Positions 1-64,000 of a stretch of DNA of 64,000 nucleotides are shown one piece after another (positions within the stretch are counted from its first letter, which is position 1; every line of letters starts with the position of its first letter). The notes below the pieces were generated by a model that saw nothing but the letters and a program-made list of their open reading frames with translations, was not told where the DNA came from and did no database searches. A program made the translations under genes and the position numbers. Source of the DNA: Candidatus Poribacteria bacterium (GTDB lineage: Bacteria > Poribacteria > WGA-4E > WGA-3G); the NCBI GenBank assembly GCA_965205015.1, contig OZ242029.1, forward strand, positions 2,880,001-2,944,000. The letters run 5' to 3'.

Positions 1-1725
1 AGAACTATTGCTTGGGGTTATCCTCATTTTGCTGCGGCAGCAGCAAGGGGTAAAGCAATGATCTACGATGAATGCTTAGATGAACCTGAACCTGAAACTG
101 CCTACACAGTTCTTCAAGATTTTGTGTCAAAAGTGGGTCCTTCACCGATAATCGAGGAAGAACAAGCAGTCATATATTTACATCAGGAACGCTACAGAGA
201 AGCACTCAGTATTTACGAACGTATTCTTTCCCATTGGCATCCACCGTCAGGACAATTAGATGTGATGCCTGCAGAGGCATGTCGCCGAGCTGCTATGTGT
301 GCTGCACATTTGGATGATTGGAAGAAGGCATCTGTCTTTTTTGAAGATGCTGCTAAAAGAACTGAAAATATTGAGAATACCGAAAGACATATTAGTTTTT
401 ATGTGGATGCAGGATTTGCTCACTTTAAAGCAGGCAATATGTTCAATTGTATAAAACTGCTGCATCTGGCGTTGCAAAATTTTGAAAGACTGCCTCAAGA
501 CAATACAAATGTCAAATATTTTACTTTAAAGAAACGTTTAGAGCACACCATAAAATGGATAAAAACGATATGGTGTGAGTCGGAAGATAATTCTCCAAAA
601 CTTTTTGAACCCCCTGTAGGTTTTTGTAGCGACCCGGCGACAAAAGAAGAGATTCTAACTCTTCCTGACTGTCCAACAGGATACGCTTGGCTCCATCTAT
701 CACAAATTGAGTACAGATTTGGGCATGAGACGACAGTTTTCCAACACGCTCTGCAAACCACAGACCGAAAAGAATATCCGATATTGAATTTCTTCCTTTC
801 TTTCCTTGAAGCACAATATGAATTTAGAAACAAAACTTTTGATAATCTGCCACAACGTATTTATCAGTTAGCATTAGTATATAGGGCGAGCAAAAAGCAT
901 CAGCAAAGTGGAAGAAGTGCTGCAGAAAAAGGATCTTATTCTATATCTGACTCCGATCTCTCCGGCTTCGCTTCTGTTGATAACATCATTGCAATTTTTG
1001 TTGCAGCACTTGTTGTTAAAATGCGGACAAACAGAAATGAACAGGATATTTTGGCTAAATGGCGCACAAATTCGTCTGAACTACCTATTAAAGAGAATAT
1101 CTACTCCGCCCTTGATTTAATTGAATCCATATTGTTGGGGGATTATAATAATGCTCTTATAGTGATGAAAGCACAAGATTCTAAACCTGAAGAATGTCTT
1201 GCAGCAGCATTAAAGATTATTCATAATACCGAAACGAGCTCAGAAAATCTCTTTCATGCACATGCGCTCATTGCCCCTTATTTGGTTAGTAGTCTAATAT
1301 GGTTAGATTCCTTTGAAACAGGTTTAGCAAAACTTCTTTCTGTCCAATGGCTTAAAAAAATAAAATTTCGGGCGACGTTGAAAACACCTATGATTACAGT
1401 ACCCCAAATAGAACAAGCCTGTAACAGCAGTGAGACAGGCAAGAAAAAAATTGGACAGATTCTGCTTGCAGTACATCAAGCTGTCTCAGTCAGAGTCGCA
1501 CCCGAAACTCTACAGCAGCTGCGCAGTTGGGCAGAATTGGAATCAAAGCAGAGACAGGAACCCGAAAGAAGAAAAAATCCCGCTGCACAACGCCTCATCA
1601 AAGCGATGGAAAAACCACCCCATCTCACCGATGAAGACATTGATGCCCTGAACCAATCAATAAAAGAGGGGGAAATACCGATAAAGTTTGATTCACCCTT
1701 TGATTCGGATGAAAGTGATAAATAA
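1..1725 (+). CDS. Large TPR/helical-repeat protein, 5'-truncated by the window edge, with an antitoxin-like C-terminal tail
   Basis: Frame is open from base 1 (RTIAWGYPHF...). TPR-like helices (AVIYLHQERYREALSIYE; AGFAHFKAGNMFNCIKLL). Last ~55 aa (KNPAAQRLIKAMEKPPHLTDEDIDALNQSIKEG...) resemble small antitoxins found before PIN genes. Stop overlaps the next start (TAATG). Confidence 0.7.
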   Translation, partial: RTIAWGYPHFAAAAARGKAMIYDECLDEPEPETAYTVLQDFVSKVGPSPIIEEEQAVIYLHQERYREALSIYERILSHWHPPSGQLDVMPAEACRRAAMCAAHLDDWKKASVFFEDAAKRTENIENTERHISFYVDAGFAHFKAGNMFNCIKLLHLALQNFERLPQDNTNVKYFTLKKRLEHTIKWIKTIWCESEDNSPKLFEPPVGFCSDPATKEEILTLPDCPTGYAWLHLSQIEYRFGHETTVFQHALQTTDRKEYPILNFFLSFLEAQYEFRNKTFDNLPQRIYQLALVYRASKKHQQSGRSAAEKGSYSISDSDLSGFASVDNIIAIFVAALVVKMRTNRNEQDILAKWRTNSSELPIKENIYSALDLIESILLGDYNNALIVMKAQDSKPEECLAAALKIIHNTETSSENLFHAHALIAPYLVSSLIWLDSFETGLAKLLSVQWLKKIKFRATLKTPMITVPQIEQACNSSETGKKKIGQILLAVHQAVSVRVAPETLQQLRSWAELESKQRQEPERRKNPAAQRLIKAMEKPPHLTDEDIDALNQSIKEGEIPIKFDSPFDSDESDK

Positions 1726-2141
1726 TGAATAAGTATCTCTTGGATACATCAACATGCAGTTTGTTGATGCAGGATATTCCCGGAGTAAAAAAGCGTTTGA
1801 ATTCGCTAACTGAGTCGGACTACCATTTTACTTGTCCCATCGTTAAGGGAGAAATTCTATTCGGAATTGGTCGGCTACCTTCCGGGAAAAGACGACAAGA
1901 TCTCGAACAAAGGGCAAATGAACTATTTGCTACGGTCCCATGCGACCCAATTCCAGAGAGGGTTGGCAATGTCTATGCACAGATAAAAATTGCGGCGCAA
2001 GAACAAGGAACATCTTTAAGTGAATGCGACCTTTGGATTGCTGCGACAGCTTTAGCTCTTGATGCAATTCTGGTTGCTTCCGATTCTGATTATGAAAGAA
2101 TAGTTAGATTAGGGCTTCGTTTGGAAGATTGGAAAAATTAA
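1725..2141 (+). CDS. vapC: PIN-domain (VapC-like) ribonuclease toxin
   Basis: 138 aa; YLLDTS, GEILFG, CDLWIAATA, VASDSDY give the PIN acidic quartet pattern. Confidence 0.88.
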   Translation: MNKYLLDTSTCSLLMQDIPGVKKRLNSLTESDYHFTCPIVKGEILFGIGRLPSGKRRQDLEQRANELFATVPCDPIPERVGNVYAQIKIAAQEQGTSLSECDLWIAATALALDAILVASDSDYERIVRLGLRLEDWKN

Positions 2142-2192
2142 CGAAAGAGATGTTTCATTTTAATAGCACAGATAAACTGAAAGGAAACGCGC

Positions 2193-3836
2193 ATGCCCAC
2201 ACTCGAATTTAAAGGAAAACAACACATCTACGCCCACCACCTCACCGTCCCCTACCGACCCCTCGAACCCGACGAAACCCGCTCCTGCAACCCGACCGAC
2301 ACAGACGACAATCTCATCATCCACGGCGACAATCTACACGCCCTCAAAGCATTACTTCCACGCTACGCAAACCGTATCAAGTGCATCTACATTGATCCAC
2401 CCTACAACACCGGCAACGAAGGCTGGGTCTACAATGACAACGTAAACAGTCCAGTGATGCAGCAATGGCTTACAGAGAACGCACCCATTGATAACGAAGA
2501 TTTAGAACGGCATGACAAATGGCTCTGTATGATGTGGCCGAGGTTACATCTTTTCAAAGAACTGCTTTCGGACGATGGTGTAATCTTCATCTCCATTGAT
2601 GATAACGAACAACATCACCTGCGGATGCTGATGAATGAGATTTTTAAAGAGGGAAACTTTAGAAATGTAATCAGTGTTCGCCGCGGTATCAAAAATGTTC
2701 AAGCCCAATTTGAGTATGTAGATCGCCTTAATGTGGGTTCGGAATATATACTTTTTTTCAGCAAATCCGCTGATATGAGGTTTCCGCATTTGACCGTTGA
2801 TATCGATGAAGATAAAGCTGGAAGTTGGAATAATCATTGGCGCGGCACCGATAGACCGACAATGCGATATGAGTTAATGGGAATAATCCCCGAAACAGGT
2901 CAGTGGAGATGGGAGAGACAAAGAAGTCTGAATGCCATAGAAAATTATAAACGTCTACTTGACGAATGTGGACCCAATCCTACTCAAGCCGAAATTGATG
3001 AATGGTGGTTTGCGCAATCACCTCAGAAGCCTGATTTATTGCGAAGGTCAACGACAAATCGACCCGAACACTTCGTTCCTCCATCAGATAAACGAATATT
3101 GAGTTCGCTCTGGACTGATTTGATTGTTAATGAGTCTTCCTCCTTAATGAGAGCATTAGATATTGAATTTCCAAATCCAAAGCGTACAGATCTAATAAAA
3201 CGAATTATTGATTACGCAACCGTGAGTGATGAAAACGCTATTGTTCTTGACTCATTCGCTGGTAGCGGCACGACTGCCCACGCTGTCCTATCCCTCAACA
3301 AAGAAGATAACGGCAATCGAAAGTTTATTCTCATTGAGTGCGAAGATTATGCCGACACTATCACTACAGAACGCGTTCGTCGTGTTATCAACGGTGTTCC
3401 CGAAGCACGTGACGAGGCACTGCGCGAAGGTTTAGGAGGCTCTTTTACCTACTGCACCTTGGGTGAACCGATTGAGGTAGAGACGATGCTCACCGGAGAG
3501 GCATTGCCCTCGTATGCAGCACTTGCCGCCAATCTGTTGTATACCACTTCTGGTGTTTCCGTCGGATCAGATAAATTAGAGTCGGAAAATGAGGATGGAC
3601 TTTTTCATAGCGATGACAAAAATGATTACTATCTGCTCTATGAACCCGACCTTGAATATCTACGCAGCAACAAAGCGATACTCAATCTGGAGCGCGCGGA
3701 ACGTATTCGCAATGCCAGTCATGAAAACGGTAGAAAAGCAATCGTCTACGCAGCAGGAAATTACATCGGTCAGCGTGAGCTCACAAAAATGGGTATTATG
3801 TTTTGTCAACTCCCCGATGCCCTGCATGAAAGATAA
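2193..3836 (+). CDS. mod: Type III restriction-modification-like adenine DNA methyltransferase (Mod)
   Basis: IHGDNL, IYIDPPYNTG (motif IV) before VLDSFAGSGTT (motif I), beta-class order; directly upstream of res; RBS AAGGA. Confidence 0.9.
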   Translation: MPTLEFKGKQHIYAHHLTVPYRPLEPDETRSCNPTDTDDNLIIHGDNLHALKALLPRYANRIKCIYIDPPYNTGNEGWVYNDNVNSPVMQQWLTENAPIDNEDLERHDKWLCMMWPRLHLFKELLSDDGVIFISIDDNEQHHLRMLMNEIFKEGNFRNVISVRRGIKNVQAQFEYVDRLNVGSEYILFFSKSADMRFPHLTVDIDEDKAGSWNNHWRGTDRPTMRYELMGIIPETGQWRWERQRSLNAIENYKRLLDECGPNPTQAEIDEWWFAQSPQKPDLLRRSTTNRPEHFVPPSDKRILSSLWTDLIVNESSSLMRALDIEFPNPKRTDLIKRIIDYATVSDENAIVLDSFAGSGTTAHAVLSLNKEDNGNRKFILIECEDYADTITTERVRRVINGVPEARDEALREGLGGSFTYCTLGEPIEVETMLTGEALPSYAALAANLLYTTSGVSVGSDKLESENEDGLFHSDDKNDYYLLYEPDLEYLRSNKAILNLERAERIRNASHENGRKAIVYAAGNYIGQRELTKMGIMFCQLPDALHER

Positions 3837-3840
3837 AGTA

Positions 3841-3860
3841 GTAGGCACACTCCGTGTGCC
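3841..3860. repeat. REP-like GTAG-hairpin
   Basis: GTAG followed by the stem GGCACAC-TCC-GTGTGCC, between mod and res. Confidence 0.55.
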
Positions 3861-3882
3861 GTGAACATAAGGTAATAGAAAC

Positions 3883-6465
3883 ATGTTAGAATTAAAGGAG
3901 TATCAGCGCGGTGCCCTTGACGCTTTGGTTCGTTGGTTAGAGGCGCTTGAAGACGCACAGCATGATTTAGATACTATGATTGAGGCGTTGGAACGGACAC
4001 CGGTTGATATTCCAATTCCTGATGAGCTGCGCAATTATCCCAAGGCTGCATGGCAAAGATTAAGAGAAACCGGCGGTGTCGCGGCAACTGCAGGCGAACA
4101 CGTTGACCGCACCGACGATGCAAACCGCTCCATTCCACATATCTGTTTCAAAGTGCCAACAGGGGGCGGTAAGACCCTACTCGCTGCCGCTGCATTGGAA
4201 CGTCTCCCTTGGCACCGTGGTTTAGTGCTGTGGGTTGTCCCAAGCAAGGCGATCTATGCACAGACGAGAGCCGCCTTGTGGGATAAGCAACACCCCTACC
4301 GTAAAATGTTGAACCGGGCGAGTGCAGGTCGCGTCAAGATGTTGGAAAAGGAGGATACCTTCAACAGAGACGATATCGCCAATTACCTCTGTGTCATGCT
4401 GCTCATGCTCCCAGCAACGAACCGACAAAGAGGCAGGGAGTTTCTCCGTATGTTCCGAGATTCCGGACGTTATCCCAGTTTTTACCCCGACAGCGATGAT
4501 ATCTTCGGCAATACCCGTCTGCTAAATGAATATCCTGATCTGGAGTGCCACACAGAAGGCGGACTCGTCAAACAGAGTCTATTCAACGTGTTTAAAATGC
4601 TACGTCCCGTCGTCATTCTGGACGAGGCGCATAAGGCATACGGCGCGCGAAATCGGCAAACAAACGAAGAATTCGCCAAATCCATCAACCGCCTTGATCC
4701 ACGAATGGTGATTGAACTCTCTGCCACACCCAACCGTGGCATCAGCAATCTACTTGTCGATATTGAGGGACCCGACCTGAAAAGAGAGGAGATGATTAAG
4801 TTACCGGTGCAGGTGACATCGTTTCCGAATGCCGAGTGGCAACTAACCCTCAGCCAAGCTGCTGACGAACTGGAACGCCTTGACACCGAGGCGCAATCGT
4901 ATGAGAACAGCACGGGGCGGTATATCCGTCCCATCGCCGTTGTGCGTGTTGAGCGGACTGGCAGGGATCAACGGGATAATGATCATGTCCATGCAGAGGA
5001 TGTCCGAGAGTATCTTACACAGAATTTGCGTGTGCCTTCGGATGCGGTTCGCGTCAAATCCGCCGAAAACGACGAACTCGGACGAGAAAATCTACTCTCG
5101 GAATATTCGCACGTGCGCTGGATAATCACGAAATCCGCCCTGATGGAAGGGTGGGATTGCCCATTCGCCTATCTCTTGGTAATGCTGGACAATACCCAAG
5201 CACAGCGGGCAATTACGCAGCTCGTCGGACGCGTGATGCGGCAACCGCATGCCCAACTCACCGGTAGAGAAGTGCTGGATCAGTGCTACGTCTATTGCAA
5301 TAATGTTGATGTCGGCACGGTCGTCACTCAAGTTAAAAATGGATTGGAGTCGGAAGGATTAACGGGCTTGGGTGATGAAGTGATGGGCGCGTCGGATGCA
5401 CAACAAGGAAGGGAGCCGCAAGAAATCCAACAACAGACCGTCCAACGCCGTGAGCAATTCCGAGATCAGGATATCTACTTGCCCGTGGTCCGCCATAGAG
5501 ATGGCGATAGATGGGTTCAACTCAATTATCAGGCACATATCTTGCCGTATATAGATTGGTCAACGATAGAACCACCCGATCCGAGAGCATCCGCACCTGA
5601 GAATGTCCGACGGCAATCTGCCACGGTTGATGTTGATGAAGTTCTACCTGTTTTTCATACCGAACAAGAACCGTTCATTGAAAAGAAGATTAGCATTTCC
5701 GATTTTGCGCGGCGATTGTCCGACATTATGCCGAATCTCTGGGAAGCGGCTCGTATTGCAGTGCAGATGCACGAACGCCTTAAAGCGGATGGTGAAACTG
5801 AAGCGGACATCTACGATAGGCGTTCTTACCTTGCACACGTTCTGCGGGAACATGTAAAGAGTGAGGTAGAAAAGCAGGCAGAGCAGGTCTTTCGTAGAAA
5901 ACTTGATCAGGATGAAATTCGCTTTGACTTGGAGACACGAGAACCCAACTATCGGATGGTAGATAGTTACAAGGTACAGGTTGGCTCTGATGATAGACCT
6001 CTATTAGGAAGAGATTATGAACCTGTGCAGTTAAGCCTATTTGAGCCAGTTTTTGAGCAACAATTCGATAGTGAATTGGAAAGGAAATTTGCCTACTACC
6101 TTGACGAAGAAAGAGCACTACAATGGTGGCATCGGGTCGCGGCGCGTCAACGGGGTGAGTATTACCTACAAGGCTGGAAACGCGGGCGCATCTATCCTGA
6201 TTTCGTTGCAATGGCAAACGAAATTGACGGCGTGACACACGTCCTAATTTTTGATACAAAAGGTGAACACCTTGCAGGCAACCTTGACACCGAGTACAAG
6301 CGAAAAGTGTTAGAAACGCTTGAAGGGGCATTCAACACTGCCGGTAGGATGGTGGTGCGGGAGGGACCGAGGCGGCAAGGCATCTTTCAATTGGTGTTCA
6401 GCGATCAGGAATTTCTGGAGATAACCGCCCGATTGGATATTCAGGCGTATGCTACGAGTCGGTAG
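3883..6465 (+). CDS. res: Type III restriction endonuclease/helicase subunit (Res)
   Basis: Walker A VPTGGGKT, DEAH, SATP, EGWDCP, QLVGRVMR; C-terminal YPDF...FDTKG PD-(D/E)xK nuclease motif. Confidence 0.9.
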   Translation: MLELKEYQRGALDALVRWLEALEDAQHDLDTMIEALERTPVDIPIPDELRNYPKAAWQRLRETGGVAATAGEHVDRTDDANRSIPHICFKVPTGGGKTLLAAAALERLPWHRGLVLWVVPSKAIYAQTRAALWDKQHPYRKMLNRASAGRVKMLEKEDTFNRDDIANYLCVMLLMLPATNRQRGREFLRMFRDSGRYPSFYPDSDDIFGNTRLLNEYPDLECHTEGGLVKQSLFNVFKMLRPVVILDEAHKAYGARNRQTNEEFAKSINRLDPRMVIELSATPNRGISNLLVDIEGPDLKREEMIKLPVQVTSFPNAEWQLTLSQAADELERLDTEAQSYENSTGRYIRPIAVVRVERTGRDQRDNDHVHAEDVREYLTQNLRVPSDAVRVKSAENDELGRENLLSEYSHVRWIITKSALMEGWDCPFAYLLVMLDNTQAQRAITQLVGRVMRQPHAQLTGREVLDQCYVYCNNVDVGTVVTQVKNGLESEGLTGLGDEVMGASDAQQGREPQEIQQQTVQRREQFRDQDIYLPVVRHRDGDRWVQLNYQAHILPYIDWSTIEPPDPRASAPENVRRQSATVDVDEVLPVFHTEQEPFIEKKISISDFARRLSDIMPNLWEAARIAVQMHERLKADGETEADIYDRRSYLAHVLREHVKSEVEKQAEQVFRRKLDQDEIRFDLETREPNYRMVDSYKVQVGSDDRPLLGRDYEPVQLSLFEPVFEQQFDSELERKFAYYLDEERALQWWHRVAARQRGEYYLQGWKRGRIYPDFVAMANEIDGVTHVLIFDTKGEHLAGNLDTEYKRKVLETLEGAFNTAGRMVVREGPRRQGIFQLVFSDQEFLEITARLDIQAYATSR

Positions 6466-6482
6466 TCAGGGCGTTGTGTATT

Positions 6483-6541
6483 TGTAGCGTAAACTGTTAG
6501 TCTGCGTGCTTAAGAGGCACAATCTAACAGATTATGCTACA
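6483..6541. repeat. Long imperfect palindrome (REP-like; possible terminator of mod-res)
   Basis: TGTAGCGTAAACTGTTAG...CTAACAGATTATGCTACA; the right arm recurs at ~38692-38709. Confidence 0.55.
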
Positions 6542-6757
6542 ACTGGCAATTTGCGTTAATTATTGATATTTTTAACACTTTTTTTGGCTTAATTGTGAAA
6601 AAAGGGTTATAATAGTCACAGGAAATAGGGGATGCCTATGGGTAGAGACACTCTATGAAGCATTTGACATACTCCGCCGAATGAATTCACGGATTTAGAC
6701 TCGGAAAATTGATAATGTGAATTCAATAGAGGTTGAACTCATATCAAGGAGACAAAA

Positions 6758-6916
6758 ATGGAACGGAAAATCAATAAATGGACCGTTCGCTGTTTGGCAG
6801 GTTTTGCGATTGCCAGCATAGTCTTTCTACTGGTTACATTTTTGGGTTTTAATGCAATGGTGCTTTCTGTCGTGGGTGTGATGCTCTTTACATCTATCGC
6901 TAAGCGTTACGCTTGA
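6758..6916 (+). CDS. Small two-TM membrane protein (52 aa), below the ORF-track cutoff
   Basis: RBS AAGGAG, then ATG at 6758; MERKINKWTVRCLAGFAIASIVFLLVTFLGFNAMVLSVVGVMLFTSIAKRYA; TATAAT at 6608-6613 upstream. Confidence 0.6.
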   Translation: MERKINKWTVRCLAGFAIASIVFLLVTFLGFNAMVLSVVGVMLFTSIAKRYA

Positions 6917-7000
6917 CGTATTTCAACCATCTCGCGACGCTAAAGCCATTGAATCCACTTGATGCATTTTTTATGTCAAAGGGTTACGATAGCAATCCGA

Positions 7001-7186
7001 TTATTTTCCTCTGGAAAGTGCGCTGATGACATACCATAGAAGCGTAGCGACGCTACTGTGTCGATGATTTGCCGACTTTGAACGTTTAGAGTGAATGCTA
7101 CCGTGCCGACGTCCCGCCGCGTTGTAGAGTGCAGTCCTTCTCACGCTGATCAGTTTTGCCACACTTTTCTTTGTCAGTTTCGACAT
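7001..7186 (-). CDS. Small basic hypothetical protein
   Basis: 61-aa ORF with GAGG RBS; no recognisable domain. Confidence 0.35.
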   Translation of the reverse strand: MSKLTKKSVAKLISVRRTALYNAAGRRHGSIHSKRSKSANHRHSSVATLLWYVISALSRGK

Positions 7187-7320
7187 TCCAAATACCTCTA
7201 AACATTTCCAATTTGCAGAAGTTTAACGAAAAAAACGCTTGCTCGGTACAAATAATAAATCCTTAGACTGATTTTCTATGTCCGAAACTACTAATTGCGA
7301 AATTGTGGTCTGAATAAACG

Positions 7321-7512
7321 GTGGCACTTCAAAGATACCTATTACACCTGCCATTCTGTGATATTTTTGTTTCAGATGATGACGACTTAAGAACAATATG
7401 TAAAAGTATAAACTATGCATATTTTGACAGGTTAAATCTTAAACCAGAAGGGTTTCAAAAATTTCACCCAAAAATAATGACAGCAAAAGAATTATTGGCA
7501 CAGATAAACTAA
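7321..7512 (+). pseudogene. 3' remnant of a PIN-like protein gene
   Basis: YLLHLPFCDIFVSDD resembles the C-terminal PIN-like motif of 48741..49823 (YLYYAIDANVTFISSD); in-frame stop just upstream; flanked by 18-bp direct repeats. Confidence 0.4.
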
Positions 7513-7610
7513 ATGTCGGAGGCTGATTATACTTCGGAAAAATAACCTAATACAAAATGTTATATCAGATTTAACCCATCCCAAAACTACTAATTGCGAA
7601 AAAATTAGCG

Positions 7611-8831
7611 ATGTTTGACAGTTTAACTGAACTCATTGAGAAGATATATCTCGGCGAGGATGCAACGATTGAATTTAAAAGGGAGTTGCCCCACAGAAAT
7701 AGCCTTGCCGACGAGATCGCCGCTTTTGCCAACGCTAAAGGCGGTGTGATCCTCATCGGAATTGGTGACAATAGTGAGATCGTTGGAATAGACCGGCAGG
7801 CACTCAATGAAGCGGAAAAAACGGTCGTCGAAATATGCCAAGACAGCATTGATCCAATAGTTCTCATCTTTACAGAAAAACTGCGGATTACTGACAAAAA
7901 TCTGTTAAAAATAGAGGTGCCGAGGAGTCTGTTTGTCCACAAAACCTCTAACGGCTACTTCATTCGTCAAGGAAGTAGCAAAAGGGAAATGCCCACCGAG
8001 CAGTTAGCGCGCTTATTCCAAACCCATTCGCAGGCACGTGTTGTCGCTTTCGATGAACAGTTCGTGCCGAATACGCATAAAGACACGTTAAGAAAAGACC
8101 TCTATCAACGATTTATCACAGAAGGTGCGGTTGAGGAGGACGAGATAGAAGACCTCCTGCTTAAAAGGCGTTTACTGGTCAAGGAAGGCGAGCAGAACCG
8201 CGCCTCTGTAGCCGGAGTCTTGATGTGTCATGAGAGACCGGACGATTACCTCTATAATAGTTTTATTCAGGCTGTTTATTACAACAGTAAGGAAAAAGAT
8301 GCGAACTACCAACTTGATGCCAAGGATTTCAAAGGACCACTCGATCAACAAATCATGCAAACCATGAAATTTGTTGAAAGATACAACGCAGTAGCGGCAC
8401 GGAAGGATATCGGCAGAATAGACCTTCCAGAATATAGCATGCGAGCCGTTTTTGAGGCAGTGGTTAACGCTGTTGTGCATAGAGATTATTCGAAAACAGG
8501 TTCCAAAATTCGCCTGTTTATGTTCGCCGATCGATTGGAACTTTATTCGCCAGGGGCATTGGCAAATACAGTGACGGTAGACAATTTACGCTACAGCCAA
8601 TCTACACGGAATGAACTCCTCGCTCGGTTACTCTCGGAAATTACGCTCGACGATGACATAGGCAAACAAGTCGTACGCCGACATTTTTTAGAACGCCGCG
8701 GGGAAGGGGTCGGCATCATCTTGAACGAAAGCGAAACTCTCAGTGGAAAAATACCTATATACGAACTGTTTGACGAGGAATTGCGTTTGACAATTTTCGC
8801 CGCAAAACCGCCACCAGTAACGGAGGGATAG
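7611..8831 (+). CDS. Schlafen/AlbA_2 domain + HATPase_c_4-type protein
   Basis: GEDATIEFKRE, IAAFANAKGGVILIGI, EAVVNAVVHRDY, LELYSPG, ERRGEG. Confidence 0.85.
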   Translation: MFDSLTELIEKIYLGEDATIEFKRELPHRNSLADEIAAFANAKGGVILIGIGDNSEIVGIDRQALNEAEKTVVEICQDSIDPIVLIFTEKLRITDKNLLKIEVPRSLFVHKTSNGYFIRQGSSKREMPTEQLARLFQTHSQARVVAFDEQFVPNTHKDTLRKDLYQRFITEGAVEEDEIEDLLLKRRLLVKEGEQNRASVAGVLMCHERPDDYLYNSFIQAVYYNSKEKDANYQLDAKDFKGPLDQQIMQTMKFVERYNAVAARKDIGRIDLPEYSMRAVFEAVVNAVVHRDYSKTGSKIRLFMFADRLELYSPGALANTVTVDNLRYSQSTRNELLARLLSEITLDDDIGKQVVRRHFLERRGEGVGIILNESETLSGKIPIYELFDEELRLTIFAAKPPPVTEG

Positions 8832-8840
8832 TAAAAGATA

Positions 8841-9983
8841 ATGCCTATAGGTCTGTTCAAAATCACAGCCGTTGAAAGTCAACTCTACGAATGGGACAAG
8901 CCACCGATTTGGAACGGTATGCACGTCTATGATAAAGGCAGACTCCATCTGGTTAAAGTTACCGCCCAAAATGGTAATGACACATTCGTTGGATACGGCT
9001 TCAATGGCGGAACCGCCGCGACGCGTCCTCTCCACCTGTTTCCAATGTTTGTAGATCTGTTCCGTCCCACCCTGATTGGGCGAGATGTAACGGATACCGC
9101 TTACGTCTCTCGGTTAGCCGAGAACTACAAAATCTACGGACCCGGTGGCTATCATACGCAGGTTTTGGCGGCGATAAACCAAGCGTGTTGGGATATCCGC
9201 GGGAAGATAGAAGAAAAATCCGTTCACGCGCTGCTTGGCGGCACGCAAGAACGGATCCGTACATACATTGCTGGTGGCTATTACGGTAGAGGTAAGGGAT
9301 TTGATGAACTTCGTGAGGAGATGACCCGCAACATAAACGAATTCAATGCCACCGCAGTCAAGATGAAGATTGGAGATCCAGCCGCTGGACTTGAGACGGA
9401 CATCAAACGGATTGAGGCAGTCCGCGAGACCGTCGGGCCCGATACAACCCTAATGGTGGACGCGAATTGTGCATGGTCGGTTGAGAAGGCATGTGAATGT
9501 CTTCCGGCGCTTCAAGCAAACGACATTTTCTGGTTTGAAGAACCAATCCACAGCCATGACTACAGGGGACATAAGGCACTTCGCGAGATCGCACAAGATT
9601 ATGGGATACAAATTGCCACCGGCGAAAATGGATACGGGTTACACCATTTCCAAACGCTCATTGATTATGAAGGCGCGGACGTTTTCAATCTGGATGTCGC
9701 TATCCTTCCCGGCTATGAACCAGCGGTGCAGGTAGTAGAGGCGGCATTAACAACTGAAAAGTTAATTGCCCCCCACGGGGCACAAGAATTGCAAATCCAT
9801 ATCGCTGCGAGCCGGGATAACGGCTTAATGTTAGAGTATTACCCACCTGCTGTCGATCCATTACGAGGTGAAATGTTTCTCCCAACGATGGTGTTAGAAC
9901 CCGATGGACATGTCACCGTTCCAACTCGACCCGGTATCGGTTTTGTTCCGAACTGGGAACTGCTCAAGCCTCACCGTCTGTAA
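8841..9983 (+). CDS. Mandelate racemase/muconate-lactonizing enzyme family (enolase superfamily)
   Basis: WDIRGK, KMKIG, LMVDAN, WFEEP, IATGEN, PHG, RPGIG. Confidence 0.9.
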   Translation: MPIGLFKITAVESQLYEWDKPPIWNGMHVYDKGRLHLVKVTAQNGNDTFVGYGFNGGTAATRPLHLFPMFVDLFRPTLIGRDVTDTAYVSRLAENYKIYGPGGYHTQVLAAINQACWDIRGKIEEKSVHALLGGTQERIRTYIAGGYYGRGKGFDELREEMTRNINEFNATAVKMKIGDPAAGLETDIKRIEAVRETVGPDTTLMVDANCAWSVEKACECLPALQANDIFWFEEPIHSHDYRGHKALREIAQDYGIQIATGENGYGLHHFQTLIDYEGADVFNLDVAILPGYEPAVQVVEAALTTEKLIAPHGAQELQIHIAASRDNGLMLEYYPPAVDPLRGEMFLPTMVLEPDGHVTVPTRPGIGFVPNWELLKPHRL

Positions 9984-10092
9984 CCGTATTCCCAATCCTT
10001 TCGTTACCTAATAATATTATGAAACCTATGTGATTCCACACAAGGTACCTACGACTGTTAACGGAATGCATTCCCGAAAGGAGGTCCATATA

Positions 10093-10623
10093 ATGGACAG
10101 GACAGCTACAGACTATCAGAAAGACCTTCTCTGGCAGACAACACTTGAAACCTTTTACCGTGTCGCTTACACCGAAAGCCTCATGACTTCAGCACTTCAA
10201 ATGTGGAGACCCGTAGATGGTGCGGTCAAAAGCACCGTGACGATCGCCACGATCGCATCAGTCATGGTCGGATGGATGGCATGGGGTACACCCGCTGGAA
10301 AAGTAGCGTGGCTCCTTATCGCAGGGGGCGCTGCATTTTTAGCCCTTCTACATGTTATCCTTAAGATTTCAGACCGCGTTGCAGATTTGAGTCACAATGA
10401 GCAGTATTTCAAGAGTTTACGCCTCAATCTGGAGCGGTTTGTTTACGAAATGGAAGCCAATCCCGACTTCCCGTTAGAGCAATTCAAAATCACATTTGAA
10501 CAGTACCGAGAATGGTTATTGGTGGGTTCGCAAATGCTCAAGGACGATTTTCTTTTAACGCGTAAACACCGCCAGAAAGTTCAAGAGAAGTTGAACCAAC
10601 AGATGGGAGATATGATTGTATGA
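10093..10623 (+). CDS. Two-TM membrane protein, SLATT-like
   Basis: Start after AGGAGGT RBS; two adjacent hydrophobic helices followed by a helical soluble tail. Confidence 0.55.
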   Translation: MDRTATDYQKDLLWQTTLETFYRVAYTESLMTSALQMWRPVDGAVKSTVTIATIASVMVGWMAWGTPAGKVAWLLIAGGAAFLALLHVILKISDRVADLSHNEQYFKSLRLNLERFVYEMEANPDFPLEQFKITFEQYREWLLVGSQMLKDDFLLTRKHRQKVQEKLNQQMGDMIV

Positions 10624-10877
10624 AAGAGCAACTTATTGAAGACAGAGAGGATGTCTTTGGGCATTCAATAGGTCAACGCCCGATACATACGACTTACGAG
10701 CCACCGGGACCGCTGCCCCAGTTTCGGGCTCGGCCGAAAGTCGGTCCAGCATCACCCCAACCCCAACCCGTTCCGAGGCGACTGCTACACGTGGCATCGG
10801 CTGTGAAAGCAACCCAGAAGGCTTCACCAGAGATATCTGCTGAAAGAGAAATTACGCCGCCTCAGACAAGTAGTTGA
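10620..10877 (+). CDS. Pro-rich hypothetical protein
   Basis: ATGA overlap with the upstream gene, GGAG RBS; 85 aa. Confidence 0.55.
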   Translation: MKEQLIEDREDVFGHSIGQRPIHTTYEPPGPLPQFRARPKVGPASPQPQPVPRRLLHVASAVKATQKASPEISAEREITPPQTSS

Positions 10878-10902
10878 CTTAATTTTTGATTTCTGCTAAA
10901 AT
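10874..10902 (+). promoter_or_regulatory. Sigma70-like promoter
   Basis: TTGACT-N17-TAAAAT with extended TG, upstream of 10939. Confidence 0.6.
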
Positions 10903-10938
10903 CCTCTCATAATTTGAACATTGGGAGGTTAAGAAGTC

Positions 10939-11733
10939 ATGAGACAAGTTTACTGGGTTCTGCTTATTAGCGTATTTGTTGTAAGTTCTGTCTTTGCTGG
11001 AATCCCTAAGGATGCGGATCTACTCATGTGGATTGGTGAGGGCAGTGGAAACAAAGCCGTTGACGGCACCGGAAACGGAAACGATGGCACCTTTCACGGG
11101 AATGCCAAATGGGTCGGCGACGGCAAATATCAAGCCGGGATTTCCCTCAAAGGTGCAGAAACCTATATGGAAGTTCCCAACGTTATCGCTGAAGCAGGAA
11201 GTTTGCTATTCTGGTTCAAACCCGATTGGAACGGCAAGGATGGTGACGATTACCGGATTTTTGATGCCAGTTTCGGACCCATTTATTTCTTCATCTCCAA
11301 GGGGGCAAATCACGCTGACATCAACCCGGAAGACTTCGGGTTCTATTTTGAAGCCGCTGATGATGCCGATTGGCAAGATGTTGAATTTGATCCGGGGGGA
11401 ATCATAACAAAGGATAAATGGTTTCATGTCGCAGCAACATGGGATTTCGATGGTGGAAACCCATTCCTGTACATTGACGGTAAGGAAGCGGCAACCAGCG
11501 GTAAAAAAATTACTGGCGGTTTCCCAAAGTTGCATGAGAAACCAAGATTCGGATGGGAAACTATTCCCTATATCCCGCTGCAGAACGGCGCGGAGGGTGT
11601 CATTGATGAAATCTCTTTTTGGCAACGCGCACTCGAGGAAAAAGAGATTCAAGAAATGATGGATACCAGTCTGGATGTTGAAGCGGCGGGAAAACTCGCT
11701 GTTACATGGGGTGGACTGAAAGCAAGGCAATAA
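10939..11733 (+). CDS. Secreted LamG/concanavalin A-like domain protein with conserved C-terminal motif
   Basis: Signal peptide; DGTGNGNDG, WFHVAATWD, LYIDG, GVIDEISFWQRAL; ends VEAAGKLAVTWGGLK. Confidence 0.85.
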   Translation: MRQVYWVLLISVFVVSSVFAGIPKDADLLMWIGEGSGNKAVDGTGNGNDGTFHGNAKWVGDGKYQAGISLKGAETYMEVPNVIAEAGSLLFWFKPDWNGKDGDDYRIFDASFGPIYFFISKGANHADINPEDFGFYFEAADDADWQDVEFDPGGIITKDKWFHVAATWDFDGGNPFLYIDGKEAATSGKKITGGFPKLHEKPRFGWETIPYIPLQNGAEGVIDEISFWQRALEEKEIQEMMDTSLDVEAAGKLAVTWGGLKARQ

Positions 11734-11801
11734 TAGGGCAGCTGAATCAGCCCTACGCTTGAATATTAGTGTTCATATCTATGTCACAAAGCCCATTTAT
11801 C

Positions 11802-11836
11802 AAATAAGTCTGGCGAGAGTATCGCCAGACTTATTT
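11802..11836. terminator. Bidirectional rho-independent terminator
   Basis: Perfect 15-bp arms AAATAAGTCTGGCGA / TCGCCAGACTTATTT between convergent genes. Confidence 0.75.
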
Positions 11837-11912
11837 ATTTATAGAGGCATTCAATCACCTTACGGAAAGGTGTATCAAATATCTAACCCACCTGACTGAA
11901 CCGCAAGGAAAA

Positions 11913-13199
11913 TTAAAGAAGCGGCTGTGGCGTTTTTCCAAGGGCTCGCGGCAGCCAGAGGCTCAACTCTGGGACATACGTCACCAACACAAGTGCTATC
12001 AGCAACAACGCAATAAATAATAGCACAGAGCGGTAAAGCAACAGCACAGATCGATCGAACTTCATGCTTGAGATGAACAGGTTCATTCCCACCGGCGGTG
12101 TCAAATAACCGATTTCAAGGTTCGTTAAGACAATAATACCGAGATGCGCCTTGTCAATTCCAAATTCCTCAGCGATAGGCAGCAGCAACGGTACAACAAT
12201 AATCACCGCTGAAAAGATGTCCATCAGACATCCAACAATCAGTAGGAAAATATTCAACCCAATAAGTGTGATGATGCGGCTTTCCGTTGTTGACTGAATC
12301 CAGTCAAGGACAGTCATAGGCACATCAAGCGTGATCAGGTAGTTTGTCAATCCTAAAGCGACACCGAGAATAATAAGGATCGCGCCGACAAGCAACGTGC
12401 TTTCTTTGACAATACGCGGCAACACTCTCAACGAAATAGAACGGTGGATACCAATCTCTACGATACAGGCATAGAGGGCTGTTAGCGCCGCCGCTTCGTC
12501 CAGCGTAACGATACCCGATAAGATGCCGCCTAACACAATAAACGGCAGCAGTAGCTCCCACTTGGCTTCCCAGAGGGTTCGCAGGAAAACTCTCCAATCA
12601 AACGGAGTAGTCTCCGTCCGTTTGAACAGACTCCACCCGCAACTATAGAAGCTCAGTATGGCGAGAATCAAAATCCCGGGAAGAATACCCGCAAGGAACA
12701 TCCTGTCGATCCGGACTTGGGCGATAATCGCGTAAAGGATAAGTGGGACGCTCGGAGGAAACAATAACCCGATACTCCCCGAAGCCGTCACCAAGCCCAG
12801 TGAAAACCTTTCGTTATACGTCTGCTGCAGAATCGGATAGAGCAATCCGCCGAGCGCAATAATCGTGATACCCGATGCCCCTGTGAAAGTTGTAAAGAAC
12901 GCGCAGGTAAAGAGCACGACGACAGCAATACCGCCCGGTAACCAACCCACACTCGCGCGGGCAAACGCAACCAAGCGTTGGGGTGCCTTTCCTTCAGCGA
13001 CTATATATCCCGCAAAAGTGAAGAGCGGGATAATCAGAATCGTTGAATTCCGTGTGAGTCGATTGAAGTCTATCAGAATTGTTGAAATCGGTTCGCCTGC
13101 TGTCGCGTATCCGATAATCGAGGCACCACCAAGTAAGACGAACAGGGCACCGCCGAAAAGGGCGAACCCCACCAACCCAATGCCGATTATTAATCCCAT
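11913..13199 (-). CDS. dctM: TRAP transporter large permease
   Basis: IPLFTFAG, SGSIGLLFPPS, EIGYLTPPVGMNLF; highly hydrophobic. Confidence 0.92.
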   Translation of the reverse strand: MGLIIGIGLVGFALFGGALFVLLGGASIIGYATAGEPISTILIDFNRLTRNSTILIIPLFTFAGYIVAEGKAPQRLVAFARASVGWLPGGIAVVVLFTCAFFTTFTGASGITIIALGGLLYPILQQTYNERFSLGLVTASGSIGLLFPPSVPLILYAIIAQVRIDRMFLAGILPGILILAILSFYSCGWSLFKRTETTPFDWRVFLRTLWEAKWELLLPFIVLGGILSGIVTLDEAAALTALYACIVEIGIHRSISLRVLPRIVKESTLLVGAILIILGVALGLTNYLITLDVPMTVLDWIQSTTESRIITLIGLNIFLLIVGCLMDIFSAVIIVVPLLLPIAEEFGIDKAHLGIIVLTNLEIGYLTPPVGMNLFISSMKFDRSVLLLYRSVLLFIALLLIALVLVTYVPELSLWLPRALGKTPQPLL

Positions 13200-13735
13200 G
13201 AATCCGATTCTCCTTTGACAGGACTGGGTGTATGTTCACCCCCCATTAAATGGATGCCAATTTGGAGGAATAGATGGATGCCGATGAGGACAAAACCGTA
13301 GGGGATAATAGCCTTCGCCCACCACAGCGGAACACTTCCAATTAATACAGCCTCGCTCAATTGTTCATCATTTAGAAAGATAAAGCCGTAATATGCCAGA
13401 ATCCCAACGACAACCAAAGCGAGGCAATCGATAATAAAATTGCTCCATTGCGTGATTTTTTGGGGTAATATCCGACTGAGGACATCAATGCTGATGTGCC
13501 TTCTTTCGCAAGTTGCCAGGGCAGCACCCAAGAGGCACAGCCAAAGGGTTAAGTGCTGAAGCATGATATCGCTCCACAAGAGACTCGCGCTGAACACGTA
13601 GCGCATGACGATTTTGAGAATCGCGAGTCCTAACATCATTGCGATAATAAGACACAGCAAACCCGTTTCAATTTTACCCAGAAGCGTGTTAATGTTCTGG
13701 AGCAAGGATTTTCCAGTTGGACTTTCTTTAAGCAT
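13190..13735 (-). CDS. dctQ: TRAP transporter small permease
   Basis: Four TM helices, LGAALAT...HISIDVL motif; overlaps dctM. Confidence 0.9.
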   Translation of the reverse strand: MLKESPTGKSLLQNINTLLGKIETGLLCLIIAMMLGLAILKIVMRYVFSASLLWSDIMLQHLTLWLCLLGAALATCERRHISIDVLSRILPQKITQWSNFIIDCLALVVVGILAYYGFIFLNDEQLSEAVLIGSVPLWWAKAIIPYGFVLIGIHLFLQIGIHLMGGEHTPSPVKGESDSWD

Positions 13736-13741
13736 CTGCTT

Positions 13742-15001
13742 TTATTTCTCCGAGGCTAACACCTGAATCCCAGCGGCTGGCAGCACAGCAACCTTGGCTT
13801 GTGCGGGAAGTCTTTCTGCAAACAGAGCGATCAACTGCTCCAGATCTCGGAAAAGGAGCGCGCCCGGATGTTTCTTGTAAAAATCGTCTACCAAAAAGTG
13901 TTCTGACCAAACGTGCAGCTGATCTTGGGTTCCGAGTTGTGGGGCGGGCAGTTCAGCGTGTGTCCGTTCCTCTCTCTGTTGTAGGAAGCGGGCATAATCA
14001 ATCTGTTCAAACAACCCGTGGTAGCAGATGCCATCACTGGCTGGGTTAAGTGCCATACTGTACGCCTTCTCAAAATGGGAGAGTGCCCACATTGCTTTGC
14101 CCGTTTGAATTGGATCGCTATCAAGCGGGTAACAGTTAAGGACAACCAGATCGGTCTCTTTTCGACTCGTTTCTGGTATCTCTGTGCCGTAAGTGTCTAA
14201 AGCGAAGTAGGCTCCTTTGCGGTGCGCCTGCACAAAATCACCGACAAACAGCCCACAAATTTCGCGACGACTATTAAGTGCAACGTTAGCGATGACGTCA
14301 AGACCGAGAACCCCCGCTACGGCTTCCGAGAAATCGCGATGATCGGGTTCACTCCCTTTTCTTTCAATCACAGCGTGTCCACGTCCCGGCGAAAAGGTAT
14401 GGAAATAGAACATCGTCGCGAAACCGGCAACTCCCGGCACAACCAATTTCGCACCCCCACCAAAGCCAACGGAACCGTGTGGATAGATGCCCCCCAGACA
14501 CACTTTGAAATCCGCATCAGCAACAACGCGATTGAGATAGATCGGCATACCGTTATCAAGGTTTCCCAAGGCGCGTAGATCACCACTCATAAAGTCGTGG
14601 CTCGTCGCTTCATATTCAGCCGCAATATCCGCTCCGATCTTTTTCGCAACCTCTTCCTCGGTGAGTGGACGATGTGAACCGCCGCCGACAACAAATCGAA
14701 TCTCAGATTTCGGAACATCTGCCGCAGCTAACTCACGCAGGAGAAATGGAATAACGCTCGCAGCAGGTGTCGGACGGCTCAAGTCATCCACGACAATAGC
14801 GGCACTCTTCTTACCTTTTGCCAATTCCGAGATTCGGGGGGTACCGATCGGTTCAGCAAATGCCCGTTCAATTTGGGCGTCAGAAAGCGCCGGAGCATCT
14901 TTCGGACCCAATACCTCTACTTCCCAGCCGGTCGGAAAATTCAGTGTCAGTTCCTCGTCTCCGTACCAAGCACGGGAGTACACTGTAGCAGTGTTGTTCA
15001 T
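13742..15001 (-). CDS. Lactate racemase (LarA)-family protein, paralog 2
   Basis: PIGTP, DDLSRPTP, GSHR, PH..GFGGGAK, FH; start chosen at ATG 15001 after GGAGG. Confidence 0.85.
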   Translation of the reverse strand: MNNTATVYSRAWYGDEELTLNFPTGWEVEVLGPKDAPALSDAQIERAFAEPIGTPRISELAKGKKSAAIVVDDLSRPTPAASVIPFLLRELAAADVPKSEIRFVVGGGSHRPLTEEEVAKKIGADIAAEYEATSHDFMSGDLRALGNLDNGMPIYLNRVVADADFKVCLGGIYPHGSVGFGGGAKLVVPGVAGFATMFYFHTFSPGRGHAVIERKGSEPDHRDFSEAVAGVLGLDVIANVALNSRREICGLFVGDFVQAHRKGAYFALDTYGTEIPETSRKETDLVVLNCYPLDSDPIQTGKAMWALSHFEKAYSMALNPASDGICYHGLFEQIDYARFLQQREERTHAELPAPQLGTQDQLHVWSEHFLVDDFYKKHPGALLFRDLEQLIALFAERLPAQAKVAVLPAAGIQVLASEK

Positions 15002-15091
15002 AATTGCCCTCCATTTGTGGATCACAGAATGCGTGAAAGAGCAGATGTGTCCTGTCCAGTTGCGGGAACATCAGTGTTCTCGCAAGGGTGT

Positions 15092-15212
15092 TTATGGTAG
15101 ATCCTACAATTAAATGAACACCGAAGAGTTGGCGAGGTTACAAACCTCGCCAGCGGCGGCGCGGGGTTTTGTGTTTTAGAGAGTGTTCACTTATTTCTGG
15201 GTTTTACTATAA
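15092..15212. mobile_element. 121-bp MITE-like element, family A, copy 1
   Basis: Imperfect ~30-bp terminal inverted repeats (TTATGGTAGATCC... / ...GGGTTTTACTATAA); internal hairpin GGCGAGGTT-ACA-AACCTCGCC; same length as and colinear with 31891..32011. Confidence 0.7.
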
Positions 15213-15268
15213 TATCTCACACTCGATAGTTGAACGGATTACATGCCAAGTGCTTTACCGCCGAGAGT

Positions 15269-16519
15269 TTACGTCAGTACCTGTATTCCTCCTACAGGTA
15301 AAATAGCGACGCTGGCGTGTGCTGGAAGTTTCTCGGCGAACAGTTGGATCAGGTCTTCAAGGTTTCGGAAAAGGAGCGATGCCGGATACTCCTTATAGAA
15401 GTCATCCGCCAAAAAATGCTCAGACCAAACATGGAGTTGTCCACGCCGTCCGATCTGCTGCGTAGGGGCTTCAGGCGGTGTCTGTTCAGCCCGTTGTTGG
15501 AGATAGCGTGGGTAATCGATTCGGTCGAATAACCCGTGGTAGCAGCTGCTATCGCTTGCGGGATAGAGTGCTATCGTGTAAGCATTTTCAAAATAACTTA
15601 AAGCCGCCAATGCCTTATCCAGCTGAATCGCATCGGCGTCAAGCGGATAGCAATTAATCACCACCAGATCTGTCTCTTTTCGAGTTGTTTCTGGTATCAC
15701 TGTCCCATAGGTATCCATCGCGAAATGCGCCCCTTTACGATGCGCTTTGATAAAATCACCGACAAACAATCCGCAAATTTCACGACGGCTATTAAGCACA
15801 ACGTTGGCGATCATATCAAGACCGAGAACACCTGCTGCCAATTCGGCGGTGTCCCGACGGTCAGGTTCACTACTCTGTCCCTCAATCACCGCGGGTCCGC
15901 GCCCCGGTGGAAAAGTGTGGAAATAGTACATTGTGGTAAAACCTGAGATACCGGGGACAATGAGTTTCGCGCCGCCGCTAAAGCCAACGGAACTGTGAGG
16001 ATAGATGCCGCCCAGACAGATTTTAAAATCCGCGTCGGCGACGATACGGTTAAGATACACCGGCGTGCCGTTCTCAAGATTGCCAAACGCACGTAGGTCT
16101 CCACTCATAAAGTTATGATTGGTTACTTCGTATTCAGCAGCAATATCTGCGCCAACCTTTTTTACAATATCTTCATCGGTGAGAGGTCGATGGGCACCGA
16201 TGCCTGCAACAAACCGAATTTGTGATTTCGGGACCCCTGCTGATGCCAACTCACGTAAGAGAAATGGAATAACTTTCGCAGCGGGTGTTGGACGGCTCAG
16301 ATCATCTACAATAATAGCGGCACTTTTTTTTCCTCTCGCCAACTCTGAAATTCGGGGGGTGCCGATCGGTTCAGCGAAGGCACGTTCAAGTTGGGTATCA
16401 GAAAGCGCGGGTGCATCTTTCGGGTCCAATACCTCTACTTCCCAACTGGTCGGAAAATTCAACGTCAGGTCCTCGTCTCCGTACCAGGCGCCGGTGCGTA
16501 CTGTCGCAGTATTCTTCAT
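15269..16519 (-). CDS. Lactate racemase (LarA)-family protein, paralog 1
   Basis: DDLSRPTP, GAHR, PH..GFSGGAK; strongly similar to 13742..15001; overlaps the pyrG stop. Confidence 0.85.
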   Translation of the reverse strand: MKNTATVRTGAWYGDEDLTLNFPTSWEVEVLDPKDAPALSDTQLERAFAEPIGTPRISELARGKKSAAIIVDDLSRPTPAAKVIPFLLRELASAGVPKSQIRFVAGIGAHRPLTDEDIVKKVGADIAAEYEVTNHNFMSGDLRAFGNLENGTPVYLNRIVADADFKICLGGIYPHSSVGFSGGAKLIVPGISGFTTMYYFHTFPPGRGPAVIEGQSSEPDRRDTAELAAGVLGLDMIANVVLNSRREICGLFVGDFIKAHRKGAHFAMDTYGTVIPETTRKETDLVVINCYPLDADAIQLDKALAALSYFENAYTIALYPASDSSCYHGLFDRIDYPRYLQQRAEQTPPEAPTQQIGRRGQLHVWSEHFLADDFYKEYPASLLFRNLEDLIQLFAEKLPAHASVAILPVGGIQVLT

Positions 16520-18150
16520 GGCTCCAGTTCCTCTTTAGAGGGATGAGCGTTGCCTTGCTCAGAGAGTACCGCCGCGATAAAATCTCGGAAAAGCGGATGC
16601 GGGGCAAGGGGTTTCGATTGAAATTCAGGGTGAAATTGTGAACCTACCATCCACGGATGTTCGGTCACTTCAGCAATTTCGACGAGGCTCTCATCTGGCG
16701 ACAGGCCACTAAAACAGAGACCCGCTGATTCTAATTGTGAGCGGTACTGGTTATTTAACTCGTAGCGATGCCGGTGCCGTTCTACAATGATGGGTTGTTG
16801 ATAGGCGGCGTAGCTTCTGGTATTCTCTTTGAGGACGCACGGGTAATGTCCAAGTCGCATTGTGGCACCGAGGTCAGCGACCGCGCGCTGGTCATGCATT
16901 AAATCTATAACAGGATAAGGTGTTTCTTCATCTACTTCCGTGCTGTTCGCGTTTTTCAGTTTTGCAACGTGTCGAGAAAACTCAATCACCAGACACTGCA
17001 TTCCGAGGCACAGTCCCAAATACGGTATCTTATTTTCACGGGCGTATCGTGCGGCTACCAACATCCCTTCAATCCCGCGATAGCCGAATCCGCCTGGAAC
17101 CAGTATTCCATCGGCGTTCTGAAAAATACTATCAAGATTTGGATGTTCTGTGAGCGATTCAGCTTCTATCCATTCAATTTCGACAGAGGCTTCGTTAGCG
17201 ATCCCACCGTGTTTGAGTGCTTCTTGGACGCTAATGTACGCATCGCTGCCGGTTGTGTATTTACCAACAATGGCGATCCTGGCTTGTCGATTTGGATGTT
17301 TGAGTTTTTCAACCATTGCGACCCATTCAGCATCCATCGGTGGGCGTGCTTCGAGTCCAAGTCTCTTTAGAACGAGATGCCCCATGCCTTGTCGTTCAAA
17401 ATTGAGGGGGATTTCATCTACGCATTTTGTGTCCAATCCTTCAAAGATATAGTTTTCGCTAATACCGCAGAGCAGTGCAATTTTCTGCCGAAATGCCTCA
17501 TCCAGCGATTGGCTGGTGCGACATAACAATAAATCTGGCTGGACACCGAGTTCTTGAAGTTTTCGGATGCTATGTTGCGTCGGTTTGCTTTTGCTTTCGC
17601 CATTGGGTAAGGTATAAATAAGAGAGACATGGAGGAACATTGTATTCTCACGTCCCACCTCAACTGCCATCTGACGGATGGCTTCAACGAAAGGTGGCAT
17701 CTCAAAGTCCCCAATCGTTCCACCTATCTCTGTAATGACGATTTCCGCGTCGTTATCCTTGCCAATCTGATAGATACGGCGTTTGATTTCGTCGGTAATA
17801 TGTGGGATCAGTTGCACGGTTTGACCGAGATAGTCCCCTCGACGCTCTTTTGCGATCACTTCACTATAGACCGAACCTGTCGTAAAGTTAGAATACTGAT
17901 TCAAGTCGATGCCAAGAAACCGCTCATAGTTCCCTATGTCCAGATCGGTTTCTGCGCCATCATGGGTAACGAAAACCTCGCCATGTTGGAACGGATTCAT
18001 CACACCTGCATCTACGTTGAGATATGGATCGATTTTGACAACGATCACCTTAAACCCGCGGTTGATGAGTAATCTACCCAGAGACGCGGTTGTGATCCCT
18101 TTACCGATACCTGAGATAACTCCGCCCGTTACAAAAATATATTTCGTCAT
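16516..18150 (-). CDS. pyrG: CTP synthase
   Basis: KYIFVTGGVISGIGKG, KIDPYLNVD, GLCLGMQ, ERHRHRYE, QFHPEF. Confidence 0.98.
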   Translation of the reverse strand: MTKYIFVTGGVISGIGKGITTASLGRLLINRGFKVIVVKIDPYLNVDAGVMNPFQHGEVFVTHDGAETDLDIGNYERFLGIDLNQYSNFTTGSVYSEVIAKERRGDYLGQTVQLIPHITDEIKRRIYQIGKDNDAEIVITEIGGTIGDFEMPPFVEAIRQMAVEVGRENTMFLHVSLIYTLPNGESKSKPTQHSIRKLQELGVQPDLLLCRTSQSLDEAFRQKIALLCGISENYIFEGLDTKCVDEIPLNFERQGMGHLVLKRLGLEARPPMDAEWVAMVEKLKHPNRQARIAIVGKYTTGSDAYISVQEALKHGGIANEASVEIEWIEAESLTEHPNLDSIFQNADGILVPGGFGYRGIEGMLVAARYARENKIPYLGLCLGMQCLVIEFSRHVAKLKNANSTEVDEETPYPVIDLMHDQRAVADLGATMRLGHYPCVLKENTRSYAAYQQPIIVERHRHRYELNNQYRSQLESAGLCFSGLSPDESLVEIAEVTEHPWMVGSQFHPEFQSKPLAPHPLFRDFIAAVLSEQGNAHPSKEELEP

Positions 18151-18159
18151 AGAATTTCC

Positions 18160-18891
18160 TTATAAAACCTCCAAAATTTGTTTCACCCGCTCCAAATCGG
18201 CAGGAACATCGACCCCAATAAGGGGTATATCCGTTTCGACAACATGAATAGGGACACCATGCTCTAAAAAACGCAATTGTTCTAACCCTTCTGCGAGTTC
18301 GTAAGGGGTACTGCGCCACCTTGTGAACGCCAGAAGCTGCTCGCGACGGTAAGCGTACAAGCCGACATGTCGATACACTGGGGACTTATGTAACTCTGTT
18401 TCACCGACCTGTCCGGGCATGGGCGCACGCGAAAAGTACAACGCATCGCCCTGAAGATCTGTAACGACTTTAACGACGTTAACGTCTTGATAATCAGCAG
18501 CGGTTTCAACCCGCTGTTTTAGCGTGCAAACTTGCACCTCCGGTCTGTCGGTAAAAGGCTGCAGCATCATGTCTATCTGGACAGGTTCAAGCAACGGTTC
18601 ATCACCCTGTATATTGGCGACAATATCACACGTTAAACGCTCGGCAACGACAGCGACGCGTTCGGTACCCGTTGCACATTGACCCGTCATCTCCACATTT
18701 CCGCCGAAGCGTGTTACAGCATCATAAATCCGTTGGTCGTCCGTAGCGATAATGACTTCGTCTAATGTTTTCGCGCGGCACGCGCTTTCGTAAACATGCT
18801 GCACCATCGGCTTCCCGAGCAGATCTGCCAACGGCTTGCCTTCAAAACGGCTTGAGGCATAGCGTGCTGGAATAATTCCTACACTTTGCAA
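18160..18891 (-). CDS. kdsB: 3-deoxy-manno-octulosonate cytidylyltransferase
   Basis: IIPARYASSRFEGKPL, NIQGDEP, ALYFSR, EGLEQLR; TTG start. Confidence 0.96.
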   Translation of the reverse strand: MQSVGIIPARYASSRFEGKPLADLLGKPMVQHVYESACRAKTLDEVIIATDDQRIYDAVTRFGGNVEMTGQCATGTERVAVVAERLTCDIVANIQGDEPLLEPVQIDMMLQPFTDRPEVQVCTLKQRVETAADYQDVNVVKVVTDLQGDALYFSRAPMPGQVGETELHKSPVYRHVGLYAYRREQLLAFTRWRSTPYELAEGLEQLRFLEHGVPIHVVETDIPLIGVDVPADLERVKQILEVL

Positions 18892-19091
18892 CCTTACGCT
18901 CCCTCGTAACGTTCTATTTTTTTACGCATTTTTTTGTTCGTTTCTCAAATCAGTTTAACGCAAAGTGAAGTTAAAATCAAGACTTTTTGGTTTTCGGTTG
19001 CAACCCGGAATCGAAAAGTGGTAAACTTTAACATAAATACCCGTTTTGTAAAAAGTGAAGGAATGGTTCATCTAAAGGAGGACCCAAAAAA

Positions 19092-19928
19092 ATGAAATGG
19101 AATCTAAGATTTACAATATCGACTTGTAAATTAACCCCTTATCTAATGTGCGTACTTCTGATAGGAATGCTCTGTGTGCCTGCGGTAGAAGTTTTTTCGG
19201 CTGACGTTTTAGACCCGGATTTGGTGCTGTACTTCGATTATGAAGATTTTAAAGGCGGCACTGTTGTTGAAAAATCTGGACGTGGTTACGACGGTGAGAT
19301 TAATGGAAAGGTCACACAATCCAATGACGGGAAATTCGGCAAAGCCGCCCACTTCGTGACTGGAAGTTTTCTCGACTTAGATGGGCCTAATATTAAGCCT
19401 GAAGATATTCCGACTGAAGGTATGAGTATCGTCGCGTGGATTAACGTTGAAGCCGTCGCAGATATGGCAGTTTTTAATGCGCGTGCAGGTGATAATACAT
19501 GGCTCGTACATCCCGAGGCACGTGGGAGTGGCAAGTATCGCTGGCTGAATCGGAGTCCCGGTGGCGCGACGATCTTTGACATTCGCGCTGGGGATAACAA
19601 GGCGAATGAATGGCAGCATTACGCTGGCACGTTCAGCCGCGCCGATGGGAAAGCTATACTCTACATCAATGGAAGAAATGTCGGTGAAGAGAAAGCCCGC
19701 GTCGGCACGCCTATTGCTCCAGACTGGGACAACGGGGCGCGCGTCGGTTATAACATTGACAACAACCGCCCCTTCGCCGGACTCATGGACGATCTCAACG
19801 TCTGGAAACGGGGGTTGACAGAGGAGGAAGTCAATGGTATTATGAACGATGGTGTTGAGGCGTTTCTTGCCGTGGAAGCACACGGTAAACTGGCAACGAC
19901 TTGGGGCAGACTTAAGGCATCACAGTAA
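19092..19928 (+). CDS. Secreted LamG-like domain protein
   Basis: Signal peptide; LVLYFDYE, WQHYAGTF, LYING, GLMDDL; ends VEAHGKLATTWGRLK. Confidence 0.87.
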   Translation: MKWNLRFTISTCKLTPYLMCVLLIGMLCVPAVEVFSADVLDPDLVLYFDYEDFKGGTVVEKSGRGYDGEINGKVTQSNDGKFGKAAHFVTGSFLDLDGPNIKPEDIPTEGMSIVAWINVEAVADMAVFNARAGDNTWLVHPEARGSGKYRWLNRSPGGATIFDIRAGDNKANEWQHYAGTFSRADGKAILYINGRNVGEEKARVGTPIAPDWDNGARVGYNIDNNRPFAGLMDDLNVWKRGLTEEEVNGIMNDGVEAFLAVEAHGKLATTWGRLKASQ

Positions 19929-20001
19929 GGCAAACCCGTGAAAATGGCTACATGTTGTAAAAATGTAAGAGAAGCGTTCAGCTAAAGGAGGATTTTGAAA
20001 G

Positions 20002-20823
20002 ATGAGACGGAACTTTATATTAACCCCCTATCTGGTGTGTCTGTTTTTGATAAGTGCTGCCTGTGTGTTTATGGCGGAGATTCAGGATGCATCCGCGGAT
20101 GTTTTAGACCCGGATTTGGTGATTTACTTCGACTATGAAGATTTCAATGCGGATACTGTTGTTGAAAAATCCGGATATGGTTACGATGGCAAGATTGATG
20201 GCGATGTCACACAATCCGATGACGGGAAGTTCGGCAAAGCCGCCCATTTCGCATCTGGTAGTTTCCTGGATTTAGATGGACCCAATGTTAAAGCTGAAGA
20301 CATCCCTACCGAAGGCATGAGTATTGTGGCGTGGATCAACGTTGAATCCGTCACAGATATGGCGATTTTCAATGCCCGTGCCGGTGATAATACATGGCTG
20401 GTGCACCCCGAAGCACGTGGCGATGGAAATTATCGGTGGCTCAATCGGAGTCCGGGTGGCACAACGATATTTGACATCCGGGGTGGCGAAAACAAAGCGA
20501 ATGAATGGATACATTATGCCGGGACCTTCAGCCGCGCGGAAGGATTGGCTGTCCTTTATATCAATGGTGAAAATGTTGGTGAAGAAAAAGCGCGGGTCGG
20601 CACGCCTATCGCAGGAGACTGGGACAATGGGGCACGTGTTGGACGTAACATCGACGACAACCGCCCTTTCACCGGATTGATGGATGACCTCAACATTTGG
20701 AAACGGGGTTTGACAGAGGAAGAGGTCAATGATATTATGAACAATGGTCTTGGTGTAACGCTCACCGCAGTGGAAGCACAAGGTAAACTCGCAACCACTT
20801 GGGGACGGCTTAAAGCAAACTAA
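20002..20823 (+). CDS. Secreted LamG-like domain protein (tandem paralog)
   Basis: Mature region nearly the same as 19092..19928; ends VEAQGKLATTWGRLK. Confidence 0.87.
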   Translation: MRRNFILTPYLVCLFLISAACVFMAEIQDASADVLDPDLVIYFDYEDFNADTVVEKSGYGYDGKIDGDVTQSDDGKFGKAAHFASGSFLDLDGPNVKAEDIPTEGMSIVAWINVESVTDMAIFNARAGDNTWLVHPEARGDGNYRWLNRSPGGTTIFDIRGGENKANEWIHYAGTFSRAEGLAVLYINGENVGEEKARVGTPIAGDWDNGARVGRNIDDNRPFTGLMDDLNIWKRGLTEEEVNDIMNNGLGVTLTAVEAQGKLATTWGRLKAN

Positions 20824-20955
20824 CGAGGCTGATAAGGGCTTAAATCATTTTTTCCTAGGCGCGCTTCCGCAGCGCGTCTACTCAATTTGCGCAAGCCTTG
20901 AAGAGCAAAGGACCCTTGGAAAATTGACCGATTAAATTGGAAATGCAGGAACAGG

Positions 20956-21246
20956 TTATGGATCGGATGACGTGGACGGTGGATCCGCTTCCGATGCGTC
21001 AGGCTCCGTGGGATCCTCTGGAGATGAGCACGTGCTTAGCACTTTAGTGAGATAGTTCTCCTGCGAAAGCATATCTTGATTGGCGCGGAGGCTCGCCTCA
21101 TGAAACCGATAATCATCTTCACCGAGTCGGTAGTAATACTGGAGATGTCCGGCACTGACTGCTTGTTTGAGGTCTGCGGGTGAGATATTCAGCAGTGCTG
21201 CTGCCTCTTTTAGGTCATACTCAACCACGGCATTGCGTATTCGCAT
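20956..21246 (-). CDS. Small excisionase-like helix-turn-helix protein
   Basis: YDLKEAAALLNIS...YRF pattern; GGAG RBS. Confidence 0.6.
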   Translation of the reverse strand: MRIRNAVVEYDLKEAAALLNISPADLKQAVSAGHLQYYYRLGEDDYRFHEASLRANQDMLSQENYLTKVLSTCSSPEDPTEPDASEADPPSTSSDP

Positions 21247-21332
21247 CTTTTTATCTCCATTTTGGTGTTGTAACGCGAATGTGCGTGCCTTTTAAAACTG
21301 TAGCGTATATGACGCAAACGGAGTCCAGTTTC

Positions 21333-21953
21333 ATGGCGCAGTATCGGTGTACAAGTTATGCCTTCGTAAAGTCTCTTAAATCATGGGTTTTCTGTGCATT
21401 GGTTTTCTGCACTATTCTAACAGGATTAGAAGCAAATGCCGAGAACTTTTTATCGAGATGGGATCAAACCCTCTTTGATCGTATCTATGATGCGCCGCCA
21501 CACCGAGAGCCGGTGTGGACACTCATGGAGGGAATAACAGAATTTGGGCATTATCGGGCAGTTATGGGGCTTTCTGTGCTCCTCATGGCTTATGGTGATG
21601 AAGCACATCAGGAAACTGGCAGGCTTTTATCTTCCGCGTTCCTCGGGACTGGGTTGGTAACGTTTGGTATGAAGCGGTTGATTCGTCGGAAACGCCCCCT
21701 TGATGAGAGTTTGGGGAATCCAGCTTTTCCGTCCGGACATACATCCTTGGCGTTCAGTTCAGCAACGATTTTGGGGTATCGGTATCCGAAATGGCGAATT
21801 CCGCTCTATATTGGAGCGGGGCTTGTCGGTTTTTCGCGTATCTATCTCGGACGACATTATACGTCAGATGTGATAGCTGGGGCAGCAATTGGCACAGCGA
21901 TGGGAATGCTGGTCTGGCATCAGCGCGTCACATTGCTGAAATGGGAATTTTAA
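21333..21953 (+). CDS. PAP2-family phosphatase
   Basis: KxxxxRxRP, FPSGH, SRIYLGRHYTSD; start uncertain. Confidence 0.9.
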   Translation: MAQYRCTSYAFVKSLKSWVFCALVFCTILTGLEANAENFLSRWDQTLFDRIYDAPPHREPVWTLMEGITEFGHYRAVMGLSVLLMAYGDEAHQETGRLLSSAFLGTGLVTFGMKRLIRRKRPLDESLGNPAFPSGHTSLAFSSATILGYRYPKWRIPLYIGAGLVGFSRIYLGRHYTSDVIAGAAIGTAMGMLVWHQRVTLLKWEF

Positions 21954-21961
21954 TTTTACCT

Positions 21962-21990
21962 TTGACAATAAAACGGACACGACGTAAAAT
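21962..21990 (+). promoter_or_regulatory. Sigma70-like promoter
   Basis: TTGACA-N17-TAAAAT. Confidence 0.7.
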
Positions 21991-22015
21991 ATAATCACAT
22001 AGGAGGGTGAGACTG

Positions 22016-22807
22016 ATGAACCGTACGAAAGATCGCATCCACTTCCGGTATCTGATGATGGGCAGCGTCGGTATGCTTCTCTTAACGGGAACGTTATTCG
22101 TGGGGTGTGCTGTTCCACCACAACCCTCAGTCGATGTCTATATGGAGCCTGTTGCCGGACGCTTTAACGCCCAGGTTAATCCAGAGACGGGTGCAGCAAC
22201 TGTTGAAAAAAGGGGAATTGCCGTTACTCTTAAGCCGTTTGATGAGATAGAACTGTTCGCACTCACCGAAGATCCGAAAGTGAATCCTTATCTCTTAGTT
22301 GGGAAGAATGGTGCCGTTGAGCCTATCTACACAGTGTTCGATATTACAGTCCATAACCAAGATAACCGACGCGTCTTAGTTGATGACACAGCTATCCTCA
22401 TTGATAGAAACGGCGGGCAATACGTCAATCTATCTAACGATTATTTCGACTCGCTCTATGACAATGTCGATCTTTCGCAGCATAACTCTTGGGAAGCGGG
22501 GTCCCCTTACATGCCTGTACGGGCTGGGTTACCCAGCCCGTACGGCTACTATCCTTACTATGGGTACTACCAATCTTACATAGATGCCGAAGCACTTGAG
22601 TTGGGACGGATTGTGTTAGAGGACCACATCTTTGAGGGAGCGAAGTTGTTCTCTGGCGCGAAACGGAGCGGTTTCTTAATTTTCGATCGGCTTGAGAGTG
22701 CCGCTACAGATATTCGCGTCGTTATCCCTCAGGTTCGGATTGTTCATCCAAACGGTAAAGAGGATACATTGGAATTTAAAATTGACTTTAGGCAGGTCCT
22801 GCCGTAA
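22016..22807 (+). CDS. Hypothetical lipoprotein
   Basis: Lipobox FVGC; AGGAGG RBS 9 nt before ATG 22016. Confidence 0.75.
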   Translation: MNRTKDRIHFRYLMMGSVGMLLLTGTLFVGCAVPPQPSVDVYMEPVAGRFNAQVNPETGAATVEKRGIAVTLKPFDEIELFALTEDPKVNPYLLVGKNGAVEPIYTVFDITVHNQDNRRVLVDDTAILIDRNGGQYVNLSNDYFDSLYDNVDLSQHNSWEAGSPYMPVRAGLPSPYGYYPYYGYYQSYIDAEALELGRIVLEDHIFEGAKLFSGAKRSGFLIFDRLESAATDIRVVIPQVRIVHPNGKEDTLEFKIDFRQVLP

Positions 22808-22885
22808 AATAACGATAACCGCAATGGCTTAATACAGGTTAACAACACAGGACTCGCCATTATAAAGAAGGGAGTACATAATAAA

Positions 22886-24076
22886 ATGCGAAATTCGCTT
22901 ATTATATTCTTGATAGTGGGGCTTATATCTATTTGGGGGTGTCAACCTGCCGGTAAGGACAAACAGGAGTCTCAGCGAGAACTCAAAGTTGCTGTAGCAG
23001 CGCCGTTTACGGGCAACGCAGCGGCATTTGGGGAAATGATCAAACGCGGGGCTGAGCTCCGAGAAAAAGAGATTAATGAAGCGGGTGGCATCAATGGTAT
23101 GAAATTGACGCTGATTTTTGAAGATGATGCCGGCAAAGATGCAGAGGCGAGCCTCGTAGCAGAACGTGTTGCCAGTAACTTGCAGATTCTCGCGGTTGTT
23201 GGACACTTTAACAGTTCCTGCTCGCTGGCGGGCAAACCCATTTACCAACGGGCGGGTATTGTCGAACTGTCGCCCGGTTCCACGAATGTGACCGTTTGCG
23301 AGGGAAGCGATTGGACGTTCCGCAACTTGTATCGGGACGATTTCCAAGGGAAATTCATTGCCCGATACATTGATGAAGTCCTAACAGACCTTCAATCTGT
23401 CGCTGTCTTTTTTGATAACGATGATTATGGTCGAGGTTTAAGAAACGCATTCGTCGCGGAAGCCGAAAAAGTTGGGCTGAACCTCGTTGCCGATGAAGCG
23501 TATGAGCGGGATAGCACTAACTTTAAGGCACAACTCACCAGTATCAAAGCCAAAAATCCCGACGCTATTTTTATCTCTGGCCTCTATCAGGAAGCCGGTT
23601 TGATCGTCAAACAGGGACGTGAAGCTGGAATCACCGCACAGTTTTTCGGGGCGGATGGTGTGGATTCCCCCGATTTTCTCACGATCGCAGGTTCCGCCGC
23701 GGAAGGTGCTTACTTAACAACGCCTTTTACCTTCGGGGCGGCAGGAGAAGATGCGCTCCAGATGGCAGCTCAGTTTAAGGCACTTCACGACGGTGTGGCT
23801 CCCGATACATGGGCGGCATTGACGTATGATGCCGTTGGGATGATTGCGGAGGCGCTTGAGAAAACCTATAATTCGGAAGCATCTGTGGCGGATAATCGGA
23901 AGGCTATTCGCGACCATTTGGCATCCTTGGACACCCCTGAAGAAGGTTACAAAGGGGTTACAGGACTTACCTATTTTGATATAAATGGTGATACAGTGAA
24001 TAAACCGGCTTACGTAAAAATTGTGAAAGATGGGCAGTTTATTGCAGCCGATCAGCAACTCCTTGACTTAAATTGA
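22886..24076 (+). CDS. Branched-chain amino acid ABC transporter substrate-binding lipoprotein
   Basis: Lipobox IWGC; EINEAGGING, VVGHFNS, DDYGRG, YDAV, GVTG. Confidence 0.92.
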   Translation: MRNSLIIFLIVGLISIWGCQPAGKDKQESQRELKVAVAAPFTGNAAAFGEMIKRGAELREKEINEAGGINGMKLTLIFEDDAGKDAEASLVAERVASNLQILAVVGHFNSSCSLAGKPIYQRAGIVELSPGSTNVTVCEGSDWTFRNLYRDDFQGKFIARYIDEVLTDLQSVAVFFDNDDYGRGLRNAFVAEAEKVGLNLVADEAYERDSTNFKAQLTSIKAKNPDAIFISGLYQEAGLIVKQGREAGITAQFFGADGVDSPDFLTIAGSAAEGAYLTTPFTFGAAGEDALQMAAQFKALHDGVAPDTWAALTYDAVGMIAEALEKTYNSEASVADNRKAIRDHLASLDTPEEGYKGVTGLTYFDINGDTVNKPAYVKIVKDGQFIAADQQLLDLN

Positions 24077-24164
24077 TTTTAAAATAGGTTTTCCGCTTAT
24101 AGCATTAGAAGAGGATGAAACATCAGCGTCCTCTTTAAAGCACGAGCCCCTGAAAAAAAGAATT

Positions 24165-25061
24165 ATGGCGCAATTTTTAGAGCAAATTATTAACGGATTG
24201 GTGTTAGGCGGCATCTATGCGCTCATCGCTGTCGGCTATACGATGGTTTACGGCATTATTCAACTGATAAACTTCGCACACGGCGAAATTTTCATGTTCG
24301 GTGCCTACATCGCTCTCATGCTGGTAACCGTTTTCGGTATACCGTTTTGGATAGCGTTGCCGCTGAGTATGGTTCTATGTGCAATATTAGGCGTGCTGAT
24401 GGATTTGGTCGCCTATCGTCCGCTTCGGAACGCCCCTCGTTTATCGGCGCTGATTACGGCAATAGGGATGTCGCTCGCCCTACAAAACCTTGCTCGGATG
24501 ATTTGGTCAGCCCGTCCTCGTCAATTTCCCGCTGAAATTCTTCCAACAGTCTTCCAAGGTCAAAATGCAATTTCACTCCCCGGCGGTGCAGCGCTACCGT
24601 ATCGGGACGTGTTTATCATCCTATTGGCACTCGTTTTAATGATTGCCCTGAATAGGTTAATTCACCTGACCAAAATAGGCAAAGCGATGCGAGCTTGTGC
24701 CCAAAACCAGGTTGCTGCAAATCTGATGGGAATTAAAACAAATCGCGTGATTGCTATAACGTTTGCTATCGGTTCTGCTTTAGGGGCGATAGCAGGCATA
24801 ATGGTAGGGTTGAGCGAAAGTGTTACGCCGACGATGGGATACTATAAAGGGGTCGCAGCGTTTGCCGCGGCTGTCCTCGGTGGCATCGGTAATGTCACCG
24901 GTGCGATGCTCGGGGGCATTATAATAGGCGTCGCCGAAGTTTTTGGAGCCGGGTACATCTCCTCAGGGTACCGGTTAGCGATTGCTTACATTATCATGAT
25001 TGCAGTCATCGTTGTTCGTCCGTCCGGTTTACTTGGAAAATCAACAGGGGACCGTGCTTAG
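24165..25061 (+). CDS. livH: Branched-chain amino acid ABC permease
   Basis: GGIYALIAVGYTMVYG, INFAHGE, GKAMRA, AAVLGGIG, RPSGL. Confidence 0.93.
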   Translation: MAQFLEQIINGLVLGGIYALIAVGYTMVYGIIQLINFAHGEIFMFGAYIALMLVTVFGIPFWIALPLSMVLCAILGVLMDLVAYRPLRNAPRLSALITAIGMSLALQNLARMIWSARPRQFPAEILPTVFQGQNAISLPGGAALPYRDVFIILLALVLMIALNRLIHLTKIGKAMRACAQNQVAANLMGIKTNRVIAITFAIGSALGAIAGIMVGLSESVTPTMGYYKGVAAFAAAVLGGIGNVTGAMLGGIIIGVAEVFGAGYISSGYRLAIAYIIMIAVIVVRPSGLLGKSTGDRA

Positions 25062-25062
25062 C

Positions 25063-26061
25063 ATGAAAAATAAACTCACACCGAAAAATATCATCCTTGG
25101 CTTATTCGTCTGTTTTCTACCGCTCTTAATGTATGGGATAGATACCATATCCCTCTTCCTGTCAAGATACGATATTTACCTGGGCCTGCCGAGTGGAGAT
25201 TACATGTTGCGGATTATTGTTCGCGCCTATCTCTACATGCTCCTGGCAATTGGATTGAACATTGTGTGTGGGTTCACAGGCCAACTCGATCTCGGCTATG
25301 TTGGCTTTTACCTGATCGGTGGCTATACAGCAGGGCTCTTGATGGCGCGGCTTGGAATGACTTACTGGATTGCCCTGCCCCTCGCTGTCGTCAATGGTGC
25401 GTTGTGGGGATTGTTGCGTGGAGCCCCTACGTTGCGACTCACAGGTGATTATTTCGCAATCGTCACCTTCGGGTTTGCCGAGTTGCTCTTCCGGATCGTG
25501 AAAAATGAAGAGTGGTTGATTGGCGGTCCGAATGGATTGGTTCGGGACATTCCACCTCCTGCTATTTTTGGCGTAATGTTCAATCAGAATTGGCACAATT
25601 ACTACCATATTCTGATCCTACTGACGCTGGTCATCTTTATCACCTATCGACTGCAGCATTCTCGCGTCGGAAGAGCATGGGTCGCGATTCGAGAAGATGA
25701 ACAGGCAGCAGAAAGTATGGGAATTAATGTAAGTCGTTATAAAGCATTGGCGTTTACGGTGAGTGCTGCGATCGGGGGGTTAGGCGGGGGTTTCATCGCA
25801 CAATTCCAAGTGAACATTAGTGCGCCATTCTTTGAATTTTGGGAGTCGATTTTCATTCTCTGTATGGTCGTCCTTGGCGGGATGGGAAGTATAAGGGGCG
25901 CAATGATAGGGGCAGCGATCCTTGGATCATTGGGTGAGGTGCTGAGACCTGGTTTCATTATCCCATATCAATTTGGCAATGCCCGCTATCTTATTTTTGG
26001 GATCATCCTTATCCTCTTAATGCGTTTCCGTCCAGGTGGATTGACGCTCAAAAAGGCTTAA
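25063..26061 (+). CDS. livM: Branched-chain amino acid ABC permease
   Basis: GLNIVCGFTGQLDLG, LRLTGDYFAIVT, GRAWVAIREDE, MVVLGGMG. Confidence 0.93.
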   Translation: MKNKLTPKNIILGLFVCFLPLLMYGIDTISLFLSRYDIYLGLPSGDYMLRIIVRAYLYMLLAIGLNIVCGFTGQLDLGYVGFYLIGGYTAGLLMARLGMTYWIALPLAVVNGALWGLLRGAPTLRLTGDYFAIVTFGFAELLFRIVKNEEWLIGGPNGLVRDIPPPAIFGVMFNQNWHNYYHILILLTLVIFITYRLQHSRVGRAWVAIREDEQAAESMGINVSRYKALAFTVSAAIGGLGGGFIAQFQVNISAPFFEFWESIFILCMVVLGGMGSIRGAMIGAAILGSLGEVLRPGFIIPYQFGNARYLIFGIILILLMRFRPGGLTLKKA

Positions 26062-26135
26062 TGGCTATCGGAAACCTTCAGTCGTCAGCAATCAGTATGT
26101 TGCAGCGTCAGAATCACCGTCGACAACAGTTATCC

Positions 26136-27200
26136 TCATCGCGAGGACTTAAACCGTCGGCGCAGGTACCTGATACCCCACCGCCAAGGGCTGATTGCCG
26201 TTCCTGCTGACAGCCATCTTTCACAGATAAGAAGAATTAACGCCCCAAAGATAAATAATTGAAATCGTTCCTGATATTCACCCTCCGAGCGAATCCTGAA
26301 CTTCTGTTTTTCGAGTCGTGCTAAATCCCCTGTTAGTTGGGCAATTCCCGTATTGGCATGATAATAACTGCCGTTTCCAGCATTTGCAATTTCTTGGAGA
26401 TGGGTTTCATCCAACGCTGTTAGCACAAGTTGTCCGTTGGTGTCGCGCTTGTACGGAGCAGTTTCTGTAGCAGTGTCCCGCGGGAGCGGAATCGGCACAG
26501 ATTTACCAGCATTGCCAATACCGATACAATAGATATACACACCCTCCTGAGTCGCCATTTTTGCCGCTTCAATCGCCGCTTCACCGTGGTCCTCCCCATC
26601 CGTAAACAGAATCAGGACCTTTTGTCCGCCGAAGTCGGCATTTATCGCTGGTGTATCGTTCTGATTTAAGCTGAGTCGAGCGGTCGCTGTTTCAATAGCG
26701 TTTCCGATACGGGTCCCGCTGTGCGTAAGTGTTTCGACAGTTACCGCCTCCAAGAATTCTCTGAGGGTCGCGGTATCGCTCGTCAAAGGACATACCACGA
26801 AACTGGCTTCAGCAAAGTAGAGCAATCCCACCCGGTCGCCTTTCAGTGCCTCTAATAGTGAGAACATAACCTCTTTCGCGTGGGTTAATCGTCGAAGGGA
26901 TTCTTCATCTTCTGCGAGCATACTGGTCGAAATATCCAATCCGAGCATGACATCTAATCGTTCTGCAACCGGTTCAGGCTTGGCACCCCACTGCGGGCGG
27001 GCGATTGCAAGCGTCAAGAGGGAATAACTCAGTAGCAACAATCCTGCTTGAATTCTGTGTCGCTGTAGGTGTGTTGGGTCCACATTGCTGTAGAATCGCA
27101 GCAAGGCTTTCTGTTTCTGCTGCAATCCAAAGAGAAGCAACAGTACCAAGGGGGGCACTGCCCATAAAAAATGGAGAAATTCAGGATGGGCAAAACGCAT
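26136..27200 (-). CDS. VWA-domain protein (BatB-like)
   Basis: MRFAHP N-terminus, LAIARPQWG, MIDAS DISTSM, TDGED, C-terminal ERFQ + TM. Confidence 0.88.
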   Translation of the reverse strand: MRFAHPEFLHFLWAVPPLVLLLLFGLQQKQKALLRFYSNVDPTHLQRHRIQAGLLLLSYSLLTLAIARPQWGAKPEPVAERLDVMLGLDISTSMLAEDEESLRRLTHAKEVMFSLLEALKGDRVGLLYFAEASFVVCPLTSDTATLREFLEAVTVETLTHSGTRIGNAIETATARLSLNQNDTPAINADFGGQKVLILFTDGEDHGEAAIEAAKMATQEGVYIYCIGIGNAGKSVPIPLPRDTATETAPYKRDTNGQLVLTALDETHLQEIANAGNGSYYHANTGIAQLTGDLARLEKQKFRIRSEGEYQERFQLFIFGALILLICERWLSAGTAISPWRWGIRYLRRRFKSSR

Positions 27201-27240
27201 TTTTAATTATTTGCAAGGCGTTAAATCAGGCAGTCGTCAG

Positions 27241-28233
27241 TTAAGAGGAGAGGATAGAGTTACGGACGCGTTCAAAAATCTCAATGGCATAGTCAAGATG
27301 GGCTTTAGAGGCGATGTTAAAAGAAATCCCGAAATTCTTGACTGTTACATTGGGCAAATTGGCTCTGCACTCAACAATATGGAGCGGCGTGAAGTCGCCG
27401 TGGACATCAACCCGGAAGTGAGTCGCTCTTCTTGAAGGATATGTATCGAGCCACCAGTGTCCCCCAAAAGTCATCCGGAGTTTTGCAATGCGAGGTCGCA
27501 GTGTTGCCCCGCACGCCTCGATGTATTCCACAAATTCATGGGCAATTTGCGAGAGTTCCTCGTTTTCCTGTAGCCTCTCAATGAACAATTCAAGGGTCAT
27601 AAATTGCTGTGTGGTGTGCCCATAACTCCGTTCTTCCTCCTTGACCAGCGTTCCACCAAGAACGGTCTCAGTCGCGACCAAGATTTCATCAGGGGCGTGG
27701 TAGGAAAAATAAGAGATATAGGTGAGATCAAGTCCCAAAGCCCGTAGATATTCAGCGACCTCTAAGACGCGCGTGTCTACTCCCTCGGAAACAAGCACTA
27801 ACCGCTGTTTTTGATTAAATGCCGATTTCCGAATATCGCCGGGTTCATATCCAAAGAATTCACTGTGTAGTGCAGTGAGGGATGAAAACTCTTTCCCCTG
27901 TTGTTGGCACCAGCGATACGCGAGCGTCTCCAATTCTATAAAGGAAAGTTGGGAAACCCCAGCGGCATACTCTAAAATCTGCGTGATTGCTGTCCGAGAG
28001 GGTTTTCCTCGCTTGAGTTCAATAATCACACAATTGCCTTGTCGGTCAAGGGCGAGCAAATCGATTTTCTGTTTTGATGTACTTAACGGCGGTTGCCTAC
28101 TGATAACGCAAAGCGGTTCACCGAGGACCAGCGTCGCATCCTTTTCGAGCAGATCTTCGAAGTCGCGTTCCTCACCAAAACGCAAGGGTTCGAGCTTCCC
28201 AAATTTCCGATCTTCCCAACGATAAACTTCCAT
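27241..28233 (-). CDS. NucS/restriction-endonuclease-like PD-(D/E)xK nuclease
   Basis: E...IDLLALD...IIELKRG...AITQILEYA; start chosen at ATG 28233. Confidence 0.8.
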   Translation of the reverse strand: MEVYRWEDRKFGKLEPLRFGEERDFEDLLEKDATLVLGEPLCVISRQPPLSTSKQKIDLLALDRQGNCVIIELKRGKPSRTAITQILEYAAGVSQLSFIELETLAYRWCQQQGKEFSSLTALHSEFFGYEPGDIRKSAFNQKQRLVLVSEGVDTRVLEVAEYLRALGLDLTYISYFSYHAPDEILVATETVLGGTLVKEEERSYGHTTQQFMTLELFIERLQENEELSQIAHEFVEYIEACGATLRPRIAKLRMTFGGHWWLDTYPSRRATHFRVDVHGDFTPLHIVECRANLPNVTVKNFGISFNIASKAHLDYAIEIFERVRNSILSS

Positions 28234-28371
28234 TTTTGACCATTGTCCCGCAAGTCTATAGAAGCTTGCGCTATTGTAATTTATGTGATTTACGCTGATG
28301 ATGAAATCTCCAATAATCAGGGAAACCACAATTCTGATTTCTTCATGAAAATGAAGATATGCGTGGTTATT

Positions 28372-30036
28372 CTACAAATTATAGTTTAACCAGCGAATGC
28401 GTTCACGATATGCCTTGACCTCTGCTGTGATTCTGGTATCATTCCAATTGTTTTTCTCGCCCAAAAATTGCGCTATTTGGGGGGCTATATCGACCCCTTG
28501 ACCCGGCGTCCAGCCGATCCGTGTCCGTCGCCAGAGAAGATCCTCAAGCGTAATCGCCATTTCACCCCAATAGGCATAGAGAAGTTCAGCTTTTGTGAAT
28601 GGAAGGGATGGTATTACTAACTCCCCAAGCGTCGCATCTTCGGTGATGAAGTTTTGAATCGTGCGATACCCTTCGCCATATCGTTTAACGAGACGCTCTG
28701 CATCCGCACCCGGTGCCTCACCCGCTGCATTCGGCAGTGGATACGCGGCAGTTTTGCAGGCGCGTGGGACCTCTAAAAATGCGGCAAGATGGTTCACGGT
28801 CTCTTCCGCCATCTGACGGTGTGTGGTGAGTTTTCCACCATAGAGATACATTATCCCGCTTGGGCTTTCTGTGATTAAGTGTTCTCTCGAAACAAAACCG
28901 GTTCTCGCGAACCCTTGCAAATGTCGATTTGATGCGATGAGCGGACGGGTCCCGGCATAGGCAGCGATAATGGTGTCCCGATTGAGCGTTTTTTCTGGGA
29001 AAATTCGCTGTGCTTCCGAAAGCAGATACGCCACCTCGTTCGCTGATGGGCGGACGGATGCCAATTCCTCTTCGGGTGTTGTTTCAGTGGTGCCAACAAT
29101 GGAAGTGTTGTGGGCACCGGGTAAAATAAAGATAACTCGCGGATTACGTTTTTGCTGTTTATCCGCCTGTGTGAAAGTTATCAGGCCGTACGTATCGTCT
29201 TCCTCTTTTCCACAGCGCGGCAAAAGGATATGGATACCTTTCGCGTTTTTTGTCAACAAGCGGAGTGTGCCGTCGTAACTCGGATCTTTACGCCATACAT
29301 GGTCGCTCCAAGGTCCCGTTGCGGATACTATTTTCCGTGCTGCAATCTCAAAACGTTGTCCGGAAACAACATCTTCAGCGGCTATCCGGTACATCCGATT
29401 CTTGGTATTGGCAGTCTCCGGTTGCCCGACAAAATCAAGAAAACGGACGTAGTTTGCGACAACAGCCCCGTGTTGGTGGGCATCCTTGAGGGTTGCGAGT
29501 GTCAACCGTGCATCGTCAACAGTACTGTCCCATAACAGGACGCACCCCTTTAAGGAATTTGTGGCAATAGGTCCGACGAGGTGCCGTATCTTTTGGACAT
29601 CCCGAATCGCTATTGACTTCTCCATTTCATCCGTTTTAGAGAGGCAATTGTAGTAATGTGCGGCAAGTTGCATCCCCATCAACGGATACGGATCGCCTTT
29701 GTAGCAAAGAAGTGCTAACGGGATTGGCTTGACAAGGTTCGGCGCGATCCGGCGTAGAATTTCACGCTCCTTGCGTGCATTTTTGACGAGTTCAATATCC
29801 CGCTTAAGCAGATAACGAAATCCGCCATGGACGAGTTGGGACGTGGCACTACTCGTTCCGTTTGCGAAATCGCCTTGTTCAATCAAGCCCGCTTTGATAC
29901 CCCCGTTGAGCGCAAGGTCCCGGATTAGACCTGCCCCGACGATACCACCCCCGATAACTAAAACATCTAACGGTTCAGTCTTGAAGATTTCTATATTCTG
30001 GGCGCGAGTCCGAGCTGAAAATTCCGTTTTTTTGAT
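28372..30036 (-). CDS. glpD: FAD-dependent glycerol-3-phosphate dehydrogenase/oxidase; apparent ATC start
   Basis: DVLVIGGGIVGAG lies upstream of the ORF-track start; GTSSATSQLVHGGFRYL, DDARL, GTRPL, GGKLTT, RRTR; AGGAGG 6 nt before ATC at 30036. Confidence 0.85.
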   Translation of the reverse strand: MKKTEFSARTRAQNIEIFKTEPLDVLVIGGGIVGAGLIRDLALNGGIKAGLIEQGDFANGTSSATSQLVHGGFRYLLKRDIELVKNARKEREILRRIAPNLVKPIPLALLCYKGDPYPLMGMQLAAHYYNCLSKTDEMEKSIAIRDVQKIRHLVGPIATNSLKGCVLLWDSTVDDARLTLATLKDAHQHGAVVANYVRFLDFVGQPETANTKNRMYRIAAEDVVSGQRFEIAARKIVSATGPWSDHVWRKDPSYDGTLRLLTKNAKGIHILLPRCGKEEDDTYGLITFTQADKQQKRNPRVIFILPGAHNTSIVGTTETTPEEELASVRPSANEVAYLLSEAQRIFPEKTLNRDTIIAAYAGTRPLIASNRHLQGFARTGFVSREHLITESPSGIMYLYGGKLTTHRQMAEETVNHLAAFLEVPRACKTAAYPLPNAAGEAPGADAERLVKRYGEGYRTIQNFITEDATLGELVIPSLPFTKAELLYAYWGEMAITLEDLLWRRTRIGWTPGQGVDIAPQIAQFLGEKNNWNDTRITAEVKAYRERIRWLNYNL

Positions 30037-30138
30037 TAGGGGCCTCCTGGATTTCCACAGTTAGAAAATCGTTTCACGAGGGATATAGTTGATTCCAAAA
30101 CGACTGGACAGAATAGCAATCAGTTAAGAGGCGTTCGT

Positions 30139-31572
30139 TTAGCAAGACGCTCTTGTGCTGACGGCTATAAGATGACTGTGTAAAGAGACTTTGCGAATAG
30201 CCTCCAAAATTCCGGACACGGCACCTGTTATGGGTTCTGTCAACAACGGTAAAAATATAAGTTGCGAACAGGTCCTTTCAGTCACAGGCAAATCCCCTGG
30301 CGCATAGGTTTTAAATTCCCCGCCCATATCGTTGGTACAGAGGACCCCCCGGCCGTCCATGTACATATCAAGTCCGTGTGTGAAGAGCGGTAAGGTATGC
30401 AGGAGCGGGTACGGATTGCTATTCGTCGGAAACCTACTCCCTGAGAATACAGGCACACCATCGCCAACAATGAGTGGGTACGGGTTATTATTTGCCAAAA
30501 CGCCTTCTTTTCGAAGGGCATCGGCGAACACGGGTGCTGGTAGCCCATGCATCTCTTCCTCGTGATAGTGGATAGGAAATCCAAAGAACCCGGCTGGCTC
30601 AGTCCCTTCATAGGTTTCAATAGGAGAAACCCCCGAAATTTCTCGCAACCCGTCGGAGATTTCTTGGATATAGGCACGGCGGTTTGCGTTGAGTTTATCG
30701 AGTTTCTTCAGCTGCACGGAAGCAATCCCGATTGCGAGTGGATGTGCGCGAAATTTTACGCCAAGTCCCATGGGTGGGAGATGTGTATAGCGCAGTCCTT
30801 CTATTGTTTCTCCTACAACCCCAGCAGGACGATTAACTTGCCCGAGCAGACAAGCCCTCTCAAAAATTGCGACATCGTTGGTCGCAAGCATTCCACCTTC
30901 GCCGCCGCTAATGGGTTTACTCCCTTGCAAACTCCACGCCCCTGCCTGTCCGATACTGCCACACGGTACACCTTTATAGGAGGCACCATGTGCGTGAGAA
31001 CAATCCTCTATGACCGGTACGCCTGTCTCTGCGCTGAGTGCCATGAGCGCATCCATGTCACACACATTGCCCCACAGATGTACCGCCACAATTGCCTTCG
31101 TTCGGGGTGTAATGCGCCGTCGAACATCAGCCACATCGATTAACAGGGTCCTCGGATCTATTTCACAGAAAACCGGCTTTGCCATCAGCGTCAAGGCTGG
31201 TGTGATTGATCCCATCCACGTATAGGTTGGACAGATAACTTCATCACCCGGACCGACGCCCAGTCCGAACATTGCGCTGTGTAGTGCGGCTGTGCCATTG
31301 GTAAGACTCAATGCAAATCGGGTCTGATGGCGTTCACGCCAGGTTCGCTCAAATTCTTGAACAGTCGCGGATACGCCGGAGAGTTCGTTCCGAAGCGTCA
31401 TCTCGTAAACAACCTGAGCCTCTTCTTCTGTCGTCTGGTGCCACTGCTCCAGTTTCGGATAGGAGGCATCAGGCGGTTTTTCAAACACTGGTGTTCCACC
31501 CAAAACAGTAGGAAGCTCGGGGGCGGTGGGCTCATTTTCAGGTTGGAGGTGCTTTGCTCTGTGTTTCTCCAT
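30139..31572 (-). CDS. DegT/DnrJ/EryC1/StrS-family PLP aminotransferase
   Basis: NGTAALH, GDEVI, VHLWG, IEDCSHAHGA, SLQGSK, GEGG. Confidence 0.92.
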   Translation of the reverse strand: MEKHRAKHLQPENEPTAPELPTVLGGTPVFEKPPDASYPKLEQWHQTTEEEAQVVYEMTLRNELSGVSATVQEFERTWRERHQTRFALSLTNGTAALHSAMFGLGVGPGDEVICPTYTWMGSITPALTLMAKPVFCEIDPRTLLIDVADVRRRITPRTKAIVAVHLWGNVCDMDALMALSAETGVPVIEDCSHAHGASYKGVPCGSIGQAGAWSLQGSKPISGGEGGMLATNDVAIFERACLLGQVNRPAGVVGETIEGLRYTHLPPMGLGVKFRAHPLAIGIASVQLKKLDKLNANRRAYIQEISDGLREISGVSPIETYEGTEPAGFFGFPIHYHEEEMHGLPAPVFADALRKEGVLANNNPYPLIVGDGVPVFSGSRFPTNSNPYPLLHTLPLFTHGLDMYMDGRGVLCTNDMGGEFKTYAPGDLPVTERTCSQLIFLPLLTEPITGAVSGILEAIRKVSLHSHLIAVSTRASC

Positions 31573-31670
31573 GGTGAATTATTGCTGCCTTTTTCTTAAC
31601 CGATGCATTGTTTTAATCCCACACTTGTGTTATGCTAATAGATATAGTGCTCGTAAACCTAATATCACGT

Positions 31671-31699
31671 ATAATAACACGTTTTTAGGCTTTTGTCAA
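31671..31699 (-). promoter_or_regulatory. Sigma70-like promoter for the DegT gene
   Basis: Minus strand TTGACA-N17-TATTAT with extended TG. Confidence 0.65.
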
Positions 31700-31719
31700 A
31701 TTTCAGCAGAGACATTGAC

Positions 31720-31810
31720 AGGACTTACGCAATTTGCGGGTGATACGCGACAGTTCACACGCCGCTGGCGAGGTTTGAAACCTCACCAGCATAAGGGCGG
31801 CGTAAGTCCT
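31720..31810. mobile_element. MITE-like element, family B, copy 1
   Basis: Terminal inverted repeats AGGACTTACGC / GCGTAAGTCCT; internal hairpin GCTGGCGAGGTT-TGA-AACCTCACCAGC. Confidence 0.65.
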
Positions 31811-31823
31811 AATTGAGAAAACC

Positions 31824-33035
31824 TTGAATATCGAAAAAGTGTTCGCCTCTGTGTTTCGGAACAGAGCATCCCAAGCCAAACATTTATTTCTTATAGTAAA
31901 ACCCGTAATTACTTATACACTAACACAAGGGCGAGGATACAATCCTCGCCAGCGGTGGCGGGGTGTTTGTTCCCTGACGAACTGTAAACATATTTTTGGA
32001 TTTTACTATAATTTTATACCGTCACTCCTTGCGCTTGCTGGATTTTTTCTTTTCTGTGGGCTTGTGCTTCAGATACGCGGGCAAGATCCGCTGGAATTCT
32101 ATAGTATTATCCTTGTGAGTGGATTCGCAAGTTTTGATGATTTCGGCTATGTTCTCTTCAATGCGACCCCACTTATATTTACAGGGCTCGCTGTCGCTAT
32201 CGCCTACAAAAGCGGACTGTTTAATATCGGTTGCGAAGGGCAGCTCTATATCGCAGCGTTCGCCGCTGCATGGATAGGCATACATCTGAACCTCCCCCCT
32301 TTTTTGCTGATCCCCTTCTGTATAGGTGGCGCAATGGTTGCCGGTGCTGGATGGGGTGCGATTCCAGGACTCTTAAAGGCGAGATACGGGGCGCATGAAG
32401 TTATCAATACCATTATGATGAACTTCATCGCATTCGCCCTCATGAATTATCTTGTTACGTCCATCTACCAAGAACCCGGTCAGATGATTCCACAAACACA
32501 ACAGATTCATGAAGCGGCACGGCTCCCGCGGTTGGCATCTTTCTTCCCCGTTCTTCCACAAAGTAATCCACTAAACGTGACTTTCTTGCTCGCTTGTGGG
32601 TGTGCTGTATGTTGTTATATCTTCTTAACACACACGCGTTGGGGCTACGAACTTCGTTTGGTGGGGAACGCGCGAGATGCTGCAACTTACGGTGGGATAA
32701 ATCCCGGCACTGTGACGATATGGGTGATGGCGTTGAGCGGTGCGATTGCGGGGTTAGCGGGTGTAACTGAGGTCATGGGATACCGTCACCGGTTTTTGGA
32801 TAATTTCTCATCAGGATGGGGATTCACTGGAATCGCAGTTGCGCTTTTGGGCAGGAACAATCCTTTCGGTATCTTGGCTGCGGCTATCCTATTTGGAACA
32901 CTGAACAAGGTCGCCTTAGATATCGAAATTTTGTTGGGAGTCCCGCGCGGTTTATTTCTCGCGGGTCAAGGCATGCTAATTATCTGGTTAGTTAGCATAG
33001 AAAGCATCTCGCGGAGAGGCACGAGAAAGTCCTAA
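31824..33035 (+). CDS. Nucleoside/sugar ABC transporter permease with in-frame repeat insertion
   Basis: ATPLIFTGLAVA, GLFNIGCEGQ, EVINTIMMN, GFTGIAVALLG; TTG start uncertain. Confidence 0.85.
   Translation: MNIEKVFASVFRNRASQAKHLFLIVKPVITYTLTQGRGYNPRQRWRGVCSLTNCKHIFGFYYNFIPSLLALAGFFLFCGLVLQIRGQDPLEFYSIILVSGFASFDDFGYVLFNATPLIFTGLAVAIAYKSGLFNIGCEGQLYIAAFAAAWIGIHLNLPPFLLIPFCIGGAMVAGAGWGAIPGLLKARYGAHEVINTIMMNFIAFALMNYLVTSIYQEPGQMIPQTQQIHEAARLPRLASFFPVLPQSNPLNVTFLLACGCAVCCYIFLTHTRWGYELRLVGNARDAATYGGINPGTVTIWVMALSGAIAGLAGVTEVMGYRHRFLDNFSSGWGFTGIAVALLGRNNPFGILAAAILFGTLNKVALDIEILLGVPRGLFLAGQGMLIIWLVSIESISRRGTRKS
31891..32011. mobile_element. 121-bp MITE-like element, family A, copy 2 (inside CDS)
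   Basis: TTATAGTAAAACCC... / ...GGATTTTACTATAA ends; hairpin GGCGAGGAT-ACA-ATCCTCGCC. Confidence 0.72.
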
Positions 33036-33070
33036 CTCCCCTAACTGAACCGCAAGGTAAATTTAAAAAA

Positions 33071-33919
33071 ATGATTTTTGAACTAATTCCGAGCACTTTG
33101 CGAATGGCGACACCCTTGGGATTCGCTGCACTCGGTGGAATTTATTCCGAGCGCGCCGGGATTATCAACCTCGCGCTTGAAGGTATGATGCTCATGGGAG
33201 CTTTCGGTTATGTTGTCGGAACACAAGTTTCAGGGTCAGTATGGATCGGACTGCTCGTGGGGACAGGCTTTGCGTTAGCATTGGCACTCCTACACGCTGT
33301 CGCAACGGTTACTTTTCACGCAGATCAGATTGTCACAGGTGTCGGTATCAACATCTTAGCGTTAGGAATTACAGAATACCTCTTACCGACGACTGAACAG
33401 GTAGGGGGTCTTCCACACTGGAAGTTGCCGTTTATCGGTTCGTACAGTTTCGTCGTCTATTTGCTGCCGGTGTTGATGGTGGCGAGCCATATCCTCCTGT
33501 TCAAAACCCCGTGGGGTTTGCGATTGCGCGCAGCGGGTGAATCAACAGAGGCACTCGCTGCACTCAGTTTGAGTCGGGCGAAATGGCAGTATATCGGGGT
33601 TATGCTAAGCGGTATCTTAGCAGGCATCGGTGGCTGTTTTTTGGCCGCTGAAGTACACTATTTCACAAAAGGGATGACAGCAGGACGTGGCTATCTCGCA
33701 CTCGCGGCTATCATCTTCGGAAATTGGCGTCCATTGAGCGGCATCGCAGCATGCTTCCTCTTTGGATTCGCCACCGCTTTAGAACTCGCGAACCGATGGA
33801 ACATTCCCGTCCAATTGCTAAACAGTTTACCCTATATTTTAACGATGATTGTCCTTGCGGGGTTGGTTGGGACATCACGCCCACCTGCGAGTTTGGGGCA
33901 GATGAAATCGCAAGAATAG
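33071..33919 (+). CDS. Nucleoside/sugar ABC transporter permease (second subunit)
   Basis: SERAGIINLALEGMML, GLRLRAAGE, GRGYLALAAIIFGNW, LPY. Confidence 0.9.
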   Translation: MIFELIPSTLRMATPLGFAALGGIYSERAGIINLALEGMMLMGAFGYVVGTQVSGSVWIGLLVGTGFALALALLHAVATVTFHADQIVTGVGINILALGITEYLLPTTEQVGGLPHWKLPFIGSYSFVVYLLPVLMVASHILLFKTPWGLRLRAAGESTEALAALSLSRAKWQYIGVMLSGILAGIGGCFLAAEVHYFTKGMTAGRGYLALAAIIFGNWRPLSGIAACFLFGFATALELANRWNIPVQLLNSLPYILTMIVLAGLVGTSRPPASLGQMKSQE

Positions 33920-33932
33920 CCGTCAGCCATCA

Positions 33933-33999
33933 GGAGGAGATTGGAAGGATGGAAGAACGGAAGGATGGGCTCCCAACCTTCCAGTTTTCCAATCTTCCC
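33933..33999. repeat. GGAAG-rich imperfect palindrome between convergent genes (possible terminator)
   Basis: GATTGGAAGGATGGAAG ... CTTCCAGTTTTCCAATC. Confidence 0.5.
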
Positions 34000-34036
34000 T
34001 CCACAGGCTAAAGGTTGCTGAGAGCCGATAGCATTC

Positions 34037-36394
34037 TTAGGTCTCGTCCCCTTCATCCACAAGCCCGTGATAGTTACCGTGCTGACTGTAATAACCGTAA
34101 GATTTGGCGTGCTTCGGATTGATCATGTTGCAAAGTACACCGATGCCTTTCATCGGGAAGGCTTCTGTCAAATGCCGGACGCCGGTAAGCATATCAAAGC
34201 GTCGGGTCTTCGTGATGTCAAACACGTAGACAATAGCATCAACGATGTTTGCCAAAATCATCGGATCGGCGACGGCACGAACCGGTGGTGAGTCGATCAC
34301 AATCACATCATACTCCGATTTTGTAAGCTCCAGCCAATCCGTCATCATTTCCGAGTTGAGCAGCTCAATTGGATTTGGTGGCACTGTACCACTCGGCACA
34401 AGATGCAGATTAGGAATGTCGGTCTGCTTGATCGTTGTGTGGAGGATGTCGTCCCCATTTTCTGAGTTTAAATGGATAAGGGCTTCACTTAATCCGGGTT
34501 TACGGGCATCAACGCGCGCGATAGGGAACTCAGCGTCAGATGCCTCCGTTACGTCTTCCGCCCGAGGGAGTTGTTCTCTCGGAAAAGTATTGTGTTGAGA
34601 GGGGCGGCGCATGTCCGCATCAATTAATAAAACTTTATTTCCCCTTTGTGCAAGCGCGACGGCAAGATTCGAGGAGATCGTACTTTTCCCTTCGCCCCGA
34701 GTCGCACTCGTAACCAGGATTGTTCTCACGGGTGCGCCTGGGTTCAGAAACGGTAGTTTCGCTTGTAGAACACGAAACGCCTCAGCCGACCTTGATTGCG
34801 GTGCATCGTGAACAATTAGCGGAAGTCGGTACGTATGACGCTTTTTGATAGATGGAAGTACCCCAAGGAAACTTGGCGATTCGGGCAGGGCATCCAATTG
34901 ACGGACTGCATCTTCCAGACGGAGATATGTATCGTCAAAGTAATTTTTCGCGACAGCGTAAGTGAAGCCGAGTAGCATACCTGCGATAGCCCCCAAGGCG
35001 AGATTCAGTTTGAGGCGAGGCTTCAACGGTTCTTCGGGTGCCCGTGCCAAATCTAAAGTTTTGATACTCTCCGTGCGAGCCTGTGCGAAAATTTCCGCCT
35101 CCCGTAACTTCGTTTCTAAAGCCGCTGCTTGTGTGGTATAAATTTCAATGTCCCGCTTGAGTCGGTAAAACTGCAATTGTGTTGGGGACCAGCTCCCCAA
35201 TTTCTCGAGGTGTGCAGCGATCTTGGCAGCGACCTCGTCCTTCTGTTTCTTAAGGCTGATAATGGCTGCCTCCGCCTCATTCACCTTCTCTGTGAGTGCT
35301 TGATGGAGCGGATTGTAAGTAGAAGTTGTACTTTTTATGTCTTTTTCTTCTGCATCAAGTCGAGTTCTCGTCTCTTTAATTTTTTGGTCAATCGCAGTCA
35401 CTTCAGGATGCGTTTCATCATATTTGCCGAGCAGCTCCGCTCTGTCAATTTCATATTGGTGTAAACTATCTTGCAGCTTGGAATGTGAAGGATTCCGCGC
35501 GATTGTTTCCGAGATGAGATCTTCTGATAAGTTTTCCAGTTCCGCTTGATAAGTCCCCAGTCTAAATTCGGCACTTACCAAGAGATCTATCAATTCATTT
35601 TCTTTCACTTGAAGTGCCAAGATTATCTGCGCCTGCGTTCCGCCCTCTGCGTTCAAGGTAATCTCTGGGTACTCTTGCTGAAATTCAAAGAACGCCTCTT
35701 CAGCCTTTGTGAGGCTATCCTTGGTCTGATTCAGCATTGACTGCGGCAGCGGTTTCTCCCACCACTGCATTCTGTCAACGGCTTCCGCTTCGACGACCGC
35801 CTGAAATACAGCTGCAATCCTATTGGCTATATTCTCTGCCCGTTCGGGGGTCCGTTGTGTCACGGTAACAGTAATTACACTTCCGTCGGGTGTTTCTTCA
35901 ATCTGTAACTGCTCGTCAATGAGGGTTTTGATGAAGAAGTCCTCCCACTCCGTGAGGGTGAGTTCCCCCTGTTCCGTCGCATCCTGAGCAAGTGTAATAT
36001 TCAACACATCCGCGAGCCATACGACGACTTGCCCGCGATGAACCGGCAATGGATCCAGGAGTCCCTCCTCTCTGAGTTGGCGGATAGCCGGAGCAATCAC
36101 GAAGTCCCGCGATTGTATTTGGGCGGCGTAAGCCCCCAAAGATGGACCGCTTACTAACCCAGATATAGGCAATTGTGAAAGTAGAGAAGAGGTGGGTTGA
36201 CCGTCTAAGACGCGAAGCGTTGTTTCAGATTGATAAACCGGCGGCGTGAGGTCGGTTATGAGAAACGCCGCAAAAACAGAGAGCAAAAAAATGAGAAGGA
36301 CACTCCATTTATGCCGAAAAAGGATCCAAAAATAGTCTGATATTCGAATTTCTCTGACTTCTTCAAAGTGCCTGTGATCGGTTGTTTCTGGCAT
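34037..36394 (-). CDS. wzc: Polysaccharide co-polymerase/tyrosine autokinase (Wzc/GumC family)
   Basis: Two TM helices around a coiled coil; AEAFRVL, GEGKST, LLIDADMRRP, VIDSPP; Tyr-rich C-terminus; start at ATG 36394. Confidence 0.9.
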   Translation of the reverse strand: MPETTDHRHFEEVREIRISDYFWILFRHKWSVLLIFLLSVFAAFLITDLTPPVYQSETTLRVLDGQPTSSLLSQLPISGLVSGPSLGAYAAQIQSRDFVIAPAIRQLREEGLLDPLPVHRGQVVVWLADVLNITLAQDATEQGELTLTEWEDFFIKTLIDEQLQIEETPDGSVITVTVTQRTPERAENIANRIAAVFQAVVEAEAVDRMQWWEKPLPQSMLNQTKDSLTKAEEAFFEFQQEYPEITLNAEGGTQAQIILALQVKENELIDLLVSAEFRLGTYQAELENLSEDLISETIARNPSHSKLQDSLHQYEIDRAELLGKYDETHPEVTAIDQKIKETRTRLDAEEKDIKSTTSTYNPLHQALTEKVNEAEAAIISLKKQKDEVAAKIAAHLEKLGSWSPTQLQFYRLKRDIEIYTTQAAALETKLREAEIFAQARTESIKTLDLARAPEEPLKPRLKLNLALGAIAGMLLGFTYAVAKNYFDDTYLRLEDAVRQLDALPESPSFLGVLPSIKKRHTYRLPLIVHDAPQSRSAEAFRVLQAKLPFLNPGAPVRTILVTSATRGEGKSTISSNLAVALAQRGNKVLLIDADMRRPSQHNTFPREQLPRAEDVTEASDAEFPIARVDARKPGLSEALIHLNSENGDDILHTTIKQTDIPNLHLVPSGTVPPNPIELLNSEMMTDWLELTKSEYDVIVIDSPPVRAVADPMILANIVDAIVYVFDITKTRRFDMLTGVRHLTEAFPMKGIGVLCNMINPKHAKSYGYYSQHGNYHGLVDEGDET

Positions 36395-36405
36395 CTCTAA
36401 CCTCT

Positions 36406-37743
36406 TTAATTGTACCTGAGCAGGACTGTGACAAGCAAGTTCACAAAAGATGTTGCGAAGGTGATGACGCGCCAATCTAAACGGGTTCTTTCACGGACTC
36501 TGAGTTGATCCTTCGGGTTCAAGTAAACCTCCGAGTGCCTCTGATTGAAGTCCAGTTCTTCCTCTGTCCCATCTGCCCGCGTAAGTAAGCATTTTTTCGG
36601 ATTCGCTCTTTCTTCGTTGAACCCGCCTGCCATTGCAATGGCTTGACCGAGCAGGATTGGTTCCGTAATCACATATTGGCCGGGTTTCTCAACGGCCCCT
36701 GTAACGCTAATTTTCGCTTCCGCTAACGGGACATACAATGTATCTCCGGGTCCCATCATCACCTCAACATTCTCTGCGGCGAGATCGATTAAAATGCGTT
36801 CTTTACTGGTGATGATTTCCGATTTGTGTACGTTCGCGAAATCAGTCCTGGATCCTCCCGCGATTTTCAATACCTGACTCGCTGGCACCTGCGATGCCGT
36901 TATAGGATAAACCCCTGGGGCTACCACGGCACCTATGACGCGTACAGGGCGTTGCTGAAAGACCGACGGAATGAAGATAGTGTCATGGTCCTTCAAAGGA
37001 ATATCGGGCCCCCCCGCACTGAGGAGCCGAAGGTAATCAATTTTCTTATAGAGTTTTCCATCCCGCCAGATGGAAATGTCCGTAAGATCCGCAGCTTCAT
37101 AGTTGATTCCAGCAGATGCGAGGGCTTGCAGGAGATATACCTGCCCGACTTCAAAGACATGGAGGTTCCCCCGGGCGCGAAGTTGGACTGCTCCGAATAC
37201 GAGAATGTTTCGCTTCGGTTTCATGAGCGTTACGAACACGCGAGCCGTTGGAAGGTGCTTAGAGAAAGCGGACTGCATCTGCGCTTCGAGTTCAGAAACT
37301 GTGAGATTCACTGCCTTGATAAGTCCGATCAGTGGATAGGAGACATAACCGTCTTGTTGAACCGGAACTGGAACGCGCTCTTTGCTATATTCAGGATAGC
37401 CGTCCACGGTGACAACAAAACTGTCACCCACTTGCAATTTATATGTAGATAATTCCGACTGTGATTCTTGTGATTTAGACTGTGATTCTTGTGATTTGGA
37501 CTGTGATTCTTGTGATTTGGACTGTGATTCTTGTGATTTAGACTGTGGATCTTTTGGTGCAACCGCCGGGTTTCCGATGGTCGGATTTTCGGTGGGGGCA
37601 TCCGCGGCGGCAATGAGTCCGGAAAGGCTCAGTTGTAACACACTCAGCAAAAACAGTATAAATCTAAAAGAAAATTTTGGGCTGCTCATACATTTGGCGC
37701 ATCCGCCACCAAAAAACTGATTTCGTAAAACAGATGTGTTCAT
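36406..37743 (-). CDS. wza: Polysaccharide export protein with SLBB repeats (Wza-like)
   Basis: YKLQVGD, DGYVSYPLIG, repeated VxGAVxxPGxY SLBB motifs; start uncertain (37743 or 37689). Confidence 0.82.
   Translation of the reverse strand: MNTSVLRNQFFGGGCAKCMSSPKFSFRFILFLLSVLQLSLSGLIAAADAPTENPTIGNPAVAPKDPQSKSQESQSKSQESQSKSQESQSKSQESQSELSTYKLQVGDSFVVTVDGYPEYSKERVPVPVQQDGYVSYPLIGLIKAVNLTVSELEAQMQSAFSKHLPTARVFVTLMKPKRNILVFGAVQLRARGNLHVFEVGQVYLLQALASAGINYEAADLTDISIWRDGKLYKKIDYLRLLSAGGPDIPLKDHDTIFIPSVFQQRPVRVIGAVVAPGVYPITASQVPASQVLKIAGGSRTDFANVHKSEIITSKERILIDLAAENVEVMMGPGDTLYVPLAEAKISVTGAVEKPGQYVITEPILLGQAIAMAGGFNEERANPKKCLLTRADGTEEELDFNQRHSEVYLNPKDQLRVRERTRLDWRVITFATSFVNLLVTVLLRYN
37457..37547. 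repeat. 21-bp tandem repeat, ~4.3 copies, coding (QSKSQES)n
   Basis: Unit GACTGTGATTCTTGTGATTT(A/G), no spacers. Confidence 0.92.
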
Positions 37744-37902
37744 GAAATTTTTTAATTTTTCCTTGCGGTTCGTTGCGGTTCGTTGCAGGCTTGACGTGCC
37801 TCTCCGTGGAGTCGCCTGCTCTGTTGTTGCAGGCTGCGGCTCGGTATTAATTTCTATATCGTTGAATATTCTAACAGACATTCACGCAAAAGACAAGGGA
37901 AA

Positions 37903-38463
37903 TCATAGGTTATTCGCAATACGAATTTCTTCGTTACTAAAGGCTTCGTCATGCCATTCAGCGATACGCCATTCATTGTTTCTCTTTTCAAAGATAAAAA
38001 GGTTGTCCCCTTCGGCGTACACACCGCTAAATCCACCCTCAAGCGAGTGTCCATCGGAGATAAAGAGTTGGATTCTATAGTGATTCCTGACTTCCGCCTG
38101 ATTACCATCCTCATTCATCGTAATTTCTGGTGGGACAGAGAGTTCTATCTCAATATCCTGAAACTTCTCAAAAACACGAGTGGCAGCGTCTCGTTCCTGT
38201 CGAATGTCATCGAACTCCAAATCGTCTGTTTTATCTCCATCTGTCCCCCAATCGGAAACATAGAGGAAACCCTCTTCCCAAAAAGTATTGATATAAGCGT
38301 TGACATCCTCCGTTTCATACCCTTGCCGCCATCGATCTAAGACTTTATTGATTTGAAGCATTTCTTCCGGCGGCACCTGCCCGACCTTGTCAGCGTCCCC
38401 ACACCCCATAAAACCTATGAGTAAGATAAGGACGCCGGTGACTTTCGCAAAAACTCTGAACAT
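37903..38463 (-). CDS. Lipoprotein with SnoaL/NTF2-like domain
   Basis: Lipobox FMGC; LDRWRQGYETEDVNAY ... FEKRNNEWRIAEW. Confidence 0.75.
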   Translation of the reverse strand: MFRVFAKVTGVLILLIGFMGCGDADKVGQVPPEEMLQINKVLDRWRQGYETEDVNAYINTFWEEGFLYVSDWGTDGDKTDDLEFDDIRQERDAATRVFEKFQDIEIELSVPPEITMNEDGNQAEVRNHYRIQLFISDGHSLEGGFSGVYAEGDNLFIFEKRNNEWRIAEWHDEAFSNEEIRIANNL

Positions 38464-38607
38464 AATAATTAAGTATCCTCTTTATTATTTTAACCGAGGT
38501 TTGGACAATTTGAATGATATTCCTGCTGGCTTTTACTGACTCCATGTTCCACTTTAGTTGCAAGCCGATTGGGTCTCCTTCAAAAAATTTTGTTGATTGT
38601 TATCGGT

Positions 38608-38733
38608 CAGGACTTACGCAATCTTGACCATAGGACGCGCTGTTAGAGGGAGAACCCTAAAAAACACAGATGTTCTCGTGGAAAACCCAACCTAACAGAT
38701 TATGCTACAAAAGAGCATCATGCATAAATCCTG
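38608..38733. mobile_element. MITE-like element, family B, copy 2 (degenerate)
   Basis: CAGGACTTACGCA ... TGCATAAATCCTG; contains CTAACAGATTATGCTACA shared with 6483..6541. Confidence 0.55.
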
Positions 38734-38793
38734 TGGGTGTTATGTTTCTTGTAAAACGTTTCTCTTGGGGAAAGCGCGCAACTGTAGATGTAA

Positions 38794-39010
38794 ATTTCAC
38801 AGTAAGCATTTCAGAGATGGTCCTTGTTACCCTCGCAGAACCCAGTTGTTATATAGGTTTAGAGCCGTTTAGGAGAGATTTCATTTTTTGGGGTTTACTG
38901 TGAAACTATAAAATTGTGAAGTTTGAGTTAACATTGAAAGAATCCAGGCACAGTATGGGTTTATCGCCTGTTTGAAGTGTCAACAGATTTTAGGTTTACT
39001 GTGAAACTAT
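38794..39010. repeat. Inverted and direct repeats (IS-end-like remnants)
   Basis: TTTCACAGTAA at ~38795 is inverted to GGTTTACTGTGAAACTAT, which occurs twice (38892..38909 and 38993..39010). Confidence 0.6.
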
Positions 39011-39237
39011 CTATATGTTGAAATGTCTATAACGGAATGTGTAATATTTCTCAAGGTTTGAACGGTTGGGCTATCGGTAGTGGATTGTCAGAAATAGGAT
39101 TATCGGACTTAGATGTTTACGCGTCAGAATGAGGATTTTCAAGATTAGCAGATGGAAAGGATCATAAACGTTTCCTGGTTAAATCAGGTCTTTTACGCGG
39201 ATTATTGTGCTTTGCTCTTACATTTAGGAGGCTTTTC

Positions 39238-42051
39238 CTACTCCTCTTCAAATTCCTGTGTGGTGAACCGCAGCGTTCGACAATTCTCTGTCACAATACG
39301 AACAATGTCATCAGGAACGCCATCTGAAACGTTGGCTTCAATATCCATCGTTATTTTAACATTTGCCCTCGGTAGACCGGTAAGGTGCTGGACGACTTCC
39401 TCTATAACCCGTTGTGCGGCAGGTCCTGTCCGTATTGTATCCAAGTCGACAGTGCCGTAGAAGCGTTTGGGTTTCGCTGTTTGTAGAGGCGCAGTGCCAG
39501 TCCCCGCGCCTTCTGTTTCTCCTCCGGATGTACCATAAGGCGATCCCTCCTCTTTCCCATCAAAATCCGGCTGCGGAGGTTGTGGAGGCTCTCCTTCTGT
39601 TTGTTCTGCTGCATCCGCTTCAAGCTGCTTTGCTGCTATATCAGGTTTTACCAACACGCTTGGTTTTTCAAGATAGATTGAACCGCTGGCACTGCCGAAT
39701 TGCAACCCGTTATACCGTCCTGTGTCGTCAACGCTGTTTGCGTATCCGAACGCCTTTGTTTTAATCCCTGCCTGAATTGTAGCGAGCAACACATCGGAAT
39801 CACGGAGGCGCGACAGATACAGATAAGTCGCGAGGCACTCCCACACGCGCTTGAGACTGATATGTGATTCCTCTTTCCAGAGCCAATTGTCCAGTTCCAT
39901 CTTTAACAGGATAGGCGACCATTTAGGGATAAGCTGCGCATCATCCCGGACTTTCGCAACGGCTTTTGCAACAGCAGTTTCCTGTGAACCGGGAATGCGT
40001 GTTTCTTCCCACACGATCGGGTCTGTTCCTTCTTGTGTTGGGACGAGGAGCCAAGAATACGCTTCGTTGAGTCGTATTCCGACAGTGTCATTGCTCTGCT
40101 CTTTACCACGCGTGGCTTCGCGCCGCTGGTTGGCGTCAAGGTTCAATGCTTCAACTTCTTGGACGATTGAGTCCCATGCGAGATAACGACGGGTTTCGCG
40201 TTCAAGGGAATCCCATTCTCCAGTGTCAGATGCGACGAAGATCAGCATATTGCGATAGGTTCTTGGGATGTCTCCCCGTTTTTCTAAAATCTCCGATACG
40301 GTTATAAGTGCCTCTGAATGTTGTGTTCTCGCTTGATGTCCGGCTATAGGTGGAACGATTACCAATCGCGCTGTCGATTCATCTGGGACATCTGCTGACG
40401 AAGGACACGCGTGGATGGCTTTAAAATCCCCACGCCTTTGGGTTTGTTGGCGCAATCGGCGGACAACCTCCGTCTCTACGACCTCTATTTCTAACTTAGC
40501 AGCACGGTCTTCCATTGTTCTACGGAGATTCGGATGCGTGTCATACCAATAGCGTTGGGCGCGGGTGTAAAGGTGCGTCAGTCGATCCGTCAAACGTTTG
40601 GTTGCATCATTGAACACTGAGACGTGCTCATCGGGCTGCGCGACACCGAGGCGAATTCGCATTTCTTCAAGACCGCGCACTGCTTGCCCACTCCCATGGG
40701 GCGCGCTCCCCATGAAGATTGTGCGTGCCACCCGTCGCGCCGCAGATATTTCACCAAAGCGTGTGTTCCCTTCGTCAATCGCGCGTGGCTCGGAACGGTC
40801 GCCATCCACGTCTTTATCCACAACGGCGTTCCAATTCTCCGGTAGGTAGCGAAGGAGTTCCTCTCGCACACGTGGTGAATCGAGTGGGATAGATCCGGGG
40901 AGAATGAGTGGAGAGCGATCTTCGTTTATCCATAGGTGATGGATAACGGCTGCCATTAAGCGCAGCACACCACGGGTTTTCTGGAAGCTCTCAAGGGGTG
41001 ACCAGTCGTCATAGAGTCTGTCGAACAGTTCAGGGTGGATCGGATACGCCCGCCGGAGCCGATCGAGATACGGGGCATCACGACATTCAACGGGAAAGTC
41101 TGAAGGATTTTCGTCGTATAATTGCGTGAACGCTCGGCAGACTGCATCATGAGTGGTTTTATCTTTGACGGGCGAGAACAACCGTCGCCGTACGATTTCA
41201 AATCCTTCATCTGCATCGACAGGTCTCCAGATACCTTCAAGCCTACCGATAGTGTGCTGAATGCGTTCCAACGCCGCTTTCCCTGCTTCACCGCCGATCT
41301 CGATGTCGGATTCCGGAATTGAAGCGACAAGTTGACTCCGTTCTGCAGTTTTGACTGCTTCCGTCAAGGACTGCACAAAGGTGAGGTTAGCGTCAAATGA
41401 ACCGGCGGGTAAGCCGTTGACACCGTATATGTTGCGGGTATATGCAACTAATTCGTCTATAAGGATGATCGCTGGACCAAATTCGTTGAGGAGCGTAGTG
41501 AGGTCGTTCGCACCTGGGGCAACGCTCTTTTTATCAGCGGTTTTTACGATTTCATATCCGTCTTGTCCACCGAGTTGTGCCGCAATGTTGCCCCAAAGCG
41601 TTCGGGTTTTTATCCCTTTTACTTCTTGCGTGCGAGATGGATTCAGGTCTGCTCCGACGATGACTGCGATACGGGCAACTGGGAGTTCGCTCACTTGTGC
41701 TTCGTGGAGAATAGCGTCTGCCCCTTCCATTTGCTCCGGACTTGCTTTCCCACTAAAGAGGTGATACAATGCCAGCATGCTGTGCGTTTTTCCACCACCG
41801 AATGCGGTTTTTAGTTGCACAATCGGTTCCCCGTTTTTTCCTGTTACCTGCTTAACAGCAGTCGCGAGAAGCCGTCGCATGCCTTCTGTGAGATAGGTTC
41901 GGGCGAAAAATTCTATTGGATCTTGATATTCCGCATCTGCTGTGCCGGCGATAACTTCACCGAGGTTGGCGGCGAATTCCGCTTGGTGATAACGTCCCGT
42001 CGCAATGTCAGGATGTGGAGTGACAACCTCTCTCCACGGGTTCAATGCCAT
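39238..42051 (-). CDS. DUF499 AAA+ ATPase (HmaC-like / BREX-related)
   Basis: PWREVVTPHPD, EFAANL, FFARTYLTEG, Walker A TAFGGGKTHS, ILIDELVAY, YPIHPELFDRLY, FQKTRGVLR. Confidence 0.92.
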   Translation of the reverse strand: MALNPWREVVTPHPDIATGRYHQAEFAANLGEVIAGTADAEYQDPIEFFARTYLTEGMRRLLATAVKQVTGKNGEPIVQLKTAFGGGKTHSMLALYHLFSGKASPEQMEGADAILHEAQVSELPVARIAVIVGADLNPSRTQEVKGIKTRTLWGNIAAQLGGQDGYEIVKTADKKSVAPGANDLTTLLNEFGPAIILIDELVAYTRNIYGVNGLPAGSFDANLTFVQSLTEAVKTAERSQLVASIPESDIEIGGEAGKAALERIQHTIGRLEGIWRPVDADEGFEIVRRRLFSPVKDKTTHDAVCRAFTQLYDENPSDFPVECRDAPYLDRLRRAYPIHPELFDRLYDDWSPLESFQKTRGVLRLMAAVIHHLWINEDRSPLILPGSIPLDSPRVREELLRYLPENWNAVVDKDVDGDRSEPRAIDEGNTRFGEISAARRVARTIFMGSAPHGSGQAVRGLEEMRIRLGVAQPDEHVSVFNDATKRLTDRLTHLYTRAQRYWYDTHPNLRRTMEDRAAKLEIEVVETEVVRRLRQQTQRRGDFKAIHACPSSADVPDESTARLVIVPPIAGHQARTQHSEALITVSEILEKRGDIPRTYRNMLIFVASDTGEWDSLERETRRYLAWDSIVQEVEALNLDANQRREATRGKEQSNDTVGIRLNEAYSWLLVPTQEGTDPIVWEETRIPGSQETAVAKAVAKVRDDAQLIPKWSPILLKMELDNWLWKEESHISLKRVWECLATYLYLSRLRDSDVLLATIQAGIKTKAFGYANSVDDTGRYNGLQFGSASGSIYLEKPSVLVKPDIAAKQLEADAAEQTEGEPPQPPQPDFDGKEEGSPYGTSGGETEGAGTGTAPLQTAKPKRFYGTVDLDTIRTGPAAQRVIEEVVQHLTGLPRANVKITMDIEANVSDGVPDDIVRIVTENCRTLRFTTQEFEEE

Positions 42052-42065
42052 TTTTTTCCTCTCTT

Positions 42066-42596
42066 CTATAAATCTGGGTCGCTTCGTTTTGATCTACGTC
42101 GTTCTTCAATAGTGTTCAATATTTTTTCTCGCCAAGAATTGATAAGTTTCAGTGCTTCGTCCTTCAGATCGGCCATCATTTCATCTTCTGTTGCCCCGAA
42201 TTCAGTTGATAAAGGTATATCAAATTCATTGGCTCCTTCAAGATAGACCTCTACAAGATGATTAGCGGCTTCCTCATCGTATTTAGATGTGCCGAGTAGA
42301 ATATCCACAGCCTCATCCTCGACTTCCCATGCAATTTCAGCGAAATGATAATCATAATTGTGTAAATCCGTGAGATAAGAGTCATAAGGCATCATATCAT
42401 AGAGACGCTCCTCAATCGGATCTGCTAACTCCTCAAGTTTATCCTGTGCAGAATTCTGGCTGAAATAATGGTTGCCAATAGGGGTCACCCGTAAGATCCG
42501 CAAGGTGGTTTCTATCAGAATCTTATCTCTACCGCGGGAATCAAGGCATCGAAAGAGTCTCACGAGTCGCTTTTCATCATCGGTTAAATTATCCAT
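42066..42596 (-). CDS. Acidic hypothetical protein embedded between methyltransferase and ATPase
   Basis: AAGGA RBS, ATG 42596; N-terminus LTDDEKRLVRLFRCLD; no clear domain. Confidence 0.7.
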   Translation of the reverse strand: MDNLTDDEKRLVRLFRCLDSRGRDKILIETTLRILRVTPIGNHYFSQNSAQDKLEELADPIEERLYDMMPYDSYLTDLHNYDYHFAEIAWEVEDEAVDILLGTSKYDEEAANHLVEVYLEGANEFDIPLSTEFGATEDEMMADLKDEALKLINSWREKILNTIEERRRSKRSDPDL

Positions 42597-42721
42597 TGTA
42601 GCATTCCTTAAATGTTTAGTTTTCAAATCACATTCTTTCAATTGAACAATCTTTGACTGTCACGCCTCAACCTGTTTTTCACACCAGATTCCTCAATTCG
42701 TGCAATTTAGCCGGAACTTCA

Positions 42722-45493
42722 TCATGACTCCTGAATATTAAATTCTTGCTGTGTTTCTCGTTCTTCGGAACGCACACGTTCTTCTTGAATACCCGCCCAT
42801 GAAGTAATAAGCGTGTTATAGGCAATCGCCTCCTGTGCCCAGCCGTTGCGTTCACAGATAGCGAAAAGGCGATATGCCAACGCGCGTGCATTCTCGACCT
42901 GTTCGCTGCTGAGTTGATTGGCAAGACGTGCGACTTCAGTCTCACCACTCTGATTGAGTTCTCTGATGAGGTATTGCGTGCATTCCCATGTATTTATACG
43001 TCTATCGGAAGTTGGATCCCATTCGTCAGGATATTCCTCACGGGAAAGCAGACGGACCCTTCCGGCACGCGCTTGTAGTATACCTGATTCGACTATACCT
43101 TCTACACTGGTGTCTCTGGCACGCGCAAGAACATCGGCATCACCAAAGGATGACTCTCTCATTCCGTACTGTTCAAACCACGAAACACAAAAGCGCGTGT
43201 CGGCATCGAGATCGCCTTCCTGCTCGGTGAAATAGGCATCAAGTTCGGCATTGATGATTTGCAGAGCAGTGCGAACCCGCATTGGATTCCCATCAGGTTC
43301 AAGGACACTGCTGTAATTCGAGAAGACTGCCATGCCGGGACCAATTGCTGCTTGTGCGAGATCAACGGGAGCAATATTACCCTGCTGCAGGTGTCTGAGT
43401 GCGTCAGGCAGTTCGCGCCGAAGCAAGGTAATAAAATCGCGTCGGGTCACCATACCTGCATCATCGGATCGCGGACGACAGACGAGAACAATTGAGGAGG
43501 CGAGGGCATTGGTTCCCATCGCGATTTGGCGATTTCTCATTTCTGTTCGCATCGGCAGTGTCCCTGTAATCTGAAAACCGGCTTTCAGCAACCCTTCAAG
43601 CATTGTTTCCCATCCCGTTGAGGAAACGCCTCCATCTTTGCTATCCATTTCGGACTGCTTAAAAGCGTAGTAGACAGTTAGAGGATAATCTGGATGTGAG
43701 CGCGCTTTCATGAGCTGGAAGGCTTTACCTAAACCTGTTAGAAAATGTTCTTCTGCTCTCCTTCTATCGCCGCCGAAACGATGACGGGCAGCAACGAGTT
43801 CCTCAGTTGTTGGAACAAGCATCAACTTAAACAAATCAGGATAGATTTGCCTTAGACTTCGACGCAACCAGATATAAAAAAAGTTTGAAAGTTCTGCATA
43901 ATCAATGTTATCGTAATACGGTGGATCGGTCGAAATAAGTGGAGTGTCAACATCTAGCAACGCCGAAGCAGCATCAAGCTGGGCGATACGCCCGTTCTGA
44001 ACCTGAATATTTCCCAAATTCTTATCGATAAACCGAGCACCCCATTCTACGCAAGCTAACCAATTTCCAGTTGAGTGACTGAAAGGATTAGACTCTGCAT
44101 AATCCCAGATCATCGCAATCGCTTGACGACCAAAAGTACTACGTATTTTCTCAGTATCGTTCTGCCAACAACAAAAACTTGACCCATAATCCGCCGCTTT
44201 ATCAACTGCAAAAGCCAAATAGGTCGCCACAGCATTAGCGTAAACCTCTGCTTCTTCACAATCTGATTTGATTGCCTCTTCCTTCACCTGTTTCTGTGCT
44301 TCGGCTATTAGATCGCTGAAGGTAGATAAAGCAGTTAATTGACGTTGTGTGAAAAGATTTGCCCAAGTAAAGAAACCATATCCGCGTCCACTGACTAAGG
44401 TTGTGGTATCCCTATTCATTTCGATCTCAGGGGTCCAATTAGGTATAGCAGATTCCGCAATTTTCTCATGTTTTTCTGATGGTGATAGATAAACTCGGCC
44501 TCGTTTTCCTTCAACAACAATTGCCATTAGTTTTGAATCCAGCCGACCTGCCATGCTTTCATTTTTAATATGTGTTTCAGGGCTGTCTTGATGGCAAACA
44601 AGGCACTGGAAACGCGCCCCTCTCCCTCTTTTTGTCGGTTCAGTGGGCACGCCGTCCCCTGTTTTTACGGTGAACTGCACAGTTTTATTCGTTTTATCAA
44701 CGACAGGTTCAATCCATGCCTTATTTCTTTCTCTTTTTGATAACCAAAAAGAGGTAACAAGCGGCATTCTTGCTTTGCAGGCTGGGTTCTGACATTTCAC
44801 CCTTCGCGCCCAAACCCACGCGATGACCGTTGCTTCACCGCCGCCCTGTTCCGTCGGCAGTTTCACTTTTGGGTAAAGATGTCCTATGCGTTTCTCGGCT
44901 TCACCACGTATCCATTTTCCATAGTAGCGGACATCTTCTGCTAACCCCATGGCCCCTCTCAATGTTTGGTTCTGCAGTGAATCATTCTGTGCGTCGGGAT
45001 TAACAGGCGGTTGCCCAGCAAAGCGTGGTAGAATTTCGATCATCGCCTTAGTGATTAGCACCGCGACGGGGTTAAGATCGCTGCCGTGTGCCTCTAAGCC
45101 AAGTCGTTGTGCTTCCAGCGGAATTGAACCGCCCCCGCAAAATGGATCTAACACAGGCGGCGGATTCCTATCCGTTGACTTAAGAATTTCGGCGCGTGCT
45201 TTTTTCAGAACATGCTCGTTATTAATATTTTCCCATTTCACCAAATCCTGAATGATCTCAAAAAGGCGTTTGCGTTCACGTTCTTGCTCTGCTTCGGTGA
45301 GATCGTCTCGACTGGAAGGGTCATCAACAAGTGAGGCAAATAGCACTGCACGACACGCTGCTAAAGGTCGGCGCGCCCACCAGAGGTGTAACGTGGATGG
45401 GTGTCCGTGACGGATAGATTTTTCGCGTGCGGCTTCGCGATTGATGTCATCTAACGGTAAAGCGACTTCAATCAGTTTTTTGCGGTAGGTCAC
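42722..45493 (-). CDS. DUF1156 amino-(adenine) DNA methyltransferase (HmaB-like)
   Basis: KKLIEVALPL, LHLWWARRPLAACRA, LDPFCGGGSIP (motif I), Zn-finger-like Cys pairs, TDPPYY (motif IV). Confidence 0.93.
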   Translation of the reverse strand: MTYRKKLIEVALPLDDINREAAREKSIRHGHPSTLHLWWARRPLAACRAVLFASLVDDPSSRDDLTEAEQERERKRLFEIIQDLVKWENINNEHVLKKARAEILKSTDRNPPPVLDPFCGGGSIPLEAQRLGLEAHGSDLNPVAVLITKAMIEILPRFAGQPPVNPDAQNDSLQNQTLRGAMGLAEDVRYYGKWIRGEAEKRIGHLYPKVKLPTEQGGGEATVIAWVWARRVKCQNPACKARMPLVTSFWLSKRERNKAWIEPVVDKTNKTVQFTVKTGDGVPTEPTKRGRGARFQCLVCHQDSPETHIKNESMAGRLDSKLMAIVVEGKRGRVYLSPSEKHEKIAESAIPNWTPEIEMNRDTTTLVSGRGYGFFTWANLFTQRQLTALSTFSDLIAEAQKQVKEEAIKSDCEEAEVYANAVATYLAFAVDKAADYGSSFCCWQNDTEKIRSTFGRQAIAMIWDYAESNPFSHSTGNWLACVEWGARFIDKNLGNIQVQNGRIAQLDAASALLDVDTPLISTDPPYYDNIDYAELSNFFYIWLRRSLRQIYPDLFKLMLVPTTEELVAARHRFGGDRRRAEEHFLTGLGKAFQLMKARSHPDYPLTVYYAFKQSEMDSKDGGVSSTGWETMLEGLLKAGFQITGTLPMRTEMRNRQIAMGTNALASSIVLVCRPRSDDAGMVTRRDFITLLRRELPDALRHLQQGNIAPVDLAQAAIGPGMAVFSNYSSVLEPDGNPMRVRTALQIINAELDAYFTEQEGDLDADTRFCVSWFEQYGMRESSFGDADVLARARDTSVEGIVESGILQARAGRVRLLSREEYPDEWDPTSDRRINTWECTQYLIRELNQSGETEVARLANQLSSEQVENARALAYRLFAICERNGWAQEAIAYNTLITSWAGIQEERVRSEERETQQEFNIQES

Positions 45494-45516
45494 AGGTTCT
45501 CCTTTCAGTGAATCGT

Positions 45517-45545
45517 ATCATAACACAAAAGCGGAAGTTGTGCAA
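45517..45545 (-). promoter_or_regulatory. Internal sigma70-like promoter for methyltransferase/ATPase genes
   Basis: Minus strand TTGCAC-N17-TATGAT with extended TG; AGGAG RBS before the GTG start at 45493. Confidence 0.65.
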
Positions 45546-45611
45546 ATTCAATCGTTTCGTTTCGACAGGCAACTCAGAGGAATTCAGTTTCCCGATAATT
45601 TCAATATCTTG

Positions 45612-46871
45612 CTATCGCCTGAGACTGGGTAACCAGAGCACACCTTCACCCGATCTCGGCTCGCGTATTATCCGCAATTCAGTCCCAGGAAGTATCCTTT
45701 TCTTCATCGGGCTCCTCGGATGGACAGAAAAGGGAATATATCCGACGCGATCGCAACTTGGCATTGAACTATTTGGATCTCCTGATAGGATAATCTGATA
45801 AGAGAATTGGTTAGGTAGAAGTCCGGTGAAGAAATCAATTCTACACCCAATATCCTCACCTTGAGGAAAAAAACCAATACCGTGAAAATGTTCAGTTGAG
45901 TCATAAACAAGATTTTCGGTTTCAGAAATTTTATATCCAGCGACAAATTTGTTAGGAGTTCCCCTATAAATAAACTCTTTGATTTCATTAAATATAGGTT
46001 CATGCCCACTGAATTCATGATAATGGTACAAAAAGCAATGAAATGCTACTTTGGCTATTGATCTGGTAAAGAAGGATATACCTTCTTGATCTGGTAACGC
46101 CAGAATGGTTGCTGCAAACATCTCTGGATGGTCAAATTTCTTTGCTTCTATAATTTCCTTCGTTCCACCCTGAAGTGAGTTGAAGAAATCTTCAACTGTG
46201 TTCCAGGGCCTACCTTCCTCTGGATATATCACTCTCAAATCATACCGAGTACGAGGAAAATCTTTTATGAATTTAGATTTAAATTCCGCCACTTTGCCAA
46301 AGAAACGCCAAGCAGTCCGAGGCGGAAAAATGTAGGTGTTTCCAAAAATACAATAGACATCCTCGTTTTCATCATAATTGATACGGTCTTCATTTACAAC
46401 AGTAGCGTTTAATCTTTCTCGATTTTCCGCGATGATTTCCTCCCCTGTCTGTCCCTCAGTGTATAGGGTCAAAATTATCTGTGGACGCAGGGGTTCTACT
46501 GAGTAAGTAGAATTAATTGTCCCATCATTCTCTTCTTTAAATTCGTGTAGAACAATATGATCGTCGTAAACAGGATTCGGCAGAAATAGTCCTATTGGAT
46601 TAATTCCGGATGCCCTCTTGTGATAGAGGGAAGTATGAAGCCCTTTAATTTTCCCACCCAATTCGCACTGAATCCGGTCCCATACAAAAGCTATATGAGA
46701 TCTCTTTGACAAAGCCATATCAAGTTTTCCCAGGCTGCTATTGCAGGTTTTACACAAGTGTTTATCAATTATCCACTCGGGGGCACCTTCCTGGAGTAGC
46801 GACTTGGGAAAAGCATGCTCTCTATTTAAATCTTTTTCCTCTTTGCAATAAATGCATCTGCCTTTTATCAT
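45612..46871 (-). CDS. HNH endonuclease-domain protein
   Basis: N-terminal CIYC...EHAFPKSL...CKTCN; long unknown C-terminus; AT-rich. Confidence 0.82.
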   Translation of the reverse strand: MIKGRCIYCKEEKDLNREHAFPKSLLQEGAPEWIIDKHLCKTCNSSLGKLDMALSKRSHIAFVWDRIQCELGGKIKGLHTSLYHKRASGINPIGLFLPNPVYDDHIVLHEFKEENDGTINSTYSVEPLRPQIILTLYTEGQTGEEIIAENRERLNATVVNEDRINYDENEDVYCIFGNTYIFPPRTAWRFFGKVAEFKSKFIKDFPRTRYDLRVIYPEEGRPWNTVEDFFNSLQGGTKEIIEAKKFDHPEMFAATILALPDQEGISFFTRSIAKVAFHCFLYHYHEFSGHEPIFNEIKEFIYRGTPNKFVAGYKISETENLVYDSTEHFHGIGFFPQGEDIGCRIDFFTGLLPNQFSYQIILSGDPNSSMPSCDRVGYIPFSVHPRSPMKKRILPGTELRIIREPRSGEGVLWLPSLRR

Positions 46872-47070
46872 GATACTTCCTCTAATGTTTCTAACACAAT
46901 GACACTACCTTTTCGTTTTCGGAACCTTATATTCGTCAGTATTCAAGAGATTTTGACGACCTTCCCAGTTATCTCATCATCCGGTAGGTTGGAGAAGCGG
47001 GACCCTTGGCGTGTGAGTTGGGCGAAATAGCACTCTCAACCATATAGGTTGTTGGCATTGAGGGGTAAAT

Positions 47071-47871
47071 CTATTTTTTCTGTCTTACATTCCATATTGA
47101 AAAAGTTTTTTCAATATCTTCAATCGGGATCTCATCCAGGTTCACGAATGTATACAATCGCTTTGTATAACCTGAAAGCAATCCGGAGCCTGGATTACGC
47201 AAGAACGGCTCATTAATTTCTGACAATCTGGGAATAGATCCTGGCTCAATGTAGTAATTATCCATCAAATTTTCATAATCTCTGCCAATAGAATAAAATC
47301 TCGTCCGCTCGTTTTGAGGTATTTGTTCCTGATTAGCTATAGAACGAATCTCTACTTCCTGATTTCCGTATAGAATTATAAGTCTTATTATACAGAGCTG
47401 CCGATAAGAAAGTTCATTGAGATCCTTTAAAATCTGGCGATATGTATCTATATCTAAGTCTTGATTGAAATGAACATTTTCAGTTACACTCGCCATAAAT
47501 TTTATTTTCGGTTCCTCGGTTGTATCCATTACCTTTTTCAAAGTTGATTCTATAACTTCTTCCCAGTTAGACCGATTGGTAGGGGTTTCCTCAAAGAACC
47601 TATCCTTTCGAAATTCTTCACCGTTTTTTGATCTTTGCGCAATACCTTCTGCCGCTTGTTTTGCCCATTGATATAATCTTTTAGATTCGCTTCTGCTAGT
47701 AAGAGGTGAGATGACTCGACGTATGACTTCTCTGACGATTATTGGGATGATCACTGCAGACATACCCGTGGGATCACCAATAGCGGAGTTCGTCAAAATA
47801 CCTAACACCGGCAGACTAAAATCTTGTATAAGAGGTTCCGGTGTATCTTCTTCTGGTTTCATCAGAGTCAT
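47071..47871 (-). CDS. Hypothetical protein, Abi-alpha/DUF4393-like
   Basis: N-terminal hydrophobic segment; EEPKIKFMASV.EN...ILKDLNELSYRQL helical pattern; ATGA overlap with the upstream gene. Confidence 0.55.
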   Translation of the reverse strand: MTLMKPEEDTPEPLIQDFSLPVLGILTNSAIGDPTGMSAVIIPIIVREVIRRVISPLTSRSESKRLYQWAKQAAEGIAQRSKNGEEFRKDRFFEETPTNRSNWEEVIESTLKKVMDTTEEPKIKFMASVTENVHFNQDLDIDTYRQILKDLNELSYRQLCIIRLIILYGNQEVEIRSIANQEQIPQNERTRFYSIGRDYENLMDNYYIEPGSIPRLSEINEPFLRNPGSGLLSGYTKRLYTFVNLDEIPIEDIEKTFSIWNVRQKK

Positions 47872-48548
47872 TTTGGTTGCTCCTTTTCAAAGACCTGAGA
47901 CAGACTAACTACTGGATAGATAGTTCCTCTGTAATCGATGCTTGCCACAATTTCTGTCACTTCAATCGGATTTGTAAGAAACCATTCATTTCCTTGGGCA
48001 CGCGGGAGGTGCTTGCCATGTAGGGTGAGGACCCCATGTATGGCTTTCTCCATGGCCGCATGTAAATCTGTTCGAAAAAGAAGTGCGATTATAGGGGGTT
48101 TTGGGGTACCGCGCGTTTGGTTTTTCACCCGTGTTTCAGGTGCATCATATTTTATCTTCCCATTCTGGTCTACACCATCAGTTTTACCGATCTTGCATTC
48201 CCAAACAGACTTACCTTTTGATTCTGCGTCCTGTTTATCCTGTGAGAAATAGTAGAGATAGACCCAATGCGCCCCTTCGCCAAAAATCCATTGATCCTTC
48301 TGAGCAATGCGCCAAACTTGGTTGCCAATAAGACTTGTCTTTGCTTTTTTGCGTAAGTTATCTAATGCTCTAAATACTGTGATACTGCCACTTCCTCCTT
48401 CAGGTGGTTCTAATCCACCATGTTCTTTGTGCTTGCGAAGTAAGTACCTTCTTATGGTTCGAATCTTCGTACCGGATGTCCATGTCTCTGTGAGGAGTGC
48501 TTCTGCAATCTCTACGGAGAAATGCTGACTCTTATATTCATAATCCAT
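47868..48548 (-). CDS. GIY-YIG/T5orf172-like nuclease with N-terminal wHTH-like region
   Basis: WVYLYY...CKIGKT...RV...EKAIHGVL...GNEWF; start chosen at ATG 48548. Confidence 0.78.
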   Translation of the reverse strand: MDYEYKSQHFSVEIAEALLTETWTSGTKIRTIRRYLLRKHKEHGGLEPPEGGSGSITVFRALDNLRKKAKTSLIGNQVWRIAQKDQWIFGEGAHWVYLYYFSQDKQDAESKGKSVWECKIGKTDGVDQNGKIKYDAPETRVKNQTRGTPKPPIIALLFRTDLHAAMEKAIHGVLTLHGKHLPRAQGNEWFLTNPIEVTEIVASIDYRGTIYPVVSLSQVFEKEQPK

Positions 48549-48740
48549 ATTTTTCCCTATAATCTGAAAAATCTTTTCGAGGATGCCCTCAGAATCCCTT
48601 TGAAAAAGCATCCCCGCATGTTATCCTTCCATGTTTAAAGCGTATAACTATTTCAAATTATTGTGGTTGAATCCTGACTTTAGGCATTAATCGAGAGCAT
48701 AGGAAGGTGGCAGGGGACTACTTTCTGGAGTTGTCCTTTC

Positions 48741-49823
48741 TCATGCCTTGATACCAATTGAATTCAAAACTTTTTTGTATTCCCCCTCATTTTTGTTTTT
48801 GGGGGGAAGGAACATGAATCGCCTACGAACGCCTCTAAGCAGTGGAATCTCTTCTATGCATTTCTTGTGCCACATGTCTGAAGATATAAAAGTGACATTA
48901 GCATCGATAGCATAATATAGATATTCAAAATCCCTGAGTGCTCCTCGCGGAGATGAATTTTCTCTGTTCTCAGCGAGATATAAAAAAATAGTGGAATACA
49001 ATTGTGTGGCAGCCCGAGCGTATGGAGCAAATTTATCAATGGGTGGTTTTCCAGCCTTGTTAAATCGATTGAAAATTTCCGTTTGTTCATCAATAGAAAG
49101 CGGTATAATGGATACGTTGCATAAGAATTTTAATATGGACTCGGTATCGTAGTAAATTGCTTTATGAACCCATCTGTAAGCCTTTTCAAGAGTATTGAGT
49201 ATGAAAAATTCTTTATAGTTATCTCGGTAGTTGTCTAAAGCCTCTCTGATATCTGAAACATTTCTACGACCTCTTGCTATGAGAGGAACTCTTGCACTTA
49301 GTGGGATATTTTGACTGAACTGTCCGATTGCTTGGTTAAATTCCCGTACAATATTTTCGTCGGGAATATCTCTGTGATCCTTGGCTAATTCAATCAATTT
49401 TGCATCTCCAATATCTATGCCACGAAGTAGAGACATTTGGTTTTTGAGTCGTTTTTCTGCTGCTTCCATTCCCTCCACAACACGAAGTGCTTGTCTTTCC
49501 ATTTCTTCGCGATCTGCTTCTGGCTCGCTATAGATTGATGCAGTTGGTATTTTTGCTCCAACTCTGTAGCGATGTGATGATGCTTTAAGCAGATCCAGTT
49601 TGGCACGTTGTCCCCAGTGAAGAACATTTATCGTATTTTCAAAGTCAAATAAGGCACTCGGTTTGTCGAGTCCATGTTGAGCGTTCTCAATAAAGAGAAT
49701 TGGCGGATAGAGGATCGCATGTTTGGAATCTAACCTTTTACGCTGTTCCGAGTTCAATAAACGTAAAACGGATTTGTCCAAAAGTAGTAATTTTTTTTCT
49801 ACTTTTCTTTTTCTTTTCTTCAT
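48741..49823 (-). CDS. Large PIN-like fold protein
   Basis: N-terminal LLLLDKS and LFIE; C-terminal RDFEYLYY...FISSD; ~250-aa helical insert; AGGAG RBS before ATG 49823. Confidence 0.6.
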   Translation of the reverse strand: MKKRKRKVEKKLLLLDKSVLRLLNSEQRKRLDSKHAILYPPILFIENAQHGLDKPSALFDFENTINVLHWGQRAKLDLLKASSHRYRVGAKIPTASIYSEPEADREEMERQALRVVEGMEAAEKRLKNQMSLLRGIDIGDAKLIELAKDHRDIPDENIVREFNQAIGQFSQNIPLSARVPLIARGRRNVSDIREALDNYRDNYKEFFILNTLEKAYRWVHKAIYYDTESILKFLCNVSIIPLSIDEQTEIFNRFNKAGKPPIDKFAPYARAATQLYSTIFLYLAENRENSSPRGALRDFEYLYYAIDANVTFISSDMWHKKCIEEIPLLRGVRRRFMFLPPKNKNEGEYKKVLNSIGIKA

Positions 49824-49824
49824 T

Positions 49825-50595
49825 TTAAAGCCTCTCCTTTTCCACAAGGAAACCGTGTTGTGTGAGTTCAGTAGATGCAACTTTCCAGACTGCGCGTGCT
49901 TGTTTAACAGCCTCAGATGCGTCTGTTTCCGTGGCTTCTTGCACGTCGTCTGGATAGCGAGCTCCGACTGCCCATCTGTTGAGGTCTCCTAAGTTTGGTA
50001 GAGCGGTTTTGAGGTGCCAACTCTCAGGCAGCAAGTCCCGTAGAACGTTCAAGTCATGTGTTCTCTGAAAATCGATCTGTAAGAAGATTAATACCGCCTT
50101 TAGAGCCTTCTCAGCCGCTTGTTGCGCGTGCCAACAGGCTTGGCGAGGTGGAACATGTGAATGCCCTAAAAAAGTTTCAGCAGTTATTAAATCTTCCTCC
50201 GCATGGCGCAGCCAGCGGACAGTGTCTATGAGTTGATCCCTTGTTTGTATAGCGGATTTTATCTTCTTCTTGGGCATACTGCACCGACTTTTCCAAAGGA
50301 CTTTACCCTCTTGTTGGGCATACCGCAGCACGGAGCCGATCCGAGTGCGGCTGCGTTCAAGCTCCTCGGGGGTGGATACGATGATGTCTTTTGCGACAGG
50401 TAAATCAGATAGTGCGCGATCAATAGCAATGGCGATTTTCCGTTTATCCGTGAGTTCCCCAAAAACCACGAGCAGATCTATGTCGCTATCTCGATCTGCG
50501 TCCCCTCGTGCCTGTGAACCGAAGAGGATAATCTGCAAAGGGTTGAAGTCCCGCACGATGCGCTCTGTCATGATTGGGATAAAATCGTTATTCAT
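49825..50595 (-). CDS. Fused minimal nucleotidyltransferase (MNT)-HEPN protein
   Basis: LFGSQARGDADRDSDIDLLVV then AEEDL...HAQQAAEKALKA...THDL...ARYP in one frame; GGAGGTG RBS before ATG 50595. Confidence 0.85.
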   Translation of the reverse strand: MNNDFIPIMTERIVRDFNPLQIILFGSQARGDADRDSDIDLLVVFGELTDKRKIAIAIDRALSDLPVAKDIIVSTPEELERSRTRIGSVLRYAQQEGKVLWKSRCSMPKKKIKSAIQTRDQLIDTVRWLRHAEEDLITAETFLGHSHVPPRQACWHAQQAAEKALKAVLIFLQIDFQRTHDLNVLRDLLPESWHLKTALPNLGDLNRWAVGARYPDDVQEATETDASEAVKQARAVWKVASTELTQHGFLVEKERL

Positions 50596-50617
50596 CTGAT
50601 TTTCACCTCCCAATTTC

Positions 50618-53600
50618 TTAACTCGGTGCTTCCGCACGAGCAAGCAGTTTGTTGAGGTTATAATTGACGCTTGTCGCGTTGAAGTCCGGTTCCTTCTGGA
50701 ACGGTTCTCGAATGTAGCGAGGTTCTTTCACTGTCTCACCATCTATTTCAACGATAGCGAGAATAAAGTTGTCCGGCTTGTTGAATGCCGTAAAAATCTG
50801 CGTTTTAGAAACAGTAACAGTTGTCGCAGCAACGGACTTTCCTTTTACCTCAATGAACAACAACTGATTGGTGTTCGGATCCCTGGACTCAATGTCGTAG
50901 CCAGGATTTTCATGGTGCATCTCTTTCGGCTCTCGACCCAACCTGCATTCTGCCTCCATAACAGCATCGACTGCGAGTCTATCAATTCGTTCTCTGTCGG
51001 TTTGCGAAACTTCAATAGATGTGGGGAGTTCGGGCTCGGTGGCAGCCTCTAATAAACGCCGTGGGACAATAAGCGCACCACCGATAACGACCGGTGACAT
51101 TGGTGAGATACGACGCTCCAATTCTAACTCGTCTGTCCGTTTTTGAAGTCGTGCTTGCAATTCATCAGCGCGTTGCCGTGCCTGTGCAGCATTGAGACTC
51201 GCCATCTGTTTCCCGGCTTCCTCTTGCAGTTTTAGCTCATAAGCCCGGTTGTCCCAGTGGTTAATCTCTTTTGTCAATCGTGCTTTGACTGCGTCCATCG
51301 TTTTTTGCACAAGTCGTTCTTTATGCGCCTTGATTTCATTGAGATGTTCTGGGATAAGATGTTCCGCTGCATAAGCGATAATCTCCGATTCCAGATCGTC
51401 CCGTAACCACTGTGCTTCTAATACTGTTGCTATCCCTGAACGTTCATCGTCAGTTATTGGGCGGTAGTCGAGGTAAGGAGCGTATCCCGGATTGCTAACA
51501 ACTTTGTTGCTATTGATTTCCACAAATTGCATTTGCCGCGAAACAGTCCATCTGTTGCCATCACGGCGCACACGTCCATCTTGGATAGCATGCTCAAGAT
51601 AAAATAGGACGCGAACGTCATCACTCTGTTCATGCGGATCCACCAAAATAGCACCTTGTTTAAGTAGGTTGCGGTGGTGTTCGAGTATTAAATCCAACGT
51701 TGCATCCAGCAACGGATGTCCCGGACAGACGAACGCGGCGAGCGGTTTGCCTTGAATGCGAACCTTATCCTTTTCAAATGTAATCCGCTCGTATCGCTGT
51801 TGGATAGGTTCACCGCTGCCGATACTTATGTCTCGGTTACGAATTATCGCGGGGACATTACGAATTTCGTAGCGTTTGGGTTCACGTTCTCGAAGGGTTC
51901 CACCAAGTTGTGCAAACGCCTCACGGAAAAAAGAGGCGATAAAGTGCGGCTGCAAACGCCTCGCTTCTGCGCGTTCCATTTCATCACGGATGTTACCGAG
52001 TTGAGTTGTATCAATTGTTCCATGTGTTAAGGAGTGTTCATCAATCAGTGATTGTAAATGATTTCTATCTAATGCGCTGTCAATCACTTCTGTCAGTCGT
52101 GCCTTGACTTCAGGTGTGTCGCCTGCACGAATCGCGTCAATGAGCATATCCCGTAATGATGTATCGGTAAAACATTTACCGAGTACATCGAAGACCGCGC
52201 CTCCCAATGCTTTACGCTGTTGTTCAAGTTTGTCGAGGAGTGCCTCAAACACTGCGCCCTCGCGAGTGTCTGAGGCGACAAGATTCCAGAGGTGACACAC
52301 TTCTGTCTGTCCGATTCGGTGGATCCGTCCGAACCGCTGTTCAACGCGATTGGGATTCCACGGCAGGTCGTAGTTCACCATAAGATGTGCGCGTTGTAGA
52401 TTGATACCTTCACCTGCAGCATCCGTTGCAACCAAAATTTGTACCTCTGGGTCTTGGGTGAATAATTCCTGGACCTTCTGTCGATCGTTATGTCGCATGC
52501 TGCCGTGAATCGTGACAACCGCTTCGGGGCGTCCGATCAGTGTTTGAATGCGTTCTGTCAAATAGCGGAGCGTATCTCGATGCTCTGTGAAGATGATGAG
52601 TTTGCGCCGATATCCTTGCAGGTTAAACAATTCGTGAGCAGGAGCATCGCCTTCCCCTTGTAAAAGATTTGACAATTCCTCCCACTTCCGGTCTGTACCG
52701 CTTTGGTGGACGTTTTGTGCGAGCGTCTCTAAGCGTTGAAGCGTCTGGATTTCAGCTTGCAGTTCAGCAATAGTCTGCGCTGCCGAGGCACGTGCGACGA
52801 CTGCTTCCTCAGTCGTTTCCACTTCTTCAGCGGGGGCTTCGTCATAAAAGTCGTCTGCCTGCGCAGCGTCCGCAGGTAGGTTATCATCCGCTTGTATATC
52901 TAACCTATCTTGGGCATGAGGCTTGCGTTGTTTTTCTTCCTGTTGCCGTTCTTCCAACCGTTCCCGGCGACGTTGGATTGAGCGATAAATCGCCTCTGGT
53001 GAGGATGCAAGTCTTCGCTGTAGGATGGTGAGCGCGAAGCCGACTCTGTTACCGCGTTGCCCATCAAGCCGGTCGGCGCGATTCATCTCCTCGCGGACGT
53101 ATTCTGTTACCTCGTCGTATAGTTCCGCCTCTAATTCAGATAACTCGTAGTTAACCGTGTAAGCGAACCGTTCTGGGAAGAGCCGTGTCCCATCGAATTT
53201 CAGCAGCTCTTCTTTAACCATACGACGCATCAGATCGGAGGTATCCACGGTAGGGACGCCTTCTCGAAAACGTCCTGCAAACCGATCCGGATCGAGGAGT
53301 GCCATAAAGCGTTGAAACTCCGCTTCTTTACCGTTGTGGGGTGTCGCGGTTAACAATAGAAAATGGCGTGTAAGGTTTCCAAGCAATTCCCCGAGTTGAT
53401 AGCGTTTTGTCAGAGATATTTTATTCCCAAAGACTGAAGCCGACATCTTGTGTGCTTCATCACAGACGATAACGTCCCAGTTGGTTACCTTTAATTTCGC
53501 TTGAATATCTTCACTACGACTTAATTGGTCCAGCCGACAGATAAGGAGATTCTCTTCCTGAAACAGGTTGCCAGTGCGAGCTGTATTAAATTTTTCGCGG

Positions 53601-54148
53601 GTGAAAACCTCAAAGGAGAGATAAAAGCGTTGACGGAGTTCTGCCTGCCACTGCTCGACGAGGCTACCCGGACATACAATCAGGCACCGTTTCAGGTCGC
53701 CGCGGACGAGGAGTTCCTTGAGATACAACCCGGTCATAATCGTCTTTCCTGCGCCGGGATCATCCGCGAGCAGATAGCGCAAAGGTTGGCGTGGCAGCAT
53801 CTCTTCGTAAACCGCGGTAATTTGGTGTGGTAGCGGTTCTACTTGTGAGATGTGGACTGCCAGACGCGGATCAAACAGATGTGCCAACCGAATGCGATGG
53901 GCTTCAGAGACAAGCCGAAAATTCTCACCATCTCCGTCAAAACTCCATGGGAGGCTTTCGGTGAGGATTTCAAGGGAGGATTCACTCTCGCGGTACAGGA
54001 GTTCACTACCGAGTTGACCATCGGCAGCTTTGTAAGTCAGTTCAATTCCAACAGTCCCTAACGGTTTCGCAGCAACAACGGTGACCTGTTGGTTCGGTAA
54101 TATGCCTTTGACAATAGTGCCTGGTTGAAGTTCTTCTAAGCGTGCCAA
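50618..54148 (-). CDS. SNF2-family helicase with C-terminal DUF3883 (NOV-like) nuclease domain (HmaA-like)
   Basis: PLPHQ, LLADDPGAGKT, DEAH, LTATPH, ATDAAGEGINLQ, EQRFGRIHRIGQ; C-terminal GYDIES...IEVKG. Confidence 0.93.
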   Translation of the reverse strand: MARLEELQPGTIVKGILPNQQVTVVAAKPLGTVGIELTYKAADGQLGSELLYRESESSLEILTESLPWSFDGDGENFRLVSEAHRIRLAHLFDPRLAVHISQVEPLPHQITAVYEEMLPRQPLRYLLADDPGAGKTIMTGLYLKELLVRGDLKRCLIVCPGSLVEQWQAELRQRFYLSFEVFTREKFNTARTGNLFQEENLLICRLDQLSRSEDIQAKLKVTNWDVIVCDEAHKMSASVFGNKISLTKRYQLGELLGNLTRHFLLLTATPHNGKEAEFQRFMALLDPDRFAGRFREGVPTVDTSDLMRRMVKEELLKFDGTRLFPERFAYTVNYELSELEAELYDEVTEYVREEMNRADRLDGQRGNRVGFALTILQRRLASSPEAIYRSIQRRRERLEERQQEEKQRKPHAQDRLDIQADDNLPADAAQADDFYDEAPAEEVETTEEAVVARASAAQTIAELQAEIQTLQRLETLAQNVHQSGTDRKWEELSNLLQGEGDAPAHELFNLQGYRRKLIIFTEHRDTLRYLTERIQTLIGRPEAVVTIHGSMRHNDRQKVQELFTQDPEVQILVATDAAGEGINLQRAHLMVNYDLPWNPNRVEQRFGRIHRIGQTEVCHLWNLVASDTREGAVFEALLDKLEQQRKALGGAVFDVLGKCFTDTSLRDMLIDAIRAGDTPEVKARLTEVIDSALDRNHLQSLIDEHSLTHGTIDTTQLGNIRDEMERAEARRLQPHFIASFFREAFAQLGGTLREREPKRYEIRNVPAIIRNRDISIGSGEPIQQRYERITFEKDKVRIQGKPLAAFVCPGHPLLDATLDLILEHHRNLLKQGAILVDPHEQSDDVRVLFYLEHAIQDGRVRRDGNRWTVSRQMQFVEINSNKVVSNPGYAPYLDYRPITDDERSGIATVLEAQWLRDDLESEIIAYAAEHLIPEHLNEIKAHKERLVQKTMDAVKARLTKEINHWDNRAYELKLQEEAGKQMASLNAAQARQRADELQARLQKRTDELELERRISPMSPVVIGGALIVPRRLLEAATEPELPTSIEVSQTDRERIDRLAVDAVMEAECRLGREPKEMHHENPGYDIESRDPNTNQLLFIEVKGKSVAATTVTVSKTQIFTAFNKPDNFILAIVEIDGETVKEPRYIREPFQKEPDFNATSVNYNLNKLLARAEAPS

Positions 54149-54277
54149 ATTGAGTCATCCTTGCGTTTTAGGTTAATTGAAATAGTTGCGAATGGAACGG
54201 ATTTCGCAGATTTTGGGAACTCTATTTTTTTACGGTTTTCGTAAAAATGTAATGAATTTTACCGATGCCAATGCCTT

Positions 54278-54412
54278 AAAATGTTACACCAGTGTAACAT
54301 TGCAGACACAGGGGTCAGTATCTCTAACCTTAGATGCTGTCTGCCTTCCGAAGCATTTTTTAGGACTGATGTTCTGTCAGAAAAAAATAATTTGGCGGAA
54401 GTGTAACATTTT
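54278..54412. repeat. Palindrome plus distal half-site (operator or MITE) upstream of the helicase gene
   Basis: AATGTTACAC-CA-GTGTAACATT at 54280..54301; second GTGTAACATTTT at 54401..54412. Confidence 0.6.
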
Positions 54413-54459
54413 CTTTGTTTTTGATGTGCTTCCTTAGTGATTGGGATTTACATACATCT

Positions 54460-54488
54460 ATGATAACATATTTGATGTAGGGATGCAA
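54460..54488 (-). promoter_or_regulatory. Sigma70-like promoter of the helicase/cargo operon
   Basis: Minus strand TTGCAT-N17-TATCAT with extended TG. Confidence 0.55.
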
Positions 54489-54595
54489 ATTTATCTTTAT
54501 CGTGAAATCTACAATTACTTGGACATAGTGAGAAGGCGAGGTTGCAAATCTCGCCCAGTCGGAGGTATGAGGTGGTTAGGATGACTATTTAATGT

Positions 54596-55957
54596 GTCAC
54601 TTACCCCCATTTTTTTCTGAAGGTTTGTGGTGAAAGGTTTTAGTTGTAAAAAGTGTGAGAAACTCAGTGGGTTTATGATAAAATACCTCCTTACAGCAAC
54701 TGTTTGTAAACGCATTTTACAAAACATGTAAGGAGGTATTTTATGAAAAAGAGATACCCAAAACGGGTAAATCCAGAAACGATGATAACACGTTTTGGAG
54801 AAATCTTCAAGTCTGTTGGTATGAAAAAACCGGTTTTTCGGAATCTGGTATTGGTCTTGATAGCGATCAGTGTTGCCCCGACGTTTCGGATCAATGAAGT
54901 TGCGTCGCGTTTGTCGCTCGTCGTCAAGCGGGAGAAGTCGAAACAGAAAAGGTTTCTGCGTTTCCTTGACACCCCACTGCCGATTGATGCGCTCAAAGAA
55001 GCGTGGTTCGTGTCGGTTGTGGGTTGGTTTTTCAAGGATGCGGGTGCTCATCTGTATTTGCTCGTTGATGAGACGTCTCTGATTGCCGGGTGGAAAGCCC
55101 TTGTTGTTTCGATCCCGTTTCGGCATCGTGCGATCCCTGTCTTTTGGTTCATCTATAGCGATCACCAGCTTCACGAGGGTATCTATAAGAGTCATAATGA
55201 GATTATCCAATACTTCTGTGTCCATGTTTATCAAGAGGCTTTAGGGGTGGTGTCGCGGCATCAACAACGACCTGTTCTGGTGTTTGACCGTGGTTTTGGG
55301 CGTGCGCGATACGTCATCAAGTTTCTCAAGGCACGGGATATCCCGTTCGTGATGCGTGTTGCGAGAAATGTCGGTATCCGGCATGATGGGAGTCTGAAGA
55401 AACTTGATGACCTCGAAGCGGGCTGGTATCGGCATATCCTTTATCAGGCGCAGGAGCAGATACCGCTTCAACTCTATATCCTCAGAGATGAGACCTTCAA
55501 AGACCCGATGTATCTTATCTCCAATCGCCTCAGTGGACATCAGATACATCACTGCTACAAACGCCGCATGCAGATTGAACACGGGTTTCGAGATATAAAG
55601 TCGTGCTTCGGATTTGGTAAACTCGTCTTGAAAAAACCGACACAAGCGCGTCTGGAGGTCCTTTGGTTATGTGCCTGCCTCGCTTATGGATTGCTGTTTA
55701 TCAGTTACGAGAAGGTCGCCTCTACGCATTGGCAGAGGGCATATAATAGTAATAACAGAAAAACTTTTTCTGTTATTACTATTATCAAACGCGTGCTCAC
55801 CGACTTATGGAACCAACACTTTCTTATCTCCTTTTTCACCGAGATAGGTGCCAGAGGGGATCCACTTTTCGGACCCACTCACTGACTGACTTTCTCACAG
55901 AAAAACCTGACTACATCAACTACAATCTACTCTCGAAAAAAAATGGGGGTAAGTGAC
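54596..55957 (+). mobile_element. Intact IS4-family insertion sequence (1362 bp)
   Basis: Perfect 21-bp TIR GTCACTTACCCCCATTTTTTT at both ends; 11-bp target duplication CTATTTAATGT (54585..54595 and 55958..55968). Confidence 0.92.
54743..55885 (+). CDS. DDE transposase (IS4-like)
   Basis: LLVDET, VFDRGF, YKRRMQIEHGFRDIKS (YREK-like signature). Confidence 0.92.
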   Translation: MKKRYPKRVNPETMITRFGEIFKSVGMKKPVFRNLVLVLIAISVAPTFRINEVASRLSLVVKREKSKQKRFLRFLDTPLPIDALKEAWFVSVVGWFFKDAGAHLYLLVDETSLIAGWKALVVSIPFRHRAIPVFWFIYSDHQLHEGIYKSHNEIIQYFCVHVYQEALGVVSRHQQRPVLVFDRGFGRARYVIKFLKARDIPFVMRVARNVGIRHDGSLKKLDDLEAGWYRHILYQAQEQIPLQLYILRDETFKDPMYLISNRLSGHQIHHCYKRRMQIEHGFRDIKSCFGFGKLVLKKPTQARLEVLWLCACLAYGLLFISYEKVASTHWQRAYNSNNRKTFSVITIIKRVLTDLWNQHFLISFFTEIGARGDPLFGPTH

Positions 55958-56007
55958 CTATTTAATGTTTGTTGCTTTAACCTGTGGATTTATGCTAATA
56001 TAATGTC

Positions 56008-57045
56008 GTGAACTTAAAAGCCATTTTTGAACAACTTCAAGGCAAGCGGGTCGTGATTATCGGTGATGTCATCCTGGACACATATATCTGGGGGGATGTG
56101 AAGCGAATTTCGCCCGAAGCCCCTGTTCCAGTGTTTGAGACGTTGACAGAGCAGACCGGATGTGGTGGTGCGGCGAATGTCGCCCAGAATGTTGCCAGCT
56201 TAGGTGGCAACGCAACTCTGGTCGGGGTCATCGGTGAGGACAGGGAAGGCGAAAAGTTAGTCCAGATGCTCACCGAGATGAATCTCATGACTACCGGGGT
56301 CTATAGGGATCCTCAGCGCCCGACAAGCACAAAAACACGCGTCATTGCCCGGGGTGCCACGATCTCCCCGGATCGGGAACGGGATTCGGGGCATCATCTG
56401 CTCCGCATTGACAGGGAATCCAAGCAGGAGATCTCTCCCCAGATACGGGAACACCTGTTGGACACTGTCGCTTCTCAGTTGCCAGCAAGCGATGCAATTA
56501 TCTTCGCTGATTACGATAAAGGGGTGGTCACTGACCTGTTTATCAAGGGTGTTATGAAACACGCCAAGTCTTACGGTATCCCCATTATCGTCGATCCGAA
56601 GCAAAACAACTTCTGGCACTATGAAGGTGTAACCGCCGTTACGCCGAACCATAAAGAGGCAAGTGCCGCTGTCCATAAAGACATCGTGGATGTGTCCGAT
56701 CTGGTCGCTATTGGTGAGAAAATTCTGGACAGGTTATCCCTCAAAGCGTTGCTAATCACTCGCGACGCGAAGGGGATGTCTCTGTTTCAACGTGAGGCGG
56801 ACAGTACTGTCAAGGTGGAACACCTCCCACCACATTCAAACATCGTGACGGATGTTACAGGCGCAGGGGACACGGTTGTCGCCGCCTTCACGCTTGCACT
56901 CGCGGCGGATGCTGAATTTCGGAGTGCTGCGATGCTGTCCAGTCTCGCGGGTGGAATAGCCGTCGGTAAGATGGGGTGTGCAACCGTCACACCGAAGGAA
57001 TTGCTGCACGCTATTGAAACGACAGTGCCTGCTCCGGGACTGTAG
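56008..57045 (+). CDS. rfaE1: D-glycero-D-manno-heptose-7-phosphate kinase (RfaE domain I/HldA, PfkB family)
   Basis: GDVILD, RISPEAPVPV, GGAANVA, DYDKG, TPN, DVTGAGDT. Confidence 0.92.
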   Translation: MNLKAIFEQLQGKRVVIIGDVILDTYIWGDVKRISPEAPVPVFETLTEQTGCGGAANVAQNVASLGGNATLVGVIGEDREGEKLVQMLTEMNLMTTGVYRDPQRPTSTKTRVIARGATISPDRERDSGHHLLRIDRESKQEISPQIREHLLDTVASQLPASDAIIFADYDKGVVTDLFIKGVMKHAKSYGIPIIVDPKQNNFWHYEGVTAVTPNHKEASAAVHKDIVDVSDLVAIGEKILDRLSLKALLITRDAKGMSLFQREADSTVKVEHLPPHSNIVTDVTGAGDTVVAAFTLALAADAEFRSAAMLSSLAGGIAVGKMGCATVTPKELLHAIETTVPAPGL

Positions 57046-57057
57046 GGAAAAGTAAGA

Positions 57058-57639
57058 ATGAGGACTATTTTTCTGGATCGGGACGGTGTTATCAACCGGA
57101 ATCCACCCAATAAAGGCTACGTCCGGAAATGGGCAGAATTCACCTTTCTTCCGAATGCTCGGAAAGCAATCCGAGAATTATCGGAAAGTGGTTATCGAAT
57201 TATTGTTGTGACCAATCAATCAGGAATCGGGAGAGGGCTCTATTCAGAGGAAGATTTGGCGGATATCCACTCGAAAATGGTCTCCGAAGTTAGCAAAGCG
57301 GGTGGAACAATTGATGCCGTTTATTACTGTCCACACCGTCCCGATGCAGGGTGCGAGTGTCGAAAACCGAAGCCGGGTATGTTAGTACGCGCCGCACGTG
57401 AGCACAACATTGACCTGTCAAACGTCTATTTGATTGGCGACGTACCTACAGATATTGAAGCGGGACAACGTGTCGGTGCTACAACGTTTCTCGTTTTAAC
57501 AGGACTTGGACGGGAGAGTTATTACCACTACATTAATACAAAACCTTGTCGGCATGCGGATAAGAACGAACACCGTCCCGATAAAATCTTCACAAATCTT
57601 TACACAGCGACGCGCTGGCTCAGGGAGATTAAACGGTAG
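57058..57639 (+). CDS. gmhB: D-glycero-D-manno-heptose 1,7-bisphosphate phosphatase
   Basis: FLDRDGVIN, VTNQSGI, CPH...CECRKPKPGM, IGD...D. Confidence 0.92.
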   Translation: MRTIFLDRDGVINRNPPNKGYVRKWAEFTFLPNARKAIRELSESGYRIIVVTNQSGIGRGLYSEEDLADIHSKMVSEVSKAGGTIDAVYYCPHRPDAGCECRKPKPGMLVRAAREHNIDLSNVYLIGDVPTDIEAGQRVGATTFLVLTGLGRESYYHYINTKPCRHADKNEHRPDKIFTNLYTATRWLREIKR

Positions 57640-57814
57640 CCTACAACAATACGCAGAAATACACAGAAACACACAGAAATACCCAAGCAAAGACACCAAG
57701 CAAAGACTTTCTTCGCATTGGATTTCAGCGTTTGCAAAAACACGCAGGCGGGTTTACGCAAAGGCACGAGAAAGTTCCAATTTCCCTGACCGACCCGCAA
57801 GGTAAAATTAAAAA
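57640..57814 (+). repeat. Dispersed repeat, family C (ends CCGCAAGG-AAAATTAAAA); other copies end near 11917, 33070, 62674 (+) and 37744, 60868 (-)
   Basis: Shared blocks GCCT(A/G)CAACAA, GGCACG and ACCGCAAGG(A/T)AAA(A)TTAAAA; internal CAGAAA/CCAAGCAAA sub-repeats also seen inverted at ~62565-62600. Confidence 0.65.
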
Positions 57815-59125
57815 ATGATTCTTGAAAAAATAGAAACCCAGACGGCTCGCGCGGGGGTTATCGGGCTTGGATATGTAGGACTTCCGCTTACGGTTGCGAT
57901 CGCGGGGGCGGGATTCCGAGTTACAGGCATCGATATCTGTTCAGAAAAAATAGAGCGATTAAAACAGGGCATCTCCGATGTCCCCGATATCCCCGACGCA
58001 GTGCTTGCACCCCTGATTACATCCGGGCAGATTCAGGTTACAACAGACTTTTCTGTGCTACGGGAGTTGGACACAGTTAATATCTGTGTGCCGACCCCTT
58101 TAGGCGAGAACCGAACCCCCGACATGCAGTTTATCATCGCTGCAGTTCAGCAACTTGCGCAATACCTCCACCCTGAACAACTGATTATCCTCGAAAGCAC
58201 TACCTACCCGGGCACCACTGAAGAAGTTGTGTTGCCGAAACTCAACACCCGGTTTCCCGGCACCAAACAAGTAGGGCGCGATTTTTATCTCGCCTACTCA
58301 CCGGAACGGATTGAACCGGGAAATAGCACCTATTTCGTGACAAACACACCTAAAATTATCGGGGGTGTTACGCCGCGATGCACCCACATCGCGAAAACTT
58401 TCTACGCGCAGTTCATCAGTAAGACACACACAGTATCTTCACCCCGAACCGCAGAAATGGTCAAACTCTTAGAAAACACGTTTCGGAGTGTCAACATCGG
58501 CTTAATTAATGAGGTAGCCCTTATCTGTGACCGGATGGATTTGGACGTATGGGAAATCATTGACGCGGCTGCGACAAAGCCGTTTGGATTTATGCCGTTC
58601 TATCCGGGACCTGGGCTCGGCGGACACTGTATTCCAATCGATCCACATTATCTCTCTTGGAAGGCACAGATGTATCAGTACCACGCTCGGTTTATTGAAC
58701 TCGCTACCGAAATTAACAATGAGATGCCGAAATATGTGTTAGACAAGATCATCCACGCCCTGAATCTTCAACGTAAACCGTTGAATGGCGCGAAATTATT
58801 AATCTTGGGGGTCGCCTATAAAAAGGACATCGGCGATATTCGCGAATCCCCTGCACTCGAAGTAATTCGTTTAATTCTTGACAAAAAAGCGGAATTCCTA
58901 TATCATGACCCGTATATAAAAGACGTGTCTCTTGATGACTCGGAAATTTATCACTCAGCACCCCTAACAGTAGATCTCATAGAAAGTGTTGATTGTGTTG
59001 TCATCCTAACCGACCACAGTGCTATAGACTACGGCTGGCTCGTCGAGCATGCCCGACTGATTGTTGACACACGCAATGCAACGCGCAGTGTGAAGAAAGG
59101 ACAGGAAAAAATTATCAAAATTTAA
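57815..59125 (+). CDS. UDP-N-acetylhexosamine/nucleotide-sugar dehydrogenase (WbpA/WecC family)
   Basis: GLGYVGLP, CVPTP, ESTTYPGTT, SPER, KLLENTFR, GGHCIPIDP, DIRESP. Confidence 0.93.
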   Translation: MILEKIETQTARAGVIGLGYVGLPLTVAIAGAGFRVTGIDICSEKIERLKQGISDVPDIPDAVLAPLITSGQIQVTTDFSVLRELDTVNICVPTPLGENRTPDMQFIIAAVQQLAQYLHPEQLIILESTTYPGTTEEVVLPKLNTRFPGTKQVGRDFYLAYSPERIEPGNSTYFVTNTPKIIGGVTPRCTHIAKTFYAQFISKTHTVSSPRTAEMVKLLENTFRSVNIGLINEVALICDRMDLDVWEIIDAAATKPFGFMPFYPGPGLGGHCIPIDPHYLSWKAQMYQYHARFIELATEINNEMPKYVLDKIIHALNLQRKPLNGAKLLILGVAYKKDIGDIRESPALEVIRLILDKKAEFLYHDPYIKDVSLDDSEIYHSAPLTVDLIESVDCVVILTDHSAIDYGWLVEHARLIVDTRNATRSVKKGQEKIIKI

Positions 59126-59229
59126 AGGGTAGACACAAGACCTACCGCTACATTTACCATTTTCAGCGCAGCTTGTAGGTGGGAACTCCGGTTCCTGACT
59201 GCTTTGCTGTGAGAAATCGGAGCATAAGA

Positions 59230-60867
59230 ATGTCAAACCCAAATCTAAGATTTCACGTACAGCGGGACCAACTCACGTGGTTTCTCGACCTACTTTTAGA
59301 TGAAAGAGAGCTCTTTCAATTGAGTGCCTCTACCGGCATTGTCCTCGATGTGGATCGACTGTATGCCTTATCAAGGCGAGAATTACTCGTAAATTTAGCC
59401 GATGTGTTTTTGGATGTCATTGGCACAAGAAAACCTGCACTAAAAAATCCGGAAGCTTCGTTGGAAGCGCACCTTCACGAGGATCCTGAGCGTGTGGCTT
59501 CTGAAGTCAACACGTTAGTCAGCCAATTTCTTACTGAAAAAGCGCAGGCTGCGATCTCCCGAGTCGGATATATGGAAATCTCCGAAATCGAAACATTTTT
59601 CAAAACGTCTGATGTCCTCATAGAAGGCGGCGATTTTGGCGAAGTCGTCTGGGCACTTCTCACCGACCAACGAACCGCAGTCGTCGAGCATGGCTATAAA
59701 CTCCTCAACACAACATACGAATCTATAGAAGTCGCTCATACAAATGGAGGCGGGACCGTCCAGAGTATGGATCAAGTGGAAAGAATCGGCACTCAACGGG
59801 TTGACGACTCGGAAAGTGAACCGCAACCCTCGGAGACACCTGTCCAAGACCTCGAGCATCTTGAACGACAACTGGCTGACTCTAAAGCAGACTATACCTC
59901 GCTTGAGCAAAAACATAACCGATTAGATCAACAGCGTGCGCTTCTCTTAGAGGAAAACAAGGGATTGAAAACGAAAGCGGAGGAAACTCATGGAAACGAA
60001 AAACGATTGAAGGCTCTTGAACAGGAAAATCACATACTTCGTGAACAGGTAGCACAATATATTGAAAACACCGCCGAACTACAACAACTTGCCGATGACC
60101 GTCAACACCTCCTCGCTGAAAAAGAACGGATGACAGAACAACTCAGGGAATATGAACAAATTAAGGCAGCCAAGGAGACCTTTACGACTGATCTCAAGTT
60201 GGTTGAGGAGGCAGTCTACAAAGGGCATCAAGGCATCGAAGACTTTCAAACAACGCTGGACAGCCACTTCGATATTCTGGAAAACTCCCATCAGGCGGCA
60301 CGAGGGGCGTTGAATCAGATTCGTCAAACGCTTGCTTACTTGGATACCCAGCAGGAGGTCCCCGAGGGTCAGAACCTCTACAATTTGACGACCGAGCAGC
60401 CCCGTGTCGGTGTGTTCGTTGATGTTCAAAATATGTTTTATGCCGCCAAAGATCGTTTTGGACGCAGGGTCGACTACATCAAACTCCTGGATCTGATAGT
60501 CGGCCCCCGGTATCTCATGGTAGCCTATGCCTATGTCGTCCAGATACCCGAAATCAACCAATCCAGTTTCCTATCCCTTCTTGAGCACAACGGTTATACA
60601 ATTAAGAGTAAAGACCTGCGTTTGCGCGGCGACGGATCTGCAAAAGGGGACTGGGATGTCGGCATTGCAGTGGATGTCGTTTCAATGCTCGGCTCATTGG
60701 ACGTTGTTATTCTGGCAAGCGGTGATGGCGACTTTTGTCCACTTGCCGAGCTCATCAAACAACAAAATAAACGTGTGGAGGTCGTCGCTTTTGAGCATAA
60801 TACTTCCATGGATCTACAACAAATCGCGGACCAGTTCTTTCCAATCGGAGACGAGTTGCTCATCTGA
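59230..60867 (+). CDS. Coiled-coil protein with C-terminal NYN (LabA/DUF88) domain
   Basis: VFVDVQNM, KGDWDVGIAVD, LASGDGDF; long heptad-rich middle region. Confidence 0.85.
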   Translation: MSNPNLRFHVQRDQLTWFLDLLLDERELFQLSASTGIVLDVDRLYALSRRELLVNLADVFLDVIGTRKPALKNPEASLEAHLHEDPERVASEVNTLVSQFLTEKAQAAISRVGYMEISEIETFFKTSDVLIEGGDFGEVVWALLTDQRTAVVEHGYKLLNTTYESIEVAHTNGGGTVQSMDQVERIGTQRVDDSESEPQPSETPVQDLEHLERQLADSKADYTSLEQKHNRLDQQRALLLEENKGLKTKAEETHGNEKRLKALEQENHILREQVAQYIENTAELQQLADDRQHLLAEKERMTEQLREYEQIKAAKETFTTDLKLVEEAVYKGHQGIEDFQTTLDSHFDILENSHQAARGALNQIRQTLAYLDTQQEVPEGQNLYNLTTEQPRVGVFVDVQNMFYAAKDRFGRRVDYIKLLDLIVGPRYLMVAYAYVVQIPEINQSSFLSLLEHNGYTIKSKDLRLRGDGSAKGDWDVGIAVDVVSMLGSLDVVILASGDGDFCPLAELIKQQNKRVEVVAFEHNTSMDLQQIADQFFPIGDELLI

Positions 60868-61032
60868 TTTTTAATTTTTCCTTGCGGTTGAACGCCGTGT
60901 GTTTGGCACTTTGACGTGCCGTTTTCAAAGCCGCCTGCGCCGTTGTTGCAGGCTATAGGTTTGGTTTAAGGAAAGGAACGTCAAAATTCCCGAACCCAGT
61001 CGAAACGTAACCGAAAACCTGCGCGTAATGAA

Positions 61033-62469
61033 ATGGAGCGCAGTCCAGGAGCCCCACAAATTAAAAGCATTCTCTCTATCCTTTCTGTGCTTATTGTAAT
61101 AGACGCGGCGAGCGCGGAATGGTCATCCTCAGCGACAGAAAATCTTCCATTATGCACAGCGCAGAACGAACAACACTTTCCTGCCCTCGTTACCGATGGG
61201 CAAGGTGGGGCTATCGTGGCGTGGAGTGATGCCCGGCACGCGAACCGTGATATTTTCGCACAGCGCATCAGCGCAACCGGAGAGGTTCATTGGCAGGCAA
61301 ATGGCATTCCAATTTGCGACCTACCCTCTTCGCAAAGTTGGCCCCTAATTGCCAGCGATGGCGAAGGGGGTGCTATCCTCGTCTGGGGGGATACCCGGCA
61401 CGGTAATCAGGATAGTTACGCACAGCGCATCGACGCAAGTGGAAACAAATTGTGGGACCCCGAAGGTATACCGGTCTGTACGCATCCAACGTTGCAAGAC
61501 GATTTGAACGCTATTGCTGACGGTAAAGGGGGCGTAATCGTTGTGTGGGAAGATTGGCGGAATGGGAATCAGGATATCTATGCCCAAAGAATTGACGGTA
61601 CCGGAAAACCGCTGTGGGAAACGAACGGTGTACCTGTCTATAGGGGTGTTGGCGATCAGTATGATCCAGTCTTAATCGCCGATGGACAAGGGGGTGCTAT
61701 TTTCGCATGGTGGGACATCAGCACTCCGGATTGGAACATTTTCGCGCAACGGCTGTCAGCAGAGGGGAGTCCCCTGTGGAATTCAGGCGATGCCCCAGTT
61801 CCCGTCTGTACTGCCCTGGGTAACCAAGGTGCTCCGGTTGCTATTCGTGATACAAATGGCGGTGTGTTCTTCGTCTGGTCGGACTACCGTAATGACCCGA
61901 ATTTTTATACGACCGCGCAGTTATATGCACAGCACATCACCGCTGAAGGACACGCATTGTGGGAAAAGGATGGCATTCTAATCTGCGATCTATCTGTGAA
62001 CCAGCAGCAACCGTATGGTATCCCCGATGGGAGTGGTGGTTTCATCGTCGCATGGTGGGATGAACGGGATATTTTCGCTGACATCTATGCCCAACGTATT
62101 AACGGAAATGGCGAGATGTTGTGGCGCGACGAAAATTCGCAGTTCCAAGAAGGCGGTATGCCTGTCTGTACTGGGGCAGGGGTTCAACGTCTCCCCCAAC
62201 TTGTTCCTACGGGTGAGGTTGGGGAAGTCATCGTCTATTGGCTGGATTATCGCGAAGATTTCGGTGATTCGACGGAGGATGCAATCTATGCGCAGCGGCT
62301 TGATGCCGATGGGAAGCCTCTCTGGGAGATCAACGGTATTCCTGTCTGTCATGCGCCCAAAGAGCAAATTACCCCTCAAGCTATATCTACAGACGGTGAT
62401 GCTGCAATCGTCGTTTGGAGCGATGCCCGCGGACAAGATTACGACATCTATATCCAGCGTGTCCCTTAA
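61033..62469 (+). CDS. Secreted repeat protein (probable 7-bladed beta-propeller)
   Basis: Signal peptide; seven ~60-aa repeats DGxGGxIxxWxDxR...DIYAQRI...LW..GxPVC. Confidence 0.8.
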   Translation: MERSPGAPQIKSILSILSVLIVIDAASAEWSSSATENLPLCTAQNEQHFPALVTDGQGGAIVAWSDARHANRDIFAQRISATGEVHWQANGIPICDLPSSQSWPLIASDGEGGAILVWGDTRHGNQDSYAQRIDASGNKLWDPEGIPVCTHPTLQDDLNAIADGKGGVIVVWEDWRNGNQDIYAQRIDGTGKPLWETNGVPVYRGVGDQYDPVLIADGQGGAIFAWWDISTPDWNIFAQRLSAEGSPLWNSGDAPVPVCTALGNQGAPVAIRDTNGGVFFVWSDYRNDPNFYTTAQLYAQHITAEGHALWEKDGILICDLSVNQQQPYGIPDGSGGFIVAWWDERDIFADIYAQRINGNGEMLWRDENSQFQEGGMPVCTGAGVQRLPQLVPTGEVGEVIVYWLDYREDFGDSTEDAIYAQRLDADGKPLWEINGIPVCHAPKEQITPQAISTDGDAAIVVWSDARGQDYDIYIQRVP

Positions 62470-62674
62470 CGAATAAGGTTTTTAATTTATTGATTCAGGA
62501 TCGCTCGCCATTTTATTATGACGGGATTCTTGGTAAATTGTAGCCCGTAAGCGTAGCGGAGGGGTTTTTGCTTGGTGTTTTTGCTTGGGTGTTTCTGCGG
62601 ATTTCCTTTAGATATACGACAAGGAACGTTAACATTCAAACCCACCTTACCGAACCGCAAGGAAAAATTAAAAT

Positions 62675-64000
62675 ATGATAAAACGTACTCAACATGCTCC
62701 AGCAAAACGTGCAATTATTATCGGGATGGATGGTGCGAGCATGGAACTGGTCAAGAATATGATTGATTGGGGACACACCCCGAATATGGCGAAATTGCTC
62801 CAGACAGGCGTTTACCGACCGATGATCGGCGTATTTCCGACCTTGACCCCGCCAGGGTGGACTGCGCTCTCTACCGGTTCATGGCCCGGTACCCATAAGG
62901 TCATGGATTTTAATATCCGTGCGCTGGGGGAGCGTCTTGATAAAACAACGTGGGGTATCAACACGGGCTTGTGTCAATCCGAATACCTCTGGAACCTCGT
63001 GGAACGGGTCGGTGGGAAACCGATTCTGGTGAAATGGGAAATGTCTTGGCCCCCCACCGTCACAACGGGTATTCAGGTCGAGGGGACGGGACCCGGTGTC
63101 TCGAACCATCATCAGGTCGCTGGGTATCATCTTTTTGTCGCAGGAAAATGGGCATCGCGCCCTATCGGCGGACAGCGCGACCCTGAAACGCTTGATCCGA
63201 GTGCATTACAAGGGGTTCAGCACATAGATCCGGTCACGATTGAACCGATTGAGAATGGGGAATGGGAGGCTCTGCCCGATTCCACAGAACCCGTGCGGGA
63301 GGTTGTACTTACCATTCAACCCTTGGCGCGTGGCAGGGAAGATGTGATGCCTTCAGTGTATTCCAAAGATGAAGCCTCTGACGACACACGTATTCCAAAA
63401 CCGTTCTATGGATTGATTTACGCCTCTGGCGATAACGGCTATGATCGGATACGGATCTGTCGGAGCCGGTCTGGAGACGATGCCGTTGCGGACTTGGGTG
63501 TCAGTGAATGGAGCGAGTGGTGGTTGGATACATTTGAAATTGATGCGGCTGAAGTGGAAGGTTACGTCCGGATGAAACTTGTGACGCTCACCGAAACAGC
63601 GGACGCCTTTGAACTCTTCGTCCCACAAATTTGGCCCAGAGAAGGGTACACGGTTCCAAAGGCAATCGCCACTACGATTGACACTGAAATCGGCTCATTC
63701 CTTCAAAATCCGGCGCGTGATGCACTTGGACAGATGGATGATGATACCTATTTCGAGGTGCTTGACTACCACCATCAACGGCTTGCGGAGGTCGCAACGC
63801 ACCTCGCAACACATAACGATTGGGACATCCTAATGGTCGAAAGCCACGCCCCGGACTACGCCAGCCATTTTTTTCTGAGTCAAGCAGATGAAATCAGTGG
63901 TGCAGCACCAGAAACAATTCATCGGTGTCGTGAGGGCTTGCGGCGGACCTATGAATCTGTGGATCGGATGATTGGGAGCCTGATGGAACAAACCGATGAA
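62675..64000 (+). CDS. Alkaline phosphatase superfamily (type I phosphodiesterase/nucleotide pyrophosphatase), 3'-truncated by the window edge
   Basis: ATG 62675: ...AIIIGMDGAS...TPNMAKL...FPTLTPPGWTALSTGSWPGTH; missing from the ORF track because there is no stop in the window. Confidence 0.85.
   Translation, partial: MIKRTQHAPAKRAIIIGMDGASMELVKNMIDWGHTPNMAKLLQTGVYRPMIGVFPTLTPPGWTALSTGSWPGTHKVMDFNIRALGERLDKTTWGINTGLCQSEYLWNLVERVGGKPILVKWEMSWPPTVTTGIQVEGTGPGVSNHHQVAGYHLFVAGKWASRPIGGQRDPETLDPSALQGVQHIDPVTIEPIENGEWEALPDSTEPVREVVLTIQPLARGREDVMPSVYSKDEASDDTRIPKPFYGLIYASGDNGYDRIRICRSRSGDDAVADLGVSEWSEWWLDTFEIDAAEVEGYVRMKLVTLTETADAFELFVPQIWPREGYTVPKAIATTIDTEIGSFLQNPARDALGQMDDDTYFEVLDYHHQRLAEVATHLATHNDWDILMVESHAPDYASHFFLSQADEISGAAPETIHRCREGLRRTYESVDRMIGSLMEQTDE

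What the first reader, a model, noticed from the sequence alone, without database searches (positions are those of the whole stretch)
39238..54148. Helicase-DUF1156 methylase-DUF499 ATPase defence scaffold carrying six embedded candidate anti-phage genes
Seen: three large co-oriented core genes (SNF2-DUF3883, DUF1156 MTase, DUF499 ATPase), five genes inserted between helicase and MTase, and one between MTase and ATPase. Most cargo genes are visibly more AT-rich than the core. Known: this triad corresponds to the Hma / BREX-related DUF499 systems, whose internal positions are described as hotspots for other defence genes. Inference: the cargo (MNT-HEPN, large PIN-like, GIY-YIG-like, Abi-alpha-like, HNH, unknown) is a stack of mostly uncharacterised immune effectors. 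This is the best candidate here for new biology.
Basis: partly seen in the sequence, partly recalled or inferred. Interest (0 to 1): 0.8.

Follow-up and report, generated by a model that had tools for sequence, protein, structure and literature searches.

The report
Hma defence operon stuffed with cargo
A known three-gene anti-phage system (Hma) in a sponge-symbiont genome has six extra, mostly nuclease-like genes wedged between its core genes; this kind of embedding is already published, but four of the six gene families are unnamed.

Summary
Nine co-oriented minus-strand genes span 39238-54148. PADLOC scores the three large ones as HmaA (1685 bits), HmaB (1179) and HmaC (1144). Five genes lie between HmaA and HmaB and one between HmaB and HmaC. 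Five of the six are AT-rich outliers.

In 51 related loci, both junctions vary: the A-B spacer runs 14-4579 bp (window 5124, the largest) and the B-C spacer 14-3515 bp. The slots elsewhere hold CBASS, DarT/macro, OLD-type ATPases, GmrSD, Schlafen and TPR-PIN genes. A poribacterial locus with the same flanks (L007) carries only c1.

This hotspot is already in print (PMC11232893; PMC12839542).

Cargo identities:
- c1: MNT-HEPN fusion, solid.
- c3: T5orf172, solid.
- c5: HNH plus a confidently folded remainder with no structural neighbour.
- c2: PIN-like, lead only. Acidic residues and Atlas hits agree; the Foldseek PDB search found nothing.
- c4: Abi-alpha-like, lead only.
- c6: a small acidic protein sitting where half the relatives fuse HEPN_Swt1 to HmaC, but not homologous to it.

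Immune function of the cargo is inferred from position only. Verdict: a new member of a known kind, of moderate interest.

The parts
50618..54148 (-). HmaA: Snf2-family helicase with a C-terminal PD-(D/E)XK (NOV_C/DUF3883) nuclease, 1176 aa
   Evidence: PADLOC HmaA 1684.8 bits over residues 1-1175. Pfam SNF2-rel_dom, Helicase_C and NOV_C. Motifs GAGKT132, DEAH230, GYDIE1083 and IEVKG1099 are present.
49825..50595 (-). c1: single-chain minimal nucleotidyltransferase + HEPN (PF05168) fusion, 256 aa from M17 (the ORF runs to 50643)
   Evidence: Pfam NTP_transf_2 7.3e-12 and HEPN 9.3e-22. GSx9DSDID motif. A 69-70% identical orthologue sits in the same slot in L007. GC 0.495. dN/dS 0.16.
48741..49823 (-). 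c2: 360-aa protein of an unnamed family, read as a PIN-like nuclease core split by a helical insert of about 210 aa; it starts 1 nt after the c1 stop
   Evidence: 84 homologues, none with a Pfam domain. D16, E46 and D298 are invariant and D316 nearly so. AlphaFold2 model pLDDT 80.1 with strands at 12-15, 36-39, 64-66, 310-314 and 336-338. Atlas PIN-family neighbours TM 0.53-0.62. Foldseek against PDB found nothing.
47868..48611 (-). [quoted passage not shown]
   Evidence: Pfam T5orf172 22.0 bits against a cut-off of 20. KIGKT140 and EWF209 motifs. Cluster alignment A8.
47071..47871 (-). c4: 266-aa protein of an unnamed family with a possible distant Abi-alpha-like fold
   Evidence: 228 homologues without a Pfam domain. 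Atlas on homologue P0122: Abi_alpha cluster TM 0.51/0.58, feature score 0.87. No transmembrane segment.
45612..46871 (-). c5: 419-aa HNH (HNH_5-type, Cys4) nuclease with a conserved unnamed remainder
   Evidence: HNH_5 at E 2.3e-5 in the window protein and in 34 of 57 family members. 140 representative clusters. Model pLDDT 85.1, pTM 0.86. No PDB or viral structural neighbour at E<=0.001. A 73% orthologue lies in the same slot in L004.
45517..45546 (-). Conserved promoter-like element (TTTGCA-N18-TG-TATGAT) directly upstream of HmaB; the right-hand edge of the A-B cargo slot
   Evidence: Consensus scan, sequence. By my reading of alignment A7, it is aligned in 10 of 12 poribacterial loci whatever lies upstream. 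DNA homology to relatives resumes at 45547-45553.
42722..45493 (-). HmaB: DUF1156 N6-adenine methyltransferase, 923 aa, with a variable target-recognition insert at residues 241-520
   Evidence: PADLOC HmaB 1179.4 bits. Pfam DUF1156 1.4e-29. FCGGG118 and DPPY523. Identity profile across 9 orthologues.
42066..42596 (-). c6: 176-aa acidic protein (pI 4.6 for the 191-aa ORF) of a narrow unnamed family, ending 14 nt before the HmaC start
   Evidence: 32 homologues. No Pfam, PADLOC, NCBIfam or PHROGs match. Orthologues in the same slot in L004 and L005. dN/dS 0.17-0.22. Not related to HEPN_Swt1.
39238..42051 (-). HmaC: DUF499 AAA+ ATPase, 937 aa, of the form without an N-terminal HEPN
   Evidence: PADLOC HmaC 1143.8 bits over residues 1-936. 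Pfam DUF499 4.3e-35. GGGKT85 and IDEL198. The N-terminal HEPN_Swt1 extension is present in 19 of 39 relatives and absent here.

Best explanation
This is a Type-1 DUF499-centred BREX-related (Hma) restriction-modification-like system. It sits at a conserved chromosomal site of a poribacterium, a sponge symbiont. Its two inter-gene junctions have been filled by horizontally acquired genes that are mostly AT-rich and nuclease-like.

Core mechanism (inferred from family knowledge and published work, not tested here):
- HmaB methylates adenines in host DNA at a motif set by its variable insert.
- HmaC, an ORC/STAND-like ATPase, senses or licenses.
- HmaA translocates on DNA and nicks it with its PD-(D/E)XK domain.

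Cargo slots (shown here):
- Slot 1 runs from the HmaA stop codon to a conserved HmaB promoter-like element about 55 nt before the HmaB start.
- Slot 2 runs from the HmaB stop to about 10 nt before the HmaC start.
- Slot 1 holds a mosaic. c1 is next to HmaA, as in L007. c5 is next to HmaB, as in L004. A 3-kb block (c2, c3-c4) found in none of 51 relatives lies between them.

Cargo function (inferred): c1, c2, c3-c4 and c5 are separate, mainly nuclease-type second-line defence or abortive-infection modules. They use the operon as a safe, co-transcribed landing site. I do not read them as obligatory Hma subunits.

c6 (inferred): a non-enzymatic partner or regulator of HmaC.
For: Core identity:
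- PADLOC gives 1685, 1179 and 1144 bits for HmaA, HmaB and HmaC, each full length.
- The catalytic motifs are intact.
- Published function: Halomonas HmaA alone protects E. coli from T4 and needs its nickase residues (PMC11232893, abstract and section 17 part 1).

Hotspot:
- The A-B spacer is measurable in 37 of 51 loci: 11 are <=150 bp, 2 are 151-999 bp and 24 are >=1000 bp.
- The B-C spacer is measurable in 35 loci after subtracting the fused HEPN: 19 are <=150 bp, 6 are 151-999 bp and 10 are >=1000 bp.
- 45 of 77 slot ORFs of >=100 aa have Pfam hits. By my reading most of these are defence-type: CD-NTase+SAVED, DarT+Macro, OLD/AAA_15/AAA_21, GmrSD, Schlafen, NYN, Fic, HNH, PD-(D/E)XK.

Sharp junctions: blastn against 12 poribacterial loci loses homology at 50614-50619 and regains it at 45484-45553 (45547-45553 in 8 of the 10 loci that reach the HmaB start). 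It loses it again at 42721-42786 and regains it at 42039-42061.

Orthologous site: L007 shares both flanks at 70-78% amino-acid identity and L016 shares one flank at 82-94%.

Cargo turnover (tblastn, E<=1e-5):
- c1 is found in 2 of 51 loci.
- c5 is found in 2 of 51.
- c6 is found in 2 of 51.
- c2, c3 and c4 are found in 0 of 51.

Foreign composition: GC of c2-c6 is 0.378-0.430, against a minimum of 0.453 for 20 other genes of the window.

The genes are maintained: dN/dS is 0.16-0.22.

Independence of the modules:
- Distant c4 relatives sit on Listeria and Arsenophonus plasmids without Hma. The Listeria one is next to a HEPN protein and an AAA ATPase.
- Atlas look-alike clusters of c2 and c4 are commonest in Pseudomonadota and Actinomycetota.
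Against: - No cargo gene matches a validated defence model. In PADLOC, c2, c3, c4 and c6 match nothing. c1 matches only the MNT-only candidate PDC-S09. c5 gives a 43-residue HNH match to PtuB at E 0.0043. Immune function therefore rests on location alone.
- No independent promoter- or terminator-like site lies in the 129-bp and 199-bp spacers, and the scans overall do not exceed shuffles. The transcription units are not established.
- The tight coupling (1 nt between c1 and c2, a 4-nt overlap of c3 and c4, 14 nt between c6 and HmaC) would fit integrated subunits equally well.
- The related loci were chosen through HmaB. Finding c1, c5 and c6 only in Hma loci says nothing about enrichment.
- In the Halomonas paper, HmaB overexpression did not change T4 infectivity (section 18). 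The methylation-based self-marking step is unproven even for the family.
Confidence: 0.65

Rival explanations
1. The cargo genes are functionally integrated 'auxiliary/backup effectors' of the Hma machine, as PMC12839542 proposes for BREX and BR loci. HmaC or HmaA senses the invader and hands over to, or is backed up by, the embedded nucleases. c6 replaces the fused HEPN_Swt1 module on HmaC.
For: - All genes share one strand, with very short spacers (1 nt, -4 nt, 14 nt), and no separate promoter or terminator signals were found in the spacers.
- The paper reports HNH, HEPN(-MNT) and PIN nucleases embedded within core loci and argues that they are retained rather than sporadic (sections 29 and 35).
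- c6 lies exactly where 19 of 39 relatives carry a 155-192 aa HEPN_Swt1 extension of HmaC.
Against: - The cargo differs between orthologous loci. L007, with the same flanks, has c1 only and an empty B-C slot.
- L016 has the most similar HmaC (86%) yet lacks c6, while L005 (79%) has it.
- Slot contents elsewhere are complete, self-sufficient systems: CBASS, DarTG-like and GmrSD.
- The GC of c2-c6 marks them as recent arrivals.
- c6 shows no homology to HEPN_Swt1: hmmsearch found no hit at E<=10 and hhalign gave probability 0.2%.
Confidence: 0.2
2. The cargo genes are selfish elements rather than defences. On this view HNH (c5) and T5orf172 (c3) are homing-endonuclease-like genes, and MNT-HEPN (c1) and PIN (c2) are toxin-antitoxin-type addiction modules. 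They accumulate at junctions where insertion does no harm.
For: - HNH and T5orf172 are classic homing-endonuclease families in phages (PMC10448857, search listing only).
- PIN and HEPN-MNT are classic toxin-antitoxin families (PMC12839542 section 35).
- AT-rich composition.
- IS elements occur in or beside several such loci: the window at 54587-55966, and L004, L010 and L038.
Against: - c3 and c5 have no tblastn match in 50,697 phage records or 72,556 plasmids.
- The c5 model has no viral structural neighbour at E<=0.001.
- c5 keeps a conserved remainder of about 350 aa across 140 representative clusters. That is not expected of a minimal homing nuclease.
- No antitoxin-like partner is evident for c2.
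- c1 fails the MntA model, scoring 34.2 bits against a cut-off of 60.
- The same slots in relatives hold validated defence systems.
Confidence: 0.12
3. c6 is not cargo at all. It is a lineage-specific fourth subunit of poribacterial Hma, translationally coupled to HmaC.
For: - A 14-nt spacer separates c6 from HmaC.
- Orthologues lie in the same slot in L004 (86%) and L005 (84%).
- dN/dS is 0.17-0.22.
- The family is narrow, 32 proteins. The only named members are poribacterial.
Against: - c6 is absent from 9 of the 11 poribacterial loci that cover the B-C junction. Three of these (L001, L003, L010) hold a Phd/YefM-like ORF there and one (L002) an HNH gene.
- Its GC is 0.416 against 0.519 for HmaC.
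- Binding to HmaC could not be tested.
Confidence: 0.3

Closest known systems
Hma system (HmaA-HmaB-HmaC) of Halomonas meridiana, with defence genes inserted in the operon (PMC11232893; defined bioinformatically in PMC8565338)
   Same: The same three core families in the same order. HmaA has the Snf2 core plus a NOV_C PD-(D/E)XK domain with the D...ExK residues. Genes are inserted between hmaA and hmaB and between hmaB and hmaC. The paper reports insertions in about 66.5% of hma systems; I found 26 of 37 A-B junctions above 150 bp.
   Different: The Halomonas insertions are Septu, PARIS, Ppl, an AAA_21 pair and a GmrSD-like gene. None of those is here. The window holds MNT-HEPN, a PIN-like protein, T5orf172 plus an Abi-alpha-like protein, an HNH protein and a small acidic protein. 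With five genes in 5.1 kb it has the largest A-B load of the 38 junctions I could measure.
Type-1 DUF499-centred BREX-related (BR) system, with 'auxiliary/backup nuclease effectors' (PMC12839542, sections 28, 29 and 35 read)
   Same: A tripartite core of DUF499 ATPase, DUF1156 N6-methyltransferase with a nested target-recognition insert, and helicase-REase. Embedded HNH, HEPN (sometimes fused to MNT) and PIN nucleases are described.
   Different: The window has the HEPN-less DUF499 form. The main text has no occurrence of GIY-YIG, T5orf172 or Poribacteria. Its supplementary catalogues could not be opened, so I cannot say whether these loci or families are listed there.
Type-3 BREX (BrxC, BrxXI methyltransferase, BrxHII helicase)
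   Same: Homologous helicase and methyltransferase. PADLOC BrxHI/BrxHII models score 322 and 301 bits on HmaA, and PglXI gives a weak match on HmaB. The paper derives BR systems from this lineage.
   Different: I saw no PglZ, BrxA, BrxB or BrxL among the window's ORFs of >=150 aa. The Hma models score far higher than the BREX ones.
Abi-alpha (ef2833, DUF4393/PF14337) of Enterococcus faecalis prophage 6 (PMC6356687, passages read)
   Same: Similar size: 272 aa against 266 aa for c4. Single soluble protein. The Atlas structural neighbour of a c4 homologue is an Abi_alpha cluster, TM 0.51/0.58.
   Different: No sequence match: 0 of 61 c4-family members hit PF14337 at E<=1. c4 overlaps a T5orf172 gene by 4 nt, a pairing I found in no paper.
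VapC-type PIN nucleases, and T5orf172 proteins of phage-satellite conflicts (CapR of PLE: bioRxiv 10.1101/2021.07.12.452122, passages; Odn of ICP1: search listing only)
   Same: c2 keeps four acidic residues at the ends of strands 1 and 4 and in two helices, as PIN enzymes do (the PIN residue pattern is recalled). c3 has the KIGxT and EWF hallmarks of T5orf172 (hallmarks recalled).
   Different: c2 carries a helical insert of about 210 residues, and the whole model finds no PDB neighbour. c3 has an unrelated N-terminal domain and no phage homologue.

Membership tests
Hma / Type-1 BR system | Snf2-family helicase with a C-terminal PD-(D/E)XK (NOV_C) nuclease | tested here: met
   PADLOC HmaA 1684.8 bits. 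Pfam SNF2-rel_dom 5.9e-18, Helicase_C 4.6e-24, NOV_C 1.1e-15. Motifs GAGKT, DEAH, GYDIE and IEVKG.
Hma / Type-1 BR system | DUF1156-type N6-adenine methyltransferase | tested here: met
   PADLOC HmaB 1179.4 bits. Pfam DUF1156 1.4e-29. FCGGG118 and DPPY523.
Hma / Type-1 BR system | DUF499 AAA+ ATPase | tested here: met
   PADLOC HmaC 1143.8 bits. Pfam DUF499 4.3e-35. Walker A GGGKT85 and Walker B IDEL198.
Hma / Type-1 BR system | The three genes co-oriented in the order A, B, C | tested here: met
   In every related locus where tblastn found two or three of the genes, they lie in this order on one strand.
Hma / Type-1 BR system | Protects against phage | not testable with these tools
   Shown only for Halomonas HmaA in E. 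coli against T4 (PMC11232893).
HEPN-fused DUF499 subtype of Type-1 BR | N-terminal HEPN (HEPN_Swt1) on the ATPase | tested here: not met
   The window HmaC starts at the shared residue 1. 19 of 39 relatives have a 155-192 aa extension. 4 of 4 extensions tested are PF18731.
HEPN_Swt1 (as a split-off domain), for c6 | Sequence or profile similarity to the HEPN extension of relatives' HmaC, with a conserved Rx4-6H | tested here: not met
   hmmsearch of the extension profile found no c6 hit at E<=10. hhalign probability 0.2%. No conserved His in the family alignment.
Type VII HepT/MntA toxin-antitoxin, for c1 | Separate MNT antitoxin and HEPN toxin with a conserved Rx4-6H; matches the MntA model | tested here: not met
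   c1 is one fused polypeptide. NCBIfam MntA scores 34.2 bits against a cut-off of 60. The only Rx4H (R167-H172) is H->F in the L007 orthologue.
MNT + HEPN(PF05168) fusion proteins, for c1 | NTP_transf_2 with the GSx9-13DxD motif, followed by a PF05168 HEPN domain | tested here: met
   Both domains score above their Pfam cut-offs: 46.0 against 21 and 77.8 against 22 bits. Motif at residues 42-56.
PIN-domain nucleases, for c2 | Match to a PIN sequence model | tested here: not met
   0 of 54 family members match any PIN Pfam family at E<=1. The PDB profile search found 0 hits.
PIN-domain nucleases, for c2 | Four conserved acidic residues on an alpha/beta/alpha fold with a five-stranded sheet | tested here: inconclusive
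   D16, E46 and D298 are invariant and D316 nearly so. They lie after strand 1, in helix 41-49, in helix 295-305 and after strand 310-314. Atlas neighbours include VapC, DUF3368, PIN_3 and PIN_4 clusters with TM-by-row 0.44-0.62. Foldseek against PDB gave 0 matches at E<=0.001.
T5orf172 (GIY-YIG-like), for c3 | Match to PF10544 above the gathering score | tested here: met
   22.0 bits against a cut-off of 20, E 2.4e-4, residues 118-225 over profile positions 2-100 of 101.
Abi_alpha (PF14337), for c4 | Match to PF14337 | tested here: not met
   0 of 61 family members at E<=1. Only a structural lead, TM 0.51/0.58, and a feature score of 0.87 to a cluster in which 25% of members carry the family.
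HNH_5 endonucleases, for c5 | Cys4 HNH motif and a match to PF14279 | tested here: met
   The window protein scores 24.7 bits, just under the cut-off of 27.5. 34 of 57 aligned relatives match, best E 5.6e-11. C6, C9, C40, C43, E18, H19 and N44 are invariant or nearly so.
Septu (PtuA/PtuB), for c5 | PtuB-type HNH protein next to a PtuA ATPase | tested here: not met
   Only a 43-residue PtuB match at E 0.0043. At most 1 of 57 relatives matches each PtuB model. No ATPase gene lies adjacent.

The most novel reading that the evidence does not exclude
At least one of the unnamed cargo families is a new anti-phage gene with its own mechanism. The candidates are:
- c5, an HNH nuclease joined to a confidently folded remainder that has no structural neighbour in PDB or BFVD.
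- c2, a PIN core split by a helical insert of about 210 residues.
- The overlapping c3-c4 pair, T5orf172 plus an Abi-alpha-like protein.

In addition, c6 could be a new small acidic partner that takes the place of the HEPN_Swt1 module on the DUF499 ATPase. That would show that the N-terminal position of HmaC is itself an exchangeable effector or regulator socket.
Probability: 0.3. Interest if true: 0.6.

Novelty: new member of a known kind. Interest (0 to 1): 0.42.

Why it matters
The scaffold and the idea that defence genes nest inside it are already published. The value here is practical.

- The locus defines the two cargo slots to within a few nucleotides. It shows that HmaB keeps its own conserved promoter-like element behind slot 1.
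- It gives an orthologous comparison between a nearly empty site (L007, c1 only) and a filled one (the window).
- It supplies a short list of conserved, selected gene families (c2, c4, c5, c6) that no domain or defence database names.
- If embedding in Hma predicts immune function as well as defence islands do, these are cheap candidates for cloning.
- Sponge symbionts such as Poribacteria are uncultivated, so such loci are one of the few routes to their phage-defence repertoire.

Tried and rejected
- c6 as a split-off HEPN domain of HmaC: rejected. A profile of 19 HEPN_Swt1 extensions found nothing in c6, hhalign gave 0.2%, and the family has no conserved His.
- c5-like protein P0237 (975 aa) as a read-through into HmaB: rejected. 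Its C-terminal half contains sequence I read as TPR repeats and is not DUF1156.
- Direct or inverted repeats flanking the cargo: none convincing. Only the inverted repeats of the IS stand out.
- RNA elements: 0 Rfam matches in the window at gathering score, and 0 in 38400-54700 at E<=0.1. No tRNA.
- Sequence searches of PDB: nothing credible for c2-c6, either as single proteins or as profiles A1-A4. The best was LSm3 at E 0.0093 for c6, which I judge to be chance.
- PHROGs: nothing useful.
- E. coli genomes: no match to the island.
- Phages and plasmids: no match for c2 in plasmids, nor for c3 or c5 in either collection.
- hhalign of the c2 family against the two-sequence PIN domain of the L001 and L003 TPR-PIN proteins: no signal. 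The template is too thin to count against the PIN reading.
- c2-c3-c4 as a fixed cassette: only a proxy was possible. Contig lengths coincide for a 13,385-bp contig (c2, c3 and c4 homologues), a 3,943,163-bp contig (c3 and c4), a 5,955-bp contig (c2 and c4) and a 6,302-bp contig (c4 and c5). By my comparison of the listed lengths, most c2 and c4 homologues show no such coincidence. This is not proof of adjacency.
- The Atlas did not hold the window's own c4, so homologues P0122 and P0067 were used instead.
Only c2 and c5 could be folded, as the cap is 2 jobs. c3, c4 and c6 were not folded.

Full report
**1. What is there**

Between 39238 and 54148, nine ORFs lie head to tail on the minus strand. 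Three are large:
- ORF 50618-54148 (1176 aa) scores PADLOC HmaA 1684.8 bits over its full length. It carries Pfam SNF2-rel_dom, Helicase_C and NOV_C.
- ORF 42722-45493 (923 aa) scores HmaB 1179.4 bits and carries DUF1156.
- ORF 39238-42051 (937 aa) scores HmaC 1143.8 bits and carries DUF499.

The NCBIfam models for the related PLD-helicase/DUF1156/DUF499 system and for DISARM DrmD match only far below their cut-offs. Hma is therefore the right label.

The expected catalytic motifs are all present:
- HmaA: GAGKT, DEAH and the D...ExK of the nuclease.
- HmaB: FCGGG and DPPY.
- HmaC: GGGKT and IDEL.

**2. The cargo genes**

Five ORFs lie between HmaA and HmaB (c1-c5) and one between HmaB and HmaC (c6).

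Corrected starts:
- c1 starts at M17.
- c2 starts at M20. A 100%-identical database entry is 360 aa.
- c3 probably starts at M22.
- c6 starts at M16.

With these starts the spacers are: A-22-c1-1-c2-129-c3-(-4)-c4-199-c5-118-B-125-c6-14-C. If c3 starts at M22, the c2-c3 spacer is 192 nt.

GC content:
- c2-c6: 0.378-0.430.
- Core genes: 0.479-0.519.
- Twenty other genes of the window: mean 0.494, sd 0.022, minimum 0.453.
- c1: 0.495, like the core.

**3. Setting**

On one side lie Wza/Wzc-type polysaccharide export genes and a SnoaL-like gene. On the other lie an IS, then sugar-nucleotide genes and a NYN-domain protein. The IS is a DDE transposase at 54743-55885, bounded by 30-nt inverted repeats at 54587-54616 and 55937-55966.

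The nearest HmaB relatives in one-genome-per-species contigs are Candidatus Poribacteria MAGs, at 63-81% identity.
- L007 shares both flanks with the window at 70-78% amino-acid identity.
- L016 shares the downstream flank at 82-94%.

The window is therefore poribacterial, and the Hma locus sits at an orthologous chromosomal site in at least these genomes. I saw no transposase-sized ORF at the corresponding place in L007.

**4. Are the junctions hotspots?**

I used tblastn of the nine proteins against 51 loci and chained the coordinates.

*A-B spacer.* It could be measured in 37 loci. The other 14 lack one gene end or have an interrupted gene; L008 and L038 are among them. Of the 37, 11 are <=150 bp, 2 are 151-999 bp and 24 are >=1000 bp. 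The maximum is 4579 bp; the window's 5124 bp is larger still.

*B-C spacer.* It was measurable in 35 loci. In 19 of the 39 loci where the HmaC N-terminus is visible, HmaC carries an in-frame extension of 155-192 aa. All 4 extensions tested are Pfam HEPN_Swt1, E 5e-25 to 2e-39. After subtracting this extension, 19 spacers are <=150 bp, 6 are 151-999 bp and 10 are >=1000 bp.

*Slot contents.* Of 77 slot ORFs of >=100 aa, 45 have Pfam matches at E<=1e-4. Together they include:
- CD-NTase with SAVED or HNH-SAVED (L004, L006, L008, L020; CD-NTase alone in L011).
- TPR-PIN giants of about 1300 aa (L001, L003).
- DarT plus Macro (L037).
- OLD/AAA_15/AAA_21 ATPases (L009, L026, L028, L032, L041, L051).
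- GmrSD (L026).
- Schlafen/AlbA_2 (L019, L027, L032, L048).
- NYN (L024, L028).
- Fic (L045).
- HNH (L002).
- PD-(D/E)XK types, DUF6602, DUF3644, HD-CE and NUDIX.
- Sacsin-like giants (L012, L015).
- A second DUF1156 methylase (L024, L030).
- Transposases.

Some of the 32 ORFs without a match are opposite-strand ORFs lying over the HEPN extension and are probably spurious.

**5. Where exactly are the slots?**

I ran blastn of the island against 12 poribacterial loci.
- Homology stops at the HmaA stop codon (50614-50619). It resumes at 45484-45553 (45547-45553 in 8 of the 10 loci that reach the HmaB start), which is about 55-60 nt before the HmaB start.
- It stops again after the HmaB stop (42721-42786). 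It resumes at 42039-42061, around the HmaC start.

The exceptions show the mosaic:
- L007 continues through c1 to 49884.
- L004 continues from 46912 through c5 into HmaB.
- L004 and L005 carry c6.
- Nothing in the 12 loci matches 49884-46912 (c2, c3, c4).

The conserved stretch before HmaB holds a promoter-like TTTGCA-N18-TG-TATGAT and an AAAGGAG ribosome-binding site. By my reading of alignment A7, it aligns in 10 of 12 poribacterial loci regardless of what lies upstream. I infer that HmaB, c6 and HmaC have their own promoter, so that filling slot 1 does not cut off the methylase. This is an inference from sequence only.

**6. Cargo one by one**

*c1.*
- Pfam NTP_transf_2 (7.3e-12) plus HEPN PF05168 (9.3e-22), in one chain.
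- The GSx9DSDID transferase motif is present.
- It fails the MntA antitoxin model, at 34.2 bits against 60.
- PADLOC matches only its transferase half to the candidate PDC-S09.
- Its single Rx4H is not conserved in the 70%-identical L007 orthologue. I therefore do not claim HEPN RNase activity.
- L008 has a copy broken into two ORFs, upstream of HmaA.

*c2.*
- 84 homologues, all >=51% identical. None has a Pfam domain, and one is named as poribacterial.
- No Pfam PIN match in 0 of 54 members. 10 of 54 give a weak EAD9 match, best E 0.0011.
- D16, S18, E46 and D298 are invariant. D316 and H319 are nearly so.
- The AlphaFold2 model has pLDDT 80.1 and pTM 0.75. It puts D16 after strand 12-15, E46 in helix 41-49, D298 in helix 295-305 and D316 after strand 310-314. 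An all-helical insert lies between about 94 and 305.
- For a 53%-identical homologue, the Atlas's own model has full-length neighbours in unnamed clusters of 376-431 aa, one of them with SEC-C. Its partial neighbours fall in VapC, DUF3368, PIN_3 and PIN_4 clusters, with TM-by-row 0.44-0.62 and 125-140 aligned residues spanning the whole chain.
- Against this, Foldseek of my whole model against PDB found 0 of 415 listed matches at E<=0.001; the best was 0.88.
- I rate 'PIN-like with a large insert' at about 0.65.

*c3.*
- Pfam T5orf172, 22.0 bits against a cut-off of 20.
- The KIGKT and EWF motifs are present.
- The N-terminal domain of about 95 residues is unassigned.

*c4.*
- 228 homologues, none with a Pfam family.
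- Atlas on homologue P0122: unnamed clusters commonest in Actinomycetota and Pseudomonadota at TM 0.72-0.76. An Abi_alpha cluster follows at TM 0.51/0.58, with feature score 0.87. This is a lead, not membership.
- There are two weak plasmid relatives. One, on Listeria pLIS4, lies beside a HEPN protein and an AAA ATPase.

*c5.*
- 140 representative clusters at E<=1e-3, of which 29 are at <=1e-30.
- HNH_5 matches 34 of 57 aligned members.
- A second conserved block (R270, A273, K274, F277, H278 ... H330) is in no Pfam family.
- At most 1 of 57 members matches any PADLOC model.
- The model has pLDDT 85.1 and pTM 0.86. It has no neighbour at E<=0.001 in PDB (best 0.077) or in BFVD (best 0.046).

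*c6.*
- 32 homologues, mostly >=59% identical.
- Acidic, with pI 4.6 for the 191-aa ORF.
- No conserved His or other catalytic pattern.
- No family in any library.

None of the six has a transmembrane-like segment.

**7. Selection and linkage**

dN/dS by the Nei-Gojobori method:
- c1 against L007: 0.16.
- c5 against L004 and L010: 0.21 and 0.20.
- c6 against L004 and L005: 0.17 and 0.22.
- HmaC: 0.14-0.15.
- HmaA: 0.11.

Contig-length coincidences suggest that close relatives carry c2+c3+c4 together (13,385 bp) and c4+c5 together (6,302 bp). By my comparison of the listed lengths, most c2 and c4 homologues show no such coincidence. This is a weak proxy for linkage.

**8. Mechanism**

*Shown here:* the identity and integrity of the core, the two slots, cargo turnover at an orthologous site, foreign composition, and purifying selection.

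*From the literature:*
- Halomonas HmaA alone protects E. coli against T4. Protection needs D1084, E1104, K1106 and E1121, and the isolated domain nicks supercoiled plasmid (PMC11232893 section 17 part 1).
- The same paper states that about 66.5% of hma systems carry insertions, and calls the region a defence-gene insertion hotspot (abstract and section 18).
- PMC12839542 renames Hma as Type-1 BR. It describes the HEPN-fused DUF499 form and catalogues embedded HNH, HEPN(-MNT), PIN, PD-(D/E)XK, TOPRIM-OLD and Schlafen effectors (sections 28, 29, 35).
- PADLOC's authors defined Hma from 1,638 operons in 26 phyla, often found with Septu (PMC8565338 passages).

*Inferred:* the cargo modules act as independent second-line nucleases or abortive-infection genes, and c6 is an HmaC partner.

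**9. Novelty**

The scaffold, the hotspot and several cargo classes are already published.

What I could not find in print:
- T5orf172 together with DUF4393 or Abi_alpha: 0 papers.
- GIY-YIG, T5orf172 or Poribacteria in the main text of PMC12839542: 0 occurrences each.

Four families (c2, c4, c5, c6) are unnamed in Pfam, NCBIfam, PHROGs and PADLOC v2.

I file the locus as a new member of a known kind.

**10. Limits**

- There is no experimental test.
- Only two proteins could be folded.
- The 51 loci were selected through HmaB, so they cannot measure enrichment of the cargo families near defence genes.

Noticed in passing
window 54587-55966: An IS element: a DDE_Tnp_1 transposase (54743-55885, + strand) bounded by 30-nt inverted repeats that are 90% complementary. 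It lies 438 bp upstream of the HmaA start. I saw no transposase-sized ORF at the corresponding place in the syntenic locus L007.
   Followed up: partly
window 45517-45546, and L001-L004, L006-L008, L010, L020 just upstream of HmaB: A conserved promoter-like element (TTTGCA/TTTACA, 17-18 nt, TGnTATGAT) plus a ribosome-binding site. By my reading of alignment A7 it is kept in 10 of 12 poribacterial loci whatever cargo lies upstream. This suggests that HmaB-HmaC are transcribed independently of HmaA and the slot-1 cargo.
   Followed up: partly
window 43934-44773 (HmaB residues 241-520): The target-recognition insert of the methylase is the variable, AT-richer part of the gene. Identity to 9 orthologues is 0.31-0.64 here against 0.61-0.93 elsewhere. 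DNA homology is lost around about 43950-44700 in 7 loci: L001, L005, L007, L010, L016, L020 and, judging by the split ORFs, L008. This points to specificity swapping.
   Followed up: partly
L001:9161-9595, L003:12775-13197, L010:12809-13228: In three poribacterial loci the B-C slot holds a 139-144 aa ORF with an N-terminal Phd/YefM antitoxin-like domain (E 1e-7 to 2e-6, near the Pfam cut-off). No obvious toxin gene lies beside it.
   Followed up: no
L024:10046-12895 and L030:8414-11221: A second full-length DUF1156 methylase gene sits in the B-C slot, so these Hma loci carry two methylases.
   Followed up: no
L012:5798-9970 and L015:5817-9965; L001:2119-6045 and L003:5894-9835: Single giant cargo genes fill the A-B slot: proteins of about 1390 aa with a weak Sacsin-domain match, and TPR-PIN proteins of about 1310 aa (PIN-TPR-GreABC).
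   Followed up: no
L038:2777-9757: HmaA appears interrupted. A 761-aa N-terminal ORF and a separate ORF containing NOV_C are separated by IS3-type transposase genes, and an IS66 transposase gene follows the NOV_C ORF.
   Followed up: no
L008:1930-2658: The c1 homologue lies upstream of HmaA and is broken into two ORFs of 106 and 84 aa. It is probably a decaying copy.
   Followed up: no
window 59179-60867: A 562-aa protein with a C-terminal NYN domain (E 6e-32) and an N-terminal region of about 400 aa without a Pfam match. It is conserved at 70% identity at the same place in L007.
   Followed up: no
window 38887-38909 and 38988-39010: A 23-nt direct repeat, 91% identical, in the AT-rich spacer downstream of HmaC.
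   Followed up: no
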